Positions 1 to 42,790 of a stretch of DNA of 42,790 nt are shown in pieces (within the stretch, counting starts at the first letter, position 1; the number at the start of each line of letters is the position of its first letter). This stretch comes from Reclinomonas americana ATCC 50394. Lineage: Eukaryota. Location of the stretch: positions 80,190 to 122,979 of the forward strand of contig PS015136.1 in the NCBI GenBank assembly GCA_048213135.1, given 5' to 3'. The position numbers were made by a program, and so were the translations under genes. The notes under the pieces are model-generated. The model was not told the origin of the DNA, searched no databases, and saw only the letters and a program-made list of their open reading frames with translations.

Positions 1-369
1 CCGTTCACGAAACTCGATAATCCACGGCCGGGTGCTGCACAGATAGAGTGTGCGTGAAAATGAAATGTATTCTGGGCGCACGTACGGCTCCAGCAATGCG
101 GGAAGACTGTCCGTGTTAACCACGCCTGCAAGCAGCAGCAGCTCAGCGATGTAAAGAAGAGCGAGCAGAAATCTCTCTCATTAACAGAGAAACGCACTTA
201 TCAATCGGCGCATTGTCGCCACGTCGACGCTGGCACTGGCCCCGTTCCAGAATCTATTCCACGTGGTGTCGGTGGACGGGCGGAATCCAAACTGCGAACG
301 TGGCTGCTCAGTTCACTTGCAAAGGAGAGAGAGAGAGAGAAGACGTCCCACGTCGGCCTTGCGCCTCAC

Positions 370-3300
370 CTCCAACAGCATCTCCACGAGCTTGATTAAA
401 AGTTGGGGGTTGCGAGACATTTGCCCATCGAGAGCAAACATCAACGGTGATGTGTCGCAATCCATGGCAACTCGTCGCATCTCCGCGAGTTGGTCGGGCG
501 ACAAGGCCAGCAGCCGTGCCCTGCGCAGTCGAGGGTGGGTGCAAAACAAACAAAGAAGATGAATACAACATAAAAGTTCACCTAAGCTGCGCCATGAAAC
601 CGCACGAGGCGAGCGCGCACAGAGGTACGATGGCTGGGGACATTGCGGCAAGTAGCCTACGAAGACACAAAACAGAGGAGCATCAACACATGTCAGCCAG
701 CAACTGCTTAAGACTCGAGAATTCAGTCGGCGTACCTTTCCAGGTCGGGGAGTGCACGCGCGTCGCATGTGGCTTGCTGCATGTTGCACCAGTGACGCGA
801 AATGGCATAGGCCAGTGGAATAATGGTCTCGTGAGGTTTGCCAAGGCCAAGAGTGCCTCCCGACTCTGCGAGAAACGCGTGGAGACACTCAAAGTGACCC
901 GCACGCAGCGCGAGCAGGGCCGGCGTCGGTCCCACCGACTCCCCATTCTCCATACGACGAGCTGTGCACGACAGGCCGGAGATGTTGCGCACTTGTTGCA
1001 CGACCTGTGCCATGGAGCGAGGAGAATGGTTGAGTGCAAGGATGAAACACGTTTTCTTCCTATGCAAGGACGGTAAACAACAGACCAAGACGGGGAATCT
1101 CGGAAGCGCCGCGACAGTCATGTGCAACACGGTCAGGAACATGCGGCAGTCGTACCTCTGCAACGCGTCCACTCCGTGCGCTCTCACAGTGGCGTCGCAC
1201 AACAGGAGCAGTACACGCGCATTGTCTGCCGTGTGACCTTGCTGTGCGGCCAGCATGGCAGGTGTGCATCCGGCGCGGTTGGTGACGGCGAGCCACGCCG
1301 GGAAGCGCTCCGCCAGCTCCTTGACCACTTCCAGGGAGCTGCCGGAGAGTGAGATGAATGAATGGCGTGAAGGGGTAACGGAGCACTCGTGATCGCTCAC
1401 AACATGGCGCGCCGCTGGCAGACGGCATGGAGGGGCGTGTCGCCATTCTGGTCGACGGGTGGCGACGGGCCGGTGATGGTGTCGGAGAGCAGACGGATGC
1501 ACTCGAGCAATTCGTCACCGCGATCGCCAAAGAGCGTGTAGTCCGACACTAGCCAGTGCAGGGGGTGGCGACCCATGACGTCGGGGGCGAGGAGGCTGTC
1601 GCCGATGCCGAGCAAGCTCTAGTTTGAGGAGAAGGAGGAGAGAGGGGGAGGATAAGGAGAAGGAAGACAAGTGAGGAGGAGAGAGGAGAAGGAAGAAGAC
1701 TGAGAAAAGAGAGAAAAAGAGGAGAGATCAGGGGGAGAGTGAAGAAACAAGAGAAAAGACACGAGAGTGGAAGAGGAGGGAAAGAGAGACGAGAAAGAGT
1801 AGACGGCAGAGAGAGGCTGGACAGGAAGAAGACATTGCAACAGGGAGAATGCGACAAATCGAGGATGAGCAGCAAGGAGAAGGGGTGAAGGAGGAAAGGG
1901 GATGAGACTGAGAAAAGAACGGGAGTTGAAGGAAGAAGACAAGCACACAGAGAGGAATGGGAGGATAGCGAGGATGAGCAGGAGAGAAGAAAGACAGGCA
2001 CTGGGAGGGAAAGAGTGGAAAATGCAAGGGCGAAGAAGGGAGAGAGGAGAGAAGACAAGAAGCAGTTGACGACAATCAATGCGAGAAAGTGCAAAGAGAC
2101 TGCAAAGAGGATGGAACGATAGAGAGACAAGAGGAAGAGGCAGACTGGACAACCGAGGCTCAATGTGTGTGCAACATACCGCCGCCTCCAACGTGCGCCG
2201 CATGAGCCAAGCATCCGGACCCTGAAAGTCGAACAGAAGCAGGAGATCGTGGCGTCGATGTATGTACGACTCCACCGTGCACCACTGCGCATCGCGAAGT
2301 GACCTGACGCGAGCGAACACGAGCAGTCGAGCCTCCGCCGGCGGCAAGCGCGAGTACTCGCCGTCGCATCGGGCGTACTCGTCGACCAAGAAGAGCAGGT
2401 GATGCAGCGCGAATGAGCGGTAGAGCAGCGAGTGGAATGCTGAGCGGCCTTCGTCGTCCTTGGCAAAGGGATCGGCACCGGCGTACAGCAGGGTGCTGAC
2501 TACGGCTCTGCGATGGTAGGGGGAGAGAGGGAGAGAGGGAGAGAGGGAGAGAGGGAGAGAGAGAGGGGGAGGGAGAGAGGAAGGGGGGAGAGGGAGCGAG
2601 AGAGAGAGAGAGAGAGAGGTGAGTCGAGAAGAGTGAGAGGAGAGGAAGGAAGAGAGAAGGAAAGAGAGAGAAGTGGAGACGAAAGGAAAGGAAGAGGTAG
2701 GAACGACTGTAGGTAGGACCGAAGGCGGANNNNNNNNNNNNNNNNNNNNNNNNNNNNNNNNNNNNNNNNNNNNNNNNNNNNNNNNNNNNNNNNNNNNNNN
2801 NNNNNNNNNNNNNNNNNNNNNNNNNNNNNNNNNNNNNNNNNNNNNNNNNNNNNNNNNNNNNNNNNNNNNNNNNNNNNNNNNNNNNNNNNNNNNNNNNNNN
2901 NNNNNNNNNNNNNNNNNNNNNNNNNNNNNNNNNNNNNNNNNNNNNNNNNNNNNNNNNNNNNNNNNNNNNNNNNNNNNNNNNNNNNNNNNNNNNNNNNNNN
3001 NNNNNNNNNNNNNNNNNNNNNNNNNNNNNNNNNNNNNNNNNNNNNNNNNNNNNNNNNNNNNNNNNNNNNGGAAGGCGAAGAAAGGAAGAAGTGGAAGACG
3101 ATTAGAGGGAGGAAAACGTAGAATAGGTGGACGTGCGGGTGGAGAGAATGAGGATGACACCAGCGAACACGGAGCCAGTGTAATGAGTGAGTGAGAGAGA
3201 GAGAGAGAGAGAGGCCGCGAGTGAACAGTAGACGAGAGTACGGAATGAGTGAAAGGAGAGACCAGGGAAGAGAGCAACTTTGTGGAGAGAGAGAGAGAGA

Positions 3301-4156
3301 GAAACGAGAAGCAAGGGCGTCAGAGACATACGCGGAAGAAGCGAAAGACAAGGATTGGTTGAGAGAGAGAAGAATTGAAAGTTGGCAAGGCGAGGAGCCA
3401 GAGATGAGACAAGGAGGGCGACATAAACGCAACTCGCTGCCAAAATCACACACGTGCAGCGGGGTGCGACCGCGCCCATCCCGCACCGCCACCATCGCAG
3501 CACTCGCATCCACATCCCCCGCCTCTGTCAACAGCTGCTCCAGCTCCTCATGCCACCCATGCTCCGCGGCCACATGCACCGCACTGGTGCTCCTCCTCAC
3601 TACCTCTGCCTCTGCCTCCTCCTCCGCAGAGTTCCACTCACGCGACGACACCTCCAACGACACCACAGCCGCCATCTCCGCGAGCACGCGACACAATTGC
3701 AGTCGAGAAGCGCGCGGATGCAGCAACACATGCACCAGTGCACTGCTCCCGTCCGCTCGGCAGCGGACAAGTACATGCATCCAAGGTGACGATGGCGAGG
3801 AGAAATCTTCCGAACCCATTGATGATTGCAATCCACGAAATTGCTTGCACAGCTCATCCAGCAGCGGTTGACGTGCCATTACTAATAGATCGTCACCGTC
3901 AACTGCGCACGGGCCTTCCTCAGACAACCATTCACGCGGCAAACATGCGAGTTTCGGGACAGCATGTGGACGGCCGCCGAGAAGCGGTGGAGAGACACAC
4001 CAGTCATGCGATAAAGGCGGGAATGGCTTCTCGTCTGACTCGCAGTCAAGATGCAAGACAACAGCAACATTCTGAGCAGACAGCGCAGCGGACAATTAGT
4101 GTAAGCACCAAGCAGGTGAGCAGGCAGAGAGCGCGCGCGCGTGCCTCATCAATCAT
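370..4156 (-). CDS. Multi-exon ankyrin-repeat protein (3' end uncertain, probably continues toward the window start)
   Basis: Spliced exons give ankyrin-type motifs: SAVHVAAEHGWHEELEQLL, GRTPLHVCDFGSE|AVVSTLLYAGADPFAKDDEGRSAFH, GRHPLHWL, GDTPLHAVC, GCTPAMLAAQQGH, TPALLALRAGHFECL. The putative start exon MIDE (4145-4156) joins NVAVVLHLD (from 4071) through a GC-AG intron. Confidence 0.75.
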
Positions 4157-4288
4157 CGTCGTGGCTTGCACGTACGAGCACGAAGGAGGGGTGTTGCAAG
4201 CGCCGACTGAACAATGCAACAATGCCGGATGTATTTTTAACAGTGCGCAGGACACGCGCCTCGGGACGGCCACGCATTGGTTTCCGTG
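4157..4288. promoter_or_regulatory. Putative compact bidirectional promoter
   Basis: Only 132 bp separate the inferred divergent ATGs of the ankyrin gene (4156, -) and GatA (4289, +). Confidence 0.4.
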
Positions 4289-7068
4289 ATGGCCGTTGCC
4301 GCGCATGGATTGTTGCGCCTCTCTGCGACCGAGGTAATTTTGCGTTTAACACTGGCTTTCGTTCTTGTGTTTGTTTTGATTGTGTTTGTTGTTGTTTGCA
4401 GCTTTCGCATCATTTCCGGTCGACGTCGTCTGTGGTGAATGTGGTGCTTGCGGCGCATGCGGAGGCGCATCGGCATGTGCTTCCGCATGGATGTGCGGCG
4501 TATTTGAATGTGCGAGCGAGTGAATTGGTGGTGAAGGAGGCGGAGGAGGCGGCCAAGAGGATTGCGCGAGGTGAATGAGGCAAAGAGAGAGAGGAGAGGG
4601 TCTCGTTGTGTTTAGGCTTGCATTCTGCATGTTGATGAGCGATGATGGAATGCATCGTGTGTTGTTGTTGATCTTCTTCTTCTCCTCCTCCTTCTCCTCC
4701 TTCTTCTCCTCCTTCTCCTCCTTCTTCTCCNNNNNNNNNNNNNNNNNNNNNNNNNNNNNNNTCTCTCTCTCTGTAACCTTGGCTTTCTTCTTCAAGTTCT
4801 TGTTCTTCTTCTTGTTCTTCTTCTTCTCCTTCTTCTTCCTCTTCTTCTTCTTCGTCTTCTTCTTCTTCTTCTTCTTCTCCTCCTCCTCCTCCTTCTTGTT
4901 CTTCTTGTTCTTCTTCTTCTCCTTCTTCTTCCTCTTCTTCTTCTTCTTCTTCTCCTCCTCCTCCTCCTTCTTGTTCTTCTTGTTCTTCTTCTCCTTCTTC
5001 TTCCTCTTCTCCTTCTTCTTCTTCTCCTTGTTGTTGTTGTTGTTGTTGTCATTCTTCTTCTTCTTCTTCTTCTTCTTCTTCTTCTTCTTCTTCTTCTTCT
5101 TGTTCTTCTTCTTGTTCTTCTTCTTCTTCTTCTTCTTCTTCTTCTTCTTCTTCTTCTTCTTTTTCTTCTTCTTCTTCTTCTTCTTCGTCCTCTACTACTC
5201 CTTGCTTCTTATTCTTCTTCTTCTTCTTCTTCTTTATCTTCTTCTTCTCCCTCTTCTCCCTCTCCTCCTCCTCCTCCTCCTCCTCACCCCCTTCATCACC
5301 CCTTCATCACCCCCTTCATCCACCAACCAACAGGGCAACCGCTGAGCGCGCTCGACGGCGTGCCAGTGTGCATCAAGGACAACTTTTGCGTGCAGGGGCA
5401 ACCGACCAGCGCCGCCTCGCGAATCCTCTCCAGTTGCGCTCGCGCCTCGTCGGCCTCCTCCGACGCACTTGTCACTCACGAATGATGTGCGCAGAGTGGG
5501 TGGCGCCCTACACGGCCACGGCGTGCGAGAGGTTGCTGGTGGGTGGCGGCGCCGTGCTCATTGGCAACAATAATATGGATGAATTCGGCATGGGGTGTGT
5601 TCTCCTTCTGCCCCTCACTGTGCGCTCGTCAGCAACTCATCTCCTCCCCGCAGCAATGCTGGTGTGAATTCGGCCTTTGGGCCCACGCGAAATCCGCTCT
5701 CTGCCGATCTGGTGGCTGGCGGCAGCTCCTCGGGAACGGCCGCGGCTGTCGCGGCGCATACGGCGTTTATGTTGCGTGTGTGTGCTCCATCAACAAGGCT
5801 GCTGGGTGGCAAACTCACTTTTGATGTCGACGAGTAGAGGTCTGTGCAGCGACACGGGCGGCAGTGCGCGACAGCCGGCCGCCTTGTGTGGGCTCGTCGG
5901 TTTCAAACCCACGTACGGTCGCGTGAGTCGGCACGGTCTGCTGGCGTACGCCTCCTCGCTCGACTGTCCGTCGTTGATTGCGCGATCGGTGGCCGACGTG
6001 CGGGTGGCGTTTGGTGAGTCGCGCCTGCCTCACCTCCTTCCCTTCTCCTCTTCATGTCTCCTGGTGTCAGATCTCATCAAGGGCGCCGACGGCCTCGACC
6101 CCACATGCTACACTCCTGTCACGCCCAGTATTCCGCATCCGCTGCCGGCGACTGGCGGAAAACCACTCGACGGTCTCGTGGTCGGCATCCCGCTCGAGTA
6201 CAGCATCGAGGAGTTGTCGGCCGAGGTGCGCGCGGCGTGGGAGTCGGCGGCAATGCGTCTCATGAGTCTTGGCGCGACGGTTCGCCACGTGTCCCTGCCG
6301 CACACGCCGTACGCACTGGCGGCGTACTATGTGATTGTGTGCGCGGAGGTGTCGTCGAATCTGTCGCGTTTCGATGGCGTTCGATTTGGTGCGTACGGCG
6401 TTCTCGAGCAGCCGTCTCGTGCCTCTCCGTGCTCATTGGTTGTTGCAGGCTCCGCTCCCGTGATCGACGACGCCAAAGGCGACGCAGCGCCGCGCATGGA
6501 CTACACTCAATTCGCCAAGACCACGAGGTCGCAGGGCTTTGGGCCGGAAACCATCCGCCGCATTCTGGCCGGCACGGCTGTGCTCTCTGTCGAGTTGTGT
6601 TGTCTCTGATTTCCTTCGCGAGTACCGATGTCATCTCACCCTCCCCAACCCCATGGCGTGCAGTTCGTACGACGCCTTTTTCCGCCAGGCACAACGTGTG
6701 CGTCGGCTGGTGGCCGACGATTTTGGTGCCGTTTTCGCCACCGGCGATGAGCACGTAGATGTATTGCTGACGCCTGTGACACCGCGCTCCACCGTGTCTG
6801 TCGCCGATGCGGCGCGAGAAGCATCCTCGGATCCCACCCGAGGGTACGACTTTGACGTGTTCACGGTGCCTTCGAGCCTGGCGGGTGAGTGAGTGTTTTT
6901 CTGGCAAGTCCTCTTCCTGCATCGTCGTCATCTCTCTCTCGGCGATGTGCAGGATTGCCAGCGATCAGTGTGCCCACAGGAGGCACGCCAGTGGGCATGC
7001 AGCTGATTGGCCCGCGAGACAGCGATGAGTGGCTCCTGCAAGTCGCCGAGAGACTCACGTGCTCGTAA
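4289..7068 (+). CDS. QRSL1: Glutamyl-tRNA(Gln) amidotransferase subunit A (GatA/QRSL1, amidase signature family), multi-exon
   Basis: Spliced product contains LDGVPVCIKDNF, NMDEFGMG, GGSSSG, SDTGGSARQPAALCGLVGFKPTYGRVSRHGL, EVSSNLSRFDGVRFG, GFGPETIRRILAG, YDAFFRQAQRVRR, FTVPSSLAGLPAISVP and GMQLIG. The Lys-cisSer-Ser triad motifs are intact. ATG at 4289, TAA at 7066-7068. Confidence 0.95.
4671..5285. repeat. Long (TTC/CTC/TTG)n trinucleotide microsatellite in GatA intron 2
   Basis: Directly visible; lies within intron 4571-5333. Confidence 0.95.
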
Positions 7069-7118
7069 ACTCACTTTAGATTGACGGGATCTCGCTCGAA
7101 TCCAATCTATTCTTCATT

Positions 7119-10100
7119 CTATTCGTCGTTGCTCTTGTGCGACGAGGCGCGAGGTAATCGCACCGCCAGCTCGCCGAGCAAGTTGCTGACGGGTCCCGCC
7201 ACACCCTCCTGAGCGGCCACAGACGACAGCAAGTTGTGCACAATATGCATGTCCATCTGCAACTCGTCCGGTAGTGCGTGCTCGTCTCTGTCTCCTCCAC
7301 CCGCCTCGTCTACATTGTCAAAGCGATCGAGCGACATGGCCGCCCCGAGCGCCTCCAGCTCGGCATCCATTTCGGCCATGACGTCGCGCAAACTCGGTTC
7401 CTCCTTGTCCCCGGTGTCGTCTGGCGCTGCGGCTGTTTCCGCCCCCTCCTCCTCCTCTCCGTCTTCGTCGTCCTCATCCGACGGTGGGTCTTCGAAATCG
7501 CCTGCTCTCGTGGTGAGCGGGGTGAAGGAACGGAGAGAAAAGCAGAGAGAAGGTAACGCAACTCGGATCAAAGAACCCATCCCACGGTTGCTGCTCATCG
7601 CGAATGCCAACAGCGTTCTTCAGCAGCGCGAACAGCTGCTCGACGTTGAAGTCCACGGGTTGACTGTGTGCACGCACATGTTCAATGAGACGGAGACTTC
7701 AGATCGCGAGCAGCATCGCTCCACACAGACCTGTCACCGACGGCCACATGCGGCACCTCCGCACCCTCGTGGCTCGACATGGCATCCATAAAGGCGCGCA
7801 TGCCCTTGGCCACATCGGCGGCCGATGTGCCATCGGCAGCAGTGGCAGCTGCAGGAGGGGCGGCACTGTGGCCGAGTGCCGGACCGTAGCGCGACATGAG
7901 TTTGTCGAGTTCGTCAATCGACAGCTCCATNNNNNNNNNNNNNNNNNNNNGATAGAGACATAGAGAAAGAGAGAGATAGAGAGAGAGAAAGAGAATGACA
8001 GGAGAACTCACCGCAGATAGGGTTCGGCGAATTGCTGCACCGCCGACGGGTCGGCTGCAAGCAATGCATCCACCTGGTCGGCAAAGTCCAGGTCTCTGCA
8101 GAGGGGGGAGGGAAGAATGAACAGGGGGAAAGAAAGGGGAGAGAGAGTACAAGCAGTCGACTCACCGGTGACTCTCTCCAACCGCAGCCTCATCGGTGAA
8201 CTCAGTCACCACATTCTGCACAAACTCGGCGCGCGCCTGCCTCTCCAACTCGCGATACAGCCGCGAGCCCTCCAACTCGCCGCGAAAGTAGCCGAGGCGA
8301 TGGAGACGCGCCTTGTAGGTTCGCCAGCGTGATTCTGTGGCGGCATCGAACTGCGACGAGTTGTAAGGCGCGGATAAGGAGCGCAAGTGGAATGAGCTTC
8401 TCTGCTCACCTCCACAACATCCGAGTCCCCGACCGCTCGAGTGGACTTGGAGCGGCGGCTCTCCTGGTACGCCATCTCAAACGCGCATGCCTGCACACCG
8501 CCAGTCAGCAACAAAGGTTTGTGCGCCTCGCGAGCCCACTCAGTACGAACCACACGCACGCCGACATCGTAGTGCCGGTGATGTTGTGCCAGCGGGAGAT
8601 CCGGGGGCATCACGAAAGGCTTGGGCGGGTGGAACGACTGCTGTACGAGTTGTGCGAATCGACAGCGCGTGAAGCGCACTGGGTACATGATTCGGTCGCG
8701 GCTTGGAGGGAAGCGTGACATGCTGACGCAGGCCTGAACAGAGGGAAGGGAGGATGAGGGAAGGGAGGAAGAGGGAAGGGAGGAAGAGGGAAGGGAGGAA
8801 GAGGGAAGGGAGGATGAGGGAAGGGAGGATGAGGGAAGGGAGGATGAGGGAAGGGAGAGGGATGAGCTCCTTTTTTTCTGCGTACTCGCTGGCCCACCAG
8901 TAACAGCAGTAATGACAGATGGAACGGACAGAGCGGGGAAGGAGCGCGCAAAGGTGGAGGCTAGAAGGGCAAGAAGGAACGGCAGAGGACGGAAGGAGAA
9001 GAAAGGTAAGGCATGCACCAAGGTAGGCTGTGTAGAGAGCGTGGAATGAGAGTGAGAACATGAAAGGTGAGAGGCGAGAAAATGAAAAGGTGGAGCGAGA
9101 ACGCAGAGATGGCAGTGGAGTGAGGTATGCACCAAGGGAGGCAATATAGAGACCGTGCAAGGAGAGTAAGAACACAAAAGGTGAGGGGTCAGGAAACGAA
9201 ACGGGTGGAGCGAGAACCCACGCACGCCGGTAGAGGGAATGAGAGGTATGCACCAAGGGAGGCAATGTACAGCCGTGCAAGGAGAGTGAGAGAGTATGAA
9301 AGGTGAGGGGCGAGGAAACAAAAGGGTGGAGCGAGAACGCGGAGATGAGGTATGCATCAAGGCAGACAGTGTTGTCGAAGACTGTTTCCCTGTCTCATCC
9401 ACCCACCTGCAATGCCGCTGGATCCCTCGAATAGAAACACTCAATGGCCCGACTAAGCAGCCGCGGCTGCGTGTGCGCGAGGAACGCCACGTCCACCGGC
9501 ACGAAGCAATTGAATACGTGCCGATTCTCCGCCAATGCATGCCCGGGAAACCTGACCACAGCACCCACTGTCAGACCCACACACAGACGCCACCCCCTCC
9601 GCCTCCACGGCTCACTCACCCGCTCAGTTTCTCGCGGAGTAATCTCTGCACGCCGTCAGGTAATCTGGTGCGCTTCGGCAGCGTTTTGATGGCCGCATAC
9701 GCTGCCGCCGGGGTGAGCGGCATTGACGCCGGCGGAATGATGCCGATCTCGCCCGGCGACGTGGGCCCCGGCGGCAAACAGTGCAACTCGCCCGCACACA
9801 GGAACGTGCGATCGTCGGCCACCTCCGGGTCGACCCACGTCGGCAGCTCGTCGGCCGTCTCAATCAACAGGAACTGCCCGTCATTATCGCGCACGACGCA
9901 CAGCACCTCGGGCAGGCGCACCGTCACCTCGCGCAGCACATACACAATCAACCACTCGTCCAGCACATTATCGCCAAAGCGCGAGCTGCCGTAGAGATGC
10001 ACCGGCGCCGCATCGGTCTCCGCCACCAGCACCAAGCGCAACGGATCCTGGTGCCACACATACTCCTCCCCGGCCTCCTGCTGCATCTCGTCGAGCAGAC

Positions 10101-10257
10101 GCTCCACCATCGGCAGCACCACCTCGCGCAGGTAGTGCGCGGGAGTCGCCTCAGCAGCAGCTGGAGCATACAGTCGATAGTGCACCTGGTTGACATCGTT
10201 GCCGGCGGCGGCCAGCTGCGACGCGTTGATCGAGTAGCCACGCAGCAGTTCCTCCAT
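7119..10257 (-). CDS. ECD: Ecdysoneless / hSGT1-family protein, multi-exon
   Basis: Family motifs YVWHQDPLRL, GSSRFGDNVLDEWLIVYVL, DNDGQFLLIETADELPTWVDP, VRFTRCRFAQL, GYFRGELEGSRLY, MRAFMDAMSSHEGAE, VMAEMDAEL and HNLLSSVAAQEGVAGPVSNLLG. Confidence 0.92.
8741..8860. repeat. 15-bp minisatellite (GAGGGAAGGGAGGAW) in ECD intron
   Basis: About 7 tandem copies visible. Confidence 0.9.
8990..9365. repeat. Degenerate ~105-120-bp tandem repeat in ECD intron
   Basis: Recurring ATGCACCAAGG...GAGAGT...GGTGGAGCGAGAAC blocks near 9014, 9127, 9248 and 9352. Confidence 0.8.
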
Positions 10258-11196
10258 TTCTCCTTCACCGACGCGACAGCAGCAACACAGAGAGCAGGTA
10301 GTGCAGGGCGTGCACGGCGAGGAGTCGGGAGTAGCGAAAGGCGTACTTGGTCGCCAGCACTAGATCCAGGAAGCCGCCCGAGGAGAGCACGAGGTCGCGG
10401 GTTTGCAAGGAGTCGGTGTCGCCTGGGGGGAAAGTGGAAGGTGAGAGGGGAAAGGGAGAGAAGGGGAAAGGAGGGAGGGAGAGGGCAAGGGGGAAGGTTT
10501 AGAGGGCGAGAGAAGCGAGAGCCTCTCTCTTTCTTTCTCTCTCTCTCTCTCTTACCTTCCTCCAACAAGGCGTGCTCGGAGACTCGTCGCCAGGCGCGCT
10601 TCTGAGCTGCAGCAAAGCGTCGGAAGCGATGTGGATCGTAAAAGGCCACTGATTGCAAAGCCTACAGAGAACATGTGAGAGAGTGAGAGAGAAGAGAGAG
10701 AGAGAGGGAGAGAGAGAGGAGAGAGAGGGAAGAAGAAGAAGAAGAAGACAGAGGGAGAGAGGAGAGAGAGAGAGAGAAAGAGCAAGGGTCCAGGAAGAGA
10801 GAGAAAATGCATGAGTAAACGTCGTCTTTCCTCTCCAAAAAAAAGCACGCGCATTCTCTCACGCCATGCACCTGATGAATCGGGTGCACAAGGCTCATCC
10901 ACAAGCCACACTGGCGCTCTTCTGTGAGGGGGAAAGCGTCAAAATGCAAGTGTCGTCCTCGTCCCACAACACTCTGACGCAATTGCAACAAACAACGAAG
11001 CGCAGAAGGTAAAAGAGCACACACAAAGAGAGAGAGGCAGAGTGAGAGAGAGAGAAGATGCGCGGAGAAGATTGCAATTTCAGTGTGGAAGAAGAAGAAG
11101 AAGAACATGCAGAGAGAGCTGCAGACTCTCACAGAACCTGCAATCTTGGTGCCACATTGACTGGGCACTCACTCACTCTCTCACTTTCTCACTCAG

Positions 11197-13364
11197 ATGA
11201 GTCGACGCAAATGGGATGTTCCTGGTGACGCGCCTCCTCCACCTCCGCCTCCTCCACCTGACGACGACTACCCCACATCTTCATCGTACCACCACTCGCA
11301 CTCGCACTCCTCAGCAGCAGCCGAGGCATTGCGTCGCGCGCAAGAGGTCGCTGCGCAGCTCAAGGCGCGGCATGCGGGCGCCTATGATGGACAGCCTCCG
11401 CCTCCGCCTCCTGATGATGACTATGGTCAGGAGAAGGCTGGTGGAGATGATGATGGAGACGGGGAGATCACCGACCGAGAGATTGAGATCAATGAGAGTC
11501 GGCATCGTGGGTTTCTGACGCGTGGGCAGACGCAGAAGGAGGTGAGGAGCAGGCGAAGGGAGGGTGGGGAAGGGATGGGTGAATGGGGAAGGGCGAGAAG
11601 GCGCGAGAATGCACTCTAAAAGAGAAGAAAGAAGAAGAATAAGAACAAGAAGAACAGAGCGAGAGAGAGACGGCGCGTTATGATGGACAGAGTCCTCCTC
11701 CTCCTCCTCCTCCTCCTCTTCCTCCTCCTCCTCCCGATGGAGAAGGGTGGTGGAGGCGGTGATGATGCCGATGAAGACATGAAGATCGATGAGTGGGGCT
11801 TGTGACACAAAGGCAGACGTAGCAGGAAGTGTGAATGCGGGAAAGAGATTGCAGAATGAAGCAACAGCACACGCTCCGTCTGAAGCATGCAGCGACTGAT
11901 ATGTAGGAGCATAACTCATTGTCATCGCTCCCTTCATCCGCATTCTTCCCCTTCCTTGCTCACCTCCCCTTCCCCTCTTCGCAGATCGAGGCCGACTCTG
12001 GCGCCGCGGTCATCACTCGCGGAATCTACCAGGACCCGAATGGACCGCCGACCGGCGAGCGACCGCTCTACTTGAAGGTCACTGGCAAGCGATCGCAGGT
12101 CGACAAGGCTGTGGCGCTCATCGAGAACGTGATGCAATTCGGCCGTCTGCACCTGTACAACGGGCCTGGTCAGCGCAACTTTGGCTTCTCGGAAAAGGTG
12201 ATGGTCGGCATCGACTCGAAGGACGATCGCTTTCCGGTCGTGGGCAAGATTGTCGGTCCCAAGGGCGCCTTCCTCAAGCACATTCAGAACGAGAGCGGCG
12301 CCAAGGTGTTCCTGAAGGGCCGCGGCTCCAACTTCCAGGAGACGTTTGACGAGCCCATGTATGTGGACATTCAGGCGCCCACCGATGTGTCGCTGGCGAC
12401 GGCCAAGAAGCTGACCGAGAATCTGCTGGCCACGGTCCGAAAGCAGTACGAGGAGCATGTGTGAGTCCGCGTGGGCGAGCGATTAGAAGAGTGATTATCC
12501 GCTCTCTTATTCTTAGCGCCACCTTTTACAGGAACTACCGCAGTGGAGGTCGTCGCGGTGGCCCCGGTGGCCCCGGTGGTTCCGGAACCAGCTCCAATGC
12601 CACCCCGCTCGCAGGAGCCGTGCCTCCGCCACCCCCACCGCCACCGCCGGTTCCCGGATACGGCGGCTATCCCGGTTATCCGCCAGCGTTGCGTCTTTGT
12701 TTGTTCCCACTCCTGCTCGGGCGAATCATCGCATCTCATTTTTCGCACGTCGCAGTTATCCGGGCTACTATCCGGGCTATGCGCCGCCGCCACCACCGCC
12801 GCCAGCGATGGCACCGGGAATGGCGCCGGGAGAGGTGGCTCCGGGCGATACGCCGCCAGGGCTCGGGCCTGCGGTGCCGGCGGCAGCACCGGCGGCAGTG
12901 CCAGGGTACCCAGCGTACTATCCGGGTTACGAGCAGTATTATGCGCAGTGCGTTTGTGGGGAAGGAGGGAAAGGAGAGGGAGGGTGGGAGAGATGTAGTC
13001 TCTTTGCTGCTGTTGCATCTTGTCACTCTGTGGCACAGTGCATGTGCGGTGTGTGTTGGTGGTCGGAGAAAGATGTAGAAGGAGGGTTCGAGAGATATGT
13101 GTCTCTAAGTGCTTGTGGAAAGAGAGAGGAAGTCAGCGGGAGAGGGAGGGATTATGGGTGAGAGTGAGAGAGAGAGGGGAGAAATGGTGTAGGGGGACAG
13201 CGACAAGAGAGATCTACCTGTCGCCATTGACCCTGTGTATGTGCTTGTGTCTCTGACTGCCTGTGAATAGAGAGGCGAGAGAGTGAGAGGGAGGGAGACA
13301 AGGTTTAGAAGGAGGGGTACGAGAGATGTCAGCAGTTTCGTGCGCTGCGCTTTTGTCGTTCCTC

Positions 13365-13446
<82 letters not shown>

Positions 13447-15619
13447 GTGTGTGTGTGTGNNNNNNNNNNNNNNNNNNNNTTGTGTGCTTGTGTGCTTGTG
13501 TCTCTTAGATCGAGAGAAAGGAGTTCAGTCGGAGAGTGGTGGTATGTGTGAGAGAGTGAAAGAGAGAGATAGGTACGAGAGATATCAACCGTTTCTTTCG
13601 ATGTGCTGTTGTCGTTGGTCCTCTGTGTTCGTTTTGTAGATGAGGAGGGCTGAGGGGAGAAGTGAGGCAAGGGGGATGTTGACCTTCTTGCTTTTTTGCT
13701 TTCATTATTGATCTTGTTGTGTGTGCGTGCACGGGAGTTGACCTTCTCCGTCTTGCTTTCCTCATTGATCGCTTTGTATTCGCCCACTCTGTGTACTTGT
13801 GCCTGTGCGTGCTTCGGGACACATACATACGCAGCGTGATCTTCCTCTTCTCATCCCCACGCTGCCCCTCCCGCTCACTTCTCCTCTCTGTTCTCTTTTT
13901 GCATCATCACCCTCCTCATTCCCTCCACCCTCCCCCTGTTCCGTCCTCTCCCTCTTCACCTTCTGTATTCCGGTTCCGTCATCCCCTTCCGTCTCCCTCC
14001 TGATAAGAGGCGTCGACCAAGCGTTGGAGCTCCCCCTTTCTCTTTCGCTGTCCGTCTTCTCTATCCGTACCTCTGTCTCTATTCTCACTCCGATTCCCAC
14101 CACCAGATACGCCGCCTACGCCGGATACCCGGGAGCAAGCGCCGCGGCTCCAGCACAGCAGGTAAATGGCGGTGATTGGCCAGCGTTAGTTGCACTCACT
14201 CGCGTTTGGGAAGGGGGGTGTGTTCACTGACTCTCCAGTTTGTATCAATGGGATCCAGTGGTCTTCCGTCTTGTTTCTCTTTCTGTGTCGGCGTTGTTGA
14301 GTTGACTCACCTGCTAGTGTGCGCATAGAGAAGATAGCGGGAAGCGGGAGTGTTGTTACTCATGAAGCAGCTGTTTTTTGTTTCTGTTTAATTGTTGATA
14401 CTCACGCCTGAGCTCTGTGTTTGCGTTGGTGGTATTGTGCCTTGTTCTCGTGTTGGTTGTCACTCACTGCGCCCTCTTATTCACTGGGTGTGCACAGATA
14501 GTGAGAGGAGTTAATAAGGACTGGTGTCTGCTGATGCTCTTTCCTATTTTTCTGACTCACCTAAAATTTGCACATGAGAGACAGCGCGGATTGGCGATTG
14601 TAGCGAGCTCTATATTTGTTGTTGATTGGTACTCACTGTACTGCCGTGTGTGTGTTTGCATTTGCGCGACAGGCATTGGTTTCGAAGTTGCACTGTGTGT
14701 TCCTCATTTGCTCACTCCTGTGTTTCCGCACCTTGATTGTCACGAGAGAGATACATTCCCCTGTTGATACTTACCCTTGCCTGCGCGTCGCTCTGAGTGT
14801 GACCTATCTTGTTATTACTCACCTCCGGCGTGTGTTTGTTAGTGCAAGCGAGTGAGGCAGTGCGGTTGTATTGAGACTTGTTTTGTGTGCTCTGTTGGAA
14901 CTCACCTCCGTATTCGTCGAGCGCATACATTCTTCGCGGGTGTGCTTGGTTCACTCACTGGTTCAACGCGCTTGCTGCTGCGGCCGTTGTCTTTTCGTCT
15001 GTTTATGCAGTCCTCTGCTCCGCCTGGTCTCGAAGACGCGCCTGGCCACAACGACCAGCCGCTGCAGTTCGCACCGGGTGCACAGCCAGAGGTGATGTGA
15101 CTCAGCGATGCAAGTCCAAGTATGTGCACGCCACTCACAGCTGCAATCCGTGTGCATGCAGAAGTCGGCGTCCAAGCGTAGCATTGACCAGATCTCGGAG
15201 GCGGGACAGCCAATGGGCCCGAGTCGTCCCACCGCCGAGGAGATGCAGCTGTCGTATGGTCGAGGTTGGGGTTTCGGACGCGATCTTTGGCTTCATATTC
15301 CTTCTTTCCTGCTAGCTGACCGCGACACACAGGAGCGGATGCTGACGCGCCGGCGTACAAGCGTGCGCGCGTCGACCATCACTCTGCGTCGCACCAGCAC
15401 CAGCAGCACCAGTCGTCGAATCCGCTCGCCAGTCTGCGCAGCTACTCGGGCGAGGAAGGCGACGATGGGGCGAATGGAGTTGCGTTTTTCTTGGGGGTTG
15501 CCAGGCGTTTGCGTATGTTGTCGTGAACTCACGAGTGTCGTCATTGGGGAAAGCAGCAGCAGCAGCAGCAGCAGGCGTCGTCTGGCAGCGGACTGCCCTT
15601 CTGGGCTCAGCGGCCGTGA
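11197..15619 (+). CDS. KHDC4: KH-domain RNA-binding/splicing factor KHDC4 (BLOM7/KIAA0907, plant RIK-like), multi-exon
   Basis: Motifs RRKWD, [78 protein letters not shown] and AKKLTENLLATVR; Pro/Tyr/Gly-rich tail; C-terminal PFW motif (GLPFWAQRP*, TGA 15617-15619). Confidence 0.88.
11672..11834 (+). pseudogene. Decayed duplicate of the 3' half of KHDC4 exon 1, inside intron 1
   Basis: Matches 11377-11545: TATGATGGACAG, CCT run, GGAGAAGGxTGGTGGAG, AGATCxATGAG, GGCAGACGxAGxAGGA-GTG. The exon's ACG CAG has become ACG TAG. Confidence 0.75.
13367..13459. repeat. (TG)n microsatellite in a KHDC4 intron
   Basis: Directly visible; runs into an N gap. Confidence 0.95.
14194..14958 (+). promoter_or_regulatory. 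Intronic array of ACTCAC motifs (putative splicing-regulatory element)
   Basis: Nine exact ACTCAC at 14194, 14305, 14400, 14462, 14555, 14631, 14817, 14900 and 14953, plus variants, in intron 14162-15010. Confidence 0.55.
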
Positions 15620-15983
15620 TGGGTCAAGGGGGTGGAGTTTCTTTCGAGGCGTGTGTGTGACTTGTCGTGGGTGGATGTGGTGGATGTGGTGAGAGAGTGA
15701 GCGAGAGGGAGACGAGTAAAGAGTGCACATGTGTGAGTGGGGAACGTGAGAGAGGCAGTCGCTTCGGTTGAACTTTGAAATCCTGGGAGAAGCTTCCGGA
15801 ATTCATTCACAACTCAAATTGTGGTGCTGATGCAGTTGACGATTAGCAATACGAAGAATTGTGGGTTCGACAAGTACTGCTGTCGCCTCCTTTGTGATTG
15901 GCAGACTGACCGTTATTCTGTTGCATGACATTATTTGATGTTGCCGTACTGTACGTCATCAGACGTCTAGACAGTTTCACTAT

Positions 15984-18900
15984 TCAATTGTCTTGTTGAT
16001 ACGAGCGAAAGTGCTGGCGGTACCTCGAGTCCAACGACCGCAAAGCGATAACGTGCGCATTTGGCGGCGTCAGAAGTCGCGGCCACTGTGGTAACAAAAG
16101 AGGCGGAAGAGAAGGTGGTGCACGAGCTTGCACCCTGTGAACCCGACGTTGAAGAAGCGCCGTTGCAGCAGGTATCAAGAAGGCGTGGTTTATCGAGGGT
16201 GTTGGAGGCATCATTGCCGGTGCATTTCCGTGCCCTGCGGTTGTTGGAGACTGCAACATCACACACACGCACGCGTACACATCAAAGTCGCAAGTCAACG
16301 ATGAGAATTCGATACGCGCTGAGCGCAGCAAACTTCCTGCATGCAATATTGTGCAGGTGCTCGAATACCCACTCACCAGACGCACAAAGGGATCCGGTAC
16401 TCGCGATTCCTGGTCGTCGAGGGAGCCGGGGTCGATATCGAGAAATCCAAACGGCTTGAGCGCAACGCTTGACGGCGAAGCGGCAACTTTCGCCGTAGAG
16501 AAATGCGAGTCTCGAAGATGTCGCTGCCTGCGCCTTCGCATAACAAGGCAGTACCAGGTGAGGAATAGTATCGCGGCTATCAGCACCACGCTGCCAACCA
16601 CAGTCCCGACAACCTGAAAGGAGACGAATTGGACTTTGTTAGCTAAAGACTCCATGGACGAGCTGTGTTCGTGCGCAGCGCAGACGTAAATGACAGAACG
16701 ATTCCGACAAGAGACGATGCAGGAGTAGCTGATGCATCGACGGCATCACTCGCTTGCGTTGCGCTGCTTCTGTCTGCTACCGACAGCAGACCACCGTTCA
16801 CTGGCACAGAGTTGGTGGTCGAAAAGTGAAGAATGCAGAGCAGGTATGAGCCGGCAGTCGGAACCCTTACTGTGGCGGAGGCCATCATGCCGTCCATGCT
16901 GACGCTTGTAATGGTGGCTAAAACACCAGTCGAAGCGGACGACGAGCAGCCGGCACCAGCCGATGCGACGAAAATTTGGTCCCTTACGTCAAGAAACGCG
17001 CCGGTGATGCTGACCACAGACAGACTGCCGGTCGTGACACTGGTTGGTGAAAACCCTGTTGTCGATTGAATCACTTCTACAGCGAAAGTTAGTGTCAACA
17101 AATCATGCACGTGCGCATGCGCAGCGGTTGCAATCAGCCCTATACGTGCCTTGGACCAGCAGAGTCCCGCCGAGCAGCGTCGCTGGTGTGCTCGCTCCAT
17201 ACTGGACGCAAACGTGGTATGAGCCGACGATACTTGCAGTCACCAAAACGGTCAAGCTGCTGCCGTCACTAGGGGCAGCTGTGCTTCCAATGACGAATCC
17301 TGGTGAAGATACAAAAGGACGTCAGTCACTACTTGTTGAGAAACGCAAGTAAAAGTTGGCACTTGCATGAAGCAAAATTATTGTCGACCTGCTGTACCTG
17401 GCGCACTGATCAATCCACAAGCAGTTCCCAACACAATAAAGACGGAGTGCGTTGACAACAGTCCAGAGCCGACCACTGACAAAACTGTCGCAGACTGGCC
17501 AATAATCAGAGTTGACGGTGTAAACGAAATTGCTTGCGGCAGCGCTCCCGCTGCGAAGGGCGGTATCTTTGAGTGCTACAGCAGCTTGAGAATCCAAGGA
17601 TCTAATGATCAACTGTACCTTCGGCGGTGAGGTAGCCACTTATGTTGATGACACCACTGGCGACGCTGGATGTAGAGAGGCACAATTTGTAACGCTGCAC
17701 GGCTTCCAGTCGTACCGAAAACTGCAGAAGAGTCCGAGTGTTCAACACCGAGAGAGTCGCTACACCGGCTACAGCTCCGCTAGTTGAATTACCGCCCGCC
17801 ACACACGGTGACGAGATATCCACAATCGACAGCACGTCACTGGCACGAAGACCAGTTCCAGTTACTGTAAGAAGGGTTCCGGGAATTCCCGTACCCATGG
17901 TGGTGGGGGAAAATGCAATCACAGTGGCGTCTGTTGAAAATGCGATCAGTATTAAGATCTTAATAAGCGCAACAATACACATATCATAAGGTCCGCCAAA
18001 GTGACACAACTTTCACCGAGAATAAATGTCTCGGTTAGTTCACCACCTGCTCCATCAGTCGCTCGCACTTTCAACTCCAAATTAGTGCCGACAAGGTCCG
18101 CGACCGCCGACTTGAGGACATATCCGGCGAGGCGGAACAGTCCGGCTGCCGCACCGCCGACAAGTGACAACGACACTGCCTGTGACACATTCGCATCAAC
18201 AGTCGAAAACGTCGCGACAGTGGCATCAAGGGCAAGGTGTGGCTGAAACAGAGTGTTGGATATGGTGATCGAGCTGGGCGCCACGTTGGCTGTGTCGTTT
18301 GCAATTGCAATACGCATTTAGTAGTGTGTTTTGAGGACATAAAAACTTACGATGTACATACCTTCTGCAATCGTGAGCGTTTGTGTCACCGACAGCGCTG
18401 GTGTGCCATTGTCTGTCGAACTGATGCTCGCGGTGATAGGACCAGTGACTCCGCTCGCAGTCAACGTCAACTGGTCACCATTGATAGCAAGAATACCCGG
18501 CGGAATGCTTAGAGCAATCGTATAAGTGAACGACTGTGCAGTATTGCCGTCCACTGTCGACAACGTTCCGATGACTGAATTTGCAACGCTGGGTGGCACA
18601 AACGTCAAAGCCGATAATGCGATGGCACTGGGCGCCAAGTTCACTGTTTGTCGAGTTGAACAAGCGAAGAGAATTAGGTGGTAACATATAACATCTCTGA
18701 CGTTCGAGCAACAGACGTAAATCTGTACCTTCCGTAATTAGGAACCGACTTGACACCGAGGCGCCAGCAGAGTCCACCGATCTCACAATCACTTCCAGTG
18801 GACTGCCACGCAATCCGCTGACCGCGCTCAGCAGCTGCGTGCCCGACACACTAAATTTGCTTCCGTCAGCTCCTCCCCCAATCGAGTACGTAAACGATTG

Positions 18901-21900
18901 GCAACAGTTGTCGTCCACGGTTGACAATGCGCCAATTGGAACGCCGACTCCAAGGGGTGGCGAGTACGTCTGAAGTGACAAACTCACCGCCGTTGGTTGC
19001 ACGTTTGCTACCGGTACCGTGTGAAATTAAACATGTCGTCAGCAATTTTGTAGCGGCTAGCCATACGCGAGTTGCTTCTCTCCGTAAACATACCTTCACT
19101 AAATGTGAATGTTGCAGACGCAATACCGCCCGCACCGTCGCTTACAGTAACAGTGACTTGTAAATTGTTGCCAGTGAGGTTCGCCGCCACAGTGCGAAGC
19201 TTCAAGTCCGCTCCTAGTGAAAAGAGGGAAGCATTCGCGCCACCCGTAATTGAATACGTCAGAGTCTGACCAATGTTTGCGTCCGTGGCACTGACAGTTC
19301 CGAGAACGGTATTCATGACACATGGTACGCGATATACGTTGTCAGCAAGCCCCGCGACAGCGTTGGTGAATGTGAGGTTCGCTGGCGTGGCATTGGCTAT
19401 TATGCGTGAGCACGATGAGTGAACACGCCAATAAGGCAGGTACTGTTGTTTTGCTCATTGCAGCAAACCTTCGGTGACTGTGAAGGATTTCTCGGTGAAG
19501 AGTCCACCGGAGTCCGTGCTGCGGACCACCATGGACAGCGTGCCAGACTGACTATTGATCTTAATGTTCAGCGACGAACCAACAATGGTGACAGAGTTGC
19601 TCGGCGAGCTAGATCGGATTGTGTAGACAAACGAGTCACTGGCGTTTGCGTCCGTGGTAGACAGCAGTCCGATCACAGTATTTGCAGTCACGGGCGGCAA
19701 ATACGTCGTTGCCGAGAGCGCAATGTCTGTTGGCGCTACATTGACTGCGCAGGCAGCTTGAGACTTAGTCGCCAAGATAGATTCAGTGCACAGAACCACG
19801 CGCAACAGATGTCCGTACCCTCTGTCAGCATGAATGTAGTCAATGCGCCCGAGCCCTGATTGTTGCCAACCTGCACAGTCACCGACCGCGTGGGCCCCGT
19901 GACGCCTGCAGACGATCGAACTACAAGCTTGTTGCCCTGCATGGCAAAGAGGGCTCCGTCGAATCCAGACGACACTCTGAAATACGCCGTTGCAGGGTCG
20001 CATGCTGACAGGGGAATACTGACTGGAGTTGCGATACTCGGTGGAAATGACCAGCGCACTTGGACGAAGTCAACGCCCGTTTGCTCCTGTACACATTCAC
20101 AACACGATGCGAGTACGAGTGGATACAATGTAAATGCGTGACTCGAGCGCAGAATCACACAGTCGACCGACCTTGTGCCGAACTTGGAGGAGAATAACTT
20201 GTCCAGCGGTGAAGCTGAATGAGCTGGACTGTTGCGAGGGGTACTTGCTAAAGTTGCCAACAGTTGTGGAGGAATTCGGCGGGACACCGGCAACTTGCAC
20301 CAAGTCATTCGAGTCGGATGTTGTGCTCAAGAATAAAGCAGTCTCCTCGTCCCCAGCCACCCAGAACTGTTGAAGAGCAAGTGAACTCCCAATGCAGGCT
20401 TATCTTGTCAGGAAAAAGACGCAACAACGTATGTGTTCGTCGCCGGAATTGTAACGTATGCTGTCAACTGGGAAGCATAGTTGTCTGGGCACGATTGTGA
20501 TTGAGTTTTCGAGCTCACAGCACTTCAGGTGACGGTGTACGTACCTCCATCATTCGTCAGGAATTCGAACGGATTAGAAGACGAGAGAAGAGCTAGATTG
20601 CTTGTTGACGTACTGAGCGGCACAGACGCAAAGTCGGCACTTGCAATGTTCGGACCGTAAAGAGTTTCCCATCTTTCACGCAGCACACCCTTCGCAGTGG
20701 TGGGCGAACGAAGAGAGTTACCACTGTATGCATAAGAGACCTGGCAGGTCATTCATCGATGTCAGTTCAGCAGGTACAGATCATCTACATGAAAATTTCC
20801 TTCCATGTTTCAAACACACCGTGCCTATTAGTGACGGCGCGATGGCGCCAGGAATAAACGTCGAACTGCTGAGAGCCACGCCGCTGAATAGATTAACCTA
20901 CAGTTTTCCAAGTGCGTGTCAGCGACGCGCCTCCAATTGAATGAGCGCATGTAGCGCTGCGCAGTGCTGAGTATTTGTCGTGCCACTCACCGACTGGGAG
21001 ACGCTGAAAGCCAATCCGTTGGAATCTGTTACTTCGATAGTGATGGGGAATGTCCTCGCCGAAGGAGTGGCGGTTGCAATCAGTTGGTTTCCACTGACAA
21101 TGATCGGCTGGCCAGAGTCTGATAACAATTTATACGTGTACGACTCGCAGCAGTTGTCATCGCGAGCCTGGATTTCCGAGATGACGAATGGATACGATGA
21201 TGCTGGGACTGGAAAGTCGCGATTCAGCAGGCGAACATTCCAGCCCTCAACAGGAGCTGCGAACAAGCACATCGAAACTCTGAGTAGGAAATCGACAAAA
21301 TCGACGCAAGCAGACGTCGACACTATAACCGAGCTCACTTTCTGAAAATGTGTACGACACTGAAGTGAGTGTGCCACTGAGATCGTCACCCTCGACAGTC
21401 ACCTCGAGGGTGGGATTCATCGTCATAGGGTCACCTCGTAATCCACCAAGCTGATTCGCTTGAAGCTTGTTACCCGCAACAAGGAACTTGGCCTGCAGGA
21501 ATCGCACTGTTGAACAGCCAAGTTCCCTAGTGCAACACGGGCAGAAGAGCACACACCGCATGCATTCCACCAGTAATTTTCCACAGAACGACGCCGACCA
21601 GACACTGTGAAGCTGGAATAGTGGTAATAGCGTTGCTGCCGTACTGCCATCCCAAGCTGTCGTTTGGAGAGAGACATTAATTTCAACAGTGAACGATCAG
21701 AGTCAACACAATGACGGGAGTTCACTTGGTTTCTTTTCGAGCCTCGGTTAAAGCAAGACCCGAGCGAGAGAGACAAAAACTTCCAATAGTGAAGATAATG
21801 CAAAAGCAGATAACGTAGAAGCCAAAACGACCGTAGTCGCCGTGACCTGTATTGCCAATGGCCGCACGTAGCACACCACCATCGAGGNNNNNNNNNNNNN

Positions 21901-24900
21901 NNNNNNNNNNNNNNNNNNNNNNNNNNNNNNNNNNNNNNNNNNNNNNNNNNNNNNNNNNNNNNNNNNNNNNNNNNNNNNNNNNNNNNNNNNNNNNNNNNNN
22001 NNNNNNNNNNNNNNNNNNNNNNNNNNNNNNNNNNNNNNNNNNNNNNNNNNNNNNNNNNNNNNNNNNNNNNNNNNNNNNNNNNNNNNNNNNNNNNNNNNNN
22101 NNNNNNNNNNNNNNNNNNNNNNNNNNNNNNNNNNNNNNNNNNNNNNNNNNNNNNNNNNNNNNNNNNNNNNNNNNNNNNNNNNNNNNNNNNNNNNNNNNNN
22201 NNNNNNNNNNNNNNNNNNNNNNNNNNNNNNNNNNNNNNNNNNNNNNNNNNNNNNNNNNNNNNNNNNNNNNNNNNNNNNNNNNNNNNNNNNNNNNNNNNNN
22301 NNNNNNNNNNNNNNNNNNNNNNNNNNNNNNNNNNNNNNNNNNNNNNNNNNNNNNNNNNNNNNNNNNNNNNNNNNNNNNNNNNNNNNNNNNNNNNNNNNNN
22401 NNNNNNNNNNNNNNNNNNNNNNNNNNNNNNNNNNNNNNNNNNNNNNNNNNNNNNNNNNNNNNNNNNNNNNNNNNNNNNNNNNNNNNNNNNNNNNNNNNNN
22501 NNNNAAAACGCAGGGAGGAGAGAGGAGAGAGAATGGAGATTCACGATCCAGCGCTTAATTCCGGAAGCAATGCTCTCATGCAGGCGAACATGCTCCAGAT
22601 AATGACGGTGCCACCACGGGTGCCGCGCCACCCTCCGTCGTCTCAAGCAATCGACAAGAGACAGACCCCGCATTCAGAAGCGAAGGTCAAGCGCTGAACC
22701 GCAAACCCACATCCCTCGCAACCACCACACAAGCGAACCAAGAGATGACANNNNNNNNNNNNNNNNNNNNGTTTGGGTGGATGCGAAGGAGCTGCCTCTC
22801 TACCTCGTCTTTAATTCTCCATCGTGTTTCTCTTTCTTCTCTATTGAGCTTCCTGCATGTGTGTGTGCGAGGTGCCTCTGCAACATCTGCGTCTTTCTTT
22901 TGATCGAGTTTCCGCTGTGTTGTATGTGTTAAGGGGAAGGGTTAATGCGTAAGAGTGAGACGGGTAGTTTGCGCTATGTGGTGGGAGAGTCTGTGTTATG
23001 ACTTGTGACAACTTTGCGATATTTCTTATTTGTATTTCGCTATTTCTTGCCTTTGCTGTGCCACTTCGTTTGTTGGCGCTTGTCTGCTGTCANNNNNNNN
23101 NNNNNNNNNNNNNNNNNNNNNNNNNNNNNNNNNNNNNNNNNNNNNGGCCGGGTTGCACCACACAGCCATTCCTCCGGACTCCTCCCAACACCACCACTCC
23201 ACTTCCGACAGTGCCACCAATTGCAACCAACACGTGCAACAATTGCAAGCAGTACAAGTAACGGTCGACGACGCAAAGAAAGAGAAAAACGGCAGTGTTG
23301 ACTCAAGACGTTCACAAACCGGGTGGGAGGGAGGGCTCAACAGGAAAGAAAGTGAAAAACAAGAGGAGTGTGTAAGACTCCGATCGTATTTTCACTTTAT
23401 GAAACCATGATATTCCAACAGTGGAAATCTGGATTNNNNNNNNNNNNNNNNNNNNNNNNNNNNNNNNNNNNNNNNNNNNNNNNNNNNNNNNNNNNNNNNN
23501 NNNNNNNNNNNNNNNNNNNNNNNNNNNNNNNNNNNNNNNNNNNNNNNNNNNNNNNNNNNNNNNNNNNNNNNNNNNNNNNNNNNNNNNNNNNNNNNNNNNN
23601 NNNNNNNNNNNNNNNNNNNNNNNNNNNNNNNNNNNNNNNNNNNNNNNNNNNNNNNNNNNNNNNNNNNNNNNNNNNNNNNNNNNNNNNNNNNNNNNNNNNN
23701 NNNNNNNNNNNNNNNNNNNNNNNNNNNNNNNNNNNNNNNNNNNNNNNNNNNNNNNNNNNNNNNNNNNNNNNNNNNNNNNNNCAACAGTGAACGATCAGAG
23801 TCAACACAATGACGGGAAAGATCTGGAAACAACAAACAAAAGAAATTGATGACAAAAGCAGGAGTGTGAACATAAAAACAGTGAACACGAAGCACATACA
23901 CCACATGCACTATCCACTGTACATAAACCCGAATCACTACACAGACACGATTCAAGCCCACCCCCACTACACAGGCCACGCACGACACAAACAAACACAG
24001 AGTACGTCACTTAGCCATCACAAATGACACAGTCGTCTGGCCCATCGTCCACCGCCGTCGCCTGCTCGAGGGGACGAACACGCGAATAGACGGCGGCAAA
24101 CACCTCAGCCACAAGCCGCCCCGGTGGTGGCACATCATTTCTGATGTACAAACGATGAGTATCGTCAGACTTCCACCCAGCCACCGAGTTCAGCTGCGTA
24201 GCTTCTACACCAAGCGCGTTGGCGGCCGTAGCCCCACCGCACGTGGATGGGGTAGTATACGTACCCCGCTTGCCTCCAAGCTCCTCCTCACCACCCTCGT
24301 CGCTGGGTTCTTCGTCGTCTTCGGTGACGAACTCCACATCCTCCTTGGTCATGGCCTTGCGCGCCTGCACACGCTTGCCCCTGCCATAGTCATCTTGCTG
24401 ATCCAGCGGCGCTGAAAGGCCGTCGTAAAGCCTCTTGGACATGGATGATGTGGTTGACTGTTGTCTCTCTCAACAGGAAAGAAAGTGAAAACGGCGCTGA
24501 AAGGCCGTCGTAAAGCCTCTTGGACATGGATGATGTGGTTGACTGTTGTCTCTCTCAACAGGAAAGAAAGTGAAAAACAAGAGGAGTGTGTAAGACTCCG
24601 ATCGTATTTTCACTTTATGAAACCATGATATTCCAACAGTGGAAATCTGGATTATACTTTTCACATTGCTGATGTTGTCGACGCGCAGCGCGCGCACGCG
24701 CGTCGCTGCAATTCGTCTGCGTACCTTACATGAGCGGTTGCGCCACCAGGTCCACGCTATGTATGTAGCACCGCAGAGAATGAGCGTTCCCAAGAATGTG
24801 GTTGTGTGAAGATTGATACGCAGCGAAAGGGAGTGGGCAGTTACCTTGTGCAGCACTTGTACAAGGATCACTTGATTGATCACGAGAGAATATGTCGGAG

Positions 24901-25940
24901 ACGCCGTGGTAGGGACTGGGTTCCACCTGCTGCAACATCAACAAAGCATCGCATTCGCAAACTCCGCACTGTAACGTAACGAAGGGTTTCCATTGGCCAG
25001 CGCAGACACTACACTGACAACTTTGACAAGATCGGCTGCGTCGCCGGTGAGACTGATGTACAGGTCGCACGAGTCGGCACAAGTGATGTAGAACTGAGAA
25101 GAGATGTTGTGAGTAGGCAGCTGGCGCAGCGATGTGAGTACATGCATAAAGTGGGCAACGCACAGTGTACGAGTTGTCAGTGGGTATGGTGACGAATGTG
25201 GTGAGGCGAGTCGAAGAGTTACCTGCATGTACAGCGCACAAGTACGCACGCATGCGTAAAACCGCATGTGACTGTAAGTACCAGAACAGAGACGCCGAGC
25301 GCTACGACATGTTCACGTGCAATGTGACGCACTAGCTGTGGCCGAGTATGCAAATGACGTCGTCAATGGGAAGCAAGACGTCGCCGCCGTCGAAAAGCTG
25401 TTCAAGTGCGGTCGAAATTAGGGCTAAGTGGTGGATGCTCACATTTCGAAATGTATATGCCGACCCTATGCATGTGTGCCCCAGAGCGTAACTCAGCATT
25501 TGACACAGACGACCCAGGTTGACCAGTCCAGCGTTCCGCCAGGACTCCAGAGGTGGTAGCCGACACACTTGATCGACAACCCGTTACAGTTCGCGACAGC
25601 TGCGCAAGCGCTCTCGTGAGTCTGGGGTGCCATACATTCGACTCAAGGCTTGAGCGCACAGCCAGTCCGCAACAGTGGTGAGCGTGGACCGCACTGCAGA
25701 GTACGGCATGAACGACAATGCGGTTGTCGCTCCTGTTGCAAGTTCAATGAAATGATCAGAACATGCATATGCACAAGCAGCACGTACGCGTACGCGTGCT
25801 ACTGTTGCCCATTAAGCATCGCAAGTTAACGCACCTGCGCCTCTTCCAGTCAGCACGACTATGCATGTGCACATCGCGAAGGCCAGCGCAAGACATGTAC
25901 AAAGAGCGTCTGCAGCACGACTGCGCATGCGCATGCGCAT
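15984..25940 (-). CDS. Large type-I membrane adhesin-like protein: signal peptide, ~8 cadherin-like repeats (two interrupted by PA14 domains), 3 IPT/TIG-like domains, TM helix, cytoplasmic tail
   Basis: Signal-like exon (ATG ~25940, ...LCTCLALAFAMCTCIVVLTG). Repeats follow NxAPxxIxLS...IGxLSTxDxN...FTYxI...FxxxGxxL...VxxTDxGG, mostly one per exon. PA14 motifs GVLRERW, DNYASQLTAYVTIPATNTYVFWVAGDEETALFLST and FSKYPSQQS...LQVRHKEQTGVDFVQVRW. IPT-like FSPT...LTVTGTGL occurs three times. TM GTVVGSVVLIAAILFLTWYCLVM is followed by RRRR. The termini are less certain than the domains. Confidence 0.8.
21684..21719 (+). repeat. Element left-end repeat, copy 1 (36 bp, identical to 23782-23817)
   Basis: CAACAGTGAACGATCAGAGTCAACACAATGACGGGA occurs twice. 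Confidence 0.95.
23336..23435 (+). repeat. Element right-end repeat, copy 1 (100 bp, identical to 24554-24653)
   Basis: CTCAACAGGAAAGAAAGTG...TTCCAACAGTGGAAATCTGGATT occurs twice. Confidence 0.95.
24011..24442 (-). pseudogene. 143-aa ORF: acidic N-terminal segment fused to a tyrosine-recombinase C-terminal remnant
   Basis: YTTPSTCGGATAANALGVEATQLNSVAGWKSDDTHRLYIR resembles the YR motif (H-S-x-R)-xGGATAA...GV...GxWKSD...YIR. The HxxR is degenerate and the upstream catalytic Arg region is missing. Confidence 0.6.
24407..24576. repeat. Perfect 85-bp tandem duplication inside the element
   Basis: 24407-24491 equals 24492-24576; it duplicates the ORF start and part of the right-end repeat. Confidence 0.95.
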
Positions 25941-26401
25941 GGTGAAGAGCTCCACTTGCTGTTGGAGTCCGACGCACAGGCAAACACTGATAGCACTGCA
26001 GCGCGAACGAGTGCAGAAAAGTTCAGTGAGTTCGCGCATGCGCAGCGCAGAGCGCGCTCTGCAGACACGTGAAACAATTGGGCTGCGAACACACTCTGTG
26101 CACGCACGTTTGTGCTGTGGTGGGGCTTCAACTCCGCGCTCCAGCAGCTGACGAGGCAACGATCTCTCCAAGGAGTCGCACAACAGTGGGGGACGCAGTG
26201 CGAGCCGTTGCGATATTGATGATGTAAAAATTGTATCCGGTTTGTCGCCTGACGCAGCGCTGCTTGCAGGTGTGTACGCGTTGAATTCGCAGGAGTAGTT
26301 TTTACGCGGCAGCGGAGTCTCAAGCTCACACTGTGTGCCCTTGTGCATGATCTCCTGCTGGTCCTGTCCCACATGCATCTTCTGTCCTCTTCAATTCGCG
26401 A

Positions 26402-26770
26402 ATGGGCTTCCTCCGCTCCTTCTTTGCCGCCATGCTCTCCCTCCTCGTGGCCGCACTGGTCACCTCTGCCGTCGAATCCGTCAACACCACCGTGCTGTTC
26501 CCGATGCCCGAGGAAGTCGCCCGCGTCATGACCGAGCTGCGCACACAACACACCGATCTGGCCATGGACAAGCTGCGCGAGTGGATCGCCACACTGCCGG
26601 CACTGGCCCTGTGCATTGTGTTGGTGGGGCATGCAGCTGGTGCCAGTGCAGCCGGCCTCACTCTGCGGTGGGTGGCGCCCGGCAGCTCCGCCTACTTTGG
26701 ACTGTTGCCGGTGCTGGTGTTGGTCATTGGAGGTTGGTGTGCATGCAGGAATCTTGATCCTCTTTGGTGA
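26402..26770 (+). CDS. Small hypothetical membrane/secreted protein
   Basis: ATG-initiated ORF with a signal-like N-terminus (MGFLRSFFAAMLSLLVAALVTSA), two further hydrophobic segments and GC3-rich codons; no recognisable family; 3' end uncertain. Confidence 0.45.
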   Translation: MGFLRSFFAAMLSLLVAALVTSAVESVNTTVLFPMPEEVARVMTELRTQHTDLAMDKLREWIATLPALALCIVLVGHAAGASAAGLTLRWVAPGSSAYFGLLPVLVLVIGGWCACRNLDPLW

Positions 26771-26859
26771 TCCGCGCTCATCTCCACGCAACAGCGGTGA
26801 CCATGATGCGCATGCTGCCGCATCCGTGGTGGTTCTTGGCCATTGATTTCCCCCTGTAT

Positions 26860-28115
26860 CCACTCTGCGTGTTTGGCTTGATGAGATCACGCGCTGCACG
26901 ACCATTGCCACCACCACCACCTCCCCGCGCAGACAAGACAGAGTGACGTCTCTCTCTCTCTCATTGTAGCGTCTTCTGCGACCACTCAACATGCATTCCT
27001 GCAGACGTGAGAGGTTCTTTCTTGACCACTATCCCTTGTGGATTGACTTTGCGCTCTTTGGCGTGATGGGAGCACGCGCAAGGCCGCCACCTCCACCACC
27101 TCCTCGCGCAGACGAGACAGATTGAGTTGTCTTCCTCTTGCATTACTCCTCCCGTATGATTCGGGCTCCTCCGTCGTCGTCGTCTTCTTCGTCGTCAGCT
27201 CTTCTTCTGCTTGCTGTAGTTGTTGTTCTTCTTCCTCTCCCTCACTCTTCTCTTTGGCCACGGTCGCGCGCAATGCCGCCACCACCACTACCACCTCGAG
27301 CAGACAAGACAGACTGACTTCCCTAGCATCCGACGTCTTCTGCATCCGCTCAACATGCATTCCTGCAGACGTGAGAGTTGTTCCTTTCTCTGCTCTCTTG
27401 GTCACTATCCCTTGTGGATTAACTTTGCGCTCTTTGGCGTCATGGGAGCACGCGCAAGGCCGCCACCTCCGTCTCCTCGCGCAGACAAGTCAGATTGACT
27501 TCCCTTGCTTCCCTCGTCTTCTGCATCCGCTCAACATGCATTCCTGCAGACGCGAGAGGTTCTTTCTTGATCTTCTCTCTACTTTCTTGGCCACTATCCC
27601 TGGTGGATTGACTTTCCGCTCTTTGGCGTGATGCGATCACTTGCAAGGCCGCCACCACCTCTGCCTCCTCGCGCAGACAAGATAGATTGACTTTCCACTC
27701 TGTTTCGTGCTTCCGTCGTCTTCTGTCTGCATCCACAGCCACTTATACCTCATCCTCTCTTGCTTCGTTTGCTCCTCTCCTCTCTCATGACCACCATCCT
27801 TGACATTGCACTGTTTCCACTCTGCGTGTTTGGCGTGATGTTATCGCGCGCTCCACGGCCACCACCACCTCGAGCAGACAAGACAGACTGACTTCCCTAG
27901 CATCCGACGTCTTCTGCATCCGCTCAACATGCATGCAGACGTGAGAGGTTCTTTCTTGTTCCTTTCTCTGCTCTCTTGGTCACTATCCCTTGTGGATTGA
28001 CTTTGCGCTCTTTGGCGTGATGGGAGCACGCGCAAGGCCGCCACCACCTCCGTCTACTCTCGCAGAAAAAAACAGATTGGCTTCCCTTGCTTCCCTCGTC
28101 TTCTGCATCCACTCT
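26860..28115. repeat. Degenerate tandem array, ~7 units of ~180-200 bp
   Basis: Marker GCAGACAAGACAGA-TGAC (with variants) near 26928, 27108, 27300, 27481, 27672, 27874 and 28062; CTCAACATGCAT at 26985, 27349, 27530 and 27923. Confidence 0.85.
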
Positions 28116-28217
28116 GTTCTCCTTCGTCCTCCTCCATCTCATTCTCCTCTCGCAATGTATTATTTAAACATTCTCCACTTCCTTCTCCTTTCTTTCTCCC
28201 TTCCCCCCTCTCCTCTC

Positions 28218-31200
28218 TCATCTCCTCATGGGCAGGGGAGAGAGAATAGACGGCAGCTGCTCCATCGTCTCCTTCTCCACATCCCGTCGGGGGTCGAGGA
28301 ACTCGTTCAGCGACGGCAGAGAAATGCTGGGCTGCGAGTGCATGAAAAGGCAAATTAGCAACGGCACTCTCCTTCTCCCTCCCTTTTCAGCAGCACTCAC
28401 CATGAGGAGCAGCACGGCTGGCAATCCGAAACGCGCAAACGAGAGACCAATCAGCCACTCGTTGCGGGCGGCGTGGTTCTCAAACATAATGTCGACGGTG
28501 CGAGAGTCGGTGATCACGCTGAGGCACAAATCCTCGCCTGCGCGCGCGCACAACTGCGATTGAGTGACACAGAACGACAGCACAGGCGCTTTCACAATTC
28601 GACACGCAACTCTTGTCAAGGTCCTGACGGATGCGGCGATCGCCCTTCAGCGTCGGCGTCTGCACACCGGCGGCCACGTGCCAGATGGAGGCCAGCGCAA
28701 TGGAGCTGTTGAGGGACTTGGCTGAGGAGCCCCACTGCAGCTGCTTGCCGTCGTCGGACAAGCGGAAGAATCGGCGGTGCGGCTTGGAGTGGCGACTGAA
28801 AATGTACTTGGTGAGGACGGCGCCCTGCTTCACCGACTGCACCGCGCGACTCGCTGCGGCCTCGGCATGCGCGGCGCGGCGGCTCTCCAGCACCTGGCTG
28901 AGTTGAGTGCGACGCATCTCCGCCTGTTCCATGAAGAGTGAGTGAGCATGACAAGAAAACTACAACGAAAACAACAAGTGCAGACTCACCCTGAACAGCG
29001 CCGGCGCACTGGCCATCGTGCCCGAGGCGACCACGTCACCGGTGCGCGCCGAAAGGGGTCCGCCAACCGGACCAGTGCCAGCCAGCGCCACGCCGGAGGC
29101 GGCAGCGGCGCCTGCGCGCATCTCACGCTCCACCGTCGGCACGTGCTCCTCGTGCACGACCACACGCGAGGCCAGCGGCTTGGCCATTTGCGCGTAGCCC
29201 TCGTGTTCCTTGGTGATCATCACATTGTCGTTGGTGGACTGCGAGTCGTCGGCCGTGTTGTGGCTGGCACACTGGCCGGGAGTGATCCACAGCATCAGCT
29301 CGCCCTCCATAGAACCCAGTGGCGAAGCGCCGGTCGCCGTCGGCGCGTCCTTCTTGGCATCGCCGTGGTCGCCACCAAAGTCAGTGGCGTCGTGCTCCTC
29401 CTGCTGCTGCGCAGGAGCCTGCGAGAGGCCAATGGAGCAGGCCTCCTCCTCCTGTTCCCTCGACGATTCCACCACCACATCTGACTTGTCGGTCGCGGTG
29501 GCGACCGGCGTCTCAACGGCGCTGTGCTGCGACGTCGGCAGAGACTCGGCGACCAGATCGTCGCCGGTGGATGCAGTCGCGTCTTCGCCCTCCATAGCCA
29601 TTGCCTGCTCCTCCTCCTCCTCCTCCTCCTCCTCGTCACCGCCCTCTGAGCGTGAGCCCTCCGGATCGAGCTCGTCGTGCGTGTTGTTGTCGGTGGCGGG
29701 GGCGGGGGCGGGGGCGGCTGGTGGAGCCTCGTCGACCTCGACAACCGGTGCGACTGCCTGTGCCGCAGTGGCTGCTGCCGCTGCTGCTGCTGCTGCCGCC
29801 GCCGCAGCCGCCTTGGCCTGTTGCGCGGCAAGGTTCTTGGGAATGGGCAGAGGCTGCGCATGTTTAGCAGGATGAGAACGGGAGAAACATGAAAACATAA
29901 ACTTTGTGCAGGCCACTGTCTCACCTTGCCCACTCGCTCGTCGTCCGTGGCCAGCAGTTCGAGACCAAAGCTGCCCTCGCTCACCTCGCCCTCGTTGTTC
30001 TCCAGGCTGCGCGGAATGTCGAGAGTGCTTCCAGCCGCCGGGTGATTGCTGAGCTCGGCGGCCAGGATCTCCTGCTGCTGCGCCACGCGGCGCACGTCAC
30101 GAAACACACTCGTCAGTGCCACGGAAATGGGCACTGGCGTGTTTCGGCCGGCGTGCAGCACCGGCTGTACTTCTGGCGACGGACCCGTGACAATGAACGA
30201 GGCGAGCAGGAGGCGACATTCGGCCAGCGCCTGCTTGTCGTTCTGGCTCAGCATGCCAATGAGGCGGGCGTTTGACTGCGCCGCCAGCACGGCCTCGTCG
30301 CACGAGCTGTCGTGGCTGTCGGAGCTGGCCATGAGGCCGCGAACTTGCACTGTGGCCGGCGGGAATTCGTACACCTGCAAAGGGGAGAAGCGGTGAGGCA
30401 GTGAAGAGAGGGGGCTTACGCAGCACAAACAAACACACACCGTTGTCACGCCACGACCGGCGCTGGAGCTGCTCGTGTCGTCGGCGCGCTGGCTCGTCGC
30501 CTTTTGCTGGGCGACCTCGTTGACGAATGTGTACTTGCGCAGGCGGTGGCCTTGCACGCGCTCGTTGAAGTTGCGCTTGGGGGAGGACTAAAGAGGGGAA
30601 GGGGCGGTGAGGGGAAGGGGGAAAAGGCGGTGAGGAAAAGGGGGAAGGAGGGAAATTTCAAGGAGGGGAAGGAGGGAAAGGAGGGAGAAGGANNNNNNNN
30701 NNNNNNNNNNNNNNNNNNNNNNNNNNNNNNNNNNNNNNNNNNNNNNNNNNNNNNNNNNNNNNNNNNNNNNNNNNNNNNNNNNNNNNNNNNNNNNNNNNNN
30801 NNNNNNNNNNNNNNNNNNNNNNNNNNNNNNNNNNNNNNNNNNNNNNNNNNNNNNNNNNNNNNNNNNNNNNNNNNNNNNNNNNNNNNNNNNNNNNNNNNNN
30901 NNNNNNNNNNNNNNNNNNNNNNNNNNNNNNNNNNNNNNNNNNNNNNNNNNNNNNNNNNNNNNNNNNNNNNNNNNNNNNNNNNNNNNNNNNNNNNNNNNNN
31001 NNNNNNNNNNNNNNNNNNNNNNNNNNNNNNNNNNNNNNNNNNNNNNNNNNNNNNNNNNNNNNNNNNNNNNNNNNNNNNNNNNNNNNNNNNNNNNNNNNNN
31101 NNNNNNNNNNNNNNNNNNNNNNNNNNNNNNNNNNNNNNNNNNNNNNNNNNNNNNNNNNNNNNNNNNNNNNNNNNNNNNNNNNNNNNNNNNNNNNNNNNNN

Positions 31201-31952
31201 NNNNNNNNNNNNNNNNNNNNNNNNNNNNNNNNNNNNNNNNNNNNNNNNNNNNNNNNNNNNNNNNNNNNNNNNNNNNNNNNNNNNNNNNNNNNNNNNNNNN
31301 NNNNNNNNNNNNNNNNNNNNNNNNNNNNNNNNNNNNNNNNNNNNNNNNNNNNNNNNNNNNNNNNNNNNNNNNNNNNNNNNNNNNNNNNNNNNNNNNNNNN
31401 NNNNNNNNNNNNNNNNNNNNNNNNNNNNNNNNNNNNNNNNNNNNNNNNNNNNNNNNNNNNNNNNNNNNNNNNNNNNNNNNNNNNNNNNNNNNNNNNNNNN
31501 NNNNNNNNNNNNNNNNNNNNNNNNNNNNNNNNNNNNNNNNNNNNNNNGGGGGGAGAAGGGGGGAGAAGGGGGGAGAAGGGGGGAGAAGGGGGAGAAGGGG
31601 GAGAAGGGGGGAGAAGGGAGGGGAAGAAGGGGAAGGGGTTACGAGGGACGGTGGGAAGGAGGGAGAGGGAAGAGGGTACAGAGAAAGAAGAGAAGGAGGG
31701 GAAGGAGAAGAAGGAGGGAAAGGAGGGTGAAAAGAGAAGGAAATGAGAAAAAGAAGAAAGCAGACGAAGAACAGAAAGGAGGAGGGCACGAGACAACGAA
31801 AGGAGAAGACATGCAGGCAAATAGAGAGAATAAGAGACGAGTCCACACAGCAGAGAGGCGCACTGAGAAGACAGCAAGGACTGCTCAGTAAAAGAGCGCA
31901 GGTAAACAGAGACATGTAAAATGAAGACAGAGGAGATGCAGACATGATGACT

Positions 31953-31988
<36 letters not shown>

Positions 31989-32552
31989 GCACCACAATCC
32001 CTTCTCTTCATGCAAGACACTCACCAGCGGATTCGGCATCGAGATCGCCATCTGCTCCCAAAACAACTGCGCGNNNNNNNNNNNNNNNNNNNNNNNNNTT
32101 TCTCTGGCGCTTGCGCACATGCTTGGAGGCACGTCGCGTCCATCGTGCCCTCCTTCGCGCCGGGCTAATGTACACCTCTGCAGAGTTCAACTCTACAGTA
32201 GCTTCTGCTGCCGGCGCCTCTGTCGCCTGCTCCTCTTGTGTCTCCTCCATGACAACAACAATCGTGGGAATGTCTTCGCAAGGAGGCGCTTGCTGTTGCT
32301 GTTGTTGCTGCTGGGGAGTGCAAGGCGGTGCTGCTCGATGATGCCCCGGTGCGTAGCGGTTCCACACGGCATCGCCATCGCTCTGATCGCTCTGTGTGGA
32401 TGGGACGAATATGCTCGCCGCTGTCAGCTTCGATATCTTGCAGAACACAAATGAATGAGAGAGAGAGAACGCACCACGTGGAAGAGTGCATAGCCGAGCT
32501 GTTCGCGCAGGCTACCGCCGGCGTCGTCGGGGGAGAGCCACTGAGAGTCCAT
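28218..32552 (-). CDS. Multi-exon protein with low-complexity acidic/Ala regions and a C-terminal PLC/Mcp5-type PH domain
   Basis: VKQGAVLTKYIFSRHSKPHRRFFRLSDDGKQLQW...IWHVAAGVQTPTL...S|EDLCLSVITDSRTVDIMFENHAARNEWLIGL. Upstream exons splice in frame from ATG 32552, but two N gaps interrupt the model. Confidence 0.72.
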
Positions 32553-33394
32553 GCTGTGTGTGTCTGGACTTGGTTGTCTCTCGCACAATGACAAAATTTG
32601 AGATTTGTCCGTGATTTCTCCTTGGTTCGGACGCATGCTCTGTTTCGAATTGTGTGCCGGAAATGGGTGCTGCTGGCGATTGGTGGGCGTAGGGGAAAGT
32701 GGGGTGGCGGCGGCGGGGAGGGGAAGTGAGGTGCGGGAAAGAGATGGGGGGAGGGTGGTGAATGAAGAGCAAAACTGGGTCGTAAATTAATTCACAATAC
32801 GGCGGTCGACTCGGTCTTAGTTCTCTGGACGCACCATAGCGCAAGCCACACAGCAGTGGTCTCTATGAAGGGCACTCCAGCCGATTCAATGCAGCGTGTG
32901 CTGCAGATACATTATCACTGGAGTTGTCCGTGTGTGTGTGTGTTCGCTCTCGGAATCGAGAACTGCGATCTTCACCGCATAAGCGTGGTTGACCAGTGGA
33001 TTTGACGCACTTGCATAAGACGCATAGCGTTCTCTGCGATCGTACACGGCACATCGAATTCGGGAAAAGACCATAAGCCAGGCAAACAAAGCAAAGCCGG
33101 ATCTGTGAATTCGAAGCAAGCAAAGCAGAAAGCAGTGGAGGTGTCGTCATTGGTGGTGAACTCATAACAACAACAAAGTTCATTCACCAACAAACAAGCG
33201 CCGCCAGCAGCCTTGATGCCCAGCAAAAAATCTGTCAACGGGTGAAGGCAAGTTGAAGTGTTCGAGATCGATACAAGATAACATGTACAAGTCGTCGGTC
33301 ACGAGAATTGCGCTGCGATCGGCATCGCACAACAGCGTGGCTCTCACGTTGTTACGGGTTGCTGGCGTTGAGACAATCGCAGCGTCCATACCTG

Positions 33395-34447
33395 TCACGG
33401 CGACGGTATCGACAGTGACAGCGACGACGACGACGACGCTGCAGAAACCGGCCCCTCGCTTCCCAGCTGCTCCACCGGCTCTCGCGGCAGTACGCGCTGA
33501 CGACCAGTACTGCCTTTGAACTTATGCGACGGTGGGGGATCCAGGTGCTCATGAGCTGTACCCTCGTGCGGTCGATACGGGTGTGGAAGCGGCAGGCCAC
33601 TCCGACTCACCGTACGTGGGTCGGGGCCCTTCAGGGACTCGCGGTACTCAAAGATACCGAAGCCGAGGAGAAACGCGGAGCCCAGGGTAAAGGACACTCC
33701 ACCCCACAGGTTGAACCACAGCACGGCGGCCTTGTTGCATAGATAGACGCTGCCGAGGCTGAGCGACTTGTCGTCCTCGGCCACAATGCCGGGCGTGTTG
33801 CATATACGCGCAATTATGTATAACACACTGCCGACCATCAGCAGCGTGGAGCCGGCAATGCTCTGGTTGTGTGGATCGAGCGGGCGCGTCCACTTGACGG
33901 AGCCGACGACCACCGCGTTCGACATGAATAGGAGACTGCCAATGAAGAACAGGGCAGCAGCAGTCAATCCCCACCAATTCGCCACCTCGGTGGCGTTGGC
34001 CAAGTCGACGATCTGAGTCACCAGGAAGCTGATGCCACCCAGGAGGAAGGTCAGCACACCTAGGTGGTACGTCCAGCCTGGACGCTTGCTCGGCCGGTTC
34101 CACAGTTCGCTGTAGGCGGCCTTGGATTCGATGAATCCCTTGGCCACGGTGAAGAGCACGACGCCACCCAGGAAGATGGCATCGCCGAGGGCGCGGCCAC
34201 CAACCCTTGTCACCTGCAGCACCAGCGGCAAGGTGAAGAGGATGGAGCCGACGACAAAGTGCACGCCGCCAAGCATATCGAGGGCGTAATAGTGGCGCCC
34301 CACTGCACGCCACAGCTTCGGAGCGGCCTTGTAGACGCACTTGTGTGGCATGGTGGGCTCCTCTGCTGGATTCGGGTCTGCGAATGGTCGTCTCGCGATC
34401 TTGCAATTGCCTCCGGATCCGCATGCAGGCTCCTCGAGCTCTGCCAT
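33395..34447 (-). CDS. Six-TM membrane protein with repeated YrhK-like helical hairpins, apparently intronless
   Basis: Repeated motifs GGVHFVVGSILF, GVLTFLLGGISF, AALFFIGSLLF, GSTLLMVGSVLY and GGVSFTLGSAF; ATG 34447; a possible donor at 33610 makes the tail uncertain. Confidence 0.7.
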   Translation of the reverse strand: MAELEEPACGSGGNCKIARRPFADPNPAEEPTMPHKCVYKAAPKLWRAVGRHYYALDMLGGVHFVVGSILFTLPLVLQVTRVGGRALGDAIFLGGVVLFTVAKGFIESKAAYSELWNRPSKRPGWTYHLGVLTFLLGGISFLVTQIVDLANATEVANWWGLTAAALFFIGSLLFMSNAVVVGSVKWTRPLDPHNQSIAGSTLLMVGSVLYIIARICNTPGIVAEDDKSLSLGSVYLCNKAAVLWFNLWGGVSFTLGSAFLLGFGIFEYRESLKGPDPRTVSRSGLPLPHPYRPHEGTAHEHLDPPPSHKFKGSTGRQRVLPREPVEQLGSEGPVSAASSSSSLSLSIPSP

Positions 34448-35240
34448 GCGTGCAAGTGCGGTGGGGGTTCGTTGTGTTTGAGTGAGGCGACTTGGCGATT
34501 CTGTGCGGACAGGAGAATCACATTGCGGTCTCTGCCATGACGCGTACGAAGCGCAGCGGGCCCGTCCGCTGCGGGTGTACAAGTCGGGAAAAGATATCAG
34601 AGTGCGCATAGGGATTGTGAGTGCGGTTTGTCGACGTGATCTGGCATAGACCCGGTGCCGCTGCAGCTGTGAGTCTTGGACGTCCTGCACCACCGTGGTT
34701 CGAGGAGTTCGAGTTCTTCCGAGCGACTTCGGCTTACGGAGCTCGAGGTGCCGCTCCGCTACAAAGTCCAGCAGACTCGTACCACCACCTGTTCAACAAC
34801 AACAACAATAACGACAACACCAAAAAGCAAAACAATGCATTCACCACCAAACAAGCCTTGATGCCCAATTTCTGCGTATGTTCGAATATCGGCCAGTACC
34901 ACCATCTCGACTTTCTTTCGTACTGTTCTGCAATGTCTCGATCTCAGTTTCTGATGCTCATTCAAGATGGTGATCATCTGCTTTTGCTTATCAATGCGCG
35001 CGCATATCACGAGGACGTCGACGTCAATCGGAAAATCTCTGTCATGTTCTCAACGTCGACGCTGATCGCCCTCGCGCCTTCCACCGTGCTCTTCACCCCG
35101 GAGAGCATCGCCACTTGTGTGTCATGTTAACAAAGTGCGCATCTCTGCCGCGCTTGACGCAATGTGTCCGCAGCGCTAACGTCGACAGTCGTCGCGTCCT
35201 TGTATTGCACATCACATAACTCTCTCTCCATCGCGAGACG

Positions 35241-35804
35241 ATGAGCCGCTCAGCGCTCAGCCTCGCACTTCTCGTGCTCTTCATCGCCAGCATTCCTTAC
35301 TGGTACGTCTCTCTCTCTCTCTGTGTCTCTCTTTCTCACACACACACTCTCTTATCTTCTCCCCCACTCGCTCCCGCACACAGTTCCGCGCAACCCGTCG
35401 ACCCAGTTTTCCGCAACCAGCTCGTAATCGCCAACATGTGTGACAACACCAACGTGCCTGTCTTCATCGCCGCCGCCAACCGCTACACAGACTCGCTCGT
35501 CGCCTTTTGCAACCAAATCCGCGACTCCCTCACTGTCCTCACGCCCGCCAACAAGCAGGCACTTCTGCAGCCGCTCGTCGCCACCTGCGCTCAGATCCAA
35601 GCACAGGCGGGCTCGATCAAGGCAGTGACGAGCACAATCATTCCGCCCTCGCAGTTTCTGCAGCTATCGACGGGCGACAATGGCGAGCAGGAGGGTGTGG
35701 CCGCTGCGGAGGCACCAATGTACAATGGCAGCGAGTCGCTGTTGCACACGATGCAACAGAGGGAGAGGGAGAGGGAGAGGGATAAGGAGGCGATTAGTGA
35801 GTGA
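35241..35804 (+). CDS. Small secreted helical protein, paralog 1 (exons 35241-35302, 35384-35804)
   Basis: Signal peptide MSRSALSLALLVLFIASIPYC, phase-2 intron, then SAQPVDPVF...DSLVAFCNQIRDSLTVLTP...LQPLVATC. Confidence 0.65.
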   Translation: MSRSALSLALLVLFIASIPYWYVSLSLCVSLSHTHTLLSSPPLAPAHSSAQPVDPVFRNQLVIANMCDNTNVPVFIAAANRYTDSLVAFCNQIRDSLTVLTPANKQALLQPLVATCAQIQAQAGSIKAVTSTIIPPSQFLQLSTGDNGEQEGVAAAEAPMYNGSESLLHTMQQRERERERDKEAISE

Positions 35805-35910
35805 GCAATGAACGCTCGTGAATGGATCTCAGGTTGAGTGAGTGAAGGGAGGGAGCGAGAGAGAGAGAGAGAGAGAGTGAGTGAGTGAGTNNNNNNNNNN
35901 NNNNNNNNNN

Positions 35911-35941
<31 letters not shown>

Positions 35942-36706
35942 CTGAGTGACGGTGAGAAGCAATAGCGAGTGAAGTAGAAGAGCCAGCGAGAGGGTGAAAA
36001 AGGCAGGCAGACGGAGGAGGGGAAGCTTCGAGAGGCGGAGGCTGAGGGTAATGTGAAACAGACAGAAAGCCACACGCAAAATCGAAGGAAGAAAGAAGCA
36101 AAGGAGCGGCAGCGTCGAAAAAAAACGCCGAGAGGCAGAATTCGAATACTAAGAGAATGTCAGAGAGAGAGAGAGAGAAACACGGCAGAACGAGAGAGAG
36201 GGTCTCAGTGATAGGCTCACACAACCCCCAGGAAGCTAGACGCACAGGAAGAGCGAATGCCAGCAGAGAAGGAAGCGCAGTAATTCGAGAACCATGAATG
36301 AGGCTTTCGTGAGAGACACAGACTGGCGGTGAGAGAGAGAGAGAGAGGAAGGAAGGAAAGAAGAAGAGAAGGAGCGGCATCGACGATAATCTCAATAGCG
36401 ACGCAGACAGAAGGAGAGACAGAGAGGCGCCCATCGCCAGAGGCCATGCGACAGTGAAAGACGAAGAAGTGGAAGAGAGGCAGGCTCGAGCTAAGAGACA
36501 TTGGGGAGAGACACAGACAGAAGGTTAGAGAGAGAGAGAGAGAGAGGCTGACACACTGACAGACAGGCAGACACGCAGAGTAAACCGAGAATGAGGAGCG
36601 GCGCAGACCCATCGCCAGAGACAAGCAGGCAACAGGAGAACGTGCGACACGACCTGTTGCGCAATGGCCAGCCCTTCACTAGTCCCACTCTCCGCGCCTC
36701 TCACAA

Positions 36707-36988
36707 TCATCCCGGCGCTTGGCAAGGGAACGGAACATCAATCGCGTCGACAAACACCATGTCATTTTTCGTCAGCTGACACTGCACGATCAACGGCGAG
36801 TAGTCAGCCGCCTTCTTGTCGCCATACAGCTTCGGCAGCGCAGTGGCAAGGGCATCGGCAATGTCGGAGAGTGCATGCGCGAGCGTGTCCATCGCCTGCA
36901 TCGTCATCTGCCAGTTGGCATTCTCGCGTACGCTGGCGTTGCTCAGTGCCGTCCGGCCGATGATGTCAAAGGTGACTTGTGCATGACT

Positions 36989-37031
<43 letters not shown>

Positions 37032-37160
37032 ATGAGTTGACAGCGTGTACGTGTGTGAGAGAGTGGAGAGAGGGAAGCGCCCGGTGACTCACGCTGATGA
37101 TGCAGCAAATGCCAGCAGCACGACGATCGCCAGCGCAGAGAAGACGAGCGCGCGACTCAT
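36707..37160 (-). CDS. Small secreted helical protein, paralog 2 (exons 37093-37160, 36707-36986)
   Basis: Signal peptide MSRALVFSALAIVVLLAFAASSA, phase-2 intron, then HAQVTF...DTLAHALSDIADALATALPKLY...SPLIVQC. Confidence 0.65.
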
Positions 37161-37923
37161 GCTCACAACCAACGAATGGCGATCAAAAAAGAGGACACCG
37201 AATACTGCGTCGACTTCGGGAACAACGACAGCTGGTGGGCACCTCTACGATGGAAAGGTGCGTGCGTGCGCGTGTAAAAGACAGGCACCGCGCACCTGCA
37301 AAGAGGAGGCGCAAAGGAGCAAGATGCGACAATTTTTCCGATCGCGGCTCCACCCGCCATTGACAAGTTGCACACTCTCTCACACTCACTCTCACACTCA
37401 CTCACTCACTCACTCACTCACTCACTCACTCNNNNNNNNNNNNNNNNNNNNNNNNNNNNNNNNNNNNNNNNNNNNNNNNNNNNNNNNNNNNNNNNNNNNN
37501 NNNNNNNNNNNNNNNNNNNNNNNNNNNNNNNNNNNNNNNNNNNNNNNNNNNNNNNNNNNNNNNNNNNNNNNNNNNNNNNNNNNNNNNNNNNNNNNNNNNN
37601 NNNNNNNNNNNNNNNNNNNNNNNNNNNNNNNNNNNNNNNNNNNNNNNNNNNNNNNNNNNNNNNNNNNNNNNNNNNNNNNNNNNNNNNNNNNNNNNNNNNN
37701 NNNNNNNNNNNNNNNNNNNNNNNNNNNNNNNNNNNNNNNNNNNNNNNNNNNNNNNNNNNNNNNNNNNNNNNNNNNNNNNNNNNNNNNNNNNNNNNNNNNN
37801 NNNNNNNNNNNNNNNNNNNNNNNNNNNNNNNNNNNNNNNNNNNNNNNNNNNNNNNNNNNNNNNNNNNNNNNNNNNNNNNNNNNNNNNNNNNNNNNNNNNN
37901 NNNNNNNNNNNNNNNNNNNNNNN

Positions 37924-37962
<39 letters not shown>

Positions 37963-37974
37963 GGCGTCACGTAC

Positions 37975-38036
37975 CACACGGAGGCCACACAGACAATGGT
38001 CGTGACAGCGAGGAGCAGGAAGACGCACGCGCGCAT
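37975..38036 (-). CDS. Signal-peptide exon of probable paralog 3 (second exon presumably in gap 37432-37923)
   Basis: MRACVFLLLAVTTIVCVASV followed by TG|GTACGT; a 62-nt phase-2 exon like that of paralog 1, followed by a (CT)n intron. Confidence 0.5.
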
Positions 38037-38686
38037 CTGATGGAGATGATTGTGTCTGACGGACGAATATGTGAAACCGCTCTCTTTATCTCTCTCACAC
38101 ACGAAGGCAGGTGATTGGAACGCGATAGTTGCCGTGGATGAGCAGTGCCTGGTGCGGTGAGAGACGCCAAGGAGGGAGAGCGGCACCTCGAGCTCGTCGA
38201 CGTTGTCGACGTTATTTCGGAAAAATTCGACGACGTCGACGCTTTCTTCTCCCCGACGCTGAGTGCTCGTTCCGCACCGCCAACATGGCAAGGCCGACTG
38301 TGCCTCGTCAGCGCAGGGCAAGCGGCTTCTCCGTCGCGCCACCGAATATTAATACGATCGCGAATACTTATCGAAATCGGTATGCGCATGCAATCGATAT
38401 TCCGCATGGTAACAACGCTTCCCGCCATGTCAGAGTGAATGCAACCCACCCAACCCTCATAGCATTCTCTTACCGGGCATGCGTGCAATGCCATGGCGTC
38501 GAAAACCTGTTCGCTGTCAGATTGTCCGCCTATCGCAGAGCGACTCGACGTGCATCGCTGTATGAGCTCCACAAACACCCGCCACGCACGCGCACACACA
38601 AGAGTTGAAGCACATAAGAGAGCAGAGATGAGCGGCCAGCAGCCAGACTACGCGGGAGGTGCGTCGCAACCGAATGTCTCACTTGC

Positions 38687-38780
38687 ATGCGTCACTCGTT
38701 CGCGNNNNNNNNNNNNNNNNNNNNNNNNNNNNNNNNNNNNNGTTCTCGTGTGGTCGTCCGTCGTGTCGTCGTCGACCGTC

Positions 38781-38815
<35 letters not shown>

Positions 38816-39149
38816 CACGCACTCACTCTCTGGCACACGCAGTGACGCCCAAGCAACACTCGTCTTCTACAACGACCCCATCACACGCACCCAGTGTCAC
38901 ATCTGGGCCGGCCGCATCGACGCCAACTTCTCGCTTATAAAGTTCACACTCTCGCAGCAGTTGGAGGCCACACGCACGCTGTGTCGCACGTTGCAGAATG
39001 TGCTTCCGGCGCTATTCAGCAACGATGCGGCAAAGATGACGACGTTGCAGTCGACGATTCTCGTCCGGTGCATTGCGCTGGAGAACGCGGCGGCGGCGGT
39101 CTACGGCTTGACCAATTCACTGATGACTATTGATCAGGGGCTTCCGTGA
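38687..39149 (+). CDS. Small secreted helical protein, paralog 4 (first exon partly in gap; exon 2 38843-39149)
   Basis: MRHSFA..gap..VLVWSS, a (CT)n intron with a phase-2 acceptor, then DAQATLVF...EATRTLCRTLQNVLPALF...STILVRC. Confidence 0.6.
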
Positions 39150-40273
39150 GCAGTGTAGCGAGTGGGAGGGAGAGTGTATGAATCGGAATAATCGTGGAGG
39201 AGGAAGAGGAGGAGGGCGAAGGGGGAGGGAGGGAGGGGGGAGAAGGAGAGGGACGAGGGGAAGAAGAGGAGGCTGAGGGAAGAGAGAACAGAGATAGCAC
39301 AGGTCGTGAGGCTTCACTGACAGTGAGCAGAGTGAGGTTAGTTAAGCGGTAGGACATGCGTACACAGCCCGTCTGCGCCGCGGAGCGGTCGGGGGTCGAC
39401 GGTGTCAGCTCACTCTGTCTGTCATTGTTTTGAGCCTTTCCTCTCACATTTCTTCTTTCTACCTGCCAGTACTTTCCAGCAGCAGTGGAAAGTGGAGAGG
39501 GCACAGGAGGGGCATCCGAGAAGAGTGCAGTGAGGATGAAGACAGCGCCGCAGACAGACAAGCAGTCGGGGAGCGAATAAAGAGAGGCAGTCAGAGTGAT
39601 GGGAAGGGGGAGAAAGAGAGAAGATAGAGAGACAGCGACACAGCGATGAAGTGAGAGAGAGGCAGAAAGAAGTCAGTGAGACGGAGAAGGCAGAGAGACA
39701 GAAGCATCAGCATCGACGGGGAAGAGAGAGCAGAATGAGCGACAGCGAGACGGAGGGAGGGTGAAGCTGCGGAGAAGATCGCGGTCAAAGAGAAAGAGAC
39801 AGCAGAATGCAAGAGATACCAGCACCGACAAGAAACAGAGAATAGTTTGAGTGACAGCGACGGAGGAAGGGAGACGGAGAACGGAAGACGAAGATGGGCA
39901 GGCCGAGTTAGCGCCAGCAGCGATAGACAACTTGCAGCTGGACTCGGATCTCGTCGTTTGGATAGCCTGGATAAGTTGCGTTCTCCCGGCACGTGCGCGA
40001 GTTCGCATCTGTCTACAGCATGCAGCATGCAAGCTGTTGGACAGATAAGTGGTTGAGATTGGTCATCGAATTCGCAAACCCTGCAAACCGCAGCAGCAAA
40101 CGAGACGTATTCACGTCCCCGACCGGCCAACGCACAAGCTCAGGGGAAACAAGGACGCATTCTGTATAACGACGAATTAGTCTGTTTAGGGCGAAACCAA
40201 GTCGGAGTTTAGTCGGACTCGACCAACGAAAGAAGCACGCACTTGTCAAACGAGCGCGCGCACACACACACAC

Positions 40274-41220
40274 ATGCCACCGTGGTTCCGCGAGGTACGC
40301 ATCACAACAAACGCCGCTCACACGTGTGCGCACATTACTCACATCACTTTCACACACACAGTTCCTGTGGGGCCGCTCGTCCGCACCTCCACTGACGCCC
40401 ACACGCAGCGCATGCACACTGGCCTCGTGTAACCTCCTCCCTCACACACAACAGCATCATCACTTTCATCGCACACCTCCTCCTCCACAAGTGACAACTA
40501 GTCGTCGTCCTTTTGTTGCTCTTGCTGCGGCGGTGAGCGTTCTCGGAGTGGGAGCCTATTGCATGAGAATGGATGGAAACAGGCATGTGTCGGCGACTCT
40601 TGTGGAGAGACATCATCAGCAGCATCATCATCATGTGGGATTGCAATCATCGTCTTCTGTGGAGCTTGGGTTGTTGCCGAAGAGTGTGGCGGCGGCGAGT
40701 GGGGCGTTTATTACGTCGTTGTTTGGTGAGTGCGATGGGAGGTGCTGTCTCTCTTGCTCTTCTCTCTTCCTGCCTCCTTGATCTTCCTGTGCTCATGATT
40801 CTTGTGTTTTTCGTTGTTGCTCTCGTTGCTCATCTCTCTCCTCTCTCTGTCACACTTCCTTTCTTCTTCTTCTGTGCTTGTCTCACGCTTTATCTTGCTC
40901 TGCCTCTGCAGTCCCTCCCTCGCCTCTCTCTCTCTCTCTCTGCTTTCCTTCTCTTTTCGCACCTCCTTCTCTCTTATCCGTCTTGCTTGTCGCTTTATCT
41001 TGCACTGCCTCTGCAGTCCGTCCCTCGCCCCCTCTCTCCCTTCACTTCCTAACCTCTTGTTCCTCTCCTTGCTCTCTTCTCTTCTCTGCTCTCCCTCTGT
41101 GCTCTCTTTTCTCTTTCATGCTGCCTTCCCTCTTGCTTATCTTCCTGAATGTCTCGCGCTCTCGTTCGCATCTTTCCATGCTTTCTTGCATTCTCGCTTT
41201 TCTTTCTTCTTCCCTTCCCT

Positions 41221-41256
<36 letters not shown>

Positions 41257-42790
41257 CTCTTTCCTTGCATGCTGCATTCGCCTGATGCGGGGTCGTGTGC
41301 CAATTTTCTTCATTGGTGTGTCGCTTGTGTAAGGTGTGTCTGTTCACATCGAAAATCGTGCGTTTCTTCATTGGTGTTGAGTTCTCTTCTATGTGTCACC
41401 TCTTGCTTTCACCTTCGCGTTTGCACCTGTTGCTTCCCCTTCCTTCTCACCCTTCGCTTCCCCCCTTTGCTTCCGTCTTTCTCTCCCCCTTTGCTTCCCC
41501 CCTTTGCTTCTTACCTTCGCTTCCCCCCTTTGCTTCCGTCTTTCTCTCCCCCTTTGCTTCCCCCCTTTGCTTCCCCCTTTGGCTTCCGCCTTCCACTCCC
41601 CTCCTCACCGCTCTCCCTTCCCCATTTCTCACTCTCCACCCTGCAGTGAATCCCCTCGACGTCGCCCGCGTCCGCATGCAAGTCGACAAGATACCCCGCA
41701 CATCCACTCTGGTTCGCACGATGCCTCCTGTCTCTTTTTGCCTCTTTATCTTTTCCACTCATCTTTGCATGCAGAGCGTCATGGCACAACTGCTGCGCGC
41801 GGATGGACCGCGCAGCTTGTATCGCGGCCTGGCGCCATCGCTAATCATGTCGCTACCGGCGACCGGCTTCTACTTTACGTTGTACGAGACGCTGCGCGAT
41901 CGGTTGCACGCGGCACAGTTTGGCGGCAGCTACGCACCGCTGCTGGCCGGCGCCACCGCCCGCACCATCACCACCTTCCTCACGTGTCCATTCGAGGTGC
42001 TCCGCACACGCCTGCAGTCGCAGTCGGGTGTGGAACTGGCCAAGGGGCTCGACATTTTGAGACTCGCCATCAGTCGCAACGGCGTGCTCAGCCTGTGGAC
42101 CGGTCTGGTACCGACATTGATTCGCGATGTTCCATTTAGGTTCGTCTTGGGTTAATGTCATCTCTCTTTCTCTTCCCGTCACTCTGCTCCCTCCCCCTGT
42201 CGCTCTGCTCCCTCTCCGTCACACTGCTCCCCCTGTCGCTCTGCTGTCTCTCCCAGTCGCTCTGCCCCCCCTGTCGCTCTGCTCCCCCTGTCGCTCTGCT
42301 CCCTCTCCCAGACGCTCTGCCCCTCTCTCCCAGTCGCTCTGCTCCCTCTCCCAGTCGCTCTGCTCCCTCTCCCTCTCCTCCCTTTTCCCTCTCTCTCTTT
42401 CTCCCCTCCCCCCTCCCCCTCACCCCCTCCCGCAGTGCAATCTACTGGCTCGGCTACGAGTGGATCAAGGCCGGCGTGCATCGCATCTCCTGGTGGCCCT
42501 CCGAATCGACCATGTTGACGCCGTTTGTGGCCGGCGCCGTCTCCGGCAGCATCGCCGCCCTCATCACGCTGCCAGTGGACGTCATCAAAACGCTGTCGCA
42601 GTCGCAAATGGAGGTTTGTCGAGCGTCGTCGCGGGTGTGTTGTTGCTTCGGTGACTGACAGACATCGCAGGGTGATCGAGCGACCAAGCGAACGCCCATG
42701 CAACACGCCAGGCATCTGTGGAAGGAAGAGGGCTTCCGTGGGTTCACGCGTGGCCTCGGGCCACGACTGCTGCGAGTGGCGCCGAGCTGC
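40274..42790 (+). CDS. Mitochondrial carrier, SLC25A39/40 (Mtm1) subfamily, 3'-truncated by the window end
   Basis: Carrier signatures PLDVARVRMQ, PFEVLRTRLQ and PVDVIKT; subfamily motifs GAFITSLF, LIMSLPATGFYFTLYE, LWTGLVPTLIRDVPFSAIYWLGYE and PRLLRVAPSC. The N-terminal exons (40274-40294, 40362-40725) are inferred. Confidence 0.9.
41450..41582. repeat. Pyrimidine-rich ~63-bp tandem duplication in carrier intron
   Basis: CCTTCGCTTCCCCC(C)TTTGCTTCCGTCTTTCTCTCCCCC(C)TTTGCTTCCCCCCTTTGCTTC occurs twice. Confidence 0.85.
42176..42372. repeat. ~18-21-bp minisatellite (GTCGCTCTGCTCCC...) in carrier intron
   Basis: About 9-10 degenerate copies visible. Confidence 0.85.

Follow-up and report, generated by a model that had tools for sequence, protein, structure and literature searches.

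How a 5' splice site can be recognised when the G usually found at +5 stands at +6 is the question raised by a set of GTTRYG sequences in the stretch of DNA analysed here, 42,790 nt in all and hereafter called the window. An earlier note had taken nine such hexamers for donors on grounds of frame and homology, and had proposed that a shifted U1 pairing register is used routinely in this lineage, or else that the lineage has variant U1/U6 snRNAs. The nine hexamers all lie where, and on the strands on which, it had placed them (9/9), and one further site at 7562(-), missing from its list, makes ten (Table 1). Their assignment as donors stands in part: the case appears strong at 5433, 5771 and 6594, good at 3433 and probable at 12688 and 28610, while 15479, 20425 and 24980 are possible donors only. 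Overall, we consider that the GTTRYG sites are probably a real and frequent donor class. The window itself is a gapped eukaryotic nuclear contig in draft assembly (13 N gaps) with many GT-AG introns of about 60-70 nt.

Table 1. Candidate introns with a GTTRYG donor (a slash marks the proposed exon/intron junction; distances of the branch motif are counted from the 3' end of the intron).
Gene or segment	Positions	Strand	Donor	Length (nt)	Acceptor	Branch motif (distance, nt)
Ankyrin-repeat gene	2508..3433	-	gcga/GTTGCGTTT	926, including a 340-N assembly gap	CATCGCAG	
GatA, intron 3	5433..5494	+	tcca/GTTGCGCTC	62		CTCAC (20)
GatA, intron 5	5771..5837	+	ttat/GTTGCGTGT	67	GAGTAG	CTCAC (24)
GatA, intron 8	6594..6663	+	tcga/GTTGTGTTG	70		CTCAC (29)
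SGT1/ecdysoneless-like gene	7502..7562	-	ccga/GTTGCGTTA	61		CTCAC (16)
KHDC4-like KH gene, low-complexity tail	12688..12755	+	cagc/GTTGCGTCT	68		CTCAT (21)
Possible terminal intron	15479..15556	+	tgga/GTTGCGTTT	78		CTCAC (29)
Cadherin-like gene	20367..20425	-	cgtt/GTTGCGTCT	59		TTCAC (19)
Possible intron	24930..24980	-	cttc/GTTACGTTA	51		
PH_12 domain gene	28538..28610	-	aaga/GTTGCGTGT	73		CTCAA (27)

The strongest sites belong to the GatA gene, in which removal of the introns at 5433, 5771 and 6594 restores the frame and the match to homologues. A GatA HMM was built from 101 of 120 GatA homologues, among the matches listed, and every in-frame GT/GC-AG alternative in a range of +/-45 nt around the nine GatA introns, 143 in all, was scored against it. 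The three GTTRYG junctions rank first, by 5.8, 4.4-4.9 and 3.1 bits, respectively, and align without gaps in conserved blocks with eight homologues. At 5433, where this test found no in-phase GT alternative, the proposed junction reaches 503.9 bits against 498.1 for the next best, the runners-up being GC donors, and it is gap-free in the GatA block ...AASRILSKWVAPYTA. At 5771, the same 503.9 bits compare with 499.0 for GTGTGT at 5776 joined to an acceptor at 5839; moving the acceptor to the TGCAG at 5849 lowers the score to 491.6, a loss of 12.3 bits, so that the acceptor must be the TAG at 5837. This junction falls inside the amidase signature ...AAAVAAHTAFIGLCSDTGGS, with a spacing equal to that of the eight homologues. 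At 6594, the score of 503.9 bits exceeds the 500.8 of GTGTTG at 6597, which is one residue longer, and the proposed junction sets LSVDSYDAFF opposite LSxGYYDAYY without a gap. The remaining short introns of the gene measure 57-68 nt. The closest full-coverage GatA match in the searched protein collection, from which the window's own proteins are absent, has 50% identity, and two partial matches have 65% over 73% of the query. Three of the nine GatA donors are thus GTTRYG; under the position frequencies of ordinary donors P(GTTRYG) is 2.2e-4, and the probability of such a proportion is therefore about 9e-10. Altogether, the alignments argue strongly for the use of these three sites as donors.

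Two further sites draw their support from frame and domain structure. In the ankyrin-repeat gene, the segment that follows the acceptor, AVVSTLLYAGADPFAKDDEGR, is clearly recognisable as a helix and loop of an ankyrin repeat and requires a phase-2 donor; 3433 is the sole nearby GT in phase 2 that preserves the repeat length, and this spacing makes it a good candidate. In the SGT1/ecdysoneless-like gene, one coding frame runs to ...QPWDGFFDP and another continues from DFEDPPSDEDDE, and Pfam SGT1 matches lie on both sides of the intron. Among the GTs within reach, 7562 alone places the local AGs at an intron length of 1 mod 3, without an in-phase GT alternative, and its use as a donor, which the change of frame would force, has good support. 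Only three SGT1/ECD homologues were found (best identity 40%), too few for a test of the junction by homology.

At the other five sites, removal of the intron is consistent with the frame but not decisive. The splice at 12688 links ...GYGGYPGYPPA to YPGYYPGYAPPPP; no other in-phase GT serves the single CGCAG acceptor, and on the basis of the frame 12688 is a probable donor. The splice at 28610 yields ...RIRQDLDKSEDLCLSV; the alternative GTGTCG at 28605, joined to the first (earlier) CAG, likewise keeps the frame, with six additional loop residues. Since no longer homologue of the PH-gene exon 28612-28896 was present among 716 candidates, and since the downstream exon gave no Pfam match with either version of the junction, this probable donor remains unproven. 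The site at 15479 is possibly the donor of an optional terminal intron, in a gene without homologue whose reading frame tolerates the absence of splicing, the unspliced stop lying 17 codons on. The cadherin-like gene needs an intron in the region of 20425, a possible donor that is equally in phase with GTTGTT at 20428 and differs from it by one residue. The segment ending at 24980 may likewise be an intron, with the sole in-phase GT for its acceptor, in a weak gene model that has no Pfam match and no CTCAY-like motif. One more in-phase GTTGCG, at 19806(-), was set aside as probably not a donor, because GTACGG at 19818 suits the repeat pattern.

As regards their anatomy, the ten candidate introns all begin with GT and end with AG, nine of them are 51-78 nt long, and they resemble neighbouring introns in length and branch motif. 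In six of them a CTCAC or CTCAT is found 16-29 nt before the 3' end, and in two more a CTCAA or TTCAC, with none in range at 24980 and 3433. A distinct and strongly conserved donor motif confined to a minority of introns could recall U12-type introns, spliced by the minor spliceosome, for which the consensus is /RTATCCTT at the donor and TCCTTAAC at the branch site. Here the donors resemble GTTGCGT and the branch sites carry CTCAY, as in the neighbours; both sequences contradict this assignment, to which we give practically no weight. A mobile, introner-like family was also rejected: when the nine short introns were aligned, the only invariant columns were those of the donor and the AG, and mean column identity was 39%.

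The motif by itself is not enriched in the window. The GTTRYG hexamer occurs 77 times against 66.2 +/- 7.7 in shuffled sequences, 10 of 100 shuffles reaching 77, and it has no strand bias in gene regions (27 sense, 27 antisense). On the other hand, seven of the nine GTTGCGT heptamers present on both strands of the window stand at proposed donors. A branch and acceptor signature accompanies 9/75 GTTRYG occurrences and, as background, 507 of all 4613 GT sites (p = 0.44), in a test of low power in which GTGAGT (6/55) is also unenriched relative to the background of 0.11; for GTTGCGT the same low-power test gives 4/9 (p = 0.012).

We compared the ten sites with 31 ordinary donors of the window, a table curated by eye and not blind, from which ambiguous introns were omitted and which is incomplete. 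Within it, GTTRYG is commoner than independent position frequencies predict: among 41 donors, about 0.78 are expected and 10 are seen (P = 4e-9). The share of roughly a tenth of introns given in that note is not confirmed, the proportion being 10/41 in this incomplete table, or 6/37 when only the well-supported sites are counted. Its description of the base preceding the GT is correct, since among the nine sites that it listed A is found at 3433, 5433, 6594, 15479 and 28610, T at 5771 and 20425, C at 12688 and 24980, and G at none. By contrast, the GTGCG, GTACG and GTGTG donors that it called locally common account for only 4 of the 31 ordinary donors, in which GTGAG is the commonest (12/31) and GTGCGT occurs once. 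Nor do the sites behave as ordinary donors with one T added: C at +5 is found in 9/10, against 7/31 for C at the ordinary +4 (p = 3e-4), where A is found in 15/31, and GTTGAGT is absent from the sense strand of every gene region of the window.

The position statistics reveal a displacement by one base. Where ordinary donors carry A at -2, G at -1, G at +5 and T at +6, the same signal sits one base downstream in the GTTRYG sites, as A at -1, G at +1, G at +6 and T at +7. Indeed, G at -1 is found in 0/10 GTTRYG donors against 30/31 ordinary ones (p = 1e-8, or 3e-6 for the six best sites), and A at -1 in 6/10 against A at -2 in 16/31; for neither A nor G does -1 depart from what is seen at the ordinary -2 (p = 0.73 and 0.31, respectively). 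Likewise, G at +6 (10/10) corresponds to the ordinary +5G (25/31) and T at +7 (9/10) to the ordinary +6T (23/31), and no GTTRYG donor has G at +5. From +3 to +7, T, G, C, G and T are found in 10, 9, 9, 10 and 9 of the ten sites. All flank positions but +5 agree with the ordinary profile displaced by one base, which is better explained by a displaced register than by a bulged U.

From these observations, we tentatively prefer the reading in which the sites belong to true GT-AG introns of the major type that have a second kind of 5' splice site, of consensus (G)A/GTTGCGT, on which U1 sits one base out of register. The U1 5' end would contact the site in this displaced register and cleavage would take place at the sole available GT, one base upstream of the target set by the U1 register. 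The standard U1 5' end is ACUUACCU and the standard U6 box is ACAGAGA. In duplex folding with the standard U1 5' end printed in PMC4856993, AUACUUACCUG, the ten sites average -1.38 kcal/mol, compared with -8.05 for ordinary donors; the minimum-energy fold is the shifted register in only 2/10 sites, for a U1 from which the organism's own may differ, and a bulged structure appears in 0/10. With pairing this weak, recognition would have to depend largely on the shortness of the introns (about 60-70 nt) and on their strong CTCAY branch sites, by intron definition. The shifted register proposed in the earlier note finds agreement within the window in the -1 base, never G, and in flanks that match when moved by one base, but its routine use by a normal U1 is unsupported, because the predicted pairing is close to nil whichever register is taken.

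This very weak pairing makes a variant U1, or a U1-like snRNA, complementary to AGUUGCGU and possibly accompanied by a matching change in U6, a live option as reader of real donors, to which we attach a lesser though appreciable weight. Conservation from +3 to +7 is high, even and tighter than in ordinary GTRNGT, the preferred G4 and C5 do not suit a standard U1, which would favour GUUAAGU, and human U1 genes with altered 5' ends exist (PMC3561869). Together with the lack of GTTGAGT donors in the gene regions of the window, the preference for C at +5 is easier to reconcile with a dedicated reader than with slippage of a standard U1. Against it, three substitutions would be required in the most conserved part of U1, and ten sites are a small basis for a consensus. 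Scanned against Rfam with gathering thresholds, the window gave 0 matches and thus no U1, U6 or other snRNA gene. In its fullest form, which we regard as rather unlikely, this idea would give the major spliceosome two donor codes, AG/GTRNGT and a sharp (G)A/GTTGCGT read by a dedicated variant U1 (perhaps with U6) complementary to AGUUGCGU, and would define a third intron class beside the U2- and U12-types, comprising at least a tenth of the introns.

It is also unlikely that the junctions are wrong, models having been fitted to the motif where the true donors are nearby GTs or the segments are not introns at all. Four sites do have in-phase alternatives (5776 for 5771, 6597 for 6594, 20428 for 20425 and 28605 for 28610), the in-phase GTTGCG at 19806(-) is probably no donor, the hexamer lacks overall enrichment and the branch and acceptor test is weak (9/75 against 507/4613). 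However, homology scores prefer the GTTRYG junction in 3/3 GatA cases, in-phase GT alternatives are lacking at 5433 and 7562, 7/9 GTTGCGT heptamers stand at exon ends, and the contrast at -1 (0/10 against 30/31) would be improbable from chance picks. Recognition of real donors by a standard U1 that keeps the ordinary register and bulges out one U, at +2 or +3, seems improbable. GT-T-GCGT can be read as GTGCGT plus one U, the run of U would let the bulge migrate, and the register is recorded for human sites in Table 3 of PMC4856993; the -1 base would, however, face C9 of U1 as usual and be expected to be G as in 30/31 ordinary donors, a pairing kept in none of the ten, and no fold contains the bulge. 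An additional T introduced into GT-GCGT donors by sequencing or assembly, for which the gapped draft and a conceivable homopolymer miscall of TT might speak, is very improbable and was rejected: an identical error at an identical position in ten donors is implausible, GTGCGT is rare among ordinary donors (1/31), and removal of the T leaves A, C or T at -1, unlike 30/31 of them.

The preferred reading, a displaced register within the major spliceosome, has partial counterparts in human. Roca and Krainer are said to have described in 2009 rare human shifted-register sites with A-rich +4/+5 (GUUAAGU or GUCAAGU type) and good U1 pairing, and Roca et al. reportedly described the bulge +2/+3 register in 2012; shifted-register sites are a small part of human donors in non-canonical registers. 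Tan et al. (2016, PMC4856993) present the human shifted register as established, with the model site ACA/GUCAAGUAU (A at -1, G at +6), put the validated non-canonical U1 registers combined at about 1.5% of donors, and assign to the bulge +2/+3 register, in their Table 3, 68 of 201,541 sites by prediction and 54 after curation. Like the human shifted-register sites, the GTTRYG sites have GT at +1/+2, no G at +5, G at +6, U at +7 and A at -1, so that A/G takes the place of the exonic AG, and cleavage, in human at the GU and not at the target of the U1 register, is proposed to be likewise here. In contrast, +4/+5 is GC, with very weak predicted pairing to a standard U1, and the class amounts to 6-10 of 37-41 curated donors where the human sites are rare. 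The bulge +2/+3 register is comparable insofar as GTTRYG may be viewed as an ordinary donor in which GU is followed by an extra U, but it keeps the -1G:C9 pair, whereas -1G is found in 0/10 here.

Human variant U1 snRNAs (vU1) with altered 5' ends (PMC3561869, PMC10870369), whose role in splicing is still debated, would likewise provide a second donor specificity inside the major spliceosome, the variant U1 being hypothetical here. The tandem donor of STAT3 exon 21, which involves a non-canonical U6 register (PMC11162779), illustrates that cleavage need not track the position of U1 and that U6 pairing can be displaced; it concerns a single exon in human, whose two GUs lie 3 nt apart, and no class of sites across a genome. 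Among the matches listed in the literature on shifted-register or GUUGCG splice sites, none described a lineage that uses donors of this kind.

If the preferred reading is true, a splice-site type rare in mammals would be everyday here, and a displaced signal in at least a tenth of donors would show the natural limits of the coupling between U1 binding and cleavage. Such introns would offer a natural system in which to ask whether U6, U5 or Prp8, rather than U1, sets the position of cleavage, and would form a new intron class if a variant U1 were responsible. Furthermore, gene finders trained on +5G would be misled systematically. In the window, codon-usage dynamic-programming gene finders served for gene location only, being too imprecise at the nucleotide level, with too many in-phase alternatives; the codon-based predictor misplaced two of the three GatA junctions, at 5782 for 5771 and at 6597 for 6594.

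A frequent class of donors that carry their signal one base out of place, as the earlier note had proposed (GTTRYG, with G at +6 instead of +5), is partly supported here, splicing being predicted from the sequence, and we regard the class as probably real. All nine hexamers of that proposal, at 3433(-), 5433, 5771, 6594, 12688, 15479, 20425(-), 24980(-) and 28610(-), were found at the correct coordinates and on the correct strands, and a tenth site was added. As donors they are partly confirmed: five sites, including the new one, have good support, two are probable and three undecided. A literature search of titles and abstract openings found no report of a lineage with such donors.

The window, a draft contig of 42,790 nt with 13 N runs and about 55% G+C, carries eukaryotic genes that are rich in introns, mostly short ones; the genes were placed by translation, Pfam and homologues. 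The closest GatA protein at full coverage has 50% identity (65% in a shorter partial match that spans 73% of the query), compared with 40% for the top SGT1 match; the window's own organism was absent from the protein collection searched with these two queries. A few introns are about ten times the usual length (4571-5333 (+), 2508-3433 (-) and about 8740-9400 (-)) and are filled with microsatellites rich in pyrimidines, namely (CTT)n, (CT)n and units of 12 nt resembling CCTCCCTTCCCT; assembly gaps interrupt them. Some 85 nt are directly duplicated (about 24420-24600 (-)) immediately upstream of the exon starting near 24433, and a roughly 70-nt unit with CATCACGCCAAAGAGCGCAAAGTCAATCCACAAGGGATAGTG at its end is present in several copies at about 27000-28100 (-), in the interval that separates the PH gene from the 26-kb membrane-protein gene.

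Genes placed in the window and the donor site added to the earlier list
Feature	Position	Strand	Detail
Ankyrin-repeat gene	about 700-4100	-	
GatA amidase, mitochondrial-type	4289-7069	+	9 introns
SGT1/ecdysoneless-like gene	about 7120-10450	-	PF07093, E = 1e-42
Tenth donor site, in the SGT1-like gene	7562	-	GTTGCGT; absent from the earlier list
KHDC4/BBP-like KH gene	from 11985	+	
Cadherin-like repeat gene	about 16300-21900	-	
PH_12-domain gene	about 28290-30600	-	
YrhK-like membrane protein	about 33280-34400	-	
Mitochondrial carrier	from 41640	+	

GatA homologues were gathered with one exon as query, and an HMM was made from the 101 proteins, out of 120 listed, with lengths of 470-515 residues. 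For each of the nine introns, all GT/GC donors and AG acceptors within +/-45 nt that kept the frame open were combined, giving 143 scored isoforms, among which the working model ranks first for eight introns, the exception being intron 7, which sits in a variable insertion. All three GTTRYG donors of the gene outscore their alternatives: 503.9 versus 498.1 bits at 5433, where the next-ranked isoforms have GC donors, and 503.9 versus 500.8 bits at 6594 for GTGTTG 6597. With acceptor TAG 5837, donor 5771 likewise scores 503.9 bits, compared with 499.5 for the GC donor 5774, 499.3 for 5771 with acceptor 5834, 499.0 for the ordinary-looking GTGTGT 5776 with GAG 5839, and 491.6 for 5771 with the stronger-looking TGCAG 5849, which loses four residues of the amidase signature. 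In an alignment with eight homologues, the three junctions are free of gaps in the conserved blocks ASRILSKWVAPYTA, AAAVAAHTAFIGLCSDTGGS and GTAVLSVDSYDAFF. Margins of 3 to 6 bits are meaningful without being overwhelming.

In the SGT1-like gene, the reading frame switches between ...QPWDGFFDP and DFEDPPSDEDDE, and 7562 is the sole reachable GT giving an intron length of 1 mod 3 to the local AGs; the resulting intron is 61 nt long and pyrimidine-rich, with CTCAC 16 nt before its end. The ankyrin exon past acceptor CATCGCAG starts with AVVSTLLYAGADPFAKDDEGR, which is clearly an ankyrin helix plus loop, and requires a phase-2 donor, for which 3433 is the only nearby candidate keeping the repeat (intron of 926 nt, including a 340-N gap). 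Site 12688 is the only in-phase GT for the single CGCAG acceptor and lies in a low-complexity tail. Site 28610 is a probable donor; GTGTCG 28605, paired with an earlier CAG, likewise stays in frame and lengthens a PH-domain loop by six residues, and neither homologue search nor Pfam discriminated between the two. The terminal intron at 15479 is optional, 20425 has a rival, GTTGTT 20428, differing by one residue, and 24980 is a candidate in a weak gene model without a branch motif. That most of the proposed junctions are misplaced, a reading to which such neighbouring rivals lend themselves and which the GatA scores oppose, appears quite improbable to us.

At 19806(-) a further GTTGCG is in phase but probably goes unused, because GTACGG 19818 matches the phase-1 'E G/' pattern of neighbouring repeats. 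Two in-phase GTTGTG lie close to ordinary-looking donors, and either member of each pair could be used: gaaa/GTTGTGTCA at 18010 (-), 6 nt from ctcg/GTGAAAGT at 18016, and ccat/GTTGTGAGC at 1403 (-), 3 nt from tgtt/GTGAGCGA at 1400. Furthermore, the cadherin-like gene has a probable GC-AG intron at 17147 (-), whose candidate donor caag/GCACGTAT is the only one both to preserve the phase-1 'x G/' arrangement seen at the domain-boundary introns nearby and to connect ...LLVQ with EVIQSTTGFSPTS.

For comparison, 31 ordinary donors were curated by eye from frame, homology and repeat structure, ambiguous introns being excluded. Their profile is AG/GTRNGT (-1G 30/31, +5G 25/31, +6T 23/31), and GTGAG accounts for 12 of them; the GTGCG, GTACG and GTGTG donors that had been described as locally common make up just four. 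Ordinary position frequencies give GTTRYG a probability of 2.2e-4 per donor, so that three of nine donors in GatA has P of about 9e-10, and among the 41 pooled donors position independence, the yardstick set by the earlier note, predicts 0.78 where 10 are observed (P = 4e-9). The carrier donors 42140 ttag/GTTCGTCT and 42614 ggag/GTTTGTCG (+) have +3T, yet keep -1G, +5G and +6T, so the ordinary register also accepts +3T. For a third carrier donor, ctg/GTTCGCAC at 41712 (+), the choice is ambiguous, the alternative being GTCTCT 41730.

G at -1 is absent from all ten sites (A 6, C 2, T 2) and present in 30 of 31 ordinary donors (Fisher p = 1e-8; 3e-6 for the six best sites alone). An assembly error adding a T would require the identical mistake ten times and would still leave ten donors without -1G, unlike 30 of the 31 others. 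Were a U bulged, with +1G facing U1 C8, -1G should reach its usual frequency, and it is missing here. After a one-base move, on the other hand, the flanks agree, with -1A in 6/10 versus ordinary -2A in 16/31 (p = 0.73), +6G in 10/10 versus +5G in 25/31, and +7T in 9/10 versus +6T in 23/31. The shifted register described for human sites has the same pattern (model site ACA/GUCAAGUAU in Tan et al. 2016, PMC4856993). According to that paper, all experimentally validated non-canonical registers together make up 1.5% of 201,541 human donors, and the bulge +2/+3 register has 68 predicted sites, 54 after curation.

These sites are not simply ordinary donors with an extra T, and the class is narrower than ordinary donors shifted by a base would be: +5C occurs in 9/10 versus ordinary +4C in 7/31 (p = 3e-4), and +5A in 0/10 versus ordinary +4A in 15/31 (p = 0.007), with +4G in 9/10. 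Standard U1 would favour GUUAAGU. When positions -4 to +10 were folded against the standard U1 5' end, the ten sites averaged -1.38 kcal/mol versus -8.05 for the 31 ordinary donors, and the shifted register was the best fold in just two of ten, since mismatches at U1 C8 and position 5 split the helix into two-base-pair pieces. The weak folding and the narrow class go against a simple slip of standard U1, and we put reading by standard U1 out of register, which the agreement of the flanks favours, at somewhat short of an even chance. Given so tight a GCGT core, there is real scope for a dedicated reader, for instance a variant U1; a variant snRNA is nevertheless rather unlikely in our estimation. 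Alternatively, recognition may depend mostly on the short intron and the branch site. An Rfam scan of the window gave no matches. Neither the donors nor the branch motifs resemble the U12 consensus motifs, and a mobile intron family was rejected, as the nine short introns have only the donor, the AG and the branch motif in common (mean column identity 39%, with invariant columns at the ends only).

As a word, GTTRYG is unremarkable (77 copies versus 66.2 +/- 7.7 in shuffles; 27 sense and 27 antisense in the gene regions placed here), so that the only issue is whether particular copies act as donors. Seven of the nine GTTGCGT heptamers on both strands of the window are at proposed donors; the other two are at 39975 (+), in unannotated sequence with CTACAG about 44 nt downstream, which could be an untranslated-region intron, and at 26792 (-), antisense to a gene and with purine-rich sequence after it. 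Related words differ from this: one or two of the 11 GTTGTGT copies are at donors, and of the six GTTGAGT copies none falls in a gene region in sense orientation. The pattern GTTRYG itself requires a pyrimidine at +5, and a separate scan for GTTNNGT found no +5-purine form in sense orientation within the gene regions. Counted over both strands, GTGCGT is over-represented as a word (44 copies versus 27.8 +/- 5.4 in shuffles; none of 100 shuffles reaches 44) and occurs once among the curated donors, at 6389.

Follow-up and report, generated by a model that had tools for sequence, protein, structure and literature searches.

PAT-like elements, a group of the order DIRS represented by Pat1, Toc3 and kangaroo and defined in PMC4157794 and PMC3266345, have gag, a pol with reverse transcriptase (RT), RNase H and a methyltransferase-like domain, a tyrosine recombinase and split direct repeats in the order A1-B1A2-B2; they share with the order ATT-type trinucleotide ends and the lack of a target duplication (PMC3266345), and the element described here has all these features in common with them. 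Ngaro elements, which according to PMC4157794 lack the methyltransferase domain, have the same repeat order, and in Cafeteria they come with internally deleted variants and with isolated AB repeats dispersed through the genome, which have been attributed to recombination between repeats (PMC8547959). SIRE of Trypanosoma cruzi, the A2-B2 portion of VIPER, is likewise a short unit of A, spacer and B from a split-repeat element, and its authors leave its origin and mobility open (PMC6681497). DIRS1-like elements also carry an internal template of the end junction, the internal complementary region (ICR), but have inverted terminal repeats (PMC7192593 and PMC3266345); according to PMC7192593, the cDNA of DIRS-1 is antisense and single-stranded with its primer unknown, and the end-restoration model of the order is described as largely untested.

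The locus analyzed here lies in a 42,790-nt stretch of Reclinomonas americana ATCC 50394 contig PS015136.1 (the window; all coordinates are positions in it) and is almost certainly one PAT-like tyrosine-recombinase retrotransposon with an internal deletion, derived from a parent of ~6.7 kb; it occupies the minus strand of a short host intron, retains its two ends and the B1A2 junction, and lacks a target duplication. In minus-strand reading, its layout is A1-ORFs-B1A2-spacer-B2, with ~4.9 kb missing; L and R are the names that a first-pass annotation had given to the repeats:

21657–24724, minus strand: predicted host intron around the element, bounded by GT..AG and 97 nt long once emptied
21681–21719, minus strand: B2 repeat (first L), forming the element's right end; sibling copies begin at the same base
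21720–23335, minus strand: A2-B2 spacer (interior 1), ~0.91 kb of real sequence with three gaps within
23321–23335, plus strand: G-quadruplex motif of four GGG runs, antisense, i.e. on the strand of first-strand cDNA, abutting the inner A2 edge
23336–23433, minus strand: A2 repeat (first R)
23434–23817, minus strand: B1 repeat, visible part 23782–23817
23818–24242, minus strand: last (3') part of the tyrosine recombinase ORF, with the stop at 24011–24013, plus what follows it
24242/24243, no strand: blunt internal deletion junction, ~4.9 kb lost, with most of gag, all of pol and most of the recombinase gone
24243–24553, minus strand: gag start and leader, ATG at 24442
24407–24576, no strand: 85-nt tandem duplication (24407–24491 = 24492–24576), real or an assembly artefact, absent from the C3138 and C316 copies
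24554–24651, minus strand: A1 repeat (second R), forming the element's left end, as set by sibling copies

The identity reported earlier between the L copies (21684–21719 and 23782–23817, 36 nt) and between the R copies (23336–23435 and 24554–24653, 100 nt) was borne out, as was the unrelatedness of the two interiors: apart from the 85-nt tandem duplication, missed in the first pass, there are no exact repeats of at least 12 nt. Own-genome matches number at least 35 for R and at least 31 for the L side, so the concern that these ends occur nowhere else falls away; likewise, the order L-spacer-R-L-recombinase is present gap-free on C4270, and the repeat is thus not a scaffolding duplication. 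All four gaps in the locus (617, 20, 53 and 346 N) lie at places where C4270 is continuous, that at 23436–23781 being one base in C3136 and C4270, and they are probably almost empty; the piece 22771–23092 runs inverted relative to C4270. Two other suggestions had to be given up: ATTA is not a target duplication, as sibling copies set the ends at 21681 and 24651 and, among 39 copies with both flanks readable, 4-nt duplications were found in none and a 3-nt one in a single copy; and excision would leave an intron of 97 rather than 93 nt, intron length being in any case no test of a target duplication. The exon join across the intron keeps an open frame (gene model by eye); Pfam gave no matches on 7 host exon frames, and cadherin-like and PA14-like are presumptive labels for the exons, given by eye. 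The right host flank had one match in the assembly, namely itself, and no empty allele was found there. The gag and recombinase remnants are in frame across 24242/24243 by chance.

RT (E 6e-10), RNase H (E 7e-6) and Dam domains were recognized in the ORFs of the parent, as read from sibling copies C3138 and C3136, with RT and RNase H deleted from the window copy; autonomous-type relatives, for which a search had been proposed, exist. A Helitron/Helentron reading, considered on account of an asymmetric inverted repeat plus hairpin, was dropped: it would call for a parent coding for RepHel, and the parent with the same ends encodes RT and a recombinase. The Dam matches in families 1–3 (E 1.2e-5, 5e-4 and 1.4e-3) are all below the curated cut-off (one scoring 25.4 bits vs. 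the Pfam cut-off of 28.1 bits), and the methyltransferase-like domain lies downstream of RNase H. A side remark in the first-pass annotation, that the minus strand resembles the A1-B1A2-B2 split direct repeats of a tyrosine-recombinase retroelement, was right; of the two names it offered, PAT-like stands but Ngaro does not, because of the methyltransferase-like domain in pol. The repeats are direct, not inverted, with A and B only partly complementary, and ATT is found at both ends of the window copy. The element also fits the Toc3-like description in having no gag zinc knuckle and a recombinase in pol orientation, whereas the Pat1-like subgroup has a gag zinc finger; no CCHC pattern was seen in three gag sequences, one of them partial.

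There remained differences from described PAT-like elements as evidenced by: 1) short repeats (A ~100 nt, B ~39 nt) and a spacer of 0.9 kb; 2) proteins only ~25–30% identical to the nearest sequences found; 3) a recombinase with the motif RSLR that a Pfam search did not recognize; and 4) the G-quadruplex motif at the A2 edge, without mention in the available portions of PMC4157794 and PMC3266345. In profile comparison the recombinase matches Cre (E 5e-4), with the HxxR region and the tyrosine aligned, and Foldseek gave E 1.5e-5 with a low-confidence model (pLDDT 52); a second family has a 42% identical recombinase and the same layout complete on C5700. A search for recombinases near its length scored 0 of 7662 candidates, and recombinase alignment in metagenomes confirmed 0 of 191 stretches. 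In a 30-row RT/RNase H tree, which holds no named PAT references, the families of this genome group in a separate clade, placed loosely (80/99, not starred) next to split-repeat loci from metagenomes.

The locus by itself is an ordinary broken transposon, and its value lies in what its relatives show. In all four families of this genome, an antisense-strand G-quadruplex motif of 15–18 nt, with loops that differ among the families, ends 0–2 nt before A2, against a background of 0.21 motifs per kb per strand; in families 3 and 4 it was predicted before the sequence was seen, and the scanned stretches of family 1 contain no such motif besides the one at 23321–23335. Short copies in the genome are broken at this same edge, with the A-side join within -9 to +10 of it in 53 of 63 short copies and within -3 to +4 in 39 of the 63, and several retain the one or two bases between motif and A2. 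The B side is the end that varies, with lengths in a smooth range from <10 to 800 nt that crosses the B edge; it measures <150 nt in 50 of 62 short copies, a share inflated by short-read assembly, which favors short copies. Past B the sequence is spacer and not the recombinase side. Some short copies (e.g. L008, L009, L104, L127, L128 and L186) have A1-side bases. Plain recombination, to which the isolated AB repeats of Ngaro were attributed, does not yield the pairing of a fixed with a variable break found in these copies; the copies also differ from SIRE, described as one defined unit, in that each has its own B-side length.

Metagenomic relatives, ~25–30% identical, carry a similar tract at the corresponding edge: of 14 scored loci, among them inverted-repeat types, 13 show it and L228 does not. 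Many of these tracts contain bulges or fall short of four full runs. A C-run tract follows the ICR in 10 of 11 scored inverted-repeat loci of this metagenomic set. No tract was seen in L242 and L255, hand-read split-repeat loci with the A2 edge visible, or in L216, L221 and L225, which have direct repeats only. L232 and L248 were left out of the split-repeat support, as their position among ICR loci in the tree makes the hand label "split repeat" doubtful; two weak loci on viral contigs were also left out.

From genomic copies we surmise, with a probability of about 0.6, that a quadruplex in first-strand cDNA halts copying just past the end-junction template; the joint of B1 and A2 is the template of the recombination junction. 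Sense RNA would be copied into single-stranded cDNA of antisense polarity, where the motif would fold, and a polymerase copying this cDNA across B1 and A2 would halt at the fold, as polymerases stop within 3 nt of a G-quadruplex (PMC4654259). The halted strand, with a fixed end and the B-A junction included, would bridge or rebuild the two ends of the element; the recombinase would then place complete products at an ATT-like site, whereas abortive ones, comprising the junction and a variable piece of spacer, may be closed and inserted as the short B-A copies. For elements of the inverted-repeat (DIRS1-like) kind, the same fold would bring copying to a halt where the internal complementary region finishes. 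Short copies with A1-side bases need an extra step in this stop model. No account of such a G-quadruplex stop was found in the literature searched, which does not extend to the founding papers.

One fixed and one variable end would also fit if the tract were a priming signal, with antisense DNA synthesis beginning directly behind it, running through A and B, jumping to B2 and often ending early; the primer may be a C-rich site on RNA or resemble a purine tract. This alternative, which we consider unlikely, accounts for the smooth range of B-side lengths across the B edge and for the family 2 tract, which looks like a purine tract, but three of the four families hold pyrimidines in the loops, and tract and ORFs lie on opposite strands. 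In addition, an RNA template should often carry the strand from B1 into the recombinase side, and no short copy seen does so; in DIRS-1, reverse transcription takes in a marker that was put between ICR and right LTR (PMC7192593), which means that the main first strand there begins further out. Two other primers were dropped: tRNA, as no TGG-led site was found by eye directly at any repeat edge, and self-priming by the 11-nt complement 21766–21776/24546–24556, which is AG-rich and for which a host flank also gives a 10-nt match.

It is similarly improbable that the short copies arose after insertion, from solo A-spacer-B units hit by chromosomal G-quadruplex-induced deletions, with a break at the 3' edge of the motif and a variable second break joined by microhomology. 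Such copies would be uninformative on reverse transcription and would leave the function of the motif open. One junction at the 3' edge and another that varies is the known signature of these deletions in dog-1 C. elegans (PMC4654259), the joins of the short copies have overlaps of 0–6 nt, L155 and L176 carry an intact motif followed by A and host flank, and A-only copies are present. The worm deletions, however, are chromosomal and end ~50–300 bp from the motif (PMC4654259), whereas most of those here need ~750–950 bp and would have to stop just inside the far end of the element, to which they are tied, given how many retain <150 nt of the B side. Moreover, B1 behind A was found in no short copy seen, and in many of them the A repeat is 100% identical to that of full-size copies, so that two steps of decay would have had little time.

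That some relatives do without the motif would fit a role at another level, in transcription or RNA packaging, with its place at the repeat edge incidental; we hold this to be quite improbable, since it leaves unexplained why breakpoints in four families fall only a few bases from the 3' edge of the motif and why its position is the same in two repeat architectures. The original proposal of non-autonomous cassettes with fixed ends, swapping cargo and piling up head to tail, prompted by L and R recurring around pieces of differing length, is scarcely credible, as both interiors are fixed, nested parts of one parent (interior 2 being the gag start plus the recombinase end remnant), the tandem look is the normal layout seen again in family 2, the gap-free C4270 copy and the complete family 2 element already refute it, and the deletion of the window copy was met only once, the 24242/24243 fusion occurring at this locus alone among 6 matches and the same derivative not at several sites.

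Returning to the strong-stop reading, we regard it as an even bet, judging from sequence, that many DIRS-order retrotransposons of both repeat types rely on a G-quadruplex in their single-stranded cDNA as an intrinsic strong-stop, which terminates copying of the junction template and so determines how long the repeat is, with short A-B copies being abortive products inserted by the recombinase and not recombination leftovers. A motif at a fixed place, with breakpoints at its edge, offers a cheap direct test of how cDNA is begun and finished, and an assay with tagged DIRS-1 is already available. If true, a quadruplex would here serve a retroelement as a programmed signal for replication; both repeat architectures would come under one mechanism, solo AB and SIRE-like units would be reinterpreted, and annotators would gain a marker for the inner repeat edge.

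On the minus strand, the order of parts in the window element is A1 - gag start / recombinase end - B1A2 - spacer - B2; between gag start and recombinase end, ~4.9 kb (summed from coordinates) has been lost in a blunt deletion. From 24242 leftwards the window matches sibling copies on contigs C3136 and C4270, both of which run on into the recombinase and RNase H ORFs, and from 24243 rightwards it matches C3138, a contig with gag and reverse transcriptase (RT); the gag/recombinase fusion at 24242/24243 occurs once among 6 matches. Pfam searches of sibling ORFs gave RT at E 6e-10, RNase H at E 7e-6 and a Dam match (E 1.2e-5) under the Pfam cut-off, while the last ORF matched Cre through a four-sequence profile (E 5e-4) and Cre-family structures through a low-confidence model (E 1.5e-5). 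No zinc knuckle was found in gag. PAT-like elements are defined by a methyltransferase plus split repeats and Ngaro by methyltransferase absence, according to the sections consulted of PMC4157794 and PMC3266345. The element falls within a known class, and the window copy is a dead-end derivative. Of the four related host families, family 2 has a recombinase 42% identical to that of family 1, to which the window copy belongs, and a complete element on C5700 (A ~105-111 nt, B 38 nt, spacer ~860 nt). The recombinase frame is open for ~1400 codons, spanning the whole pol ORF (L093:1998-6191, L094:126-4448). Family-1 pol is broken by another insertion (L031:2857-3240 and L032:1-309, on C3136 and C3138) which, by eye, is bounded by terminal inverted repeats of ~17 nt that start CCCTGC and shows what looks like a duplication of 3 nt, its middle being unassembled.

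The first-pass annotation had described two tandem units with identical left (L, the B repeat) and right (R, the A repeat) ends; this identity is exact over 36 nt for L and 100 nt for R, and neither end is confined to the locus, with at least 35 matches to R and at least 31 to the L side in the own genome. An 85-nt tandem duplication at 24407-24576 had been missed. C4270 carries L-spacer-R-L and onward gap-free, and its R-L joint is likewise present on C3136. Placed on C4270 coordinates, the window pieces meet exactly, with one base missing at the R-L joint and piece 22771-23092 reversed; because they abut in this way, the sequence indicates that the gaps in the window copy are most likely scaffolding. 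The gap lengths add up to 1036, close to one spacer unit, and an extra unit may therefore be hidden in them.

Sibling copies fix the element ends at 21681 and 24651. The ATTA borders are not a target duplication: a 4-nt duplication was seen in 0/39 copies and a 3-nt one in 1/39. In family 1, a purine directly precedes the element in 15/20 copies and TT forms the two bases after it in 5/9, which agrees with the trinucleotide ATT described for the order DIRS (PMC3266345, in the portion consulted). The empty host intron, put at 93 nt, computes to 97 nt. As single-stranded DNA, the R-L joint forms a fold with z -6.1, and the best pairing partner of A is its own B in 4/4 families (z -4.2 to -6.6); this pairing may reflect nothing more than the inverted recombinase site. 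The surrounding host gene is large, many-exon and on the minus strand (10662-21656 and 24725-26000), with what we take, labelling by eye, to be cadherin-like repeats and a PA14-like stretch; no Pfam domains were found in it in 7 frames. At 26974-28069, a 142-nt unit stands in four degenerate copies.

The inner edge of A2 is marked by a G-quadruplex (G4) motif:

23321-23335, antisense strand of the element: four-run G motif, directly before A2

No other four-run G motif occurs in the family-1 stretches scanned, and family 2 has two further, looser ones in gag; such motifs have a background density of 0.21 per kb on each strand. The motif was first noted in family 1 and then found in family 2, after which it was predicted for families 3 and 4 and found there, lying 0-2 nt from a CTC start common to the families, with differing loops. 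The inner B edge ends ACGGG(A/G), followed by a purine-ATC motif on the recombinase side, in 4/4 families (window 23810-23828; loci L093, L094, L092), perhaps a second strand-end signal.

In the majority of repeat matches, A is joined to B by a stretch of spacer that varies between copies. Counting one locus per insertion, we scored 63 such short copies in the four families (21, 14, 20 and 8), excluding full-size copies, same-flank duplicates, loci with A or B alone, L174, and the diverged L118-L124, where a family-2-like A repeat sits, on numerous small contigs, within a different repeated unit. The A-side join falls at -9..+10 from the inner A edge in 53/63 and at -3..+4 in 39/63, by a script that is conservative where a substitution sits near that edge; the B side measures <150 nt in 50/62. 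Beyond B, short copies continue as spacer, the recombinase side being present in family 1 in full-size copies only, in 0/28 family-2 loci and in none of the family-3 and family-4 printouts. Short copies of families 2 and 3 often retain only the nucleotides that separate the motif from A, and some short copies keep A1-side instead of motif-side bases. Insertions of A without B, starting at or beside the inner A edge (L006, L015, L098, L102, L105, L153, L162), could represent either the shortest products or deletions extending past B. Another short family-1 B-A copy (L052, C128:4345-4485) lies on the window's own contig, ~97 kb upstream of the element. L176 (C10014) holds two family-4 pieces, one of B and spacer and one of G4 and A, that lie in opposite orientations and point toward one another, by nested insertion or inversion. 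Tandem micro-duplications of 3-7 nt are numerous in the older copies L016, L020, L022 and L043, and mutation of this type seems to be common in the host genome.

A pol-alignment search of metagenomes confirmed at least 455 stretches among 600 examined; 80 were retained, 61 with at least 1100 nt after pol and 14 with a script-defined edge. Among the matches listed, a C-run tract (the sense-strand complement of a G-run motif) at the edge ranks within the top 5% of its own locus in 13/14 scored loci, comprising 10/11 inverted-repeat (two near-identical) and 3/3 split-repeat loci. Split-repeat L242 and L255, read by hand, are without the tract (hence 3/5 split-repeat loci with it), as are L216, L221 and L225; seven more inverted-repeat loci have it by eye. 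Metagenomic tracts are often bulged, and the tract-less L225, L242 and L255 form one branch in a 30-row tree.

In both architectures, the antisense-strand motif lies just beyond the end-junction template, and a polymerase copying this template would have to stop at the motif position. We surmise that a programmed stop there would yield a junction-bearing strand with a fixed end, the short copies being abortive products of the same copying, a reading to which, on sequence grounds, we assign a probability of about 0.6. In the parts of the sources available, DIRS-1 cDNA is described as antisense, single-stranded and mostly linear, its primer unknown (PMC7192593), and ends left by G4 blocks as falling <=3 nt from the motif (PMC4654259). 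Two alternatives, both unlikely and to an equal degree, are that the tract serves for priming, not stopping, and that a chromosomal G4 deletion followed insertion, the case against the latter being weakened by short-read bias toward short copies. That the motif has another role we find more doubtful still, and the cargo-swapping cassettes of the first-pass annotation are very improbable.

Solo AB repeats, ascribed to recombination (PMC8547959), and SIRE (PMC6681497) were already known, as the consulted parts of these papers attest. By title and abstract start, we found no report tying a tract at DIRS-order repeats to quadruplex, C-rich or strong-stop features, and term look-up in the accessible text of PMC2685390, PMC7192593 and PMC9210276 returned no such tract; an earlier mention in print, for example in the Goodwin and Poulter papers, is possible. 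The finding that merits testing is the conserved motif, along with the breakpoints that map to it.

Follow-up and report, generated by a model that had tools for sequence, protein, structure and literature searches.

Does a short open reading frame (ORF) on a contig of Reclinomonas americana ATCC 50394 hold the catalytic end of a tyrosine recombinase and, if so, what kind of sequence is it today? The ORF, P0001, lies in a window of 42,790 nt (contig PS015136.1, positions 80,190 to 122,979), the whole stretch of DNA analysed here, and occupies positions 24014–24442 of its minus strand, with the ATG at 24440–24442 and a TAA stop at 24011–24013. An earlier note on this DNA had drawn attention to a recombinase-like motif at 24140–24262; the 33-residue peptide quoted there is the exact minus-strand translation of 24140–24238, and the complete interval adds TYTTPSTC ahead of it. 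The length of 143 amino acids is unremarkable in the window, which contains 54 ATG-ORFs of at least 150 amino acids, and a stop-free frame of 162 codons overlaps the ORF on the opposite strand. A codon model ranks the ORF frame best of three (0.11 versus -0.23 and -0.42), as judged from a small training set of five window genes. The note had called the ORF intronic, and no recognisable exon was found close to either side of it. Searches with the complete product revealed no family match in Pfam (E ≤ 10), PHROG or NCBIfam, where XerD appeared at E 0.1 only, and a word-indexed protein search returned no relatives. In the Atlas, the neighbours of the ORF belong to DUF3504/Phage_integrase clusters (score 0.88), which serves as a lead only.

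A phmmer search against 1,835,955,588 protein representatives identified P0003 (334 amino acids; E 1.3e-8, ORF residues 67–137 against 251–320) and P0005 (372 amino acids; E 9.2e-4) as the sole credible relatives of the ORF in that collection, and in each of them the matched region occupies the corresponding C-terminal position. When P0003 was compared with the window by tblastn, 26 of 51 positions were identical at 24238–24086 (E 6e-13); the E-values of the remaining segments were all 1.6 or higher. Similarly, a profile of P0003 and P0005 matched the ORF alone among 1137 six-frame pieces of the window, with an E-value of 7.2e-17 and a runner-up at 2.2. By these comparisons, the likeness of the ORF tail to the two proteins is far above chance. 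The homologous segment encompasses 24014–24238 of the minus strand (ORF residues 69–143), with its strongest core at 24086–24238, and consists of 75 codons uninterrupted by stops or frameshifts. Within the 51-column core the ORF is 51% and 43% identical to its relatives, which are 37% identical to each other. From the GGA onward, the ORF retains 16 of the 25 columns that are identical in P0003 and P0005, and just before it 1 of 4; as aligned, the conservation has a sharp edge at this point. Because the tail extends to about the C-termini of both relatives, the TAA is probably the recombinase gene's own stop.

P0003 and P0005 align with each other over their full lengths (26% identity, E 3e-23) and have R134, K162, R248xxR251, W274 and Y283 in common. 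Their alignment matches P1 Cre over 259 columns (hhalign probability 82.7%, E 9.6e-6, Cre 63–336) with the LLR, K, H/RxxR, GW and YxR elements in register, though as a remote similarity (24% identity). The PHROG integrase family phrog_1 is matched by P0005 over residues 23–319 (E 4.1e-5) and by P0003 (E 0.0042), and the PDB listing for P0003 contains 19 sequences, of which 17 are Cre or Tre, at E-values of 0.015–0.044. The AlphaFold2 models of the two proteins are poor (pLDDT 36.3 and 42.1). Foldseek, run on the poor P0005 model, gave 0 matches at E ≤ 0.001, and all 32 entries listed were tyrosine recombinases (best E 1.3e-3, TM about 0.25), an outcome that is no more than suggestive given the model. 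The Atlas neighbours of P0003 are eukaryotic Phage_integrase clusters (score 0.98; a lead only). Judged from the alignments, P0003 and P0005 are Cre-like tyrosine recombinases. They represent a rare family, apparently eukaryotic. A word-indexed search with P0003 returned only itself, and one with the alignment of both only these two.

The tail of the ORF can be placed on Cre directly, using Cre residue numbers confirmed by a count back from the end of the cre CDS translation. An alignment of the tail that includes the ORF corresponds to Cre 286–337 (hhalign E 5.5e-4, probability 30%), in which W90 (codon at 24173–24175, minus strand) is in register with Cre W315 and Y99 (24146–24148, minus strand) with the nucleophile Y324, and Y-I-R-N is shared. 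Both residues are invariant among the ORF, P0003 and P0005. The claim that the ORF closes with the C-terminal part of a tyrosine recombinase is thus borne out. When the tail alone served as a profile against the PDB, no recombinase came up and the only 2 matches were to PDZD7 (E 0.33 and 1.4), so membership rests on transitive homology; by way of P0003 and P0005, the ORF tail is assigned by descent to the tyrosine recombinase superfamily.

The remainder of the active site is gone. At the place of Cre H289–R292, where Cre has HSAR, the two relatives have RSLR, that is, an arginine in the position of His289. The ORF has PSTC instead (CCA TCC ACG TGC; 24239–24250, minus strand), which aligns as PS-TC, one residue fewer than RSLR, with both arginines lost. 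The HxxR box had been described as reading PSTC, and it is indeed destroyed, though the two nearest relatives have RSLR and not HSxR. No segment matching the first catalytic arginine, Arg-I (Cre R173; P0003 R134), was found in the ORF or in any of the six frames of the window. The catalytic lysine (Cre K201; K162 of the relatives) is missing from the ORF and all six frames, and the recombinase N-terminal domain from all six frames. The ORF has no equivalent of any part of Cre 1–288 and, of the catalytic set, retains the tryptophan and the tyrosine only. Since Arg-I, the lysine, the RxxR box and the N-terminal DNA-binding domain are all gone, the 143-residue product would be unable to cut or rejoin DNA and is predicted to be catalytically dead. 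The earlier note had named two signs of recombinase descent, profile similarity to tyrosine recombinases and a longer genomic homologue with an intact catalytic set. The first failed to appear with PF00589, which matches none of the ORF, P0003 and P0005, even at E ≤ 10; longer homologues with an intact R-K-RxxR-W-Y set do exist, and those found derive from other public assemblies and not from this genome.

Upstream of the tail, 24263–24442 of the minus strand encodes an acidic N-terminal part of 60 residues, 17 of which are Asp or Glu, including 13 in the 26 residues 32–57. Its codon usage is host-like, with a log-likelihood ratio of 0.36 per codon for residues 1–58 that is similar to that of host genes in the five-gene training set. 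A library search of the 1.84 billion representatives revealed no relative of this half, and it shows no similarity to what lies upstream in P0003 or in P0005, where the scores were reached by 367 and 944 of 2000 shuffles, respectively. The motif is joined to an acidic N-terminus as first described, and that half is unrelated to the recombinase by both the library and the shuffle tests. The further proposal, that the N-terminus is the start of the parent's first ORF, found no support. The first 12 residues are faintly like those with which P0003 begins, sharing M, DGL and P, but 482 of 5000 shuffles reach the same score, so the likeness is not significant. We also considered, and rejected, that the tail is the terminal exon of a recombinase gene in several pieces, as the window has no other recombinase piece and, on reading, the sequence immediately before the GGA offers no acceptor with a pyrimidine tract and AG.

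We consider that the tail is probably what is left of a dead recombinase gene, a commonplace relic of a mobile element that has been truncated and would yield no working enzyme. According to this explanation, the last 75–80 codons or so would be the 3' end of a Cre-like recombinase gene of the P0003/P0005 family, the parent having been a mobile element of the Crypton or DIRS/Ngaro type that encodes a recombinase, or a copy of such a gene. A deletion or a rearrangement immediately before the GGA may have cut off the rest of the gene, leaving the surviving tail in frame with an unrelated acidic sequence that provides the ATG. The 143-codon ORF would then be a by-product, such ORFs being common in the genome, and not a working gene. 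Counting against the relic reading, the tail is well kept and displays no decay, and the ORF frame, with its host-like N-terminal half, tops the codon model. The window also shows none of the signs of a mobile element that were sought, namely a second copy, terminal repeats or a reverse transcriptase/RNase H. A very young truncation and selection on the tail fit its preservation equally well, and with so unusually well-kept a tail beside a clean upstream loss, recent truncation and a mini-protein under selection both stay under consideration.

The type of parent element was approached by comparison with known systems. Passages in PMC6681497 describe DIRS/Ngaro/PAT/VIPER-like retrotransposons as encoding the recombinase in a separate ORF and degenerate copies of them as common. 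No reverse transcriptase or RNase H was detected in 12 picked ATG-ORFs of the window, in 130 stop-to-stop frames of at least 70 amino acids (13.5–34.8 kb) or in 96 frames of at least 95 amino acids covering the rest. The block thus differs from DIRS-like elements in having neither a neighbouring reverse transcriptase/RNase H nor inverted terminal repeats, a statement about the window under which the parent could still be DIRS-like. Cryptons, as portrayed in parts of Kojima and Jurka (2011; PMC3212892), are eukaryotic elements that encode a recombinase only, have terminal direct repeats of 4–6 bp and boundaries that are hard to define, and the recombinase they encode is of roughly the size of P0003 and P0005. 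Crypton-derived introns are among the cases mentioned in PMC12130899.

The immediate surroundings of the ORF consist of exact repeats and gaps. An exact tandem duplication of 85 nt (two copies, 24407–24576) holds the ATG, the first 12 codons and 49 nt upstream, and its upstream copy begins a 45-residue ORF at 24525–24527. A 100-nt exact repeat, B (24554–24653), has its other copy at 23336–23435, which stops exactly at the run of N at 23436–23781, whereas a 36-nt exact repeat, A (23782–23817; other copy at 21684–21719), begins exactly where that run ends. Between the exact repeats lies the ORF block of 736 nt (23818–24553). The window contains 13 runs of N, including a cluster of four within 2 kb, and is free of N from 23782 to 30692. 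Apart from the exact repeats, the window showed no second copy of the ORF block; inverted repeat pairs numbered 0 in 21000–27000, and no direct or inverted repeats were found at the ends of the block that would delimit an element.

Among the alternatives, we regard as unlikely, if worth weighing, that the block is, as the note had proposed, an internally deleted derivative, one that would be non-autonomous, have kept both ends of its parent and be moved in trans by the parent's recombinase. Such derivatives are known in Cryptons: sections of PMC3212892 describe short non-autonomous forms that keep the parent's two ends only, among them CryptonI-1N1_RPro, which has the 5' 438 bp and the 3' 260 bp in common with its autonomous parent, and the 736-nt block is of similar size. 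The sharp edge of conservation at the GGA would suit a deletion junction, the four clustered runs of N suggest repeated sequence that is hard to assemble, and the first residues do recall the start of P0003. This last resemblance is, however, the one that shuffled sequences reproduce, and a mobile derivative is further disfavoured by the single copy of the block in the window and by the lack of terminal repeats that would define an element.

Slightly less probable is an exapted or chimeric small gene, in which the host-like acidic 5' part and the recombinase tail would form an expressed protein of 143 residues that binds DNA or a recombinase, for example as a regulator. The preserved tail, the open frame, its codon score and the host-like N-terminal half are consistent with this possibility, as is the minus strand of repeat B, which by our reading ends in a pyrimidine tract and AG 26 nt before the ATG. 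Domesticated Crypton recombinases without the catalytic tetrad are also known, passages of PMC3212892 describing DUF3504 as recombinase-derived with most of the tetrad lost, and the Atlas lead to DUF3504 clusters points the same way. The ORF resembles DUF3504 (PF12012) in its recombinase origin and in the loss of most of the tetrad. By contrast, DUF3504 proteins, like the known domesticated forms in general, retain the whole fold, and they are conserved across species, whereas the ORF comprises the last 80 residues or so only. It matches neither PF12012 (Pfam, E ≤ 10) nor another family, its unremarkable size does not set it apart in the window, and the 1.84 billion representatives include no orthologue or paralogue besides the two full-length recombinases.

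Equally improbable to us is an artefact of assembly, whereby the tail would be real and the acidic junction or the placement would be the product of the assembler or gap closer, the true locus being a complete gene or lying elsewhere. The exact repeats that abut runs of N and the adjoining exact 85-nt duplication make the assembly around the ORF doubtful. One copy of repeat B ends at a run of N and one copy of repeat A starts after it, which resembles two alternative graph paths set in series; the duplication spans the ORF start, and runs of N recur through the window. The homology break (24239–24262), however, is at least 145 nt from the duplication in sequence without N, and PSTC keeps a trace of RSLR (the serine is retained and the flanks are similar), as would a mutated genomic copy.

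A bolder proposal, which we consider very unlikely, is that the ORF is an expressed mini-protein that combines a Cre-like C-terminal module (the tryptophan, the tyrosine-bearing helix and the tail) with the acidic part and serves, in an undescribed family of eukaryotic elements with Arg for the His of HxxR, to regulate the full-length recombinase or to act on it as a poison subunit. The C-terminal tail of Cre packs against the neighbouring subunit. If true, the mini-protein would be the recombinase counterpart of truncated transposase repressors. Finally, a chance resemblance of the motif, with no recombinase descent, is scarcely credible. In its favour, the family libraries yield nothing for the ORF alone, the PDB yields no recombinase for the tail profile, and a string of 11 nearly identical residues in an unrelated bacterial ORF shows that short strings recur. 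Against it stand the E-values, obtained over 70 residues against 1.84 billion proteins and again within the window, the corresponding C-terminal position of the matched region in P0003 and P0005, and the Cre register of W and Y.

The relic in itself is of little weight, as truncated remnants of recombinase elements are expected in eukaryotic genomes. The ORF does point to a very sparsely sampled Cre-like lineage, with two full-length relatives among 1.84 billion representatives, no PF00589 match and RSLR in place of HxxR. A full genome of the source organism would probably bring this lineage to light and make it possible to class it as Crypton-like or DIRS-like.

Wider scans were carried out for further members. 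Two queries against metagenome contigs gave 492 and 553 pattern matches with 0 confirmed, and a viral contig scan gave 0 confirmed of 159. The prokaryote genomes gave 15 pattern matches, of which 1 passed; this is the 11-residue string mentioned above, which has no other similarity to the ORF and was rejected as chance. The other 2 of the 4 phmmer matches of the ORF, P0002 and P0004, were likewise rejected: both are tandem-repeat proteins whose single units match weakly (24–26 bits, 27–35% identity), and summing over the units inflates the score. One unit of P0004 aligns across the acidic/recombinase junction (ORF 51–101), a match that is not significant for a single unit. Beyond the stop codon, 193 nt of the minus strand (23818–24010) were read as GT-rich, with no feature identified in them; this stretch could correspond to the 3' untranslated end of what was once an element.

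The ORF (24014-24442, minus strand) comprises 143 codons and ends in a TAA stop. The peptide in which the earlier note had recognized the C-terminus of a tyrosine recombinase lies exactly at 24140-24238, with TYTTPSTC in front of it up to 24262, and the N-terminal part is acidic as described there, with 17 Asp or Glu among the first 60 residues, 13 of these in residues 32-57. The length of the frame is no evidence of a gene, because the window holds 54 ATG-ORFs of at least 150 amino acids and a 162-codon open frame overlaps the ORF on the opposite strand.

A phmmer search with the ORF against 1,835,955,588 representative proteins (E <= 0.001) gave four matches, two of which are real: P0003 (334 aa; E 1.3e-8), whose residues 251-320 align with ORF 67-137, and P0005 (372 aa; E 9.2e-4), whose residues 276-349 align with ORF 61-133. 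The end of the ORF matches the end of the relative in both cases. The other two, P0002 and P0004, were rejected as tandem-repeat proteins with a weak match per unit and a score inflated by summing. The 58-residue repeat unit of P0004 (731 aa) aligns with ORF 51-101, spanning the acidic/recombinase junction, with 19/54 identities; this odd alignment, probably fortuitous, lacks significance when one unit is taken alone. Within the window, tblastn placed P0003 at 24238-24086 (26/51 identities, E 6e-13) and detected the same relationship for P0005 (E 2e-9), all remaining segments having E values of at least 1.6. Word-indexed searches, metagenome scans and viral scans yielded no further relatives of the ORF family, which is thus nearly unsampled, with two relatives among 1.84 billion representatives. 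An 11-residue string (L001, 3001-3033) in an ORF of a bacterial MAG agrees at 10/11 positions with the W...Y segment, but that ORF is otherwise dissimilar and was rejected; pattern scans across 596 Gb yield such chance strings.

The assignment of P0003 and P0005 as tyrosine recombinases is well supported, if remote. The two proteins align over their full length (26% identity, E 3e-23) and have in common R134, K162, R248-S-L-R251, W274 and Y283. An hhalign comparison of their alignment with P1 Cre, for which the cre gene of the phage P1 entry was translated, covers 259 columns and Cre residues 63-336 (probability 82.7%, E 9.6e-6), with Arg-I, Lys, the second box, GW and Y-x-R in register; in the second box, the family carries Arg at the position of the Cre His. 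Cre or Tre accounted for 17 of the 19 PDB matches listed for P0003 (E 0.015-0.044) and for all 17 listed for the P0003+P0005 profile (E 0.064-1.8), and P0005 alone gave no Cre/Tre match in the PDB. The PHROG integrase family phrog_1 was matched by P0005 (E 4.1e-5, residues 23-319) and by P0003 (E 0.0042). The ORF, P0003 and P0005 are all without a match to the Pfam profile PF00589 named in the earlier note, but the longer homologues with R, K, RSLR, W and Y do exist. The sole Pfam match of P0003 is Phage_int_SAM_1 (E 0.0029, under the curated cut-off), and NCBIfam returned nothing useful. AlphaFold2 yielded two models of low quality (pLDDT 36.3 and 42.1); a Foldseek search with the second gave no match at E <= 0.001, and all 32 weaker matches listed are tyrosine recombinases, with Cre at the top (1.3e-3). 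Atlas neighbours, which serve as leads only, point the same way.

Comparison with these relatives separates retained from lost features. Trp and Tyr are both kept, W90 corresponding to Cre W315 and Y99 to Cre Y324 when the joint tail alignment of ORF and relatives is matched to Cre 286-337 (E 5.5e-4, probability 30%), and the earlier reading of the second Arg box also holds, in that PS-TC, shorter by one residue, replaces the RSLR of the relatives. From GGA onward, the ORF retains 16 of the 25 columns identical between P0003 and P0005; directly upstream it retains one of four. In a core of 51 columns, its identity is 51% with P0003 and 43% with P0005, against 37% between those two. No equivalents of the N-terminal domain, Arg-I or Lys were found in any frame of the window by tblastn or profile search. 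Since these catalytic parts are missing, the predicted product could not act as a recombinase, and in its mode of action would resemble nothing enzymatic. The ORF is by descent a Cre-like recombinase fragment that lacks four of the defining catalytic features, and it is no member of DUF3504 (PF12012 unmatched).

The ORF is best read, with somewhat better than even confidence, as a mobile-element recombinase gene that survives only as a truncated and catalytically dead remnant, its tail lying by chance in frame with unrelated sequence. The main fact against this reading is the good preservation of the tail, which it leaves unexplained unless the truncation is young. Remnants of recombinase elements are a kind already known, to which the ORF adds one more; its side value is that it points to a recombinase family with almost no sampling.

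An internally deleted derivative of a recombinase element, as proposed in the earlier note, is a much less probable origin. The ORF lies in a block of fitting size (23818-24553, 736 nt) between exact 36-nt and 100-nt repeats, and internal-deletion derivatives have been described for Cryptons (PMC3212892). Residues 1-66 of the ORF bear no significant likeness to the regions lying upstream in the relatives (score reached by 367/2000 and 944/2000 shuffles), nor is the M..DGL..P likeness at the ORF start significant (482/5000 shuffles). A Pfam scan of 12 + 130 + 96 ORFs of the window detected neither RT, RNase H or transposase domains nor a further piece of recombinase, and there are no inverted repeats within 21000-27000. 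Slightly more doubtful still is an exapted mini-gene. A crude codon model ranks the ORF frame best of three (0.11 per codon), with 0.36 for the N-terminal half and -0.06 for the recombinase part.

An assembly chimera appears equally doubtful, as the homology break sits within uninterrupted sequence. The surroundings are nonetheless peculiar. A second segment of ~1.6 kb with three N-runs is bracketed by other copies of the repeats (21684-21719 and 23336-23435), so that paired segments and repeats span 21684-24653. The two segments are separated by an N-run (23436-23781, 346 N), with one repeat copy stopping exactly there and the other starting exactly after it. They look like alternative assembly paths, either alleles or repeat variants, that the scaffolder joined end to end, and a genuine tandem order is the other possibility. 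An exact 85-nt tandem duplication (24407-24576) repeats a pyrimidine tract with AG, a 26-nt leader, the ATG and 12 initial codons of the ORF, and could have arisen very recently or as an artefact of gap closing. Chance resemblance of the motif is very unlikely: the P0003+P0005 profile, run on 1137 six-frame pieces of the window, matched the ORF alone (E 7.2e-17; next 2.2), and on such comparisons the likeness is more than fortuitous.

The scaffold is rich in gaps, with 13 N-runs in the window, and its G+C content is ~55%. Genes are divided among frames (SGT1 three minus-strand frames, an amidase two, a mitochondrial carrier two), and a KH/BBP gene is also present. Convincing coding segments are scarce at 13-28 kb, and the recognisable Pfam domains closest to the ORF lie at 19011-19454 and 28483-28959, so that the intronic position given in the earlier note is unsupported. 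The former, on the minus strand, matches Big_9, a bacterial Ig-like domain (E 9.1e-5), within open frames that tile the minus strand at 15987-21696 almost without break and may represent a single large gene interrupted by short introns or frameshifts; directly after the 36-nt repeat, at about 21680, an ATG-ORF begins. Self-BLAST shows 26854-28114 to be an array of diverged internal repeats (69-75% identity at offsets of ~180-900 nt), and the ORFs overlapping it have no Pfam match. Strand-asymmetric purine or pyrimidine micro- and minisatellites are numerous, including GA, TTC x157, GGGAGAGA and C/T-rich 13-63-mers (2521-2671, 4785-5257, 8741-8857, 10677-10782, 31548-31638, 41430-41601 and 42178-42393), and some are found within apparent introns, such as the one separating repeats two and three in the gene for the mitochondrial carrier.
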